Shown here one piece after another: positions 1 to 64,000 of a DNA stretch of 64,000 nt. This DNA is from Tubulanus polymorphus. Its lineage: Eukaryota; Animalia; Nemertea. Under the pieces are notes generated by a model that was given only the letters and a program-made list of their open reading frames with translations, had not been told where the DNA came from and ran no database searches. The stretch lies in assembly GCF_964204645.1 (NCBI RefSeq), contig NC_134033.1:12346655-12410654 (forward strand), written 5' to 3'. The translations under genes and the position numbers were made by a program. Every line of letters begins with the position of its first letter. Position 1 is the stretch's first letter.

Positions 1-672
1 AACTTGTCACATATTCCAAAAGGCCACTTCGATGTCCTAAAAAGGCAATACCATAAGCATACGCACTCCTGCGCTGAAATGTACCATAGACGTATAATCT
101 AGATTAGGATGCACTAATCTATTGCTTATTGACAAAATGGAAAATTTGGCAGACTTGTACAAGTCTCACAAGCCCCCCGCCCCTTGTATCTGCCCCTACA
201 TTTGACTGAATACTTTAGGCCCTAAAACCACACAGTTTTGCTTCAGAATGATATCATTGCGACATTCGAGTAGCCCCAATAGGCGAAGGTTATATAAACA
301 TTCAACAGCCTGAAAAGATTGTTATCGGGGTACATTATTCCTGATGCCGGAAGAATGCTTACACAACTGAAATTTTGTATAGGAAAAAACTTTCAGAAAT
401 CGCTTCTTCGATTCCTGTTCATCTTTAGTTTCTGTAACTATTTTGAACATACGTATTTTGATTTTGGAAACCGAAAAATAAAATAAATATGTATATATGT
501 TTTTGATATTTCTATCCGCCCGGACGTGAATTCATTTTAGCACGAAAAAGATTAATCTCATTTGAACCAATTGGGTAAAATGTCTATGATTGGCTAAGAC
601 ATAAATAGTTACTTTGCAATACGGGAAGATATTGTTTGGCGGACACGTTTGAGCGACGGATCCGTTAAGGAA

Positions 673-1920
673 ATGACACGTCAAAAAGTTGTGATAATCC
701 TTGTTTTGCTGATCTGGCAAAATCAGACCGATGCTTCGGTTTACCAGCAGGGCGAGTCGTCCGCACAACCGCCTGTAGTTACTGTCGTCAGTTCGTCTTC
801 TTGCAACAACACATGGCACGTCATCGATTCTACGTCTGGTTACATCGTTTCACCGAACTATCCGTCTCTAACGCGTGGCGTTGTATGCCGTTGGTTCGTC
901 AACAGCTCTTTACCGGGTACGTTTCACGTCCAAGTTTACATCGACATCGAGCCGTCGATATACTGTAGAGATAACTTCCTTCGCGTCGGCGATTCTGATA
1001 ACGTACTGTGCGGCGATAGAAAACTAGATATTTACCGCAGTAATTCGTTCTCGCCGATGTTTAAGTGTGACACGAACGTCGCTCGGGGATGTCGAGTTTA
1101 TGTAATCTATCGTTTCGAGGAAAAACGCAGTCGTTTGAAAACTGTCCACGACTGTAGTTCATGGAATCTTAGACGATTGACAACGCAGCAAACCGGTTAC
1201 AAAGTTGCGATTAGAATGAACGCACGTTGTCATCGCTTGCGCTTTGAATGGCTCGGTCTATCAAGCGGCTTCGGTTTGAATTTAACTTTTGAAAATTTCG
1301 ATTTCAAATTAAACCCGAGTTCAGATTTCGCGTCTATTCAAATTTACGACGGATCGAACTCAAGTGAACCTATAATCGGCATGCGGGAACAAACGGGACA
1401 TCCGCCATTCTGTGTTTACACGAAAACTAACAAAGCTGTCGTCACTTTATTGTTGTCAGATAAAAAACAAACAATCAGTGTAATAACTAATCTCTCCATA
1501 CACATTCATAAACTTTCAGATTGGAACATTTCTAATCCATCGATTCCGATCTTTTATAACAAATCCGGAGTGCTCGTTCCCGGTGATAGGCCGTACGTAA
1601 TAACTCAGTCTAAACACTTGTACTGTTGGTCCATCAGAGCTGAAATACTGCAGTACGTCGTCTTCAACTGGACACGTGATGTCATCGCATCCGGTGACGT
1701 CATCGGCGTATTCAAACTCGAAGGTTCGTTGATCGTCGGAACAGATATCCTACTCGGCGAAAACTATCTGAAATCGTTAAGTGTGAAATCGGATGGATTT
1801 TTAGTGACGTTGTGTTTACTATCATCGGAGAATTCGGTCGTTTCTTCGCTGTGGAATTTAACGATCGGCTACAAAATAGAATCGTTGAACATCACAGAAG
1901 TCGAGGTGGAAAATCGAAAA
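673..1920 (+). CDS. GRL101: GRL101-like LRR-GPCR, exon 1 (signal peptide plus CUB-like domains)
   Basis: ATG at 673 followed by hydrophobic signal peptide (KVVIILVLLIWQ); CUB motifs SGYIVSPNYP...CRWFV and IQIYDG; ends at phase-0 donor AAA|GTGAGT (1920/1921); 416 codons. Confidence 0.85.
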
Positions 1921-2067
1921 GTGAGTATCAGCATTATTTGTCAAACGTACATTGATTGTCACTAGAAACGAGAAATCAAAATAAATGTCTCTTGCTCACC
2001 GGGTAATAGGTAGAAATTCCCCCGGTACAAATCCCACACGTAGGAATTCGCTAGATAAAATGCCCAG

Positions 2068-2205
2068 GGGCCGGTTCCACAGTCGGGACTTAAGTCCAAA
2101 AGTGGTCTTAAATCTTAAGACTGGTCTTAAGCTGTTAGATTAGCTATATGACTAAAATAGTCTGAGACTAGTCTTAAGTCTAAGCCATGACTATGGAACC
2201 GGCCC
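2068..2205. mobile_element. 138-bp MITE (family A, PIF/Harbinger-like), in GPCR intron 1
   Basis: TIR GGGCCGGTTCCA...TGGAACCGGCCC; CAG on both sides (2065-2067, 2206-2208); homologous copies elsewhere in window. Confidence 0.85.
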
Positions 2206-3009
2206 CAGATCAGTTGTCCATCGGTGTTAGAATTTTTCTAATTTTCAATGTTTGATAATCTTAAGTGGCTTCATTAATTTTGAGCGCTATCACCCCAAAT
2301 AAGTCCATTTTTACATCAGTAAGTGTCCTTAAGATCGACATTTATTTATTAAGATCGTTTACGTAAAAATCGTTCATTTTCAAATTACCACCCTTTATTA
2401 GCAAGCAGTTTAATTCCACTACTACTCCGGATTGAGTTGAAATGATCAATTCCAATCAACAATTTGTGTCTCCGAATCAATGTCCCTAAAGTAATTATCA
2501 CCGATTGTGCTATTGGGTGAGAAATTTTGCAGAATTATTATTTGCCATATTATTGAATGCAGGTGAGATTTAGGGAAAACTCCCTAAATCTAGATCATTT
2601 CTGAGCAAGAAATTTCTCCAATTCTGTCATTACTATGATTTTCGGTACTTTTTTCTGCCTTTGCGCTAGTATGAAATTCAAGAATAAATGAAATTTAACT
2701 TCATGTAATATCTTTAGAATTCAAGCTGTAATATATTTGAACTCTGCGATAACTTTAATCACTAATGAACTTTCAATTTGTTGTACCTAACTTTTACGCT
2801 CAAGATATTCACATGTGATATCGCGCAGTTTCGTTCAGAAATCTACTCAGTATTGTTCTCCCATACACCCGATATAGTTATAGTCATTTGAGATATGTGA
2901 CGATGATCCAGAGAGAGTCCGAAACATGTCTTTTAGTTTCAATTCACGAGTAATGCATTTCGCATGTAATCATTTGAATTTCGTACATGCGGGTTCTAGT
3001 ATAAGGATC

Positions 3010-3328
3010 ATCCTCGCTTGCCAGGGGTCCGGTATCACTCCCGAACTCTCTTCCACCAGCCCTTGGCCTCACGACGCGTGATTTCATTACTGGCGCCTTT
3101 TGCGCATGACGTCATATATCAACTTGCGAAATACTTCCTTTTTCGGTAAAACGTTCGCTAATTGGTCCATTTAACGGGAAATTCAACACGAGCCTAATGT
3201 TGTTAGTTACAAGCGCTGTGATAGGACCTGATTCTGATCGGCTAGTAACGACTCCAACTACTCGTGAGATCAAGGGGTTTGGGAACGGCTTTAGCTTGGC
3301 GAGTTAGAATCCCTTGACGAGTGAAGAT
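3010..3328. mobile_element. Degenerate MITE-like element with ~65-bp imperfect terminal inverted repeats, in GPCR intron 1
   Basis: atcctcgcttgccaggggtcc...cccttggcctcacga at left is an imperfect reverse complement of tcgtgagatcaagggg...gaatcccttgacgagtgaagat at right. Confidence 0.55.
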
Positions 3329-3487
3329 GTATCGAGATATGAATCAAGTTAACATATTAATATGAATGAATAGTATCTATTTGCATTCCGTTTAAAAAGG
3401 TGGAGGATTTTAACCCGCTTTAAAGAATTGGTTTTTACCGCTAACCGCCAGATTTACACGCTCAGTATTTTCTACTTCTCATTGTAG

Positions 3488-4810
3488 TTAACTCCACGAT
3501 ATCCGAGCCTGATGCCTCGTGACCTACTTCCCCGACACCCGAAACCGACTTTAACTTATCGTATCAACAAAGTGATATTCAACTGGAAAGTCGACATCTA
3601 TGACGAATACCTTACATTATCAGTTTCATCAGAGAATTGTGAACGAGCCGGATTTTACATATACGATGGGGGTAATTTTACGGCTAGACGTCATGGTCCG
3701 TATTGTCCCAGTCTGCACAACTTTGGTCGATCTGTCGGTAGTTTGATTACATCAGGTGGACCAGTTATCGTTGTAGTATACGCTTACAACTGGAATGGTG
3801 AGTTATTAAGGGCCGTCAGGGCGAAAAGTGGCCTCTACTTTCCTCGAACTGACTGTGACGGATACATTTTACGAAGGGGTGAAAGCCAGATCAATATTAC
3901 GTCACACTGTCTGGTGATTACACCCGAAAATCGACGCCTTCCGATAGAGAGCATATTCGTGTTATCAAAACACGAATATCAAGTAGACAGGTGTTTTCGT
4001 GTTACGGATCGTTGTGTAATCGTCAGTCTCACTAGTCGATCATTGATCGATAACAGTCTCATATTGCTCAATATGAAATTTGACAAAGTATATAGATTCT
4101 GGGGGTCAGCACTAATAGTTGTGTTACGTCGTAAATGCCAGGCATTGAAAGCACGGCGCCCTGTTGCGAATATCATATTTCGCCGCAAAATAGACAAATG
4201 TGGATTGGTGCAGTCACCCGACTATCCCGGACCAGCAAGAGATTTTTCAAAAATCCCAATCATCTACGCATTTTTTAATCCAACTTATGCCCATTTCTAC
4301 ATCAGATTCCTGTTCAAATTCATCGGGCCGACAACATGTAGCGCGTCTAATAATTACCGTATAGGGGAACGTATTCTACTAGCACAGTTAATAAACGCGG
4401 CAGATTCTAGGGCTCGCCATGAAACTGAAATATGTGAAACCAATGCTGTACCCGGACTGGTTTTGTACAGTTTACTCGGGCACGACCTGCACCTAGAGGT
4501 GAAAAACTACGTACCAATATTTCAAATTCGATACACTTTAGAGCAATCGCCTGTACTGACGTATCAACGACATAATACGTGTAGATCAGATTTTCTAGAT
4601 TCTGGAGTTTCGTGCGTTAGATTCGTCAAACACGAACGTCTGAATTGGGAGGACGCTGAAATTTACTGTCAACAGAAATACGGAGGACATCTTCTCAGTA
4701 TCAACTCACAACAGGAAATGATGGCTGTTAAAACGTTGTTTGCTACTACACTGCTTTTGAAGGCTTATTCACAGACGGCGCTTATTGCGATGATCGGATT
4801 GAAATGGCAG
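3488..4810 (+). CDS. GRL101: GRL101-like LRR-GPCR, exon 2 (CUB-like domains, start of C-type lectin domain)
   Basis: Acceptor ttctacttctcattgtAG at 3486-3487 in frame with ORF 3512; motifs FYIYDG...GPYC, CGLVQSPDYP, NWEDAEIYCQQKYGGHLLSI...IGL; phase-0 donor CAG|GTAAAT at 4810/4811; 441 codons. Confidence 0.85.
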
Positions 4811-5580
4811 GTAAATGGCAGGTTTATCATACACTATTTGAAAATCAACGACTGAGTTCAAAATCTTGATCACAATATTTTTCAACTTAATCGAACGTTT
4901 GCAAAAACCAATATTTCAAGCTTTACCACCTCTTTAAATCATGTGTATGGATGCATTCTTTCAATGTGTTGCCAGTGATTTATAGATTTTCTGATAAAGG
5001 CAAGTTTTATGCTAATAAACGAAATTTCATCAATTCAATTCAATCCAATATATTGTGACAAAATGGTTAACGCATTTTGAGGTGGTACTTAGCGCGGCGA
5101 AATTGCCGACCCGTCGTTTGAATCGATTCAATCAACCCCAAATTAACAAAATTTTGACAAAATTATTTAATCGATATTCAATCAAGATTGATCTATTTCT
5201 AATCGTATGCAGTCTGATTACTCTAAGGTTATATGAAGCTATTATCAGTTTTCGAAACATCAAGTATCACAAGAATCAATTGATTAAAATAGATGAAAGG
5301 CTATGGAAGCGTCCTGGGGGATGTAATCATTTTTTCAAATCTTAGGCCGATTGAAAAATCATGAGATTAACCAAAATTTCGATTTTTCATCAAATTGTTT
5401 ATTTTACCCGGTGGTGATTTAATTCCGACTCTTTATCACGGAATTAAATAAATTTCATTAAGTTTTATTTCTTTTCAATCGGTAGGAAATGAAAAAAAAT
5501 AAAAAAATAAAATGTCCCATGGACGCTTCCGCAAAAAGTTGTTTATGTTGTACAGTATATTTTTTCCTTATATTCAACAG

Positions 5581-8500
5581 CCTAATGGCTACGTGTGGAT
5601 TGATGGAAAACCATTGAGCTACACAGAATGGTATGAACCAACTCTGAACGAGACCTTACCGGAAGTTATTCGCAGCTTGATATCTCCGACAAGAAAGCAA
5701 CCGATAAATGACGTCAACATGCCGTGTTCGGCGATGGTACTAAATAACCCGCGCAGTTCTGCGAACTGGGTTCGTTTTCCGTGTCAAGTAACACACGCGC
5801 ACACGACTTTCATTTGTGAAATTGAAAGTATACAAAGTAACGAAAACTCGACCATGAAAAATGTAAGTGTGAACAATGCGACTCATATCTCACAAAGTAC
5901 AACGTATGATATTGTTAATTCATCGTGTATCAAGGGATGGGTACGCATCTCAGGACGTTGCTATCAGTTACGCACGGCTTGGACGTCCAGGATCGACCAA
6001 GGATTGGATTTACAAGCTGCTAGATATACCTGCCACACAATTGGAGGTGTCTTAGGCTTAGTAACTCCTACTATGGATGTGCAGTATCTGATTGAAACTT
6101 TCCACTTTCAGCACCAATACGGTGCCATATTGGCAAATGATAGCAGTGCTGGATTTTTGGCAATAAAACCAGTTGTAACTAGGGATGACATCACTTTTAT
6201 TGAAACAGTGAAATGGTCGGTGAATGAGTTCGATAATATTACAGATGTAACGCATTCCGTGTTATGTTCCTACAATGGGACTGTTGATGAATTATCAGCT
6301 GTAAGTGGCTGTAAATCCTGGCAATTTGAATGCTACGATACCAGATGTATCAGCGACCATCGCGTTTGTGATACTAGAGAGGACTGTCAACACGGAGAAG
6401 ATGAACTCGATTGCTCAAGTTCTGACTTACGGAGCCAGTACCAGTGCACAGATGGGCAAGTAATATCAGTTAGTAATTTGTGTGATTTTGTACGAGATTG
6501 CGCTGACGGATCAGATGAGAACTCATGCTATCATACTTCATGTTCATCCGAACAGTATAGGTGTAGCAATGGACAATGTGTGGGTAAATATAAACGATGT
6601 GATGGACTGGTAGATTGTAAAGATAAATCCGATGAGATCGGCTGCACTCCGGACAAATGTAACGGGTTCGTGTGTGTAAATGGCGAATGTATCAGTTCTA
6701 TACTTTATCAGGATGGTGTTGTAGATTGTGGTGGTAGCCTCGAAGAGGATGAGATAGTGACCAATATAACTGTTAACCCAGCTATTCATTGCACAGATGA
6801 TAACTGTACAGCCAATTTCACTGCACTTTGCAAGGAATCGGATGAACAAAGATGTTCGTTCAAATCTCCGCATTGTTATTCGAGGCGAAATAGGTGCATT
6901 TTAGAACGAATGCCAACAGGTTTTCCCGTTTGTAGAATGCTCGAGCATATACTGGATTGTGATGAATTTGAATGTCCGGCTGGTACAGTGAAATGTCCAT
7001 TATCTTACTGTATACCGATTAGACAAGTGTGCGATGGTCAATCAGATTGTCCTCATTCAGAAGATGAACTCAATTGTGAAACGTTTTCATGTCCAGGAAT
7101 GTTTAAATGCGGAGACGAGAATCGATGTATTCCACAGCTGGAAGTTTGTGACGGTGTCGTTAATTGTATTCATAACTCGGATGACGAGGCTTACTGTGAC
7201 GTCACGTGTCCGGTAAACTGTCAATGTCAAGGTCATTTTATCAACTGCGACAACAGCAATATATCAGATATATCTGGCATGTTTTCGTCGTCAACTCGAG
7301 TTTTGATTTTGTCTAATAATCGCATTCTATTCAACGCATTGGCATTTTCCTATTTTTTCCTACTTCGAATACTCGATCTTTCTCGTAATGATTTATTTGC
7401 TATTTTGCCGAACGCATTTTCTAATCTGCACAATCTGAATTCATTAGATCTGTCCTATAATCGCCTATTATCACTGCCTGCTAATACATTCACCGGTTTG
7501 AGGAGTTTAGTTGAACTCGTCCTTACTGGAAATCCAATACGATACTTGGTCGATGGCAGCTTCAATGGTTTGACTTCACTTACGGTTCTCAATCTTCACG
7601 GTCTCTCTATATCGGTTCTTGGTCGTAACATATTCCGAGGTTTACCTGCGCTGAGATCAATGAATATTAGCGGTAACACGATCAATTCAATATCCAGATA
7701 CGCATTTTCTGGGCTTTATTCACTGGGAAGTCTCGATTTTACGCACAACTCTCGGATAATTTCCGTAAATGCCAACATCCTCCATGATCTGACATCGTTA
7801 TATTTTCTCGCTTCGGATGCGTATAAATTCTGTTGTATGGCACCGAATATTGACCGGTGTCTCCCGGTTGCTGATCAATTCTCATCGTGTTCAGACCTCA
7901 TGGACAACACCGTCCTCAGAGCTGTAATCTGGGTTATTGCGTTTTTCAGTTTTTTCGCGAACAGCATCGTCATTGTTATCCGAATTCAAGCAAGCCAAAA
8001 CGCATCGGGCAGAGTCCACACATCTCCGTCCGACATTCTCATCATAAATTTGGCGGTTTCAGATTTTCTGATGGCAATCTATTTGTTTTTGATAGCTGGG
8101 GCCGACGATCTTTATAAAGGTGTTTATTTCTTGAATTCGGAAACGTGGACGCGTAGTTCATTATGTAGTCTAGCCGGGGTTGCGGCGACAATATCGTGCG
8201 AAGGTTCTTTGACATTTCTTTTTCTTCTCACACGTTTCAGATATTCAAAGATTGTTAATCCGTTTTCTGGTAATCCGCTTTTATCCTCGAACTATGTATC
8301 CGTTTTCTGCGTTATGTGCTGGCTACTTCTGTGTCTATTTGCTATCATACCACTATTCAATTTGTCATATTTCGGTGATTATTTCTACGGTTCCACAGGT
8401 GTTTGTCTGCCTATGAACTTAATCTCTATAAATGTCAGTGGCTGGCATTATTCGTTCGCATTATTTGCGGTCTTGAACGCTATCCTCCTTACTGTGATAA

Positions 8501-8814
8501 TGACAACGTACGCGCAGATGTACAAACTTGTATCTGGAAGCAGGTCTGGTTCGGGTAGAGCCGATCCTACAGAACTCGTTCTAGCTCGACGCAGTCTCGT
8601 GATAATTCTTTGCAATTTGTTTTGCTGGCTACCGTTAATAATCGTCCAGTTCTGCGCCGTATTTTCGGTCGAAATACCGAACCAGGTTGCCGCGTGGTTG
8701 GCCGTTCTCTTTTTACCGATTAACTCAACTCTGAACCCTCTTCTTTACACCATTCTATCAATCGATATGAAAACGGTCAGAGCGCGAAATAGAAAAAGAC
8801 ACGTGAGAAGATAA
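5581..8814 (+). CDS. GRL101: GRL101-like LRR-GPCR, exon 3 (C-type lectin end, second lectin-like domain, ~7 LDLa repeats, LRRNT, ~8 LRRs, hinge, rhodopsin-class 7TM)
   Basis: Acceptor tttttccttatattcaacAG at 5579-5580 continues the lectin domain (IGLKWQ|PNGYVWIDG); LDLa repeats (CDG..DC.D.SDE), LRRs (LDLS.N.L), hinge FCC...FSSCSDLM, TM motifs NLAVSDFLM, CWLP, NPLLY; stop TAA 8812-8814; spliced product 1934 aa. Confidence 0.93.
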   Translation, partial: PNGYVWIDGKPLSYTEWYEPTLNETLPEVIRSLISPTRKQPINDVNMPCSAMVLNNPRSSANWVRFPCQVTHAHTTFICEIESIQSNENSTMKNVSVNNATHISQSTTYDIVNSSCIKGWVRISGRCYQLRTAWTSRIDQGLDLQAARYTCHTIGGVLGLVTPTMDVQYLIETFHFQHQYGAILANDSSAGFLAIKPVVTRDDITFIETVKWSVNEFDNITDVTHSVLCSYNGTVDELSAVSGCKSWQFECYDTRCISDHRVCDTREDCQHGEDELDCSSSDLRSQYQCTDGQVISVSNLCDFVRDCADGSDENSCYHTSCSSEQYRCSNGQCVGKYKRCDGLVDCKDKSDEIGCTPDKCNGFVCVNGECISSILYQDGVVDCGGSLEEDEIVTNITVNPAIHCTDDNCTANFTALCKESDEQRCSFKSPHCYSRRNRCILERMPTGFPVCRMLEHILDCDEFECPAGTVKCPLSYCIPIRQVCDGQSDCPHSEDELNCETFSCPGMFKCGDENRCIPQLEVCDGVVNCIHNSDDEAYCDVTCPVNCQCQGHFINCDNSNISDISGMFSSSTRVLILSNNRILFNALAFSYFFLLRILDLSRNDLFAILPNAFSNLHNLNSLDLSYNRLLSLPANTFTGLRSLVELVLTGNPIRYLVDGSFNGLTSLTVLNLHGLSISVLGRNIFRGLPALRSMNISGNTINSISRYAFSGLYSLGSLDFTHNSRIISVNANILHDLTSLYFLASDAYKFCCMAPNIDRCLPVADQFSSCSDLMDNTVLRAVIWVIAFFSFFANSIVIVIRIQASQNASGRVHTSPSDILIINLAVSDFLMAIYLFLIAGADDLYKGVYFLNSETWTRSSLCSLAGVAATISCEGSLTFLFLLTRFRYSKIVNPFSGNPLLSSNYVSVFCVMCWLLLCLFAIIPLFNLSYFGDYFYGSTGVCLPMNLISINVSGWHYSFALFAVLNAILLTVIMTTYAQMYKLVSGSRSGSGRADPTELVLARRSLVIILCNLFCWLPLIIVQFCAVFSVEIPNQVAAWLAVLFLPINSTLNPLLYTILSIDMKTVRARNRKRHVRR

Positions 8815-10667
8815 GAATCATTTCACGTTTATAAAGGCCACCCCTCATATACCTTATCTACATACATCCAATTCGATCACTTATGGCTTTGCATGTGTTC
8901 AGTAGGGCATCGACACCAAGAACATATATCTCATTGGAAACGAACTAATGAATTTGAACCAATACTTTGGTAACAATGCAATTTCAAACGTCATTTATCA
9001 ACCTGGTAACTCCAGCTAACTTTCGAGCGACCCACGAGTAGTCATCTAAGTTCAAATAATTGTTCGTGGGAACAACTGACATTATTATGACGACACTTTC
9101 GAAAACTGAATCTTTTTCGGCTTCTTATGATAAGAAGACTTCGTGTTGATAATGTAATGAATGTATTGAGGGGATGGTTCCACGTCGAAAGTTGAAACGT
9201 GCAGCCAAATTATTGCTGTTGTAATTGTCTGCCATACGTAAGTGTGATGGATTTATAATCGATATAGTAGAACTGTTATGGATTTTAGCACTAAATGCGC
9301 GCCGCAGAGGGCAACTACATCGGTATTATCTGCTTAAAAACGATTGACATATTTGTTTGAATGCAAAAAATATATACAATCATTGGCCAGATTTTATGAG
9401 CCGATAGTACTAGAATTATTGTTATTTACTATTAAAAAAATTTATTACGCATATCGTAGGCGTCTTTTATGAATTGTTTGATAGGAAGCAAAATGCGTGT
9501 GTCATTGTATCTCACTTCACCATACACCAAACAATAAAAAAAAAGAAAAAGAAACGAAAGAATGTAATCAGAGTAAATCTTGATGAACAGATTTTACATA
9601 TGTCCAGATGGATGTATTTGGATAAAGGGCATGGACAATTTAAATTCTAGTCTTCGACTCTCATACTAACAATTGGTGAGCGGAGTGCTGCTCCGAGAAG
9701 GACCACATATTCACGGAACGAGTTCAAATCGTAAACCGGCGGGTGAACTCCAAGATGAACCACACTTACTTTCAGGCGAAGTCTGACAGGAGAAGGACCG
9801 ACATCCTCTGCCAAAGTAAAAGTATATAGTCATAAGCTATATAACTTTAACCGTTGTAAAATCTGAAAAAGAAACGACTGTAAGATTTATGGCGTAACTT
9901 GCTACGTATCCGAATAAATTCTAATCGTAATTCTATTGTTAAAGTTGATTTAGTTATTCTTCTCTTCTTGTTTATCTCAAGATAATTTATCATTTATCGA
10001 TCATCACTTTGAACAGAAGGACAATTTTTTTTCATCTATTCCATCACCTACGTACCACCTCGACGAACTACAATGCATTTCATTGAAGAAAAACAAAACT
10101 CGGAGAAAGACACTTAAAGGATTCTAACCCCATAAATCGTAATGCAAACCACCGAAAAATTCTAAAATTTGCGATTCTTTTCGTAGAAATCCGATTAAAT
10201 TCAACAGCGACGCCATCTTGATATCAATCGCCGCCGAAATTGCTCGGTTTATCTCGCCAAATATCGCTACGAGCCGTGATTTGAACGGCATTAGGAAACA
10301 CCGCGAAAATCAACACAAAATGAGAGAGTACTACACGACGATTCGGCGGCAGATCTTCATCCCTCTAAAAATCCCTTCATCTCTAATCGGACGCAGTCAC
10401 TTTCTCTCTCGCGCTTAATCTACTGTTGAATTTAAATGCGGTAAACATATTTGGTAAATTTACATTTTATTTCAACGATAACGATCCGTTTGCGGCGGAT
10501 TCTTCGTTCTCGTAAAATTCCGTCGATGAATGACACTTGCGGAATCTATCTACGATTGAGTCAAATTTAGTTGCTATATATTCTGAATTCGACGTTAGTT
10601 GTGTTCCGCTCTTCCTTTAAAGAACATTTCAGCATCGTTAAACGAACTCTTCCGCGTAGAATATCAG

Positions 10668-10925
10668 TGGCCGGTTGCACCAATCTTATATTTAAAACCA
10701 GTCTGACACCAACTTAGTTAAATAGCCAATTTTAACAACTTAAGATCGGTCTTAAAAAATTGAAGACCACTTTTGGACGTGGGCAACAGAGTCCTGAGAC
10801 CAGTTGCTAACAGTCGTGGCCTAGATTTAAGACCAGTCTAAGACCAGATTTGCTCCATAGCCAATCTTACAACTAAAGACCTGTTTTAGGATTTAATACT
10901 TTTCCATAACCATAGAACTGGCCCT
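10668..10925. mobile_element. Two adjacent degraded copies of MITE family A
   Basis: Shared internal motifs (accagtct...ccaacttag...tagccaat...aacaacttaaga...gaccacttttggac) and partial TIRs ggccggttgca / gaactggccc. Confidence 0.7.
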
Positions 10926-12051
10926 CTAGGTGCATGCCAGATTTTTAAAGGGGTGTGTGAGTGCACGATTTGAGGACGAATTACTTAAATTCGACATCTG
11001 GAAATGTTATTTCTTGCTTTTTAAGCAACGAAAGAGAATTTCACGATATTTATTCGTTTACTATAGTAAATTCCTGATGGTTTACAGTTTTTTTATAACG
11101 ATATAACGGATGGGCACTAAATCGACACTAAATCTAGAGGAAATTATTGAGTTCATGAAATTATGGAGAATAAGTCGAACTTCTAGCCAAACTGATGAGG
11201 GTTGAAGAATATAAGATGTATACATATATTCAAATTTGCAGACGGTGAGTCAGGGAACGCGATTTCGTTTAGTTCGTCGATGTATTCACAGACGGCGCTG
11301 AGGTCGTTCAGTCTCCCGGCGGCAACTGTTGCCGATACGACTCTCTCTCTCAGCTCAAACCTGCTCGCGGAGTTGGTCAGGCAACATCGCGCGTCTACGA
11401 GCAGCCGAGAGCCGAGCTTTGTATTCAGTGACCCTATTCATCATTGAAATCGCAACTTCGGTTATTGTCGCCATCGGGGTCAGTTCTTTACGACAGTTTG
11501 GAAGAAATGACAATACGATGTATTAAGTGACCTATACTGACTACCGCTACAACAACGTTAGATGAAATGGATTAACCGCAGATCGTAGTTGTGGAAGCGA
11601 TACTAGAACGGTTATTTTTTTTCCGACGCTATTTAATGCCGATAGAGATTTCCTTCTCGTAAAGTCAGGCGTGGGAGTCATACGAAAACCAACGGCTAAT
11701 TGGCACCGACGAATGCTTTATCGTGTCGCGCGAGGTTCCCGTATACGTTTGTTTACCTAAAACGAAGCCGCATACCCCCGTTATTAGTAAATCGACTCAA
11801 CCATCCAAAATATATTCTAAGGACGGCTTCCTGCTGATTTTATGTGCGCTTTTATTCGCAAGGGGTACACGTTTTGTAGTAGCGCAATTTTCGGATAAAA
11901 AATGCGGCCTTTTTATTAATTGATCAAACACGCACTGTGGTCGGAGCGCTCATATTGAACGCGATGTAGGATTACGTACTAACGCTCTACTTACATATAT
12001 ATATATTACTTACAAAAACGTGGGGCATCGTAGAAAGCAGCGGCCGCAAAA

Positions 12052-12210
12052 ATGAAGACGCATTTTGGATTAATGGTTTTTTCTTCAGTTGTGATGATAG
12101 TATTATTGTTTCGAAGGAGTACGGTCGACGCTACCGCCGCCGGTAATACGGGTAATTCGCTAATTGCGGCACAGTGCCGGGCGAAATGTCTTCATCAAAC
12201 CATCAGACAT
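12052..12210 (+). CDS. First coding exon of a secreted Cys-rich protein, anosmin-1/fend-like N-terminus (partial gene)
   Basis: Good start context caaaaATG; translates MKTHFGLMVFSSVVMIVLLFRRSTVDATAAGNTGNSLIAAQCRAKCLHQTIRH (signal peptide plus AQCxxxCL); ends at consensus phase-0 donor CAT|GTGAGT; below the ORF-track size cutoff. Confidence 0.55.
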
Positions 12211-13245
12211 GTGAGTATATCATTGTAGGAATTTGTATTGACCATGTAAAGTGACTTCGGCGGTGAAATGTACTAATGCCCCATTCAAAATTCATTTTCA
12301 TTCTACTACAAGTCTCTAACAATACCTGTCTTAAGATATAGTCTACAAATTGAAGCTATTTCGGGACGATAAACCTTCCACGGTTAAAGACTTTGAAGAC
12401 TTTCAAAGTTAAGAAAGTTTTAAAGAGACCGTTAGAGAGTTTTAAAAGAAAGAGGACCGCACAGTCAAGGTTTTTTTTAAGACCGGTCTAAGCCCAATTC
12501 GGATATGTAGCTAATCTATCAATTTTAAGACTATAAGATCAATATCATTTAAGGTGGACTGTTGGACTAAAGTCACCACAGTACAATATCCATCAGTCAA
12601 TATTTTCATATTTTGTACGTTGCCGCTGGAAGGAATCAGTGTTATATACTTTTAAAACATTGAAATTAATGATCGGGAAAGGTGAATCTTTTACAACCTA
12701 TAATTTGTAGACAGACCTTTTTATTAGTAAATACACGCGTGTGTTTGCCAGGTTTTAGTACCGACGCCCCGGGGAGGCGGTATAGGATCGGACCGCCGCG
12801 CGTCTCAATGACGAATGGAAAAATGCGATGCATTCTCGTAGTACACTCAGCGTGGGATGATGGACTCAGAGCTCGAGGCTTCAGGAGCCGCAGCGTCGAA
12901 TACACATTTTTATTCCTTTTTTTCATAATAGTTTTGCTCAGCCGTGGGACTAAACTGCTAAACAATCCCGGCGTGGTTGAGTTTAAATTTTTTAAGGTGT
13001 ACTCTTTTAATACAACAACTTTATACCCAATACCAATGGGCTTCTGTTCTATGGGGTCGGTTCTGGGGTCATTGTTGAATTTGACTCAATTTGTTCAAGG
13101 CTAATCGAATTTTATCGGTTAACTCTATGGGGAACGTGTTGCACACAGTCAAAACTGAAGAATTATGTCCAGCTTGGTCCAACTATCGCACGATCTACGT
13201 AAGACGGATTATCGGATTCATGAGTCCTAATTAGATAATTGACAG

Positions 13246-13850
13246 TCACCAGTCTCCTGAACTGTGCGAGGAACGCCCCAGCCTGAGCACGCGTGGGGTG
13301 TGATGCGGTTATGGACTATTTGCTGTGAGATTACGCGGAAATTCACTGATGACACTCTGGACTGTGCGCGAGAGGTTTGTTTGATCAACGTGTTCGGAAT
13401 TTCATCGAGACTCAATCAATTCTCGACGTATCTGTTGCTTATAGCTCTCTAACCTCAGCAGCTCCGTCGCTGTCTCCGATATTCTTCACATAATGAAGTC
13501 GTCCAAACGGACCGAAAATATGACGAAAGATTTTGACTCGCATTTACGCGTCATATTGGACGGTTAACTTTGTAAATCGAAGTCGTAGTTGACTGTCAAT
13601 GGAGGTCCAATATGACGCGTTTTGAAGAGCGGCCGATTCACGGCCTTGTTCTGAAGTTTAATTGGGCAACGTAGAACAAAGTTAGACGACACATTTAGAA
13701 TTGGATTAAACATGACGCGATCTGCTATTAATATTTATCAATAGCCAAAACAATGAGCGTATGAACTGGTTTTATTTTATATCCCCAGACTGTGGCCCCG
13801 GGTGGTTTCACGAACTTCTCGCTCGCGGAAGCGGCCGATTCTTACACTAG
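13246..13850 (+). pseudogene. Possible disrupted downstream exons (13246-13374 and 13789-13850) of the 12052 gene
   Basis: GC-rich blocks bounded by ttgacAG/GTTTGT and tccccAG/GTACCG; a phase-1 join gives LCARD-CGPG...RFL, but the Cys-containing pieces lie in different frames with TGA stops. Confidence 0.3.
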
Positions 13851-14208
13851 GTACCGAATAGCCGTCTGCCTAATTGTGCTTATGTTATTGGCGATGCTTG
13901 TCACTCTTGTGACGTATCGATCACCGGCGGTTCTGAAGCAGTCGCCACTGCGGCCGATGATGATGAAATTTCATTACGCATGAAGCGTCGAATCTCAGTC
14001 TCTTTCACTTAAATCTGCGCCTGTTTCCCTCGGGACTGAGACGATTTATACATGACTCATTCAACTGTTGCGAAGATCTCTGTGTGTTTACTCGAAACGC
14101 GGACGTTACTCAAATAAGACAGGAAAAATGAAGGACAAGTCACAAATCACTGGCGCCTAAACGATGCATCTCATCCAGTCGCGAATCAGTGTTGAAAACT
14201 AAATCCTG

Positions 14209-14345
14209 GGCCTGGTTGCACCATCATGACTTAAGTCCAAAAGTGGTCTTAAATCTTAAGACTGGTCTGAAGTCGTTTGTCGGGCTATATAACTAAGCTC
14301 GTCTTGGACTGGTCTAAAGTCCAAGCCTTGGCATGCAACCGGCCC
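14209..14345. mobile_element. MITE family A copy
   Basis: Same internal sequence as 2068-2205 (gacttaagtccaaaagtggtcttaaatcttaagactggtct); TIRs; CTG/TTG flanks. Confidence 0.8.
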
Positions 14346-14544
14346 TTGAATTCCAGGTGGTTATGGGTTCGAACCCCGATGAACCCATGCTATTCGGTCA
14401 GGGCATATTCATGTCACTGTTAACTGGCTCACTAATCTAACAACAGAAGTCTCGTGTGGCTAATTACTCTAATTGAAGTGAGTGAAATTTACCCCACGAG
14501 TTGTAACTTGATCAAGAGTCAAATAAACGGGCGACACGGTGTTA

Positions 14545-14645
14545 GTGGGTCCGAGTCAAATTGGACCCGCACAAAAATTACTGTGGAACCGAATCCAGAA
14601 ACAAATTAAACCCACACAACTGTGAAACCGGTCCAGAGGCAAATC
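14545..14645. repeat. Degraded copies of the 39-bp minisatellite unit seen at 61277-61484, reverse orientation
   Basis: ctgtggaaccgaatccagaaacaaattaaacccacacaactgtgaaaccggtccagaggcaaat matches the reverse complement of the unit. Confidence 0.65.
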
Positions 14646-17600
14646 GTCTTGAGTCGGATGACTTTGATCAACGGATCCAGATCTTCTAACGTTGTATCCT
14701 CACAGTTCCCGATAAATCATCTTCTTCCTTGAGAGATCAATTACTGAAAATGAGTTTTATGGTGAAGGTTTTACACGGTTTTCTCACCGATAGCAAATTG
14801 AGTGTAAATGTTCGTTGTTGTCAGATTGGTTGTTTACATGATTAGCAGATTCATGTTCAACAGCTGAACTGCAAAACTGGAATATACCCCGAAAATACCA
14901 TAAAACTCATTTTCCTCACGCAGATCAGACCTGAAAGATCCTCCACATACTATGAGTCAGTCGTTTTTCGAGTAAATTGTATATGCCTTTTTGATCACTT
15001 CTTTTCTCTGCAGTCCTGCTATCCCATCATCGATTCTATCTAAAAATACCCGAATGTTAAAAGAAATTCTGATTTCCCCATTCAATTTAAAACGCATAAA
15101 AACATTATTTTTTTCAGAATATTTTGTCCCCTTCGCCCATTCATTTTTTCGTGAAAAAAAACACCCGCACTCTAAACAAAGAAGGCCTCGCTGATTACGT
15201 ACGATGGTTCGTCTCCGGTGTTCTCTAGCCGGTGTATATAATATGGGCAATGTCTCCACTAAACATGAAACACATGAAGATCGTGCGATCAATCTTTGAG
15301 AAAGTTTGTATACACTCATGAAATTTCTAACGTTCGTCCGACGCCTGCGTAGAAATCAAAATCAAACCCCCCTTTTCGCTCCCGGCTGGTGTGGTGGGTT
15401 TGTAAGGGACACCGACTCAGAAAATCAAACGAAATCTACCAATCAAATAAATACAAGGGTCAATCCATATTTACAGATTAAAAAAGAAATTAAACCGCAA
15501 CCGGGACGAGTTGCGACTTACCCTAGGCTATAATTGACGTTTATACACGGCGCCTAGAAATTATCATTCCTAAATGACCTTTACGCACGAAACAGACGAA
15601 GTAGAAAAATGGCTGGGAAAATGGTAGATCTATTTGTAGAAGAAGAGGGTGGGGTGCGCGCGCGTCCCGTAATTACTGGTTAACGCAATGCTTCAATAAA
15701 GACTATATACGTCATCTGCATTTGAAGGGGAAAAAACGTCAAATCGATGATTATCGACGCGAGTTGAATAACTGTATAATTAATTCTCTACTTCTTTAGG
15801 ATATTGTTTGTATCGAATGAAGTAGTCAAGGCCACTTAAAAATTAAGTATGAACTTCCTGGTCGAACACGACGAGTGGCTAAACTTTCAATTCTTATTCG
15901 TTTTTTCTTTCGCGAGGGTTTGGTATTTCATTAGGACAGCTTTGACGTTCAGCCGTCATTGGACGAATTTTTTGAATCACCCTCCCATGGGTTTAGGTTA
16001 GTTGAGACAAATCTATGACACCATTTGGGAGGTTGCCTGCCCAAATCCAAATGGCCCACTCGCAGAACCATTTCGATAGTGTTACACGCAAGAAAATGTT
16101 ACAATGTTAAATGAACTGTGTAGAATTGGGCCCAGAAGGCTCAGTTAGTGAACATCCCATTCAAATGAAGGTAACCCTCTGTAAACTGGGCTGTGGGTAT
16201 CCACACTATCGTAACAATATTGTCCGACCACTTAGCTCTTCAAAACGCAATGCAGCTAAGCGCTCCGCGAAATTCCAAGGTCGACCACTGCACACAGAGA
16301 CTGGAATATAATACGAAAGGTCAGGAAATATAAACCTGACGATGCGGTGCGGTAATCATGCTACAAAATGATTAGTACATATACTCGAGTTTAACAATAC
16401 TTGATGTTTACCCCTGCAGGGAGATGAATTCAATGTCGGCTGCTGATCGATCACGGATAAAAAGCACCGCGCGTTTATCCATAATACCGACAAGCTTTGG
16501 TTTATTTAGGAGTTTGATTCGCCGCCTCGTATCGAAATCCGTTCGCCGTTTCGCTCACATCAGTAATCAATGGAGCGTCTCTCTAAATGGAAACTGTTAA
16601 ATGTCACTTATGTATTTTTTGTATGTAAGAGGGCCAGTGGTGTCTAACTGTTTAACATAACGGTATGACATTTCTAATAAGATTCGAACCCTTTGATAAC
16701 TACCCCTTTTTCCGTACAAAATTCCTGGAACCCGAATCAAAAATCTCCATTTCATTCGAATACTATAAAGTTGCTTAAAAGTTCAACACGCAGGGAAACA
16801 TGGAAACAGGTGACAGAAACATGTTTCCGAGAAATATGTTTTTATTATATATTTTTGTACGTTTTGTACGACCGGCCAAATGACTGATGAATTTCTTTCG
16901 AAAGCCTGATTGATTCAATTTTAGAATTCCATGGTCTCGCACGCTGCCCTGAATACGAATCGTCCTGAAATAGCTCGTCAGTTTTAACTATTCAATTACG
17001 GTCATTTCAAACCGACGTTCGCGCTAGCGGATGTTTAAATTGATAATCAACTAGCTGACTCGTCGATTGTCGAGTCGAAACGGTAGTTAAAGTTTAAATG
17101 AACGTTATTGTTACGGGAAGAATTGAAATCGAAAGTCGATTCATTGACTGAAATTTCAAACGCGTTGAGTCAAGGATGATTGAAGTTTCAATGTACATAC
17201 ACCATACACATTTCGAGTCTCTTTCTTTCGGTTATCTTCGCTCGACTGTGAGTGTCTGTCATAGTTTATTCCGGTGGTCCATCTCTGGCCAGTTGATAGT
17301 TTGAATCCTGATCGGTTGAATTTACAGATTCCGTTTTTAAATCGAAGTACATAATTGGAAATTTCGGTTTCAGTTCGTGTCAACAATCTCTCAACCAGTC
17401 TGAACCGGCTAGTGACCGATTTGAGTCTATTCTTGGCTGCTACGTACAATACATGCACATCGACTTTAAAGGTTCAAAATCTTTTATCGCCAATTTTTGG
17501 ATTCTTGGTCGTTATCTGTTTTCCGAGTCGACGTAAAGTCCTCTATATTGTCTGACCCGCGTTTCGCCAGTCTATAGTCGGGCAGCGGTTGTCTCCACAG

Positions 17601-18335
17601 AGAACTCAGTCGCTCTACAACCGACTGTGGTACACCAGACACTTTAAGGTTCTTGGTGAAACCCGCGCCTGTAATAACTAAGATTCAATGCGCAGAAAGT
17701 TTTTTTGTCGTACTCGCGCGCGGTTGCATTCGTGGACATTTTTGCGCTCAGAGTGATTCGACGTTGTCGCTGATACAAGTTTCGCCGAGAGAATCACCAC
17801 CACACCGCGCGCGGGTGATGAAGGTAGATACACCGCCACAGTACCTCTCGTCACCGCGCCGATATTCATCGTCATGTTTAACAATAAACCAAACGATGCT
17901 ATATAACATAATACAATCAGCGATCGATGAGTGACGGTCACACAACAATACCACCCGAGTCAAGACACAATACTGATAAAAATGAAGCATTCATTGTTTG
18001 AGAATATTAACTCGGTATACAGCCCCCGCCGCGACCGACTCATTTATGAGAGAAAAATCAGCTACTCAGCGCAGATTAAAGCTTTTCACCTCACAGATTG
18101 CGTTAGTCATCATTTACCGTACCATTTGATACATGGTATAATGCTGGTAGCCGGCTTTTTTACTGAGAGTCCACGAATAGGGAAGATAAGATGCTCACGC
18201 GAAAAATTCCCCGGCGTGGATTCGAACCCGATGGTATTGAATCTCCTACATGCACATCCTGCCTCCTAAGGATTCGAAAGAGACCCTGCCATGCTTGATG
18301 GATTCATACCCGTCAACCCCTGAGCCAGTCTCCAG

Positions 18336-18473
18336 GGGCCGGTTGCATAGTCATGACTTAGATTTAAGACCAGTTTAAGATCAACTTAGTTCTATAGCCA
18401 ATCTAACAACTTAAGACCATTCTTAAGATTTAAGACCACTTTTGGACTTAAGTCACGACTGTGCAACTGGCCC
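18336..18473. mobile_element. 138-bp MITE family A copy, opposite orientation to 2068-2205
   Basis: TIR GGGCCGGTTGCA...TGCAACTGGCCC; CAG on both sides (18333-18335, 18474-18476). Confidence 0.87.
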
Positions 18474-18494
18474 CAGGACATGAAATGATTGAAA

Positions 18495-18645
18495 CGCCAA
18501 TATTGATGACGTAGTGCACATCGACTCACACAGTTCTCCATAAACAACACATACAAGGTATCAATGTATAAGAAGGTTATATAGTATATAAGGGATTTTA
18601 CCGCGTCAGAAAATCTGATTTTTTTTCGGTTCGTATTGTAACAGT
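18495..18645. repeat. Dispersed repeat (family D), second copy at ~43537-43660
   Basis: cgccaatattgatgacgtagtgcacatcgactcacacag vs cgccaatattgatgacgtactgcacatcgagtcacgcag, plus shared downstream ggNttttNccgcgtcaNaaaatc-like motif. Confidence 0.65.
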
Positions 18646-19351
18646 CTCACGATGTCCATCAGGTTCGAATCCCGGCGCTACGGAGTAAGATGATGATAAA
18701 AAAACTGGGTCGGCTGTAATAAATATCACTAGCGCCATCAAACTCGACGTCCTTGTTACTCAATCAGCGAATGCTGGACAACGTTTAATCAAACGTCACG
18801 ATAGCCATCAATAAATCACACGCCACGGCCATTGTTCTGCCGGTTGGAAATAAAGCTCGCGGAACGGGCAGCAGTCCACCGTCTCGATACTGACTGTCGG
18901 TTTTCGGCGGCGATCTGAAAAATTGACGTATCGTCAATGAATGATTGTGTTATATTATATACATGTGTGCGTCCTTCATATAGATTTCCCCTCGATATAA
19001 ATCAGTCTGGAAATATACCCTCGCGCGGACTCTAGCTCACAAAACCATAAATAAAGTGAAAAAAAAACCCACAATAAGATGAAAAAACTAGGAGAAAATC
19101 TAATTCGACTCAAATCTATATGAGTTATATTTCAAAATCGAATCTATTGAACAGATATAACAGTACAGATTCAGAATGAATTAGTGTTCGCTCCATACAT
19201 TGTGGGTTTTTCACTTTGTCGATATCAGGTAGTCACTTTCTCGTCTATAGAAACCAACGATAGTTTGAATCCTAACAGATGCACAATCTCTTTCCTTTTT
19301 TCTACAATTCTTTTAAACATTATCGGACAATTTCTTCTAAACAAAAATTTC

Positions 19352-19443
19352 GCCCTCGGACTGGATTTGAACCAGCGACCTAAGGAATTCAGCTATGGGG
19401 ATGCCACTACAGTCCTCCGCTCTACCAACTGAGCTACCGAGGG
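19352..19443 (-). tRNA. tRNA-Tyr(GUA) with 19-nt intron (19388-19406); variant or possibly non-functional copy
   Basis: Minus strand CCCTCGGTAGCTCAGTTGGTAGAGCGGAGGACTGTAG[tggcatccccatagctgaa]TTCCTTAGGTCGCTGGTTCAAATCCAGTCCGAGGGC; full cloverleaf, anticodon at 19410-19408, intron at canonical 37/38 position, T5 Pol III terminator a few nt downstream. Confidence 0.9.
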
Positions 19444-20176
19444 AAGATATTAAAATCGTAACGTCTTGAAGATAAATATTTTACTGTCTCTGTTGCCAGG
19501 TGTGGATAATAGGGCCATTTATAGATCACACGTTGAATTGCAGTTTGATTTTGTTGTTTTCTGATCGTGCTGCCGTGTTCATCTCCGAGTTTACACTCTC
19601 TCCCTAGAAACCTAGTGATTGAAACGCCGTCAAAAATCCCGTCGCCTTCGCACTAGAATGCTATATCCAATTATCCGCGACCGACAAATCTAATTCTTAT
19701 AGAAAGCGAATTATTTTTTACGGATGTTCTACCGCAAGTTGACTACGTCTAGCTCCTGTTGATTCGGCGGCTTACATTTTTCGTCGTCTGTCGTAACATT
19801 GTTTCGAGCAGTCGCCGACATCAAGGAGTCATTATTCCGAACCTGTTCTCACGATGTCGCCTTTAGCCGAGTGTCATTTCATCTCGGCAAAGTTCCCCCA
19901 TGTATGAATACTAAACATGCCAGCTATATACACCTACGACTGCGAGAGACAGTGTCGGAGAAAACGAAAGAAAAAGGGAACAAGCCCTTCGGCGATGTAT
20001 TCTTGCACTGATCAGTGACAATCATTTGGTGCTCTACAACGAGACAACCGCGTACACGACAACCAAGGCACTGATTACAGTGTCTATGTCGAAGAGGCCA
20101 GAACGGATTTATATCCATTCAACCCATAACTCATTAACCACTTTGATTAAAACCCTATATAGGCCGTAGAGGCCAA

Positions 20177-20280
20177 GGGTTCCATAGTCATTGTTTGGAC
20201 TTAAGAGCAGGATGAGACTGTCAGATAGCCAATATAACAACTAAAGATGAATCTTAAGTCCCGACTATCGAACCGGCCCT
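20177..20280. mobile_element. Degraded MITE family A copy
   Basis: ggttccatagtca...tagccaatataacaactaaagat...cttaagtcccgactatcgaaccggccc. Confidence 0.65.
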
Positions 20281-20817
20281 TAAGAGTAAACTCGAATGAA
20301 GTATCTTACTTTCTAAACCAACAAACTTTCGAACCTGTTGATAGTCTGACTACAGAGTCAACTTATACCAGCTTTGAAAACGAATCGAATCGCCCATCAC
20401 GCCGGAACTGAATGATGTAAATAAAAGCGGGCGCTTCCGTATTGGCGAGAAATGGCTGTGACTCAACTTAAAGTCAGTAAGGTCGAACACTTATCCATAC
20501 GTATGCTCACACACATTTTAACCAGTTTGCCACTGATACTGAATAAAAGATTCAAAATATTGAAAATGTCGTCTCTGGAAACATATCGATCAGACCGAAG
20601 GCCGAGTATATATCTTACACACGACATCTCGCGCAGAATACGAATTCGTTTCTCGTTGTTTCTGACGGTGGCAAGGCGACGTCTCTTGGAAATCTCGATC
20701 ACCGACTAATGAACTAATTTCCATAGATAAGTAACTATTATTTCCAATCCATACAGTATGAACGCAGCGCTGAGCTGCAGCAGCAGTACACCACACCTCG
20801 ACCGGTGGCAGGCGAGC

Positions 20818-20940
20818 TTTTATATTAACGACCGAGGAGCTATAAATTGAGTATTGTGACGACGTTTAGGTGACAGTTTACGAGCGAATGGACCAGGTTT
20901 GGCGTTGATTGCAAGTCGTAAAGGTTATTCCTTAGTGAGT
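20818..20940. promoter_or_regulatory. Candidate core promoter: back-to-back TATA boxes, short + strand exon and splice donor
   Basis: TATAAAA on - strand (20818-20824), TATAAAT on + strand (20841-20847), Inr-like ACAGTT (20873-20878), donor-like GTGAGT at 20935-20940, in a GC-rich context. Confidence 0.3.
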
Positions 20941-22223
20941 TATCTGACTGGCGGTTAAACCGGTTCACACAGAACCACTGATAATACCTGACCACAGCTC
21001 TATTGGTTCACGCGTATATCCAACGTTCGTTGAACATTCGCGTTGAGATCGGAAAGTGCCTATGTGTCGTCTTAGAAAATCCAGACCCAATTTGCCGATT
21101 GGGGGATATGGTCTTGATTTTCGTGATACACTTTAAAGTCGATCTTTTTCATTGGTCATCCGGTACTTGCCTTGTGCGGGTATTCGAATATTGCCCTTTT
21201 CAAAATATTTTGCCGCTTTCATCGGACAAGTACTGTCTAGGCAAACCCTAGGTCCTCCCCTATCTTCGAATACCGTTTCGAAAATCTAAAATTTGGTTCC
21301 AGTATTTGGTGTCAGACGTTAGGACTCTTATGCAGTTCTAAGCCATTGGAAATTCAAATTTTAGAATCCCAAATCTTAACAATCTTTGAGTCAAACAGTA
21401 ACACCACCCTGGTCAAACGCAACCATCGCGGTAAATCTGCTATGGATCCGTGGCATCAGGCAGGATCTCGTTCTGATGCTTGGAATACATGTGCGATAAC
21501 GATTTATTGTATATATGTATATATATACATATAAATGCGATATGTGGAGATTTTTTTTATGCGCGAAGAACTCATTTCATTTTAACCTGCGACCAACGGA
21601 TTGACCGTAATGGCCATTATCGGGAAGACAAGTGAGCAAATTACTGGCCAACCACTTTATACCGTCCCCGAGAGTCGGTGAGCGAGCACTGCAAAAACTC
21701 TTCTCGACGTGCCACCGAAAAATGATTGATCGCGCCGGAAATCTTGGTAGTCTGTCCATAACGTCGCTTTTTACGTTTCCGTTTCATAGCAACATTCACG
21801 ATAATGATGTGTATATACACGATAAAAATGTCGGCGATAACGATTTATATTGAACGTTGGTTTCAAACTTATATCTGCAAGTGCTTCGGGTGCCGGCTAC
21901 AGTGACACCGGTGGCTAACGTCTGTGGTTCGGACCCAACTGAACCAATTCGTTGATTGGAGTTCTCCCAGTCCCGTCAGTGGTTGGATCCATATAGATCT
22001 CCGTCGCTCTACGATCCTAGTGTAATATCAGACATAGGGCTCTTGGATGGAAACACTTTCAGGACTGGGTGAAGTTAAAGTGTGATCCTGAGAAGGGACT
22101 GTAATCAATATTGCTGGCTTCTAGGTCCAGTTACACCAGTCGCCGTGCCTTAATCCAAGCAATGACCTTGAACCATACAATGCTGGTTTTAAGTTCTAAG
22201 ATTGGCCGTTGAACCAAGATTGT

Positions 22224-22297
22224 CTATAAGAGCGGCCTTCAATCGAAGTTTAACTGCCTCCTATAAGAGCGGCCTTCAATCGAAGTTTGACTGCCTC
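22224..22297. repeat. 37-bp tandem duplication
   Basis: ctataagagcggccttcaatcgaagttt(a/g)actgcctc twice, one mismatch. Confidence 0.9.
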
Positions 22298-23182
22298 TGG
22301 GTTATAGAATTGCGCACTTGCAGTCGCCATAGTTTATGTACATAAAACCAATTCGAATTTTGTAAATATTTAAACGTCAAAGTTACGTAATTGAACAGAG
22401 ACACTGACCACGTACGTGATATAGTCTATAGATACGTGTGAAGCGTCCAACGTCAATAAATCATTAATAATACGAATCGTTTAATTGAATTATTGGTATC
22501 CAATTATCGCCTAGGATACTAATATTATCTAAGTAGTCTTTATTACGGCCATGAACGATTTTAGTAATACGTGCGTGGTGCGGCGAATGCTCGGCAGCGA
22601 ACGGGCTGAGAGGAGTCTTATCCCGGCCAACCGATATATTCAATTATTGGCCATCGCCGAGACGAGTTCGTTCATCCTCTATTTATAATGCGTACATGTA
22701 TACACGAATAGATTTATTAGAATTCGACCGTGACGCTCGGGGACCGTAACTGAAAGGCTCCACTTAAGATGATCGGTATATCGTATATATTGTATTGTGC
22801 CGATTGCATTAAATAGTCTTCGATATACTTATAAGATATCTTAAATAGAGTAAAGCTTGCCACTGTAGCCATCTTAGATACCTGGATGCTTTTGGAACAG
22901 CATGGCCTCATCGACAGATGAAGTATCCCAAACCTAGATTTCACGAACATTTATGACAAGCTATGTGATGAAATATATTATTGTTGAATCGTTGAATTAA
23001 TTCATCTAAGATGAGAATTTTTCCATTAGTAGCTAATCATAATTTTACTGAATTCGTTGAAGTCAATGAGGAGGTTGTCACGTCTTATCGAAATTTTAGT
23101 CAAGTTGTCGACATTTATTAAGGTCGTCTTTCCTTTCTAGGACCTTTCTAGTCATTTTTTGAAAATAAATCTCAATAATTAT

Positions 23183-23335
23183 TTTTGAGAGGATGTGCAC
23201 TACGTCGTCATTATCGGGGCTAGACTGGTTGCCGGTCATCTCAATTCAATTATCTATATGTTCAAATCCAAATTACTTCACCGATCCTAAATATCATATA
23301 ATTTACATTATATTATTTATTGTCGACACTATCAA
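23183..23335. repeat. Dispersed repeat (family C), second copy at ~28102-28300
   Basis: actacgtc(g/a)tca(t/a)tatcggggctagactggttgccggtcat...ttcaaatccaaa...attatttattgtcgaca shared in direct orientation. Confidence 0.8.
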
Positions 23336-26234
23336 GAGATATACGTTTAATACTTCAAGGCGTCAATAAACTTTAGTTTTCTTGTTCTCAGCTTGTAATT
23401 TAACATTTCTAATAATTACAACATCAGCGAACGATTCTTATACATTACATGCTTAGATTATTTCAGTTTCCATTTTACTCATGTTATAAGCGAGTGAGTG
23501 TAAGGTATTATATAGCGCGTTCACACGGCGTATCTCTCAGCTGTTGTGCTTCTGACAGCACTGTGTTAAACGCTTTACAGCGTTGCTAATCACGCTTTAC
23601 TCGGGTTGAGTAATTCAATTACGCTGACCTAACGTACCCCGTTCCCCCTCTCCCCAACGCTCGCGCGCTCTTCCGTTTTCGATCGGAATTTTTGACGAGA
23701 GTTGATTGGTAATTCGTCTCGGAAAAAACTTGTCACGATCTTTTTTTTCGGGTTTGTTCTTTGTCCTGTTATTACGTAAACGACAGACAACGGATTTACT
23801 ATACGCTAATGAAGTTGTCAAGCGCGCCGGCTAACATTGAATACTCCTCGGCCGCAAGATGTCTTAACATCTATTGAAGCGGAGCTTCGAGATTTCTATA
23901 TTATGTTTCTTTATCCCGTAATTTCAAATATTCTATTTTCTAAACTGATCAGTGCCCCACCTGACTCCAGTGGCGATTTAGTTTGTTATGGAGCTTTCTA
24001 CAACCGGCCGCTCAGCTTTTACGGCAAATAAATCAGATATAAAAAAAGGTTTTTACGGTCGTATTATGGCGGCCTAGTATACGAACCAAAAACAGAATGC
24101 AGCTCACAATATTGATGACTGCAGTATGACATTATATTTACAACAAAAAACGATACAACAAAAAACGTACGGAAAAGCTACGTAAACCGAAGTGCTATTG
24201 ATGCGTCTAGAAGTGAAAAATTGAAAATCAATACTGCGGTGTGATCATAGTGTTATGTATTTATTGACCACAAAGCGGGCGCAACCGTTATGCGAGAATA
24301 TGAATATGAATACTTTATTTTCTCTTATAATAAATACATAATACACACAGATATGAATAATATCTCGAGAATAGGGCATCTCCAAGCCAGGGGCTGCACC
24401 ATTAGGGGAGATGCCCGACAGCAGTTATGACGACTACGACAAACAGAATTCCCGTATGGTTTTCTGATCTTGAAATATGGAATTGCCCCTCTTAGTTATT
24501 TGTTCGGAATGATTTTGATACGGTTCGATTGTGTATATCCATTACAAACCCACCACGCATTTCGGGAATGAAACGGGGGCTCCAAGAAGGTCGTCACTAG
24601 GTTTCAAGAAGTATAGGGACTCTTCGCATGAAATTATCTTCGACCGTGAACCGACAAGTTCTGACTCGATTATCAAACGTGTAATTGCGTTTAAGCGTCA
24701 CTTGTTGTTTCGCTATTTCGCTGTAATCACCGGTCAGCGTGTATAATAGAGCAGAATTTATGGCCGACACTTTCTCCACACGCTGACCTCGAGGTCGCGC
24801 GACTTGCGTCAACCGCGGCGGCCATTAATCAACTCCAATTGTTGCCGGGCTCCGAGGCGTTGTAGCGTAAAATTGATCCGACGCGAAGGAAGAATGGCGT
24901 AACGCGACGGTCGGAATCTTCTGAATGCGAAAACAACAGTACCATGGATATCGCTGTCACTCTGGTCAAATACTGCCCCAAATTATACATAGGTCTGTCG
25001 CCACGTCCAAAACATTAGGCACCGACTCTTTTACCAATCGGGACGCATCCGGGTGTTTCCAATTTCACTCACTTATCGATCACGTGATCATCCGAACGTC
25101 TCCGGACTCTCCATTCTGGCGAGGTGGTTTAGTTGCGGAGTGGAGCCGTGCGGTTAAGAAGATACACGTTCAGCATAGCATTAACAGGCAACCAGTCTAG
25201 GCTCAGAATTCGACACGCCAACCAGTCTATTAGATGATAGTACAGTCGTTCTCCGATTGTGCTCAATCCGGACGTGAGTCGGGCCTAGTAGACTAATTGA
25301 TATGTTTAGGCTAGAAATTAATGCTATGTAGTGAAGGCAAATGGGTTGGCTGCAATCAGAAACGCCGTTTTTGCTACTTCTCTTGGCGTATGTGACGTTT
25401 GGATATGCTCTATTGCTCCCCACTGGTACATGACCCGATATGACGACGCCGTTCTGATCCTATAACGTAGCCCCCCGTCTATACCTGGATCTCTATCGCT
25501 GACGGACACCCACTCCTCTAATCACATCTCACCGATTGTAAAAGAGAATTTAATCCCCGAGGCGCTAACATTCCACGTATAACACAGCGACGCTCGGTGA
25601 CTTTTTAATTCTACAGACTGCGTAAGGTGCTTAGTGCTCCATCTTTTTCTTGCAGCGATGTCTGTTTGTATTGAAAACACCACCGACTCGGTGACATTTC
25701 TGATTTTCCTCATCTTTTCCATCAAAGCAAGGTCGTTTTAACAATAACTCTCGGTAAAGGCGGATCACGAGCGCGCACTGCCGAGCGACGGAATAAAGCC
25801 ACGCATTTTGAACGCACAAAGGACTCGGCGGCCGCGATACACAAAACCGAATCGAATCTGCTAGAAGATAATAACGATAAAAAATGAGAAGAATGTCCTA
25901 TATATCGATCTACGGACTGAAACTCACGTTCCGTCGATGATATAGCCGAGCGCGCGCTGCATTAATGAGGATCAGTTTTTGAATAGAGTCGCGAACAAAT
26001 GATTCGGTCTCGACGGAATCGGTGACCTGCGCGCAATCTACGCGATGAGAAAAATATCGCGATCGCGAACTGTATAGCACATTGCAGCCGCCATTTCGAT
26101 TCGAACTTATTACTTGTATCAAAACATGTCGCTTTCAAAATATTGATGATTCAGTCTGATCTCAGAATTGGCACATTGATGTGAGAAGATTCGTAGAGGA
26201 GCCGCGTTAGTCTGATGTAGAATATAAACACGAC

Positions 26235-26400
26235 GAGACGAGTATTACTTTATAGGTTAACTATTTTATTTGACGCACGGGCTTTCGCTACTAATGTATA
26301 GAAGCTTCGTCAGGTGAATGAGTGATGAAGCTTCTATACATTAGTAGCGAAAGCTCGTGCGTCAAATAAACTAGTTAACCTTTGAAATACTACCCGTCTC
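26235..26400. mobile_element. Fold-back element: 78-bp inverted arms, each carrying a minimal hammerhead ribozyme motif
   Basis: Arms 26235-26312 and 26323-26400 nearly perfect reverse complements around a 10-nt spacer; arm consensus CAC-CTGAYGA-A-GCTTCTATACATTAGTAGC-GAAA-GCTC-GTG followed by AAATAAA. Confidence 0.75.
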
Positions 26401-28101
26401 ACGAATATGAGGTGTATGCGAATACTTAGAATGGCCTCAAGATTGGTTGAAATTCGTCGTATTCGTTTTTAAGGACCTCAAAACCGATTTTGATCTTATT
26501 TCAAGTCACTTTTGCAGAACGAGTAAGTCACTAGACCGACTTCGGGCTAGTGTGAACGTTTGGTCCGTTCTATTATTGGGACGGACCAAATTAAGACCTT
26601 ACTAGATAAAGTATAGTTTGAACGCGTCTGTGGAGCCGGTTGCAAGACATGGTTCTATAGTCGATTGGAATAAAAGGATTGGCTTGCCAAACTCGTCATT
26701 GGTACATTAATAAGGCTCATCTTTTGCGTCTCGAATGTGGCACTGACTCCAGACTGAAAAATCATCATTTGATACCGGGTTATATAGCTTTGTAACTACA
26801 TTAAACATTCGGTTATCAAATGCCTATATATCAAACTTGAAGCTAGATTGATATACAATAAAATCGATATTTCGTGCCAAACGATAATTTCGGCCATCAC
26901 GAAACTCGATCAACCGATTTTACGATATATTATAAGAGAGATGTTTAGATAGGAGAGCGGAATGCGTGGATTGGGGAGACGTGTGGAATTCGAATTTCCC
27001 CTCGTATCAGAGATCGAAACGATAAAATATTATGCAAACGTATATGAACGATATCCATCGAATCGGCGCCAGGTATAATGTGCGCACGATATGCGTTTAC
27101 AAAATATGAATTTCACAATTTCGACGACCGACGAACGAAGATAAAAGTGATAGCGAATTTAATTCGGTTTTTGATCGATCGTGGTTTAACCATCGATCAA
27201 GGCAGGATGATAACGCGAAATTCAGAGCTCTATAAAATGGATAGATTCGAATTTTGCTCGGTTTCCGTGACCGCAGTGTCACAAATCCGAATCCAGTGAA
27301 CTTCAGTCTGGACCGAGTTTATTCAGAGTTGAGAATCTAAGTTGACTCTGGAACTAGTTCCAGGTTGTTAGTTCGAGTGGACTATGGACCCAGATCCGCA
27401 GATAGTTTTAATATGACTCTGAATTTAGTTCCAACACAGCTGTGAGTTTGGTCACGGACTCAGTATTTTGGAGTCCACGGTTCGATATCATTCTATATCC
27501 CAGCTTTTGCTACATATCACTTTTTGTCCACGGAGTTTCCCTCAAGACGAAGACATCGATTTATTCGAATAAAGACGTTACGCAATATTTGAGGTTGATG
27601 AGCGATGTTTGACATTTTCCATCTAGATAATTGTACAGCCCAGGTACACTAATGAACGGGGATATAAAAAGCGGCTTATACAAGACATACCCAGCTGAAT
27701 TAATTAGCACCGGAACGTATTCTAATGGCAGATTATTGATTTAAATGTCAATGTATCTCCGGCCGAAGAAGTCAATTTTTAATACGCGTTTTAGCGAAGA
27801 ACGGAGGAAATGTGACGCGGTTTTACAAAGGCATGCTAATTACGCGATGTGTTGCGGTAGATGGTTTCAGAAAAATAACCGGGTAGAAAAGGAAGCGCTG
27901 TCTACCTTTCCCCCGTGCGGCCACATACAATTCAACCTTGACCTTATACCGCTAAAGCCATGACCTAGATTCTGGCGAGTATCGGACATTATGTCATAGC
28001 ATTTCAATTTAAACAATTGCAATCGTGAATTTCGGCGTTTATTTTGTAATCAAAAATACATTTCATTAATTTTATTCAATTTTTGTTAATTCTAATAATC
28101 A

Positions 28102-28300
28102 TTTTCTGAGATGACGTGTACTACGTCATCAATATCGGGGCTAGACTGGTTGCCGGTCATTTCAATTATCGATATATTCAAATCCAAAATAACTTGATTG
28201 ATCCCTAAAATACTATATTAGTATAGTATATTTATTTTTTCATAACTCATACATACATATACATGTGCTTATATTACATTATTTATTGTCGACAACATTA
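28102..28300. repeat. Dispersed repeat family C copy ending in an (AT)n tract
   Basis: Homologous to 23183-23335. Confidence 0.8.
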
Positions 28301-28304
28301 AGCA

Positions 28305-28492
<188 letters not shown>

Positions 28493-29930
28493 TATTTTCC
28501 AACAAGACGTCAATGCATGTTCGAGTTAGTTTTCATCCTAAATTATCTGACGATGATGACGCATATTTTGACGGGTTCCGTAGAACACAAACAAACAACA
28601 CCAGCAGCAGACGAGCGAAGAGAACTGTTCTCTTATCTCCGTGTGACTTGTTTTTTTCTACGCTGTAATGTGTCAATCAATCTTCGTTGCTCTGAAATTT
28701 AAAACAAAACCCATTTAGCTGTTTATTTCTTCGGCGAGCGAGAACTGATGTAATGCTTTTCGAGAGGAAGAAAAATTCAAAGCTTTTAGCCGAAGTTTTA
28801 GTTAGTATATGAAAAAGCGTTTTCAACGATTTTTGTTTTATGTTTGATTTAACACGTATGTAGAAGTCGACAGATGTATGTTTGTTTTGAAGAGGCGATA
28901 CTATTGATTATCGACTTGTTATATTATACTTTTGTTTATATCTATTGACTCCAATGGGCAAAAACGCTTCTGTGGCACTCGAGGGACCACTCGGCGCGCT
29001 AGTGAGCCTTCGGTCTTCCGCAACATTTAAAATAATAACTTATTCATCGATATAATTATGTACAGCAGTATGTGTGTAGATTTTGACAATTTGGCTTAGA
29101 TATTTGTAAAAAGATATACCCAAGCCTAGGCTTTACCAATAGCTATAGGGGATTTCCTGAAACAGGGCAAGTCTCTACCGTAGTCTTGCAAGGCTCTTGT
29201 AGTTATAGTGGATGCGCTGGGTATGAAAGATTCTCCTCAGTTCAGTTAAAATCTATCGAATATCATTTAGAGCAAGGAGGTACCTCTATGCATGAACCAG
29301 AACCGAGATGTAGAGAAAATCCGTTGAAGTAGTTGAGGTCTCTGTTCGTGCTCGTGGAAACCTAGGAATGTTAATCAAAGTCCATCAAATGTTGACACCA
29401 TCTGGTGAGAGGATGCTAGTTGTGCCAGTGAACTCTTTGCGCACAAAGGAGAACTCGCGTCTTTAGCAACACATTCCACAAAACTTTCATTCGCTGATAA
29501 AAAGCTGCATCCAATTTAATTAAAAGGGAGTTACGTGGATGTTCTGTCGAGTCGGGCGTGTTTGGTTGCTGTTGTTAAACCGGATTCAGAACGAAGAAGA
29601 ATAGATCTTCTATTCGAGTCGGGCGAATATCATTAGCTTCGTTCGTCAGAGGCACTGGTATATATATAGTTCGTGAAAATATATCCTGAAAACTGTTATT
29701 GCGATTTGGTTTGTTATATTCCCGGCGTTTGTACATAACGAAGTATGAACGTCGACCAGCTGTGCGAATTGACAGTGCTTAGCGAGTAGAAACACGCATG
29801 TCCCGGCACCCCGGAGAGGTTCGTTGCTGCCTGGTTCAGTTATAACCTTATCGCTTGCTCCTTGCGTTCGCATACTTCTCCCCCGAGCTCGGCATTTATC
29901 GCCTCGCTTCTTATCAACTGATAAAACGCA

Positions 29931-29944
29931 GCGCCCCCTGGTGG
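29931..29944. promoter_or_regulatory. Isolated CTCF-consensus motif
   Basis: GCGCCCCCTGGTGG, reverse complement of the CCACCAGGGGGCGC core. Confidence 0.5.
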
Positions 29945-30460
29945 GCCGTACAAACCGAAACAATGATTCGCCTGATCTCGCGCGTAAATAATTTGTTTAT
30001 AAAAACTTTGTATCGGTGCTCTCTTCGCCTATGGTTCAGTCATCGAATCATTTTTCGATCTATGAACTTTTCTCTATATAGGAATAAAAACTGATGAACA
30101 TCAATAGAAATGCCTCGAGCAGATTCAAACGAATCGCACGTATGCATATCTGCCTGCCTGTCTCTCTGTCTGTGTATAATATACGTATAACCTTTTCATG
30201 TAATTTTGTTTTTGGCTGATCATGTGTAAAAGTGATGGCGAGCGGGTAATCGTAACAGTCTGAGTTACCCGCAGTTCTCGAATGCTCTCAAAGAGCTTCG
30301 GGCCATATTTTGCGTGACATTTTTCTCAAATATATTTCACAACGTAAACATATATTACGTGTTTATGTTATTCATTTATCTGTATTTTATTCGCATGAAT
30401 GAGTTCGCTTCTGGTTTTCGCGGCAAAGATAAGCGGATATACGAACGAAAAATATTCCTC

Positions 30461-30623
30461 TATAAAATTCTGATCAGGTTGAATTTATAGAAATGAAACC
30501 TGAATATTTCGACTGTCGACTTACAGCCATCAATCATTCTTCTGGCCATTCCATCTGATGGTGGCTGTCAACAGTCGAAACGTCGTGGTTTCATTTGATA
30601 GATTGTATCTGATCAGATTTATA
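30461..30623. mobile_element. Older fold-back element with minimal hammerhead ribozyme motif (right arm 30551-30588, +)
   Basis: Imperfect inverted arms 30461-30536 / 30556-30623; right arm CCAT-CTGATGG-T-GGCTG(TCAA)CAGTC-GAAA-CG-TC-GTGG. Confidence 0.65.
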
Positions 30624-32425
30624 TATTATGAAATTTTCTCATTTACATATCTACAATTGACGAGGATTGTTTTATTCGGCAACGTAAGATTAGTATAGGC
30701 CTATAAAGCCTCGTTACACACCTCCCCCATATCCTCAATACCGGTAAAGTCTATGTCAACCTGAAAGCTCTCTTCGTGTTGACTGTGGACTGGGTAATGT
30801 GTTTGATTTCACGCTGAGCTCACGGGGAAACTTAACACCAGTTAATATTAGAGATTCGTGAAATATGATAACCGCCATTCAACTCGGTGACTATAGCCAG
30901 ACTTTTTGACCCGCTGCGTTTCATAATGAAATCGTAGATTAGAAATCAACGCCGATATACGTGTTGTTATCTACTGGCCATTTTTAGCGATTGGAGCACC
31001 TTTCGCGACGACGTCGTTCGCATACAATCGAAGCTATAGTATACTAGAGCGAAAAAGATAAGGCGTCCCCCAGGGCAGCGTACTTAGACCATCGATGTTT
31101 TCTCGCACGGGTCAAATACCGGTAACTCTGTATATCCGTGGACCGGTTTTAGTGGGCGTCCTATAGTCCTATAAAGTAGCATAGCTGGAGGATATTACTA
31201 TGGTAACGGAAGGCTATTGTCGGCGACGAGCTAAACCGGTTTTGTGTATTGGTATTTACAAGAGGGTGCACTTTGATATTAACCCGTTAATTCCGGTACC
31301 GACCGAGACATTTTGTAATATGATTAATTACTCATCAGGCAGATATTAGGAAGACATTGCGATGGTTTTATTGAAGAAACTCGGGTTAGAGTGAGGAGGA
31401 TAATTCCGTAATCGTGAAAGTCAAATAACGTGAATAAAATCTAAGTACATAGAATGCATGTAAAGTGTCTGATTCGTAGAATCGGTGTATTCTTGTTTTT
31501 GTTCCGTTTTGCTGCTCTAGCGGGTGCTGGTGTGTCTGGGTTTTTATTCGTCATACTATTTCATATCTAATGTCCTAAAATGTACTCGCTCATCAAACGT
31601 CAGTCTAGTTTAAATACGTCAACGGTCGGAGTAATGCTTCCTCTGAGAGTTCGTCAGCCTGGTTCATATATGAGGTGGTATTTTTGACATCTCCGATGTT
31701 GACATATCTCGTTTTATTCGCGTTCGTAATCGTAACACAAACATTGCCACGGCGGTTTTGCGCCCGAGGGTCCACTCTCGAATCAACGCCGGCTTTGTTA
31801 TCGCTAGTTGAACTCTCTCTCGGACTGCGCTATTGTCCGGCGATCGAATGCCTCAGTTTACCGAGTCGGGAATTCCTATGTCGAGTGCGCTCGCTGCCGA
31901 ACTCAACAACGTCGGGCTATTGTCTCGAAAAGTCGGATTAATCCGCATCTCAGCCAGCGTGTCGCCGCCGTTTTCAGACCGAAATTGTTGAATATTTTCG
32001 ACTGAAAACAACCCGGTGAATAGGATTATCACGAGAAGCGTCGTGAATAGCCGGCTAATTTAGTCCGCCTTTTCACCGTCGAGATTAAGTTCTGTGCTAA
32101 CAGCGCGCGTTGCAGCGGGAATGCGCGTATACACATTTCGTCGAGTTGTCGGTCAATACGCGAATGACCGGATTCAATTCGATCGCTATATGACCGCACT
32201 GTTTATCGAACGAGACGCTTAGACGTCGACATTTTTACTTTCATGGTGTATTTCACGGCCCATTAGCTCGTTAATAAAAGTGACAGATTGACGCCGGCAT
32301 CAGTCGGTAGTTTTCCACCATCCCTTCGAAACCATCCATGCTTACCGCCGGAGCCGTCGATATATAGGGTTTAACGTGATTTGATAAATACTAAGATATC
32401 AGTCGATGAAAGTTACCAAACATTG

Positions 32426-32571
32426 AGGAATTCCTGAAGATGACTATTAGGATATAGTCGAAACGTTGAAATAAACTACTATCTCCAAGTTTCATTTTCG
32501 GACTTTTTATTATCATTGTGGGATTCTCTCCTCATCGCGTCAACACGGATATAGTGTTCTACCAATCGTGA
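32426..32571 (+). mobile_element. 146-bp hammerhead-headed short retroelement-like insertion flanked by a 13-bp direct repeat
   Basis: TTACCAAACATTG at 32413-32425 and 32572-32584; related degenerate copy at 34292-34430 and inverted fragment at ~32607-32650. Confidence 0.7.
32431..32470 (+). ncRNA. Minimal type I hammerhead ribozyme with intact core
   Basis: TTC-CTGAAGA-T-GACTAT(TAGGAT)ATAGTC-GAAA-CG-TT-GAA: stem I UUC/GAA, 6-bp stem II, palindromic AACGUU stem III, GUU cleavage triplet, AATAAA immediately after. Confidence 0.75.
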
Positions 32572-33115
32572 TTACCAAACATTGGTCACGATTTATAAAA
32601 CACGACAGAGAATCCCACAATAATGAGAAAAAATCAAGTCCGAAAATGTTGGTATTCCTGAAGATGACGTTATTTTTGGCTATGCATGCACACTCGGAAA
32701 GTAGCCATTAGATGTAGCCCTTTATTTCTAAATTCCCCCGTTATCCATTTATATTCAGACGTTATCAATTATTAGAAGACGATTTCTTTGCGTGTACGGC
32801 AAGAGTTTGAAATGTGAGCGCTTTTGTATTGGTGAAATATTAATGAAATCCTGTCCACGCGATCTCAGAACGATGCATTTTTTTGAAGGTCACCTTCAAC
32901 CTTGAATACAGGATGTACTGTCCGTATTCTTTCCCAGTCGTGTAAAAAGTAACAAATAACTGAGTCGGGACCAGGTTTGAGTTTTTCGGCACAATCGGCG
33001 CGTGGGGATGATGTCTGGACTGATAACTAATGCGTGCTACGTTCAATAAGAACAGTTCGTGGTCGATAAATATTGATTTAGATCTAAAGTGGAAAAGAAT
33101 TTTGAGAATTTTTAT

Positions 33116-33174
33116 CTAACGTTTTTCTTGTCTCTTTTCTTTTCATATTCACCTCCTCGACGCTGTAGGTAAGT
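33116..33174 (+). other. Candidate recursive splice site (ratchet point), AG|GT junction at 33168/33169
   Basis: Branch-point-like CTAAC (33116-33120), 46-nt AG-free pyrimidine-rich tract, TAG directly followed by consensus donor GTAAGT. Confidence 0.7.
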
Positions 33175-34291
33175 ACCGTTGTATTTTCTAATTACTTATT
33201 TTGTGTGTGTGAAACGAAGTCTCGGTCGGCGCACCAACCTTTGGATAAACCCTTTCAGAAAAGAGTTGGCCCTTTGTAAAATCTATGATATCATCGTTGC
33301 CATCGCAGCAACAAGTAAGATTCCGTGTGGATCGCTAAGTCTTAACGTACTACGTAAATCGATGATGTCATTGGGGGAAGTGGAATGCTTGATTTTTTAT
33401 CAGCTTCATTTTCATCGACAAACTTTATGAATCATCTCTCCTCGAAAATAAACTAATGAATATACGATTCGTCGCCGGGTTCTGGGAATATTCAAAACTG
33501 GAAAGATTATATTTTCATAGTAACGAGATATTTATCGATATTTAAGCGTCGTTTCGGCTCCACGCTGACGACGGATCGCGCGCTCCGAAATTTACGAAAC
33601 GCGGCACGAAGTCGCCTGGTAAAACTCGCGACTCGCGCGCGGTTACATCATAAATGCCGTATCACGGTTTAATATCATTTAACAGCGCTGTGTTAGTCGT
33701 CGATGGCCATCACCGAGCTTCATTAACCGGCGGTCATCGCGAATAAATGAATAGTAATCCGTATAGAACAGCGATCGTTCCGCGTCGCCTTAATCTGCGC
33801 GGATAAGAGTACTCGATGACGTTCATATTTTGCCACTCGAGGGACGCAGATGATATGCCGTGTACTGTCTTACATTATAAGCTCGCTGACGCTTACACAA
33901 ACTTGTTTGTGTTGTCGGCGAGGAACAATTCTCTTCTTTTTTAATGGTCGCCGTTTCTTCGTATCGCGTAGTAATGATATGGTGATTTTTTTAGGTCCCC
34001 GGCGTTGACTCATTTTTTCGCCTCATCGTTCGCGTATTATACTTGAGAATATTAAACGGCCGTGAATGAAAATGATTGTTTGCTTAGTATCATTCCGATA
34101 GTGAATGACCGACGATTTATGTGGACGAAAAATGGCGGAGAGATATTTGATTAAAATTGTGTATAAAATAGCGTCCCGAGACGAGAGTGTAGCAACTTTT
34201 CCAAGAACTATAATAATTGAGTATGTAGGAAATCTGATGATAGTAACGAAACAGTAACAGTAAGTCCAAAAATGGTTCCTCGAGCAAGTTA

Positions 34292-34430
34292 TTCCGGGAG
34301 ATGACTGTTAGAATATAGTCGAAACATCTAATGAACTATACACTAGTTCAAGGAAACATTTTCGGAATTAATTTTATCTTTTCGTTATCATTGTGGGATA
34401 CTCTACCAACGCGGCCGGTGTTTTTATCAA
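34292..34430 (+). mobile_element. Degenerate copy of the 32426-32571 hammerhead element
   Basis: ttccgggagatgactgttagaatatagtcgaaacatc...cattttcgga...ttatcattgtgggatactct; catalytic core mutated (CGGGAGA). Confidence 0.7.
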
Positions 34431-35942
34431 TGGTTAAAATAATTGAGCTTTAGTACCAGTCGACTCCTTCTAAGCCATCTAACCTCAATACGTAGTAGAC
34501 ACGGTTGGTCTTCTTGGGGTGAAGGAAAGGTGTAAAAAATCCCCATTTTACGTCTTATGCTTCACAGGCTCAGGTTGGAAGTCACGAAAATATTCCGTAT
34601 GGCCGAGACGTCATTTTGATGTTTCAAAAACATCGAAATTAATTATTTTCATTTATTTTACGGTTTTGGCCGTCGACTCTAAATATGACCTTGATCTTTC
34701 TTTAGTTAGTATTACGTGGGTAGGTGTGAATATAAAACTGCTTATTCAGACGTATATAATTAATTTAGCGATATAACAATTCGATTTACTTACATTCTGT
34801 AAGCGCTTTAGGGCAAACTCTATATCCGCCGAGACACTTCTTCGCATTCTACTTTACTCACACAAATTCAATAACAATTGTTTTGAATTAAAACGAATTC
34901 CTTTATCAAAAATAGATAGTTTTGATAAAGTATCGTTGCCGCCCGGGGCCTGTCTTTCCGTCAGACTTTTCTTATATGCGTATAAAGATTAGGTCGATTG
35001 ATTCTGTTTTGTTCGCGTAATAATTCGCTATTCAGTAGATACATTTTCATTTCAATGGGATCGGAAATTGATTAAATTATAGCTAATCGCATTTCCCTGG
35101 AGAAATGTACCGGCTCAGACTGTAAGCCTTCGGGCGATGCCTTTACGCTTTTGGTTTGGCCATGGACTAGCCACGATCGAGTCCACGGTTTGGTCATGGT
35201 CGCTAACACGTGAGTCCATGGGCCACGGTCTATGGACTGTAGGTGGTTAGCAAATATACCCAAAATTTTCAGTGTAGAAGTTAGAAATTGGTTTGGACCT
35301 GGAACACAAATCGCTTCGTTCTTGAGTCCATAGTTCCACCCGGACCCTGAAATTCCTTTTCGGTGGAGAGTCCGTGGTTTGGCCAAAATGTTCTTCTGAA
35401 GCGGATAATCCATTTGCTCTCCATTCAAGTCAAAAGGTACGGGTTGTTTCGCCTTCTTTGGTGAATTAGGGATTTCACCTTCGGATTTCTACCAGGGGAT
35501 TTTCACCGCTAATCGGTCATCTTTTATAGAATACAGGGCCGCATTTGAATTTCAGAGGATCCGAAAAAGGGCCTCTATTAGGACATAACAATGATATTTG
35601 CGCAAATACCACTTTTCCAAAATTTCTGCTAATACGGCCCTGAATGAGCCCTAACTGTTCAATCGAACGACAGAATTATTAATATTGAAAATGTTTGACA
35701 GAGAACTGCGCGGCAGCGGCGGCGGTGCCGGATTAGACCGCGCTCGTGTGAGAAACACGAAATTAAACGCGCATCTGTCATTTATTATCATCATACGAGA
35801 ACCAGATTATAAATAATCCCACAATGAAAATATCGCGGAGGATTGATGTCGACTGCGGCATGCGAGTACAAGACACCGACCCATATACTAGAATAGTAGA
35901 GTAAGCCTCGCCTGACTCGAGTAAACCGGGACCGGCATAATC

Positions 35943-36135
35943 GGTTAAGTGAACATCCGGGTTAGGTATATACGGGTCAAAAGATATATTAGGAAATTAG
36001 GAAAAGGTTTTGTTGTTGTCAGAGTTATAGTCAAAGGTCTGAGTTAAGTGAAAATTTGAGTTAGGTATATTCGCTTCGAAAAAATGGGTCAGGAAATTAG
36101 AAAAGGATTTTGTTGTTGTTAGAGTTGGTCTGAGG
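35943..36135. repeat. Imperfect ~100-bp tandem duplication
   Basis: gttaagtgaa...gttaggtatat...aggaaattag..aaagg.ttttgttgttgt.agagtt...ggtctgag occurs twice. Confidence 0.7.
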
Positions 36136-39100
36136 CTTCAGTTGGCCATGTGTGAGTAAGATGAGGATTACTTTATAACAAAACCGTTGGATTTTAAATT
36201 GGTTATGTATACATTTTCAAGATTCCTGGGTAGCTGGTGACGTACTAGCGGGACTCCGGGTGATTTCGTTGCTTCTATGAAAGAAAGGCTGCACTGTTCA
36301 CGTTTTATCTCGACCCCGTACTCGGCACGCGCCCACCTACCCAAAATTCTTACGTTCCTTATGCCGTTGTCTAAGACCGTCAGGAGGTGGAATTGTCTAG
36401 CGTCAAGCAATACAATTCATAAACGTTTGATAGTTACGACTGTGAGAAAAAGTAAAATCCTAGGCCTAATATTTCCCACGGATCGATTTCATGGCTATAC
36501 AATTCTTATTAGTGACATTTTAGTGACTTTTTTTCATTCTTAATATTGTAAAACTAAGTCCGTTGCTCGAATTCATTGATCTGCAGTTTAAACTTAAGTT
36601 AAACCAAACCACGCGTAACCTCCACATTCATCACTCGATTATTAATGTATTAACTATAAATCGTAATTTCATTTATCAATATTCTATTATCTACGATTCT
36701 ATCGGGTACAATTTTCCCGAAGCTTCTGTCGTTGAACGCGAGGGCAACGGGGATAAAACCGTTTGACATCCAGACGTGACTACGTGCGTGTCATTTACCC
36801 AGCTTGTCATCGAGAGCTATTGTGCGCTAGTGGATTCTTGACAATTTAACGGTCTATATTGTCAGAATGCTCTGCTTTGCGATCCGTAAAACTATCGTCC
36901 ACTGCCGAATAGAGCTAATTTTTCTACGCCTTTTGAGCCGATAAATGAAAGGTGTTTGACCCGGTCTCGATGTTGTGTACCGGTACATAGCAGTTTCAAT
37001 CCAGTGCAGCGGGTTTTACATAGCGGGTGTTAGCTTGTATCCCTGCGATATGCCACCTATTCTGAAACAGGCGCAAAACACTGAGCCAAACGTCTCAGTT
37101 GACGGCCATTTAACGGCCAATATTACGTATGTGACGTCCGTTCATTACACCAACTTTAGACGCTAACACGGTTTTCAAAAGAGAAATTCCTAAATAAGAA
37201 CATGGTTCCATTTATGTGAATGCTCGATAGTTTGACAATACATTCACAGACAACGATGTTTTTTAAAACCTTTTTTCTAAAGAGGAAGACATTAGTTATC
37301 TCATACTCTGTCCTTATCAACTGATTTATTTGAAAAGTTATTCATATCCTCTCGATAGAAGGTAAGCTTCCACTCACCCGCACACTATGCGGTCTTATTT
37401 CAGTGTGTGTATGAATTTTTTAAGTGGTTGCAAAAATGTCACTACAAACAGTCGCGGATAACTCGATACTGAATCAATAAATAGCGGATACCAGTGTGAG
37501 CACCGTTAATGAGTCGTTTGAAGCCCTTGTTTAGTAATTCTTTTTATCAGACCACCCACATCTCGGGGGTCAAGTTAGAGCGGGTTCGAGTCCCGATTTT
37601 AAATACGGTTTTTTACCCTGAGGAAAAGTTATTTTCCTTTAAGGTTTAAGCGAAAGCAGGCTCGAGTCCCGATTTGAAATGATTTATTACGATTGAGACG
37701 AAACGATTTGATGTCAGATGTGATTGAAACTGGAAATGGAATTTTTGTTTATGGCCCGTGACTTCTTCAACCTGTAGCAATTCACACGCATTGATTTGTC
37801 ACGTGCTTAGATTTGGCTCTGGCCTGGTCCGACGTTTTTCGGTCCAGCCAAATTTGGCCCGGGCCAAAAATGCTCATATTGTGACCGCGGCCATTTTGAC
37901 GATGTCTCTATAGGGATTTCACAGGCAGCTACGAATTCTGTGTACAAAAGCCCTCTTCATCTGTGTTATATTTTTCACACAATGTTGAGAACGTTTCACG
38001 GGAAATATTGACCTTTTTCTCCGTCGCTTTTAACGCGAATTCGAATGTTTACCCGCGGAAACGTCATTATATCCCCGACTTCCGTATAAACAAACCCGTC
38101 ATTGCCGGTCGACGGTGAAACCGGGTCAAAACTCTTCATTAAATGGAAATACGCAGCGAGAAAGATAACGACAATAAAAGCAATTGTAGCAGCGGCAGCA
38201 GCGTGTCACAATATTGTGCAAAAAATCAATGTTTCTCGAATGCTGCAAACTTGCTGAATATTCATTCAGGAAAAAAAATTATCCACCATCAAAATCGCCT
38301 TTCCACGGATTTCCGTTGTACGCAGCAACATTGTATCCGTTCAGCCTTTTCAAATCATGATTATAGAATTCAAACATTTCTCCAAGGAGAAAATGTATCC
38401 GTTTTTTGAACGCCCGTATTGCGGGATAATCCAGTTTAGAATGTTCAATGCTCGAGACGTTATTACTTAGCAGACAAAATATGAAACATAAAAACGTTAA
38501 GGTTTTCGTTTTTGAAAAGCGTACGTTCATTCGGCAGGCATCAAATCAAACTCAAATTCCACGGAAGTCTGCCACTGATGCAGGAATCGTTGGTTTGACT
38601 TGGCAAGCAGATCTTTAAAGGAAAATAACATTTGATATTATCTATGGCAATATTTCGGACTTGAGGTGCGTGAGAACGAATCTCGGTAAACTTAAACCGA
38701 GTACCACTGGCTAGTTCTGTTGGCTCGATTCCGGGTGAGTGCGCACACATTTCGTCACTAATTTCATCGTTTCACGTGAATCCACTCAACAAGTCACCCG
38801 ACCCTAAACTCAGCCCTCAAGCCGACTTATCTATGGCGCAAAATGAGGGGATTCAACACGTAAAACATCGATAAACCTGCACTGAAGTTAACACGCACTC
38901 AAAGTACGACACAATTAGCCACATTTGTGTAATATAACCGATGAAATCTGTGCGCCGGACGTGACGCGTATCTGGCTTCATTGTCAACAGATACGGGTAA
39001 TATCAGAACTGATTTGTCGATGTTGAAAAGGCTTTCGACTGCTGTCAATGAATGCATTGTGAAATCGTTGGTGTCATCATCTGTGACTGCGCGCTATCTG

Positions 39101-39417
39101 GAAGACACCAGATGTTTACTCACTATATAGTACTACGATATCGATTATTATTATCTGTAGCCGCTAATACAAGACACGTGGTTTTAACCTTTTGACGCCC
39201 GGGGACATTTTGACAGACACCGCGAGTAACAGATTGAAAGCTCTTGAAACGTGACTATGAATTCGTGGTTAACTTCGTTGATTCTTCGCAATTCAAAAAA
39301 TTAGATCAGCCACAACGTTCTGAAATCAATATCTCGGCTATTAACATTCATATTACACTGCATCTTAGCGATAGTGCATAGTGTTATCAGTGTATATAAG
39401 TGTAGATTAAGCCAACA

Positions 39418-39596
39418 TGGCCCCCTGGTATGACCATGGATCTAGATAGTGCCCCCTAGTGGACTAGGTGTATGAAGTGCCCCCTAGTGACGTGAGCGCG
39501 GATCTAACCAAGGCCCCTAAGTTACTTGCGTGATCGTAGATCAAAATGACGCGCCCCCTAGTGGTATGAGCTTACTGACGTCGTCTCTCTAGTAGT
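39418..39596. promoter_or_regulatory. Homotypic cluster of CTCF-consensus motifs in a degenerate tandem repeat
   Basis: GTGCCCCCTAGTGG (39449-39462), GTGCCCCCTAGTGA (39477-39490), GCGCCCCCTAGTGG (39551-39564) plus three weaker copies, all in the same orientation. Confidence 0.55.
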
Positions 39597-41314
39597 ATAT
39601 CTATCGATGGAGTCAAATCCGTCAATTTGTACGACCTGTCACGATAACGCTCAATGATAGTATTTCATTTCCACAGCCTGTAATCTACAGTGTACAGCGT
39701 GTACGTGCCACGACATACCTGCAGGTAGTTAACTACTCAGCTAACTGTAGTTATTATACAAATTTATCTTCATCACCCGTTCGATAGCAATCTCCTCTTT
39801 CACGTGTTTCCCCCCTCTCTCTCTCTCTCTCTCTGATGCGACCTCCTCCGATCTCTCGTCGCTAAATGGTGATTCGAGAAATGGCCTTTGTAGTCATTAT
39901 GGGAAGGGGTCGTTTTCTCGTCAGAAATCTCACTCTTCCTAGCGTAGAAACTCGTAGTTCGTGACACCAAAATCAGGGTTACTGCGTCCCATCCTCGAGA
40001 GAACGGTATTTACCGGACCTGATTTGGAAAGTCATGGCATCCGCTTAATTACGTGGACACACCGAGACAGTCACGTGCCCCTGTTGCAATATTCCCGTGC
40101 CCTTGAAAAACAACCGCAATTTTGGTGGCAATTTTTCCACCCGAAGTTCGCTACCAACACTTTGGCCTACGTTTCTCTACAATCCTAATTGAGAACTAGC
40201 ATCAAAATGCACTGACATTTTGACATTTTTAAGACCCCATTTTGGTTTCGTTCACGCAACACTCGCTGTATACCCTTTTCGTGCTCCTTTCAAGTCCCCC
40301 CTCCCGATGGTGTCAAATCTGTAACGACTGATCTTCGTAAGTTGATGGATTGGCTGCAGAACCTAAATAGCAGCTAGATAACGCATAGGTTTTTACGACG
40401 TCAAAAAAATTGTCGTAAAGCTTTGATAAGCATCGACTTTGCAACTGTAAGATATACATATAACAATAACAGGCAAATCACTTGGTCGTAAGTAATGGAT
40501 GTGAATTGAAAGTGAAATGAAAACCGCGGCTGCCTCCAATAAACCATCATTTAAAACACGCCTGATTTATTATTGTACGGGCACATCTCGTAAACGATGT
40601 CGGGAGACCGCGCGCGAGTCGTCTGACCGGGTCCAATAACAGTCTGAACCTAATCAGGCGGCGGTATCCGTCTGGACCATCGGGCGAGCGCGTTCCATTG
40701 AAGATTTATGTGGCGCGCGCGCGCGTATAATAGACAAAATCTGTGTTGTCGTAACCGTTGGTAACAGCGCGATGTATTGTGTCCATCCTGTGAACGAGAC
40801 GTCGCGAATTTCCGGTTTCTTCCGGTCATAAGTTTTAGTTTTATCTCGGAGCTGCGCGAGACGCTGTAAACTGTGTCGTCGTTATTTAATTAGTATGGAT
40901 GTTCGCCTCCTGCGCTGAGTAATACACGCGCGAGGTTGTGTATGAAACCGTTACCTGTATAAGATACGGCGATGAGGTGTAAAACAATCACGAATATTGC
41001 TATAGAATAATCTATATAGGAACTCGTGTTGAACTGGACTCAGAATCCCACAATTTTTGGAACTGGTATTACACATGAACAACCACCTGGAAATCATGAT
41101 GTCTTGATAGCCACTTTTCAAAGAAACAGCTTTAGAGTCGAAGTGTGACGTAACCACGACATCAAGCTCTATAACCACTCACCAAATGGATTCGTTCTAT
41201 TTTAGTTTTACTGTAGTTAGCTACGCTTGCTTTCTACGTACGAGACCCGGGTTCGATCCCCTGTGAGTGCGCGCTAAGTCACTAACACTTCATTAATCGT
41301 TAGGCTGTATTTAG

Positions 41315-41640
41315 AGTCAAATCATTTCACAATCAAACCCATGATTGTGGAACTGAGTTTGGAGTCACGACTGTGAAATAGATTTCAGAATCCATAAACA
41401 CAAATGCAACTTTGGTTCAGTGTCAAATCGAACCCAGAGCCCAGAAAGCTGAGCCCAGAGTCCAAAAATGACCATGCACAACTTTGGAACTGGGTTCAGA
41501 GCCAAATCAAAGTCGTGTTTACCTTGGTAATGAGCCGACATTGCTCTAGCACCAACTGTGTGGAACTGAAACCAGAGTGAACTTAAAACCACATGTTCAG
41601 AGTCGATATAAACTCATAACAGGAACTCGGTCCACACTGA
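41315..41640. repeat. Degraded array related to the 39-bp minisatellite unit (similar decay at ~27290-27480)
   Basis: Recurring ctgtggaactgg.ttcagagtcaaat...aaccc motifs. Confidence 0.55.
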
Positions 41641-42320
41641 AATCAAAAACATTACTTTGCAATGATCGATGATCAATGATCAATGATTCCTTGACCACTA
41701 ATCGGTCAAACAGTAATAAACGTCTTGAAAAGCAACACTTGACCGACGGAAGTGACGAATACCGTTAACAGTCTAAAGTGCAATTCGCAATTAAATCTTT
41801 CAGCTTGATTGCTTAGCAATTCATCTCTCTTTCACGTGAAGGAACGAACGATGACGCGCGACAAATAGTACACTTCTTTTCCACGATGATTTTCTAAGGT
41901 CGTGATTCGCAGTTGATATAAAAGCTATTCGATGTATTTAAACAGAAAGGTCTTCAGATTGAGCCGTCTGAGCTGGTTCATCTACTAAACCCACAGACGT
42001 CAAAGCCGAGTGGCTATCAAGTGTCAAATATCGTCGCCTTTTCTATCGACGGGCGCCAACAGCCACTTCAACGCGTAATTGCCTGTGAGCAACCTGAATA
42101 TTGAAATACCCCCGGATTCATGATTGATTCGATTTGGACGGTGCAAATCAGCGAATAATGTTTGTTTATTCGGTTTCCTTTTTTATTCGAAATAAATCTC
42201 CGAGACATTGGCTGTGACAGGGGAAGAAACCAGACGAATTAAACATTAGGACAACGACCGCATTCGCCGAGAATTATTGAGCGATTTTTAAGAGTGAACA
42301 GTTCGGTTAGAATCTCGATA

Positions 42321-42493
42321 AAGACATCTCTACAAGGCACGGGAATAAATAAATGGAATAAATACTGGCTAGATGATATCGAGAAGTGGACTGGGTTTGA
42401 TGCAAAGACCTTTCACCTGGCACAGAGCTGAAACGAGTGGGCCCGTGTTAAAGCAGTTGATATAGTGTCATGGCTTATCTGAATCTGAATCTA
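42321..42493 (+). mobile_element. 3' remnant of an RTE-clade non-LTR retrotransposon
   Basis: Translates KTSLQGT ... YWLDDIEKWTGFDAKTFHLAQS*NEW, matching the RTE ORF C-terminal pattern (KTILQGT...W.D.I..WTG...LAQDR..W); ends in short tandem tail (TCTGAA)n. Confidence 0.7.
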
Positions 42494-43536
42494 TAGGAAA
42501 AGACATCGAACATAATAAATATCTGTGAGGACAAAGTTCATTTGATCATTTTTGTCCTTGAAAACTACTCTGTCAGACTGCAAACTTTTCATCTTTTGCT
42601 GAAATTATTTCTGACGTTCACATTTTACTCGGAAAACTCGGATGCGGTTTGAACGGTCGACTCTGACTATAGTATAGAAACAAATGCAATACCGAGCAAA
42701 CCGTATCGCAATAATATTCATTCAACGATAGGAAAACTTTCCAGTAGTAAGAGAAAGACGTGTAAATGCGTTATCCGTTCATAAATAACAATAACACGTT
42801 AAGACACACGTTAAGACTCACGCAGTTTTTAGCACGAATCGTTTCGAACAGATTTCATTCGTTGTAAGTAATTAGCACTTACACTCACTCGGTAGTTATA
42901 CCGTCGAATAGTAAACTAGATAATACCGTTAGTTTGTAATCGGTTATAACGCGAACAAATTGTTACCTAATGTCTGAGATGTATAGCTCTGCTCGCATCG
43001 CTTACTGTTTGACTCATAGATCACAGTATATAGAATACTTTAGAAGTATACATGAAGTTGTATGGCTTGAGATGGGTGGCGGATCGACTACAAAGGGAGG
43101 AAGGGAGATACGTTTAAAGAGGGGGGGGGGGGTTATGTGGGTATGGAAAGCGAGAAGTAAAAAGGGAGGCACAGAGAGGTGGTGACAGAGTTTCTTGGCC
43201 GAAGGTCCTTCTCTGGTCTCTCCCCCATTGGGAAAAAACCAACATGGAACCCGCTTATAATGTCCTGCGTGGCCCTTAGCGGTTTGGAGGTGTTAAATAA
43301 TGAAAAAATAAAAAGATATGGAGACAGAGTAGTAAGGGGAGAGAGAGAGATGGAGAGGATAGGTGGGTTGAGGGTGCGAGGGAAGGGAAATGAGGAAACG
43401 TCTGGCCCCGATACTGATGACGAAGTGCACATCAAAATGTCCTTATCAAAATTAGTCAACTATGAGATAAGTGTTATGAAATATATTCAATTTACAAAAT
43501 AAACGCCAAGAATTCACAAGAATGTTATTTTTGTTA

Positions 43537-43660
43537 CGCCAATATTGATGACGTACTGCACATCGAGTCACGCAGAAACCCTTATATAACGCATACTATA
43601 AACATTAACGGTTTTTGCGGCGTCAAAAAAATCACTGTTGTTCCCACGACGTATTGAGAA
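43537..43660. repeat. Dispersed repeat family D copy
   Basis: Homologous to 18495-18645. Confidence 0.65.
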
Positions 43661-46600
43661 GTCAAATATAATACGTTTACATATAGACTATACGAACTGA
43701 GTGTCGTTAGTTTGTTTGTAGACATGTATTTCTCGGATTGTGTCTGTTGGATTTTATCATCTGAACGCCGCCGGTAATGAATCCCCGCGGAGGAATAAAA
43801 TACTTTGCCAAACGACGGCATTTTGTGCGAAAACGGCTTCCTAACGAGATCGTCATACGCCTAACGACCGATCACCCGAGTCGTTTTAAGCGTATTATCT
43901 GAGCGAGCAGCCGACCGACTCCACGCGACCTTCAAATATGTATATATGTACAGAAAAACGCTGCTCCTTCTCAATAATTCAACGCCGTAGAATGGGAAAA
44001 CTCCAACGCTACTGTGGCAATCGAGGATTCAACTTATGGCAAGCGAGGATCCGCTAGGTTCGCTAGTAGTTACTCGGGTCTTCCGCGTTCAATTTCTTCT
44101 ATATTTCGATAAAGATCGAATGAACTTTGCCCTCGAATATATAAATCAATTATCAACGAAAATTACACTAATATCTGGTAGAAAATGGGTTCAATGTATA
44201 TTTGGTGACGGGTTCTTGTCTAATTCAGTTAAAAGTTGATTGATAATGATTTTACGTGCCAGACGAATGTGCACTGACTATACCCCGCACTCGCCAGCTG
44301 TTTTTCGAACAAATCAGCTCTGGCGAAGGTTCCCTTTGACACCATATACCTCCCTCCCTATGCGATACAGGTAAAGGTGTCTATTTGTAGGTAAATTTGT
44401 AGGTAAATGTATAATCGTGGATATCTTTGAGGCTATACATAGTACCCAATTATTATATAGATAGTATAGATGAAGAAGTTGTTGAGTGAACGTCCAAACA
44501 TTTTCTGATCTTCAGAAATTCATTCACGTATTGTCATATAAAGTGCATCTATTATTCAGGACCTGGTGTTTTCCTCATCATTGCCCGGATGAATTGTATT
44601 GATATACGGGTCGTTTGGAAATGATGGCCGCATCCTGATCGAATGACGTGGACGTCATTTCACACCGCGCGCTACGTGACTTTAACAATCGTCTGCGGTC
44701 TTCAGTCGCTTAATTAGTTTTGACTAATTAACGGGGTCGGCATTTCACCATCGGTAATAAAAGTATGGATGGATGATACATCGTGTACTTAGATCTATGT
44801 CAATGACGACAATGCGCGATCATAGGGTCCGAAACTATTTTAGAGAAGCGCGAAGTGGTTCACCTACTGGTCTCTCAGCAATCCAGGGTTTTGATCCTTG
44901 TGATAGCAGTCAGTCAGTCTGTCTTGTGCTGGGCAGGTGTGTTTCTCTGGCCTCTTCCTTATTTGGGAAATAAAAAAACACGGAATCCGCTAACAATCCC
45001 CTTAAGGTTATATGAAAAATGAATAAACCATTTTTTAAACATTTCGATGATAAACTTTTAGTTAAGGCAGCGCACAAGTTAAAACTTGTCTGGAAGCATA
45101 TTTGCCACCGATATTCTACGGAACTGCGCGAAATCGACAAATTCTGATGAAATAAATGAATTCGAATCGACCAGATTCTCAGGTGATTTCAGCCCGCGCG
45201 ATGACCCGTCATCGGAATGACCCAGCGAACTAACGGTACTGCGAGAGAACATTATCAAATATTTGTCAGCCGACGACTCACCCGTCGCGCCTCGACCGAG
45301 AACAAAAGCAGATGGCGGTATTATTTTCAATCGCACGTGAAGATTCGTCATTTTTCAGCTCGCGCGCGCGGATCAAGCGCGTAATCAAAATACGAGAAAC
45401 GCTAATTCTTGCGTAAATAACGAACGAAAAGCCGTCGATTTCCGGTGTTTATCTAAGGCAGACGAGAGGCGATTCGGTTGGACGACCGCGAGCGCACGGG
45501 TGCGCGCGCGCGTAAGCCTCAGCTGACTCACGGCGCTTTCAGTTAAAACCTACTCTCCTCCAAGAAACAATAGAACTTCGATCGACTCAATCCGGATACA
45601 CGATACTAGTCAAACAAGCGTCACCTTCGTGCGGTAACAATGACGAATTATTTTCGTCAATATTAGCGCGAATCTAAATTTGATCCGGGTAGATTTTCAG
45701 ACGCCCGATCTCGGCACGGTCGACGAGTTTGTTTTACGTTTGCTGTGCAAACTTTTTCGAGTAGTTTTTCTACCCGTCTCTCGAATATTGGTCACCCCGT
45801 CGAAACAAAGAGGTTTTTCCGAACGCGCGGTGAATTTTGTCTTTGTTCTCAACCACCGTTAAAAGATAACCCGATCAGGGATTCGAACCCAATCCGATGA
45901 CGTGAGACAGAACTGTGAATTTGCATATTCAACGGCACGGAACTGCTTTTCACTCACCGCCATGAGTAGGTGACGTCACTAACGGTGACGTCATCTCTGC
46001 GCGTTCATGGTTTTAGCACTAGCAAATCTTTGAGTGCAAAAACTAACTAATGAGTGGGTTTACGTGTTTCTTTATTGTCATGAACCGTTTGGAGAGAGTC
46101 CATGGACTGCAGTTGTGCTCAAAAGTTTGTTAGAGTTAACCACTGGATAGTTAACAGAGTGACACTTGAAATTGTATTGTAACCATAGAACAGTTACTTG
46201 TCCACCAGTGACATCTAACCAACTGTAATGGACATATTTCTTCATTGAAGTGAATATGAATAGAAGATATAGACCCTGATTTAGACTTATAAGTCAGTTT
46301 CTATGATATGATTGTACATAATACCGAGAATACATATAAACAGAGTGTTTCTGCAGAATAAATAGTTACAAAATTGGATTTAAAAGTGGAATTTCTTTTT
46401 GATATTCCCGTACAATGTAGCACTATGACATCGCCGGTAGAATTACTTATCTTAACTGTACAGATATAACATAAAGACCCATTACAAACCGATTAAACTT
46501 TAAAACTCGAGAATTTATTCAAAAAAATCAAAATGACACGATGTCTCGATATCACACTTGAGATCATCGTCAGTACGGTAGTTTAGCTGTAGTTTGGATC

Positions 46601-47861
46601 GTCTCCAATACTTTTAAATGTGTATCCGAGGAGGTTGAAATATGATACGATCTTATTTGTACATCGTACGACCACGATATACAAAGATACGAAGTCGTTA
46701 CTTCTGACAATTAATAGCTACACCTATCTGTCGATGTATCTGCGCAGTCTCTTTGAGAATACGATACCTGAATGGTTAATGACACACCCTTTAACGAGAC
46801 ATTTCTACACGTCAAATATAGCGATTACATGCTGAAAGTTGTCGGCACTGTATACGCGGACACGCGGACACATGTAATTATCTCATTTTGGAGTCCACGC
46901 CTCAGATTGAAATATGAATATTAAAAGGTTCGCATCTTGAAAATACGAAGTTGTAATAAGTCGCTCAGTCCCGACTAGACGATAATAAGAAAGGTTTTTT
47001 TTCAATAGTTTGATTTGCTTGATGAACTTGAAATGAGATTGAAAATGGAACGGAATTATTCTAGGGTTGATGGTATGACACTTTTCATTTTTCTTCTAAC
47101 CATCTATTATTGTAATGCCTATTTCGATACCACAGCATTTGTGTCGAGGGAAATGAAGCAATTGAAGAAAGTTTACTCCTTCCTTACTGTATAAGTAATA
47201 ATTCATTATTATTTACTCATGAAAGTGTCAACTAATATGTTGTTGTCTTGAATATGAAAGTAATTCGAGAAATAACTTGTTTTAAATTCGGAAAATTGGG
47301 ATTTGGTAAAACCTTGGGTTAAATAAGAGCTTTTTATCTGGGGTAATTTTACGTAGGTGGTTAAGTGGATTTTCACTGCTAACCAAGTATTGGACCAACT
47401 TCGAATAGATTCACACCAGTCAACGCATAACTGTTGGAAAAATATTGATATCGATACGGTACATTTCTAAATTCGATAACCACATCGCTACCCAGCGAAA
47501 AATGCAGTCGATGCCCGGGTCGCGCGAGGATCGCTGTAAAGGTTTTATAGATTGTGTATTCATTTATTACTATAGAAACGGGTACGTTATATTGTCTTTA
47601 TTTAATTATATCGTCTGTGCTCGTGCAGTTAACGAGAAATATAAAGTGACGTCGACGCTGATGATAGATTGACTCCGCGGCTGGTGATGGTACTCGTTGA
47701 CTATTGTATTATATATCACCGGAGCGCTGTGTATTTGTGTTTTAGCAGCGATTGAGAATATGTCTTGCGCGTAATCGCGTGCGCCGCTGCAGATTCGAAT
47801 GCATTTATTTCAATTCGTCGAAAACGATAAATCTGAAATTCTAGAACCCAGTTGCACGTAT

Positions 47862-47941
47862 GCCCAACGTATGCTAGGAAACACGGAAACATGAGACAGA
47901 AACATGTTTACGAGCGTTTCCCTGTGTCGTGTCGCGCGTTG
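47862..47941. mobile_element. Internally deleted copy of MITE family E (also fragment at ~16784-16832)
   Basis: gcccaacg...ggaaacacggaa.catg...catgttt.cgagcgtttccctgtgtcgtgt shared with 59950-60132. Confidence 0.7.
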
Positions 47942-50015
47942 ATTATTCGAGTTGGACACTTGAACTTGAACTTGAACTTAAATTTTATTGCTCCATATAA
48001 TATACAAGTTACATAGGAAATGACATGCAATAAAATATTAACATCAAAACACAGGAAAAACAGTACAAAAGTGGACATACGTTTATAATGGATAACACGG
48101 GGATAGAAAATATTTGCAATTTCCCTGCTAATTAGTATTTTCGCAATATTCTTTCATTTCTCAGGTATAGCCTTGTGTTCAAGGTTCGAACGTTTGAAAT
48201 TAGGTTTTTGGCTCGAAAATGAAATAAAATTGTTCTCTTCAATAGATAAACGTGTTAGTTAATGTACTCTTTCAATTCAATTTTGAAAACGATTAAGTGC
48301 GTGCCTACTAGAAATCTTTGACGGAACATCTCGAGATAGATTGACGAAGAACTCGCGCAATTCGAATTTTTATATGATAGAATTTATTATACTGAAACCA
48401 GGACGTTTTGGCGTATTCGACTTTAAAAACATCGAGACAAATTGATTAGATATTGAATTTGATTAGATAGCTTTTTTTTAGAAATTGATTAGATAGTTCT
48501 ACAACGATAGATAAAATGAAGCATGGAATCCTAATGAAGTGTTATGCACAACACGCTCCTATACCACACTATCATTGTTCAGCATCTTAGTGTCACGGTT
48601 TAAGTACGTTCTTATCGCCATTCTTCGACGCTATTTCGAGTTGTTATTCGAACAACGAAATCCATTTATCTCCGTCGAAACTCTCAAAGAACTAGAGAAG
48701 TTTAAGCGCTCCTATGTTACGCAATGGCGGCCGATCGTCTGGTCGGGTTACCAGGGAAATGGGCGTTCATTGTTGACGGACGACCACCTGCGGTTATTAT
48801 GAATCAAAATGTTACACTTTCAAGAGTGAATATTAATGCTACTTCGATGTTTGTTTTCGTTGCGTGGGGCGTTGGTTGTTTGATTGGATTACGCAACATA
48901 AAGGTAGGAGGTCCGGCGTAGAAAGTCTCAAATAGTTGTGAATTCACGCGTGGAGTAAGTAGTGGTATGAATGCATTGGATATCAATGGGCGTAGCGAAA
49001 GAGGCCCGAAGTCGAAGACCCCTCCTGGTAACACAACTATATCCCTAATTATGCGACAAGAGAGCTTACACCTAGCGCAATAAATCGCACACTTTTGATC
49101 GAATTACTCCGGGTATTTTCTCCGTGTTGTAGCACTAGGACACGTGGACGCAGGCCATATCCCCAACAGGCAAAATCGAGCCTTTAGCAGAAAATATCAA
49201 AAGCTACGCCGAACCCAAAGCCCAGCGCTGGTTGGGTTTATAGGCCTAGGCCTTTTTACTTCACCGGTGATATGATCTCAATCGAAGAAAATACAACTTT
49301 CGGAAGGATGAGTGTCAAATATACGGATTGACTATCGATGTTCTGATAAAAAGGACAGCCTTAATGGGAAGGTGCGGGGTCCCGAATCACCGAGACCCCC
49401 CATCCCGAGATCTGTAGGCCTACATACGATATATAGACTAGTTCTCCTATGCACGGACTTGAAGGACAACGTCGCAGTTTTCCGCGAAAACAGCACAACA
49501 AACTAGCATTTACATAGTCATTAATCACTGGCCATTAATATTAATGTTTACATCCGTTTCGTGTCTCCAGCCGCCGCCGTGTCCGTCGTTTAGCGCCCGT
49601 CACAGCCAACTGTGGCAAGTGAGCACCCACGCAAATCGATTTCCCGATGAATATTATACGAAAGGACGATGACGCCTAATCGACCTTTATTTTTAACATT
49701 GGCTCAGATTAATTTCGAAACGAACTATATTCACCGAGTCACCATTTAGATATTTTCGGAGCAATCCTCTTTTTACTTCACAAGGAGACGAATCTCAAAG
49801 TCGTAGGGTAAAGTCTGTAGGAATTCGGGAATTGGTTATTTAGTTAGTAGTCACGTTTGACAGGACAAAGCTCACAGGCTAGATAGAGGAGGATTAGGGA
49901 ATGACAGTAGGATTTTCTGCCGTCTGGGCAGAAAATCGTTAAACAGAAAATTGATTGCCAAAATTCCATATGATATATGCTACTTGTAACTCACATGATC
50001 CTAAACAACAAATGA

Positions 50016-50066
50016 TTAAGCTATGGTAAAAAGATGTGTCTTAATTCGAGATTTAAAAGCATCTTT
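50016..50066 (-). mobile_element. 3' remnant of an L2/CR1-type LINE ORF2
   Basis: Minus strand translates KDAFKSRIKTHLFTIA*, the typical FKSxLKTHLF terminus. Confidence 0.6.
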
Positions 50067-50108
50067 ATCGTGTCCTGGGACTACGTTCAAATTGCTTTGT
50101 AATCCCAG

Positions 50109-50241
50109 GGACCGGTTGCATAGTCATGGCTTAGACTTAAGACCAGTCTAAGACCAACTTAGTTCTAAAGCCAATCTAACAACTTGAGACCAGTCTTAAG
50201 ATTTAAGACCACTTTTGGACTTAAGTTTGTGCAACTGGCCC
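50109..50241. mobile_element. MITE family A copy
   Basis: Near-identical to 18336-18473; flanks CAG / CTG. Confidence 0.85.
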
Positions 50242-53200
50242 CTGCTATATTCGTTGGAGATGTGTGTGCCGAGAACGATTCGACGTTGAAAGGGTTAATA
50301 TCCCTGAGGTTCGTGTCCCGGAAAACGAGTCGCAGATAAAATTTGATAAATTACAAACGACGGTGAGTATATTTGTTCAATCGCGCTGCGCTGACTCGAG
50401 GGACCCACCTGAAGATCGATGCTCGTCGTCGTTACTGTAACAACCTTATCAGTTCGTCAAAACGCCGACTCCTTATGAATATGCTGTCTGTGCTATGTAT
50501 GTATGTATGTATGATATATCATTCTAACCGGCGTGTTTGCGGAAACACCCTGAAGAGACAAAGAAATAGCTGCTTGAATCCAGTTCCATAATATTATGAG
50601 TTAGATAGAGTTAACTTTGAATTAACAATAGTTCATTTTCAATTAGTCTGAGTTGAAATCTTGACTCTACTTTTATCCGTGGTGGCAAAGATTTAGTCCG
50701 AATTAGTCCGCATTTTGGACCAAAATTGCGTCTTCATCACCTTCAGTTGTCGGACTATGTATGCATGGGAAACCGATTGTGTCATGTGGATATAGTCGTT
50801 TTCGACGAAACACGATAATAAAAGTGCTATTCGCTTCGAAAACACGTGTTTATCTCGTCGAACTGAGTCGAATTTCATTGAAGAATTGAAGAGTTCAATC
50901 GGTGTAAATTCTTCTTTGGGTGAACTTGACGATGGTTAAAAACACGGAATCTTCGTCCAATTACACCCGCGCGAGCCCGGTGAATCCTCACTTGCCACAA
51001 GCAGAATCCTCGGTTGCAACAGTCATACCAAATCATTATTCATCTACGCGGTCACGGAAAGTTCGCCGTTAGTTTTGAATTTCAAATCGTAACGAACTTC
51101 ATAACCGGAAACGTAATTCGTCTCCCGATCACGTGACGAAGCTTTTCGGCGAATGTAATCTCGATCGTGCGCGGAGACGATGACGATGACGATGAAATGA
51201 TGTGATTTCTACGATGGGAAATGAACGATGTTTATTTAGTGGAAATGAAGAGAAGAGTGAAGACTCGACGGGATTTGTGTCCGGGGACTCGATATCCGCG
51301 GCCGGGAATGAGTCATTTTTCCTTGTCTCGATTGACTTCAATTAAACTTGACGAGTGTCGATAATCCGACTCGCTGTTGATAGCCGCAACAAGTTGTCAC
51401 GATCGCGCTTTCCAATCAACTCCGATGCTGACAGATGCCGTCGCGCGCATCCGTGCCTCGACTCATCTTTATCATCCGTCTGGCCGACGCATCGCGGGAC
51501 TCGAAACCGATGCCGCTTATACCGAAACCGGAAACCGTATGCCGAACGAGTCATGCCGAATTTGCATTCACCCCCGATGGATTGAGTTCGACGCTGAAGC
51601 TATCATAATATCGAATTTACATATTTCCGTACGGAATGTCTCATAAGATATCAATTTCTATACGCGGCGATCTTGACTTAATTCTTTCTGGTTCACTGGT
51701 CGCCGCGAGTCGGATATTTTTTCATATTTCCCATTTCAACCGAATCCGGCAGCATCTGCCCGTTAGAGCTTTTAGAACGAACGTTCTTTTCAAAATTCCA
51801 CGACGCGCTAAGCGATATAGTCGCTCGAGACACTGAAAGCACGATCGTGGCGGAAAAAAGAAAATGTTCTGTCGCTCGTGGGATTCGAACCCGCATTCGA
51901 TAAGCTTTATCCAGCATTCGAAAGAAAAGTTTCGAAAGTTTACATCTTAAGCATTTCATGGATATTTCATATATTCATGGTCCTAACGCAGGGAGAAAAC
52001 TGGAACTTTGTCGGTTGGGAAAACGTCATTTAGCCATAAAAACCTAAAAATCTATACGATACTCATATACATTATACGCGCGCTCAATTAAGCTGTTTAT
52101 GACTAGTCATTCAACGTGATTATATCGTTTACTATAATTAAGCCCCGTAAACATGAATCGATGCTTGTGTTTTACGTCACATGCGTGCTCTAAGGCGATA
52201 CTCTTCAAGGTCGTTCGGTGACAAGATAATCGTTAATGCGTTGTGATGATGTACATCGTCGAGAATAGGAAATATTCGCGTTCACCTAATTCTATACTTA
52301 ACTGTAACACGACACCGTAAACACTCGTTCATGTGATGGGACGATTAATTAAAATCGTTCGTTAATGATCGTTCTGTCAACCTATTTCATCATTATCAAT
52401 GTACCGCTTTTTGTGCCACTAACACTTCATATATAGTTGTTTGTTTGAACCCTTGAAGTTCCTTCTCTGACAGTGTGGGGAAGTTCCTTTCTATGGTGCG
52501 TCGTTTGAGCCATTAACCCCTTGGTAATTTGAGTCCTGACGGTGACGGATCTTATTTCTGTGATTTTATTCCGAGCTATTCACACCCGAGGAAAATTCAC
52601 ATTCGAATCCTTGAAAATTGGTTTATTGAATCCCGACGGTAACGAGGGTTCGTTCTGAGGTTCTTACCTCACTGCCCAAGATTTTTCTCCAGTTCCCCCG
52701 GGCTTTGTAACATTTTGACATTGCTCCAATAAAAGTGCTCCTTAGAACTCGGAAGACCAACGAATCGAAGATTTGAATGCCATTTCAAAGCCATACTCAC
52801 ACGTAGAGAAAAGATAATGGAAATACAACTCACTATTAAACACATTTTGAAGATTATAAACAGATTTTTATGGTCTAGAGAAAGAGATAGAGAAAAGGTT
52901 CTAAACGTCTTTGACTTCAATGTAAAAATGTGTACATATAAGGGGCGTTGATTCTATTTTCTTATTTAATATGTTCTACTTAGTTGATTTTTTCTGCGTT
53001 TTCGTATCAACTATAAAACTGTTTCGATCGTGGTTTTCAAACCGGTGTTTATATCGCGCCGCGGCCGCCGAGAGAGATGAGACTGAACGCTCTAGACGCT
53101 TCGCGGACAGTTGTTTATCAAATATTTACGCGATCGATTCACGTTCTACGATGTTCGACGTTCGGATGAGAATAAACGCGCGTCTGAAATCGAGATAAAC

Positions 53201-54138
53201 TCAACTCTCAGAAAACAAGTTTTCTTACTTTACCGCGAATTAAACCTATAAACAACATTATATGTATATACAGTCATATGATATAGACCCGAGCGCCCTG
53301 CTATACCACCCTGGCTTTACCAACGTACGTTCCATGATCAATTCTACAACCCTAAACCACACCTTCAGACATTTCACGAATTTATGAAGAAGTCTTGGCG
53401 ATCCTTAGGACGTTTATGTGGTCCATGTATCGGTGAATTTCTCGAGAATCTATGGAATGGAGGTCCCAAACTCGGGTGAAGCCCTGATGATCAAACACGT
53501 CGCGAGGAAGAATAACGATAAAGCATTGGTAGCAGATTGATACCTCCAAAGTGGCAAATCTTTCGAAAGTCTTGGATTTGAGATTAACGTAGCAGTCTCC
53601 CGTTGTCTTCTAGGCATGGAGCACCCACCTTATTCTGTACGTAAAAATGTTCTAGCCGCTCACGCCAGTAGTTGTACAGTTAGATCTACTCTTGTAGCTC
53701 TTGCATAACTCTGGGAGAAAGTTCCCCGATATTCTACTTAGACTCGTGGCTGTTTTTCTATTGTTTAAGAGGCGTCGGTTTTAACGGCTTTTAAGACGAT
53801 ATTTTCACGGTTTTTGCTGTAGATTCGATTTCATTCTGTTGGCGCGCTTCGCTTTATCCGAGGCATAAACACCGGCAACATCGATACTTTTACATATAAA
53901 CTTATCAGTCTTAGTTTTGTTTATCGTAGTTGAGCCGCGGTAAGACGCCTGAAGAATGCCAGCTCTCTACCGGCCCGGAATTCTTGTTAAATGGTTCGTC
54001 CTCATTGAACTCGACTCCGATGGAAATTTACGTAATTGAGAAATAATTAAAGGTTACAGTGCCTACTTGCGTGATGGCGGTTTACTATAAACTAGACCGA
54101 ACGAGAGCCTAAAATAGCTTGCGACCCGTTTCTCTTAA

Positions 54139-54245
54139 GCTGTAAGCGAGCCTGGAACCAGTAATCTCTGTAGGGATGAGTGTGCCCAACCAGCAGCGCT
54201 GTAAGCGAGCCTGGAACCAGCAATCTCTGTAGGGATGAGTGCGCC
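54139..54245. repeat. Tandem duplication, 59-bp period
   Basis: gctgtaagcgagcctggaaccag(t/c)aatctctgtagggatgagtg(t/c)gcc twice. Confidence 0.9.
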
Positions 54246-55239
54246 GCTATTAATGACACAAATATCCCCGGCTCGATAAACTATCAGGCGGAATTATCGA
54301 TGAGGAAAATTGTTGATTTTATCGCGACTCGACGGAAGCTCGTACCGTCAATTGTTCGCTAATAATGGATATTTTCCGGCTCATTTCACCGGCTAAACTT
54401 TGTTATTACTCTCTAGCGATGATGCGCGCTCGTCTCGGGCGAATCGTTGGACTGGTTAGCGCGCGTGACCTCATCGGCGTAGCGGTTGCGCCGAAGGCCA
54501 AGGTCGTGCGCCAAGTCGGCGTCCGCGAATTAATTTGATTGGTTGCGTAACGCGCGACGCCTGATGTTTAGATAAGAAACTTTTTGATTTGTGATCGCGG
54601 ATCGTCGTCGGCGCTGGTGGCTGGAAAAACTCTGATCGAACCGGAAAAAGTTTGGAATCGATTTCACGAATTCGGCTGGCTGTCCTGGTCTCTGCTCTGT
54701 CACCTTTGAGAAGGGAGGGTAGATGCCGCTGCTATGCCCTTCGGCTCCGATCGAAATCTAGTTTCTGAATATCTAGGAAATACGATCGGACAAAAGTCCC
54801 AGATTTGTTGTTTTTTCCTCAGTGTATCAATGGTCTATCGGATAATTATCGTTTCATTTTGATCAGTGAGTTCACAACCTCGGGTTATACGTTATGTAAT
54901 GATATTGATGTTACTGTAATTGGTTTGCTGCGCTGTTCCAGTTTCCACTCCTCCAGCTATTATTACTAGTACGATTAGTTATGACTTTTCTGATCCCGAC
55001 ATTTCTCATGATATTCGCGTCGTCGTCATCGCCATCCAGTTACGTACTCGTCTTCGTATATTAATGACGACCTTTCGTGAAATTTAGAGAAAATAAATTT
55101 TGAACTTACAAAATGCAAACAAAGAACAGAGTACGTGATGACTGAGTAATGTGAGGAATGAAACATCCCCAGCTCGCCGAGTGCACGGGGCTGGATAACT
55201 GAAGTCTGGTCTCCATATGTAAGATACGTAAGCTTTCGA

Positions 55240-56240
55240 ACTGCGATGGTCTTAGCCTACGCCATGACTATGGAGCTGAGGCCAGGAGTGGGGTCGCGTA
55301 GTGGCCACACACTCCTCGGGGCTCAATTGCACTTAAAGCGGTATTGCAAGACTGGTCTCAAGTTAAAGCCATGACTGTGCAACTGACTTCTAGGAGCAGT
55401 ATATCTCGTGACGTCTTCGAGTCAACCCTTCGTTTGGACAGGGTAAGGTACGAGCTGCCTGACGACGAATAACGGCGTGCAGAATGGCATTATACTCGTT
55501 GATTGTTCGGCTGCGGCGATTATTCTAAAAATATTTGAAAAATGTTCGACCATATGGGATGCGGGTAGCTATCTCTATACAAACCGGTACATCCAATAAA
55601 CGCGAAGCAGATTTAGATAAGGCCGAGGGCGTTTGTGTCGTGTCGTTTTGAATAAATTAAATATTTTCTCTCCAAATAGGATTAGAATCCGGCGATTTCG
55701 AGTGGCTTTGTGTCGGGCATGAAATCAATTAACTTCTCAAAACTGTTCCGTTTTTCTGTCGAGTGAATGAAGACTTTTACAATACGAGGTGAAATGATTA
55801 TTTGAACAGCACCTATAATAAAACTCGAATCATTGACCAGATGTTGAATTATTTACAATGCGTTCATGATATTTGGTTCGCTTTTTCGATAACGTACGCG
55901 AATAAGTCTTATCTAGTCATAGTCTTATATAGATCCTAATACGCTTAGACGTGACTTATATATTTACATTGATTGTGCATCTGTCGTGACTTTACTTAAA
56001 ATCTTCAATCTTAAGATTGTTAGATTGGTTATTGAATTTAGATACGATTAAATCTAAATCTTTTTGGACCCGTCTTAGATATGAGCTTTGACTTAAAAAC
56101 TGGCCACTGGTTTTGGGGGCTTGGGTGCAGTCCACCTCTATAGCCATTCTAACTATACTACATGCTATATCATTCTAACTATAAACTAGACCAGTCTTAC
56201 GTTTTGAGAGCATTTTTATTTAAATCTAAGCAACTGGGCC
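55240..56240. mobile_element. Several highly degraded MITE family A fragments
   Basis: Motifs gccatgactatgga, aagactggtctcaagttaaagccatgactgtgcaactg, ttgttagattggttat, tatagccattctaac, agaccagtctta, gcaactgggcc. Confidence 0.5.
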
Positions 56241-57834
56241 TCGATTTTTCGATACTTGTAACCCGTGTTTCGAATCGTTAGTTGTTCAGTTCAGTCCAAT
56301 GTGTCCAATTTAACGGCACAACAATGCTTGTTTACATAACGCGAATGGATCCAGTCGGGACGTCTGCAAAAAACTAATAATTCGTGACCGATTGAAAAGT
56401 TGGCGAAGAATTCAAAACAAACTTCGTCATCGAGCCGAACGACTGGCAAAACAAACTCGCAATTATCTGTGGACGCGGATAACGGCTAAAACACACGTAA
56501 CCGGAAACTCGGTAACGAATAGAACTCGGGGTAAATGCAATTAACGATACGCGGAAAAAGCAAATTCACAAATTGATTGCCCAACAACAAATTGAACAAC
56601 GGCCGCGTATCGCAAATTTCATTATCCTCGAACGGACACAATGTTCCATTATAGAAAAGTTGCGATAATTTTTTCGGTTAGTTTTCAGTTCCCGTCGACA
56701 ACGATCAGACGATGCTAACCGAAAAATGCCGGCGTAGAAAAAAAAACGAAATTGATTTCGGTAAACAACGCCGACACGGGTTGGATCGTGGGAAATCTGT
56801 TTATTTTGGTAATTAGCGCGCTGGTAATTTTTTGTGTGAAGTGCGCCATCAAGGCTCGCGGGAAACGCGGAACGTGCTGCGAGTCGAGGCTCGATGATCG
56901 ATATTTACCGAACCCCGTGTCAAAAACATAATTGTAATCATGTTTACATACTCTTCGTAACCCGGAAATTAAATGTTATTTTTTTGTCATCCATTGGAAG
57001 GTTTGTTTCTGGTCGAGTGATGTTTTCGGAGGACGATGACGCGTTTTTTGGGAAGTGTCCAAGTTTACGCCATCGGGATTGTTGGGTTCGAATCCCGGTG
57101 ACCGCTGATTTTTTTGTGGTCGAAGCTTCTTACTCTTTGTGTCCTTTTTATCGGAAATATTATGCTTATCATAATGCTTATCCCCAAAGTGACGTCCAGT
57201 ACGTTATCGGATAAGGAAGTTCCAACTTCCGTGCGTGTGTTTCTTAGGTTCGAAAAAGTGGAGGAGTCAAAAAATATCGGACCTGCATCTTACGAAGATA
57301 TTGATGAAAATAAAAAGAAAAAGAAATAAACAAACAAAAACAGCAGCAAAAAGTTGAAGAAAGTTAGAATATAAAATTAGGACAAAGGTTTACCGAAGGT
57401 GAACAGGTCTAGGTCAAATCTCTAGTCCGGATATTCCAGAATTCGATATAAACGAAAACGAAATTCATACGACAAACTCTTAAATCTTTATATGAAATCC
57501 GCGATGTGAGCAAATAATATGAATAAATCTGACTGGGTTTGAGAAGGAAATGGTGTTAATGAAAAGCGAGGGAAAAAAGAACACGTTTTTCCTGGATATT
57601 CCGTCGAAACCGGGAGAAATGCAGATGGCATTTTCGATCGGGCAAATATGGACGCGGTTTGAGCCGAGTTTCCGGTGTAACCCGACACGAGTTTTGCTAA
57701 ACAATAATAACGGCAGAATCAATTGTGTAAACAGGTCCCGTTAAATTAAAACCGTCTCCGCATCAAAAGCGGCCGAAAAATCCAATTAGAACTAAACAGT
57801 CGATATTACACGGGGAAAAACAAATATCCGACGC

Positions 57835-58410
57835 GGAGAGGGAGAGAGTGAGAGAGTGAGAGGGTGCTGGATCAGGGAGAGAGAGAGAGAGAGAGTAAAG
57901 AGAGGCCGTGAAGGGAGAAGAGAGTGGGAGAGAGAGAGAGAGCAAGGGGTGAGAAACAGAGGCGGGGAGAAAGAGCCGATAATACGTAGATAAAAGAGGC
58001 GAGGAGAGAGTGAAGAATGGAGGAAGAGAATGGAAGACAGGAAAATGAGAGTGAAAGAAAGTAAGAGAATGGAGAGAAAGATGAATGACGGAGAGTTGTG
58101 AAGAGTCGGAGTCAAAACGGTAAAAGGGAGGGAATGGGAATGTGAAGAGGGAGAGATTGAGAAAGGGAAAGAGAGAGAGGGGGATAGGGAGGGGAGCGAG
58201 AGGGGAGTGAAGAGGGACATTGCTGGATGAGGAAGAGAGAGAGAGAGGACAGGGAGAGTGTTGGATGATGGAGAGAGTGAGAACGAGAGGGAGAATGCTG
58301 GATGAGGGAGAGAGAGAGGGGAGAGTGAGAGGGAGAGTGTTGGATGAGGAAGAAAGTGAGAGTGAGAGGGAAATTGCTGGATGAGGAAGTGAGGGGGAGA
58401 GAGAGTGAGT
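57835..58410. repeat. Polypurine (GA-rich) low-complexity tract
   Basis: ~575 bp of mostly G/A on the + strand with recurring tgctggatgaggRagagagagag units. Confidence 0.9.
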
Positions 58411-59466
58411 GCAGGGTTCTCTTTGTATTGATGTATACGATTCAAGTCATATAAAGTATAATCATGAAAAACGATGTTCGCAAATCTAATAATCAACGCA
58501 GAAAACATAGAGTACGAGACAACTATCAATCAATATCTGAAATCAATACGGTATCAATCATGTTTGAACCGCTCCACTGTGATATCGTGGTTGACAGATA
58601 GATCCTCGTAAATATCAGCTGAATGCTCGCATCGCCGGGATTGGCCAACGAGATGCGTAGTGTTTTAATCTGAGGAAAAATGATTACAGAACCGGCTATC
58701 AAAATTCGTCAAACATTAATATCAACGACAACCAGCTTTACGCATCAACTGTATTTGAATATATTTGTTCTCTTTAGATTTATAAGATTTGACTCTGTTT
58801 AATACACGTGTTATTTGAAATTCGAAGTCGATGCCGATACGGGTATATATATATATATATATTCGAGAAATCATTTTTACTGGCCAAATTTAACTTTAAC
58901 TATAAAGGTCAATCGATCCCTAAATTGATATCTCATATCAATCTAAGAACGGTCTGGAAATGTTGACGATGAATTACACGTATACATAAATGACGTATAT
59001 ACTATTAAGGATAAACAAAGTTAATTTGCATTTGAGTAAACCGATGAATTGATTTGAATTGATCGGCAACCCATCAAGCCCCGGTGTGTAGATGACGCGT
59101 AGTGCGCGTTCTCAAAACACATGGAAATTCATCAAAGCGTCACGAAAATGCCAAAATTCACAATTGTTGTTGTAACGGTTTTTACGGTGTCAAAAATCAC
59201 TGTTAAGCTTTGGACGATGACAGCGCCATCTGGATCACTGTATCACGCCTTATTTACATAGGAAAGAAAGTTCTGCCGCCATTGTGCGTATGGTCTCGCG
59301 CGTAAAGGTTATATATTGGTAAATGACGCCAACGCATTTTTTCTGTCGAACGCCGCAGACAAATTAGTTCCATAACGAGCGACTGCAAGCTAGCCGCCAA
59401 TATCTTAGACAGCCGGACAAAGAAACTGTTGATATGTTCTGGCGGGCGCGCGGGCTCTACAGACTG

Positions 59467-59500
59467 AATGATGATGATGATGATGATGAAGATGATGATG
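59467..59500. repeat. (ATG)n trinucleotide microsatellite
   Basis: Direct reading. Confidence 0.9.
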
Positions 59501-59949
59501 AATGTCCTGATGACAAGAGCTCCTATATACTCCGCCGTAAGAAAAAGAGGCAATGAAAAAAAGAGAAAACGCTCTCTTCAATCGCGGTTTGGTATTCATT
59601 CGAATCGGGTATCATTACCGTCGTGGCAAGTGAGGATCCGCCATACTGCGACTTCCTGCGAAATTCCCTTCTATATTTCAATTAGGATCGAATCAATTTT
59701 CTTTTAGGTGATCAATTCTATTGCAATAGACGAATTAATGCGATGTATATTTGAGATGCTCGTCTGATCATAATTTTGAATCAGGATAAAAAACCGTTCA
59801 GATTTAAACGATGAACCTCTTGAAAATTAACTGATTTCGACAACTCAAACCGATTCGGTGTGCCGCTGGTATATCATCGAAACGCGATTGAAGCCGCGTT
59901 AAACGAAGTCTAATAAAGCGCATATTTGTTCAACTAGCTCGGAACTTAA

Positions 59950-60132
59950 AGCCCAACGCACACGACGCAAGGAAACACGGAATCATGTTTCCGAGCGTTT
60001 CCCTGTGTCGTGTGCTTTTTTACGAGAATCGAGAATCGAGAAACATAGTTACGGGAAACAAGATTAAACATGTTTAATTCCGTATTTCCGCGTTTCCCTG
60101 ATTCACTGTTTCGTGTACGTAGGCGTTGGGCT
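59950..60132. mobile_element. MITE family E, full-length-looking copy
   Basis: TIR AGCCCAACGC / GCGTTGGGCT; internal ggaaaca/tgtttcc inverted motifs; related copies at 47862 and 16784. Confidence 0.7.
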
Positions 60133-60284
60133 CTAGAGCCTCACAAAAAAAACCTTTCCAAGTCCACAACCGTAAGTCGAGTATAAGTAACGCAAGTTTT
60201 ATTGGTGATTACGTTGGGTGAGTGAGCAGGGATGCGAGGGTGTTGAATAAGCGCCTCTAGAGACGACCGAATGCGAGAAAAGTA

Positions 60285-60570
60285 TCAACCGCTGAGTGAC
60301 CGGTCGCGTCAACCGCTGAGTGACCGGTCGGGTCAACCGCTGAGTGACCAGTATGGTCAACCACTGAGTGACCAGTCGGGTCAACCACTGAGTGACCGGT
60401 CGGGTCAACCACAGAGTGACCGGTCGGGTCAACCACTGAGTGGCCGGTCGCGTCAACCACAGAGTGACCGGTCGCGTCAACCACTGAGTGACCGGTCGGG
60501 TCAACCACTGAGTGGCCGGTCGCGTCAACCACAGAGTGACCGGTCGCGTCAACCACTGAGTGACCGGTCG
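60285..60570. repeat. 24-bp minisatellite, ~12 copies
   Basis: Unit TCAACC(A/G)C(T/A)GAGTG(A/G)CCGGTCG(C/G)G, head-to-tail with no spacers. Confidence 0.97.
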
Positions 60571-61276
60571 GAACAAAATGAAGGCATTACAATCCTTATA
60601 TAGAACCTGCACTACATATTATTATATCATGACTTCATTTTCTAATACTGTCTTTGTCTGTTATTGGGGGCGTCCATTTTTTTATACGATATTCATAGCG
60701 TCAAACAATCAGTCCATTATGACACTCATCATATACACGCCGAAAGTCTCCCGCGCACACGTCTTCGTAACTCACGCCTTGCGAGGCAGGCGTGTGCGCG
60801 AGCGTGTGCGACTACGCGCTGATTGGCGACATTTGCTCTTTTTCAGCACTCCGTCAAACAAAAGATCTCATTCAGCTCGAAATTCGCCCCGGTTCCTGCC
60901 GCCGGTGCTGATCTATACGTGTATCGCGCGCATCCATATTTAATGTAGCAGTTTGACACGTGTTGTTAATATTTTCGAAACAATGGTTTTTCTCAGTCGA
61001 AAAAGAGCGGCATTGTTTTTTTTTTTTAATATTCAGCCGTGAGCATTTTTGTCAATGTTACACATACTAGGACGTATAGCAGATGTGACCAGTGTTTTGT
61101 GTTGATGTTTCTATTAATTCTAAACAGTACTGAGGCTTCTGTGTGTATTGATATTATTGCTGTACGTATTTGTCACAGCACTGTAAAAAAGTAATGTTCC
61201 GCCATTATACAAAATGTTTTTCATTTATTCTAAATTGGGTTTTACAAGTTCAAGTTTCGACTGACTTGACCTAGAT

Positions 61277-61484
61277 CCACATTTGTGTGGGTTTGATTTG
61301 ACTCTGGACCCAGTTCCACATTTGTATGGGTTTAATTTGACTCTGGACCCAGTTCCACACAGTTGTGTGGGTTTAATTCGACTCTGGATACAGTTCCACA
61401 GTTGTGTAGGTGTCACTTGACTCTGGATACAGTTCCACACTTGTGTGGATTTAATTTGACTCGGGACCCAGTTCCACAATTGTG
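61277..61484. repeat. 39-bp minisatellite, ~5 copies
   Basis: Unit ccaca(t/g)ttgtgtgggtttaatttgactctggacccagtt. Confidence 0.93.
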
Positions 61485-63663
61485 AGCATAATATGACTTC
61501 CGGTATTTGAGTCTAGAGTTTAACAGTGGTGAGGGGTTTTTAAACTTCACCCGTCCCGGACCCATAGATCTGGTAGTTTGATTATTGTTAGTTTGATTTG
61601 ACTCTCTTTCACTCATTATCGACACTGACTCTTGTGAATTCAATTCTAAAATCAGTTCGTTAATTCACGCAGTTCTTCCACTATCCACCCTTGTGAATTC
61701 GATCTTAACGAGACGGAACTAGTTCATTTAATTCGAATAAAAGATTCCATCTCTAAAATCCACGAGTCTGACTGAGTATATTTTCATCGGGAAAGTATCT
61801 CAAGTTTCATCGTATATCATGTCTCAGCTATAGAGCAGATATTAGTCGTGATAATCCGGCAGTTTTTCACAAAGCACAACAGGTTTTCTCACTTTGTTGA
61901 TACCTTTTGCGGAAATTTGGATGAAAAATGAGGCAGGCAACCGCGCAACGTGCGCATGGTAACCGGCGAAATGTATGCATCCTCACGACCGGCCTCTCGC
62001 CGCTGGCTTGACAACCGTCGCTACCGCAGATTCTAAATTCGAAATTTATCGCGTTTGAACTGAAGTGAGAATTGAAAAAGAAAAAGTTCATTGAAATTGA
62101 TTGCCGCAAAAAAACATTACGGTGTAATCTATTATGTTTTAGGCGTGGTTTTTCGAGATAAGAAACGAGAATTGAATCCGGAAAAAATTAATGATGATGA
62201 TGATACGCGCGCCTGTGGTCTAACGATTTATTGTGCTTTCATTGCCGGCCGAACTCGAAGGGAAGCGGTATGCCAACCCGAGATACAGTTCGATAGTGTC
62301 ATGAGTTAAGATTTGATTCGTTAAAGTAGCCGCTGAACTGCTGTATCAAAGCATAATTGTAACGGTATTTTCATTGGCGTCAAAAATGAAAATGCTCATC
62401 GCAAGCGACTAGGTTTGAATTGGTATATATAGCTGATGAGACAGTAGGTCTCGGCGCTAACCGGTCTATCGGTCGGTCTGTGAATATAGTCGGGGGGGGG
62501 GGGATTTTTGTATCAATGTCGAGTCTGTCGTCAACAGTTTATTTTCGTCGCGCAAAAACGACGTATTAATCCTACAGAAATGATTGATTATACTCGGTCG
62601 CCAGATTATCCCTCGCGTGCCACAGGTGGTTCGTCGCTCCTCGCCTGCCGCAGTCAAGTTACGTACGATATCGTCGGTATTTCGCACGCGTTACGGCCTT
62701 AGTTCCTGTAGTTTGATTTGTCACCTAGAGCGAGCCTATATCCTACAATAAAATACACGATGACAATGCTATCACCATCCCAATGAGTAAAACATCGGTA
62801 AAGGCAACCAAAATCCTCGCTTTTTGGTTTATGACCACTTTTCAAAGTCGGCTGATACATGCATGAAATGCTAAACAATGCTTTGCTACCATAAATAGGT
62901 TATAATGCAGATAGTGCGCCGAATATCAGATTGTTGGACATCAAAGTGCCCGTTTAGGATGTGACACGTTCTTCAGAGTAAGCCCCTGGGTCCATCCCTA
63001 ATTCGATATCTTTCCCTCTTATATCCACTTCTTAATCTGCTGGCAACTTTCCATGCAGTAACTTATCAAACCCCATAACAGCGTCTTCCAAACAATGAGA
63101 AAATCTCACGCATGATCGAACACGGTTTTTTGTTACGATAAGGCTTCGTATTTTCTTCACGCGCAGAATATTTCCACATTTCCGTCGTCGTTTCGTCGTG
63201 CACTTTTTTAGTTTTATTAACGTTCGCGGATGGTCGCGTTTTCGTTCTCGAGAACGCGCATCAACACAAAATCTTCCGCACCAGATTTCATCGTCGAATC
63301 TATAGCGCTGCTGTTTCTCGTCATTATTCGCGTTTTCTATCGCTCTCTGCCTCATTGAACACCGTAAACAGTTCGGCGATATTTCACGAGATTACACGCG
63401 ATTTGTCTCTATCTCACTCTTTTATTGTCGCTCTTAATTGTTTTCGATGGAATTAAGTAATATTTTAAAGATGCATTCCACCGCTAAGGTTCCTCGAGTA
63501 AAGTTGGTTAATGGTTGGTTGTAAAGTTGGTTATAAAATATCATTGATACTGTGGTATTTTCCGACGGTCCGACTAACAATCAGTAACTGGCTACAAATA
63601 TCTGAATGTTGCTTCGTAGTTTGTTCCTAATCTCAGATTTTGAATATAAACTTTCATCATATT

Positions 63664-63726
63664 GCTGATAGATTTCTTTTTTTTCTCATTTCATATTTGG
63701 TTTTTCTGTCGCCTTATCAGGTAAGT
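63664..63726 (+). other. Candidate recursive splice site (ratchet point), AG|GT junction at 63720/63721
   Basis: Branch-like GCTGAT (63664-63669), ~47-nt AG-free U-rich tract, CAG directly followed by GTAAGT. Confidence 0.7.
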
Positions 63727-64000
63727 GCAATTTAAGTTTCTGAAAAAAATGTTCCTCTTGGAAATACTGCGTATATATAAAATGGATGATTACGGGAAAC
63801 GTCGGCAGTGTCTTTGAAGTGGAATGAGTTTAGAATAAGAGCGCATTGATTCTGATTGATCTCGCATCGGTGGAATGCAACAGCGCGATGCAGCAGCAGC
63901 GGCTGCAGCACGCCGGGTGCAATTTAGCGGCAGCGGTAATTTAGACTTTTTTCTACGCGGCACATTACCTCGCGTTACCCGCGCATCGTCTCAAAGAAAA

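Follow-up and report, generated by a model that had tools for sequence, protein, structure and literature searches.

Does a ribbon worm remove a giant intron in steps? Zero-nucleotide exons acting as ratchet points were reportedly described in Drosophila by Hatton in 1998 and by Burnette in 2005, and vertebrate recursive splicing is said to proceed via RS-exons, as set out by Sibley et al. in 2015. To our knowledge, recursive splicing has been demonstrated experimentally in flies and vertebrates only, and our literature search found no paper on it in molluscs, annelids or nemerteans. A preliminary description of a 64,000-nt stretch of the Tubulanus polymorphus genome (hereafter the window; contig NC_134033.1, positions 12,346,655 to 12,410,654) had drawn attention to two places on the forward strand, 33168/9 (site 1) and 63720/1 (site 2), where an acceptor is fused directly to a perfect GTAAGT donor. 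Both junctions are present in the sequence. We give roughly even chances to the reading that they are zero-length-exon recursive splice sites, or ratchet points, in the first intron of an anosmin-1-like gene.

An anosmin-1-like gene and its first intron

The preliminary description had also placed the sites in a giant intron of a developmental or neural gene, with no coding exons between them. Both statements hold: a single 68.8-kb intron, the first of the predicted gene, contains the two sites in sense orientation. By an exon-by-exon model built from motif and profile logic, the host of both sites is an anosmin-1-like gene, with the hallmarks of anosmin-1: a signal peptide, a Cys box, and one WAP domain with fibronectin type III (fn3) repeats after it. 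Exon 1 (12052..12210; this and all other features described are on the + strand) contains the ATG, encodes the signal peptide together with the Cys box's first C-x3-C-L, matches positions 2-18 of a profile of anosmin N-termini, and ends in phase 0 at the donor CAT/GTGAGT (12210/1). Intron 1 occupies the rest of the window (12211..64000) and continues 17,051 nt past its end. Because exon 2 is located 17 kb beyond the window, the intron totals 68,841 nt, which makes it the longest of the gene.

Exon 2 (L003:7052-7129) comprises 26 codons in phase 0-0, with an acceptor ending in TTTCTTTACAG and a GTAAGT donor, and exon 3 is placed at L006:9350-9409. Once these two exons are added, the anosmin spacing C-x5-C-x2-C-x3-C-x9-C-x3-C is recovered, the Cys-box spacing running over exons 1-4, and exon 1 together with exons 2-4 is collinear with the profile of anosmin N-termini. 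The WAP exon (L009:4016-4250) has a WAP score of 46.5 bits, and the fn3 exons that come after it align to proteins named anosmin-1. A word search with amphioxus anosmin confirmed the family name, with no T. polymorphus protein in the best 120 matches listed. The Pfam Cys_box profile gave no match in the genome or in the single small exons, since single exons are too short. Introns 2 and 3 measure 32.2 and 24.6 kb, and neither contains sites of the kind found in intron 1.

Two acceptor modules fused to donors

The acceptor module of site 1 (33107..33168) consists of a 60-nt AG-free zone (33107-33166) with a pyrimidine tract, followed by TAG, and its junction reads CTGTAG/GTAAGT. Branch-like motifs are found at 33116-33120 (CTAAC, A at 33119) and as TTCAT (A at 33145). 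The module of site 2 (63672..63720) has a 47-nt AG-free zone followed by CAG, with the junction reading TATCAG/GTAAGT. TTCAT is found here as well (A at 63693), and CTGAT (63665-63669, A at 63668) is found a little ahead of the AG-free module. Pyrimidines make up 81% of positions -45..-4 at each site, and purines interrupt both tracts near the AG. In length, the two AG-free zones resemble those of the real acceptors of the anosmin-1-like gene (63-87 nt), and in pyrimidine content both sites exceed them. The sites agree with the consensus (Y)nNYAG/GTAAGT of a zero-length-exon recursive splice site and, as expected of such sites, lie in the sense orientation inside a long intron (68,841 nt).

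From these features we infer that the spliceosome may use both sites. During transcription, the exon-1 donor CAT/GTGAGT would be spliced to the acceptor at 33168, releasing a 20,958-nt lariat. The site 1 donor (33169..33174), now joined to exon 1, would read CAT/GTAAGT and act as donor for the acceptor at 63720, releasing a second lariat of 30,552 nt. CAT/GTAAGT would then be regenerated with the site 2 donor (63721..63726) and spliced to exon 2, 17,331 nt downstream, so that the mature exon 1-exon 2 junction would carry no trace of the intermediate steps. As exon 1 ends in a poor CAT, a regenerated donor would need perfect positions +1..+6, and both sites have them. The two sites cut intron 1 into segments of 21.0, 30.6 and 17.3 kb, sizes that would fit recursive splicing. 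Taken together, sites 1 and 2 constitute a well-founded prediction of recursive splicing at exact coordinates.

Removal had been proposed to proceed in steps of ~15-30 kb, with a weaker third site near midway at 48164/5 (48140..48170, CAG/GTATAG). This candidate is unsupported as a ratchet point. Under a relaxed context filter (no AG over at least 20 nt, and pyrimidines at 70% or more of -23..-4), the region from exon 1 to the WAP exon holds 20 passing AG/GT junctions on the + strand and 10 on the - strand, about half of them with a donor match equal to or better than that of the third site, whose GTATAG fails the donor consensus. The third site is indistinguishable from background and the ~15-kb version of the steps therefore falls.

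A different role for the same sites would be as poison or decoy pseudo-exons: real acceptors in occasional use, with a cassette such as 33169-33314 bringing in a stop codon. The fused GTAAGT would remove or suppress the cassette, as in the 'RS-exon' logic of vertebrates, and the sites would serve quality control or regulation, not obligatory steps of intron removal. The motif is equally strong under this reading and under recursive splicing. Site 1 is followed by a possible 146-nt 'RS exon' (33169..33314) that would end at a GTAAGA donor (CAA/GTAAGA, at 33315) with an in-frame stop in between, and so resembles the vertebrate RS-exons in that a candidate exon, carrying a premature stop, precedes a further donor, as well as in the placement of an AG/GT far inside the first long intron of a neural gene. 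Site 2, unlike those exons, is not followed by a convincing donor; the 400 nt downstream of it hold no good one, only GTAATT at +215. We regard pseudo-exons as an unlikely but credible explanation.

Chance, exon ends and repeats

Could two unrelated pyrimidine-rich stretches in a T-rich intron simply happen to end in AG/GTAAGT, and be unused? By itself, AGGTAAGT occurs at chance level, with two copies on the + strand and none on the - strand where ~1.2 per strand are expected. A strong acceptor context, for which we required no AG over at least 45 nt and a pyrimidine share of 80% or more, thresholds chosen after sites 1 and 2 had been seen, surrounds 14 of the 27,439 AGs on both strands of 264 kb. 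GTAAGT directly follows two of these 14 (~0.004 expected), and the two are sites 1 and 2, the only ones among eight copies of AGGTAAGT in the same 264 kb to have such a context. Another of the 14 (position 148,332 in the extended sequence) coincides with the place where an anosmin fn3 exon match begins. From the local figures we estimate that the whole genome would hold ~2-3 such sites by chance, and that same-strand pairs spaced within 69 kb would number fewer than 1e-3. The two sites are statistically non-random.

Coincidence is favored by the choice of thresholds after the fact, by the lack of genome-wide enrichment described below, and by the scan of the whole genome, through which rare coincidences get picked up. 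Against it stand the very low joint probability of the local finding, the scarcity of same-strand pairs expected even genome-wide, and the sense orientation of both sites in the largest intron of the gene. On balance, a chance origin appears distinctly unlikely.

The tracts of the two sites share a 9-mer, TTTCATATT (33141-33149 and 63689-63697), which is not significant for two T-rich 46-nt tracts (p ~0.25, our estimate). TTTCATAT is found 10-32 nt upstream of AGGTAAGT 22 times, against 3 in a reversed control, but ~7 or more such pairings are expected from composition, and many of the matches have no pyrimidine tract. The shared 9-mer is therefore unsupported as a specific element.

In flies, long introns are enriched ~20-fold for the recursive splice site motif on their sense strand (PMC2773006). 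Across the worm genome, the motif shows no excess over the reversed control, with counts of 13 vs 28, 69 vs 91 and 71 vs 67. What can be seen is weak clustering of unique sites on one strand at three loci (p ~0.03). Among 59 of 95 distinct genome matches, those judged by eye to lie outside repeat families, same-strand pairs within 100 kb number five (three loci), against 0.64 expected, and opposite-strand pairs one, also against 0.64. The sites on C2 (23,707,395 and 23,730,135) and C12 (2,161,816, 2,232,246 and 2,260,638) are built like sites 1 and 2, in unique sequence and with a perfect GTAAGT after a long AG-free pyrimidine tract. They form co-directional clusters with spacings of 22-70 kb, which counts in favor of the ratchet-point reading. 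Those of C2 have TTTTAG, that is, TT at -5/-6.

The sites might instead be ordinary ends of unannotated exons, the donors belonging to non-coding alternative first exons or to exons of another sense transcript, with the pyrimidine tract as exon sequence. Non-coding exons would be compatible with the sequence, and a TATA-like box with a GTGAGT donor near 20843-20935 suggests that the intron may contain further starts. However, the 47-60 nt upstream of the sites are AG-free, 81% pyrimidine and furnished with branch-like motifs, the signature of an acceptor and not of an exon body, and one that the sites have in common with the gene's real acceptors. Neither site terminates an ATG-bearing open frame, and we consider this explanation very unlikely. 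A coding exon end or an alternative coding first exon is ruled out, as the open frames that end at the sites have at most 30 codons, all ATG-less, and the TAG of site 1 falls in the phase that would be needed. Likewise ruled out is a repeat origin: the 341-nt regions of sites 1 and 2 are each single-copy, matching only themselves in a genome search, and do not align to each other.

Comparison with flies and possible reach

Read as ratchet points, sites 1 and 2 resemble those of Drosophila in the juxtaposed (Y)n-YAG/GTAAGT, sense-oriented within a very long intron in a neural or developmental gene, and in the presence of several sites per intron, each with a prominent pyrimidine tract. The segments of intron 1 are near the average of 18 kb for fly segments and inside the 2.6-63.6 kb that those span (bioRxiv 10.1101/006163). 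In contrast to Drosophila, where 99.5% of ratchet points have TT at -5/-6 (Duff et al., 2015; bioRxiv 10.1101/006163), site 1 has C,T at -6/-5 and site 2 has T,A. Further differences are the interruption of the tract near the AG, with the likely branch 24-50 nt upstream and inside a long AG-free zone, and the absence of genome-wide motif enrichment. The host animal of the worm candidates also falls outside both the arthropods and the vertebrates.

In a broader reading, zero-length-exon recursive splicing would take place in a spiralian, the ribbon worm, with its own acceptor architecture and in a few giant introns of neural genes. We hold this tentatively, at somewhat less than even chances. 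The architecture would combine a distal branch point with an AG-free zone of 45-80 nt, and TT at -5/-6 would be dispensable. Confinement to a few giant neural-gene introns in a compact 268-Mb genome would explain why the motif shows no genome-wide excess. Recursive splicing in a spiralian, if true, would be older than the arthropods and the vertebrates. Use of the two sites would extend the mechanism to the third great branch of the bilaterians, and would argue that this solution to very long introns is ancestral, not lineage-specific. It would also allow universal features, such as the perfect GTAAGT and the long AG-free tract, to be separated from the fly-specific TT at -5/-6.

Finally, a search for RNA evidence found three public sequencing runs of unstated kind, all of which behave as DNA, and none lists a joint or loose end at 33168/9. 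Run X1 has an even depth of ~30. The contigs of runs X2 and X3 are short, have depths near 25 and near 50 and break at shared places, a pattern consistent with DNA from a second individual that is heterozygous.

The host gene and its first intron

The two candidate ratchet points, site 1 and site 2, both lie in sense orientation within the first intron of a predicted anosmin-1-like gene. Exon 1 (12052-12210, +) carries an ATG, a signal peptide and the motif C-x3-C-L, and ends in phase 0 at CAT|GTGAGT. A genome search with Pfam WAP placed a single WAP exon 126 kb downstream, on the same strand. Among its closest relatives in a set of 1.8 billion proteins are some of 600-760 residues that have a Cys_box, a WAP and four fn3 domains and carry the NCBI name anosmin-1. 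With six of these as tblastn queries, fn3 exons were located up to 11 kb past the WAP exon. The rest of the anosmin Cys box is supplied by exon 2 (locus L003:7052-7129, +; 26 codons, phase 0, ...C-x5-C-x2, acceptor TTTCTTTACAG, donor GTAAGT) and exon 3 (locus L006:9350-9409, +; 20 codons, phase 0, C-x3-C-x9-C-x3-C, donor GTAAGA). Matched to a profile of seven anosmin N-termini, the peptides of the four exons fall one after another, at 2-18, 19-40, 40-61 and 66-90. This gene model is put together from exon-by-exon sequence evidence. Given the placement of exons 1 and 2, intron 1 would extend from 12211 to 17,051 nt past the window end, with a length of 68,841 nt, followed by introns of 32,220 nt (intron 2) and 24,606 nt (intron 3). 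The preliminary description was right to suggest that the intron is giant and its gene neural.

Candidate recursive splice sites in intron 1

The sequence confirms that, as first described, both sites consist of an acceptor fused to GTAAGT on the + strand. Site 1 reads ...CTGTAG|GTAAGT at 33168/9; AG is absent over the 60 nt upstream (33107-33166), positions -45 to -4 are 81% pyrimidine, and the motifs CTAAC (33116-33120) and TTCAT (33142-33146) are present. Site 2 reads ...TATCAG|GTAAGT at 63720/1, with an AG-free zone of 47 nt, 81% pyrimidine, and the motifs CTGAT (63665-63669) and TTCAT (63690-63694). At the acceptors of exons 2-4, the AG-free zones measure 63-87 nt and pyrimidine makes up 57-64%; sites 1 and 2 resemble these acceptors of the host gene, with more pyrimidine. 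A third site proposed almost midway between them, CAG|GTATAG at 48164/5, proved indistinguishable from background. From exon 1 to the WAP exon, a relaxed context filter retains 20 AG|GT on the + strand and 10 on the - strand, roughly half of which equal or surpass site 3 in their fit to the donor consensus.

Recursive splicing at sites 1 and 2 is the best-supported reading, a prediction that we consider about evenly balanced between right and wrong. Use of both sites would split intron 1 into segments of 20,958, 30,552 and 17,331 nt. Exon 1 ends in CAT, which suits a donor poorly on the exonic side; a donor regenerated after it would have to be perfect on the intronic side, and GTAAGT is found at both sites.

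Chance was assessed in a sequence of 264 kb, comprising the window and 200 kb downstream, on both strands. The octamer AGGTAAGT occurs in the window twice on the + strand and not on the - strand (~1.2 per strand expected from base composition); by itself it is no rarer or commoner than chance, and its union with an acceptor context exceeds chance. Only at sites 1 and 2, two of its eight copies in the 264 kb, is it preceded by a pyrimidine-rich AG-free region; for the remaining six, pyrimidine is 40-57% and the AG-free zone spans 0-22 nt. A strong acceptor context, defined by thresholds picked after the sites had been seen (no AG for at least 45 nt, pyrimidine at least 80%), is present at 14 of 27,439 AG dinucleotides, with GTAAGT directly after the AG in two of the 14 versus ~0.004 expected. 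One of the other 12, at 148,332 of the extended sequence, coincides with the point where a match to an anosmin fn3 exon starts, and therefore the criterion finds at least one probable true acceptor. Despite the post-hoc thresholds, we estimate ~2-3 chance sites of such build in the whole 268-Mb genome and <1e-3 same-strand chance pairs within 69 kb. The 9-mer TTTCATATT, common to both sites, is not significant alone.

Sites 1 and 2 could instead be the ends of coding exons. No open frame ending at either exceeds 30 codons or contains an ATG and, in the phase needed between exons 1 and 2, the terminal codon at site 1 is the stop TAG, which together rule this out. Spread by a transposon is also ruled out, the two regions being single-copy in the genome and giving no alignment to each other, although one repeat family of the genome ends in a ready-made ...CCCTGATTTCCAG|GTAAGT.

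Three public sequencing runs, all from a single study and none of them listed as RNA, were inspected over 30200-36200. Depth in run X1 is even, at about 30; X2 and X3 gave short contigs at depths near 25 and 50 with break points in common, a pattern consistent with DNA from a second individual that is heterozygous. The runs behave as DNA, with no joint or loose end listed at 33168/9, where X2 lacks coverage.

Comparison with known systems and the rest of the genome

Fly ratchet points juxtapose acceptor and donor in long introns behind a prominent pyrimidine tract, delimit segments with a mean of 18 kb (range 2.6-63.6 kb), and are strongly conserved, with TT at -5/-6 in 99.5% (bioRxiv 10.1101/006163; PMC8605326; PMC2773006). 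Sites 1 and 2 share this motif, setting and segment size but lack the TT at -5/-6. Vertebrate recursive sites act via an RS exon, bounded by a downstream donor. Site 1 has a candidate RS exon of 146 nt with an in-frame stop, whereas site 2 has none. In the literature searched, no paper covers the process for molluscs, annelids or nemerteans. Sites 1 and 2 are a candidate case in a phylum where it is not known to have been described.

Across the genome, three versions of the motif gave 13, 69 and 71 hits, no excess over the 28, 91 and 67 for the same patterns read backwards. These raw counts give no sign of a large fly-like class, but a few dozen sites would be hidden by the ~35 chance hits. 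The counts are raised by a dispersed repeat family that brings its own branch point, acceptor and donor, ending in ...TTTTCCCTGATTTCCAG|GTAAGT and often preceded by poly-T and an A-rich stretch; examples among many loci are C3:10027959, C4:6161826, C7:16128608 and C9:14057471, all on the - strand.

With evident repeat copies set aside by eye, 59 distinct hits were kept. Pairs on the same strand no more than 100 kb apart number five, from three loci, and there is one opposite-strand pair, each versus 0.64 expected. The same-strand clustering has a p of roughly 0.03 and is weaker without the anosmin locus. The second locus holds two acceptor-GTAAGT sites on the - strand of C2 (G000:C2:23707395-23707411 and 23730135-23730151; loci L023 and L024), 22.7 kb apart, where AG is absent for 78 and 50 nt; their flanks are unrelated, yet they have in common the 22-nt junction motif TTTCTCATTTTAG|GTAAGT. 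The third is a trio of pyrimidine-tract YAG|GTAAGT sites within 99 kb (G000:C12:2161816, 2232246 and 2260638, all -), the middle one (locus L022) having a 75-nt AG-free zone and 74% pyrimidine. Both loci look similar in build to the anosmin sites, and the C12 cluster may mark another giant intron.

Other features of the region

A receptor gene lies within 8.8 kb of the window start, as three large open frames (649-8814, +). Its domains are CUB, C-type lectin, five LDLa, LRR and rhodopsin-type 7TM, and its build is LGR-type and GRL101-like. Upstream of exon 1, a short open frame without ATG (9485-9580, +; ...KCVCHCISLHH...) resembles the anosmin N-terminal motif C-x3-C-L-S-L-H, and may be chance or the relic of a duplicated first exon.

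Within intron 1, a 92-nt tRNA match at 19352-19443 (-; Rfam, 58 bits), for which ARAGORN could name no anticodon, may represent a tRNA that contains an intron, or else a repeat of tRNA origin. At 20843-20935 (+), taken in the preliminary description as another upstream exon, a TATAAA box is followed ~90 nt on by TTA|GTGAGT, a possible non-coding alternative start. The place of the hammerhead retrozyme-like insertion reported there, 32411-32611, is a very high-copy element, with a summed contig depth of 258,038 versus ~26 in its flanks in a DNA run. The intron also contains an (AT)92 microsatellite (28305-28488), a 24-nt minisatellite of 12 copies (60285-60571) and a 39/80-nt tandem array (61268-61484). 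Finally, downstream of the anosmin gene, at a distance of ~100 kb, lies a 3,682-codon open frame with internal repeats (G000:C9:12592099-12603144, +; loci L020-L021).
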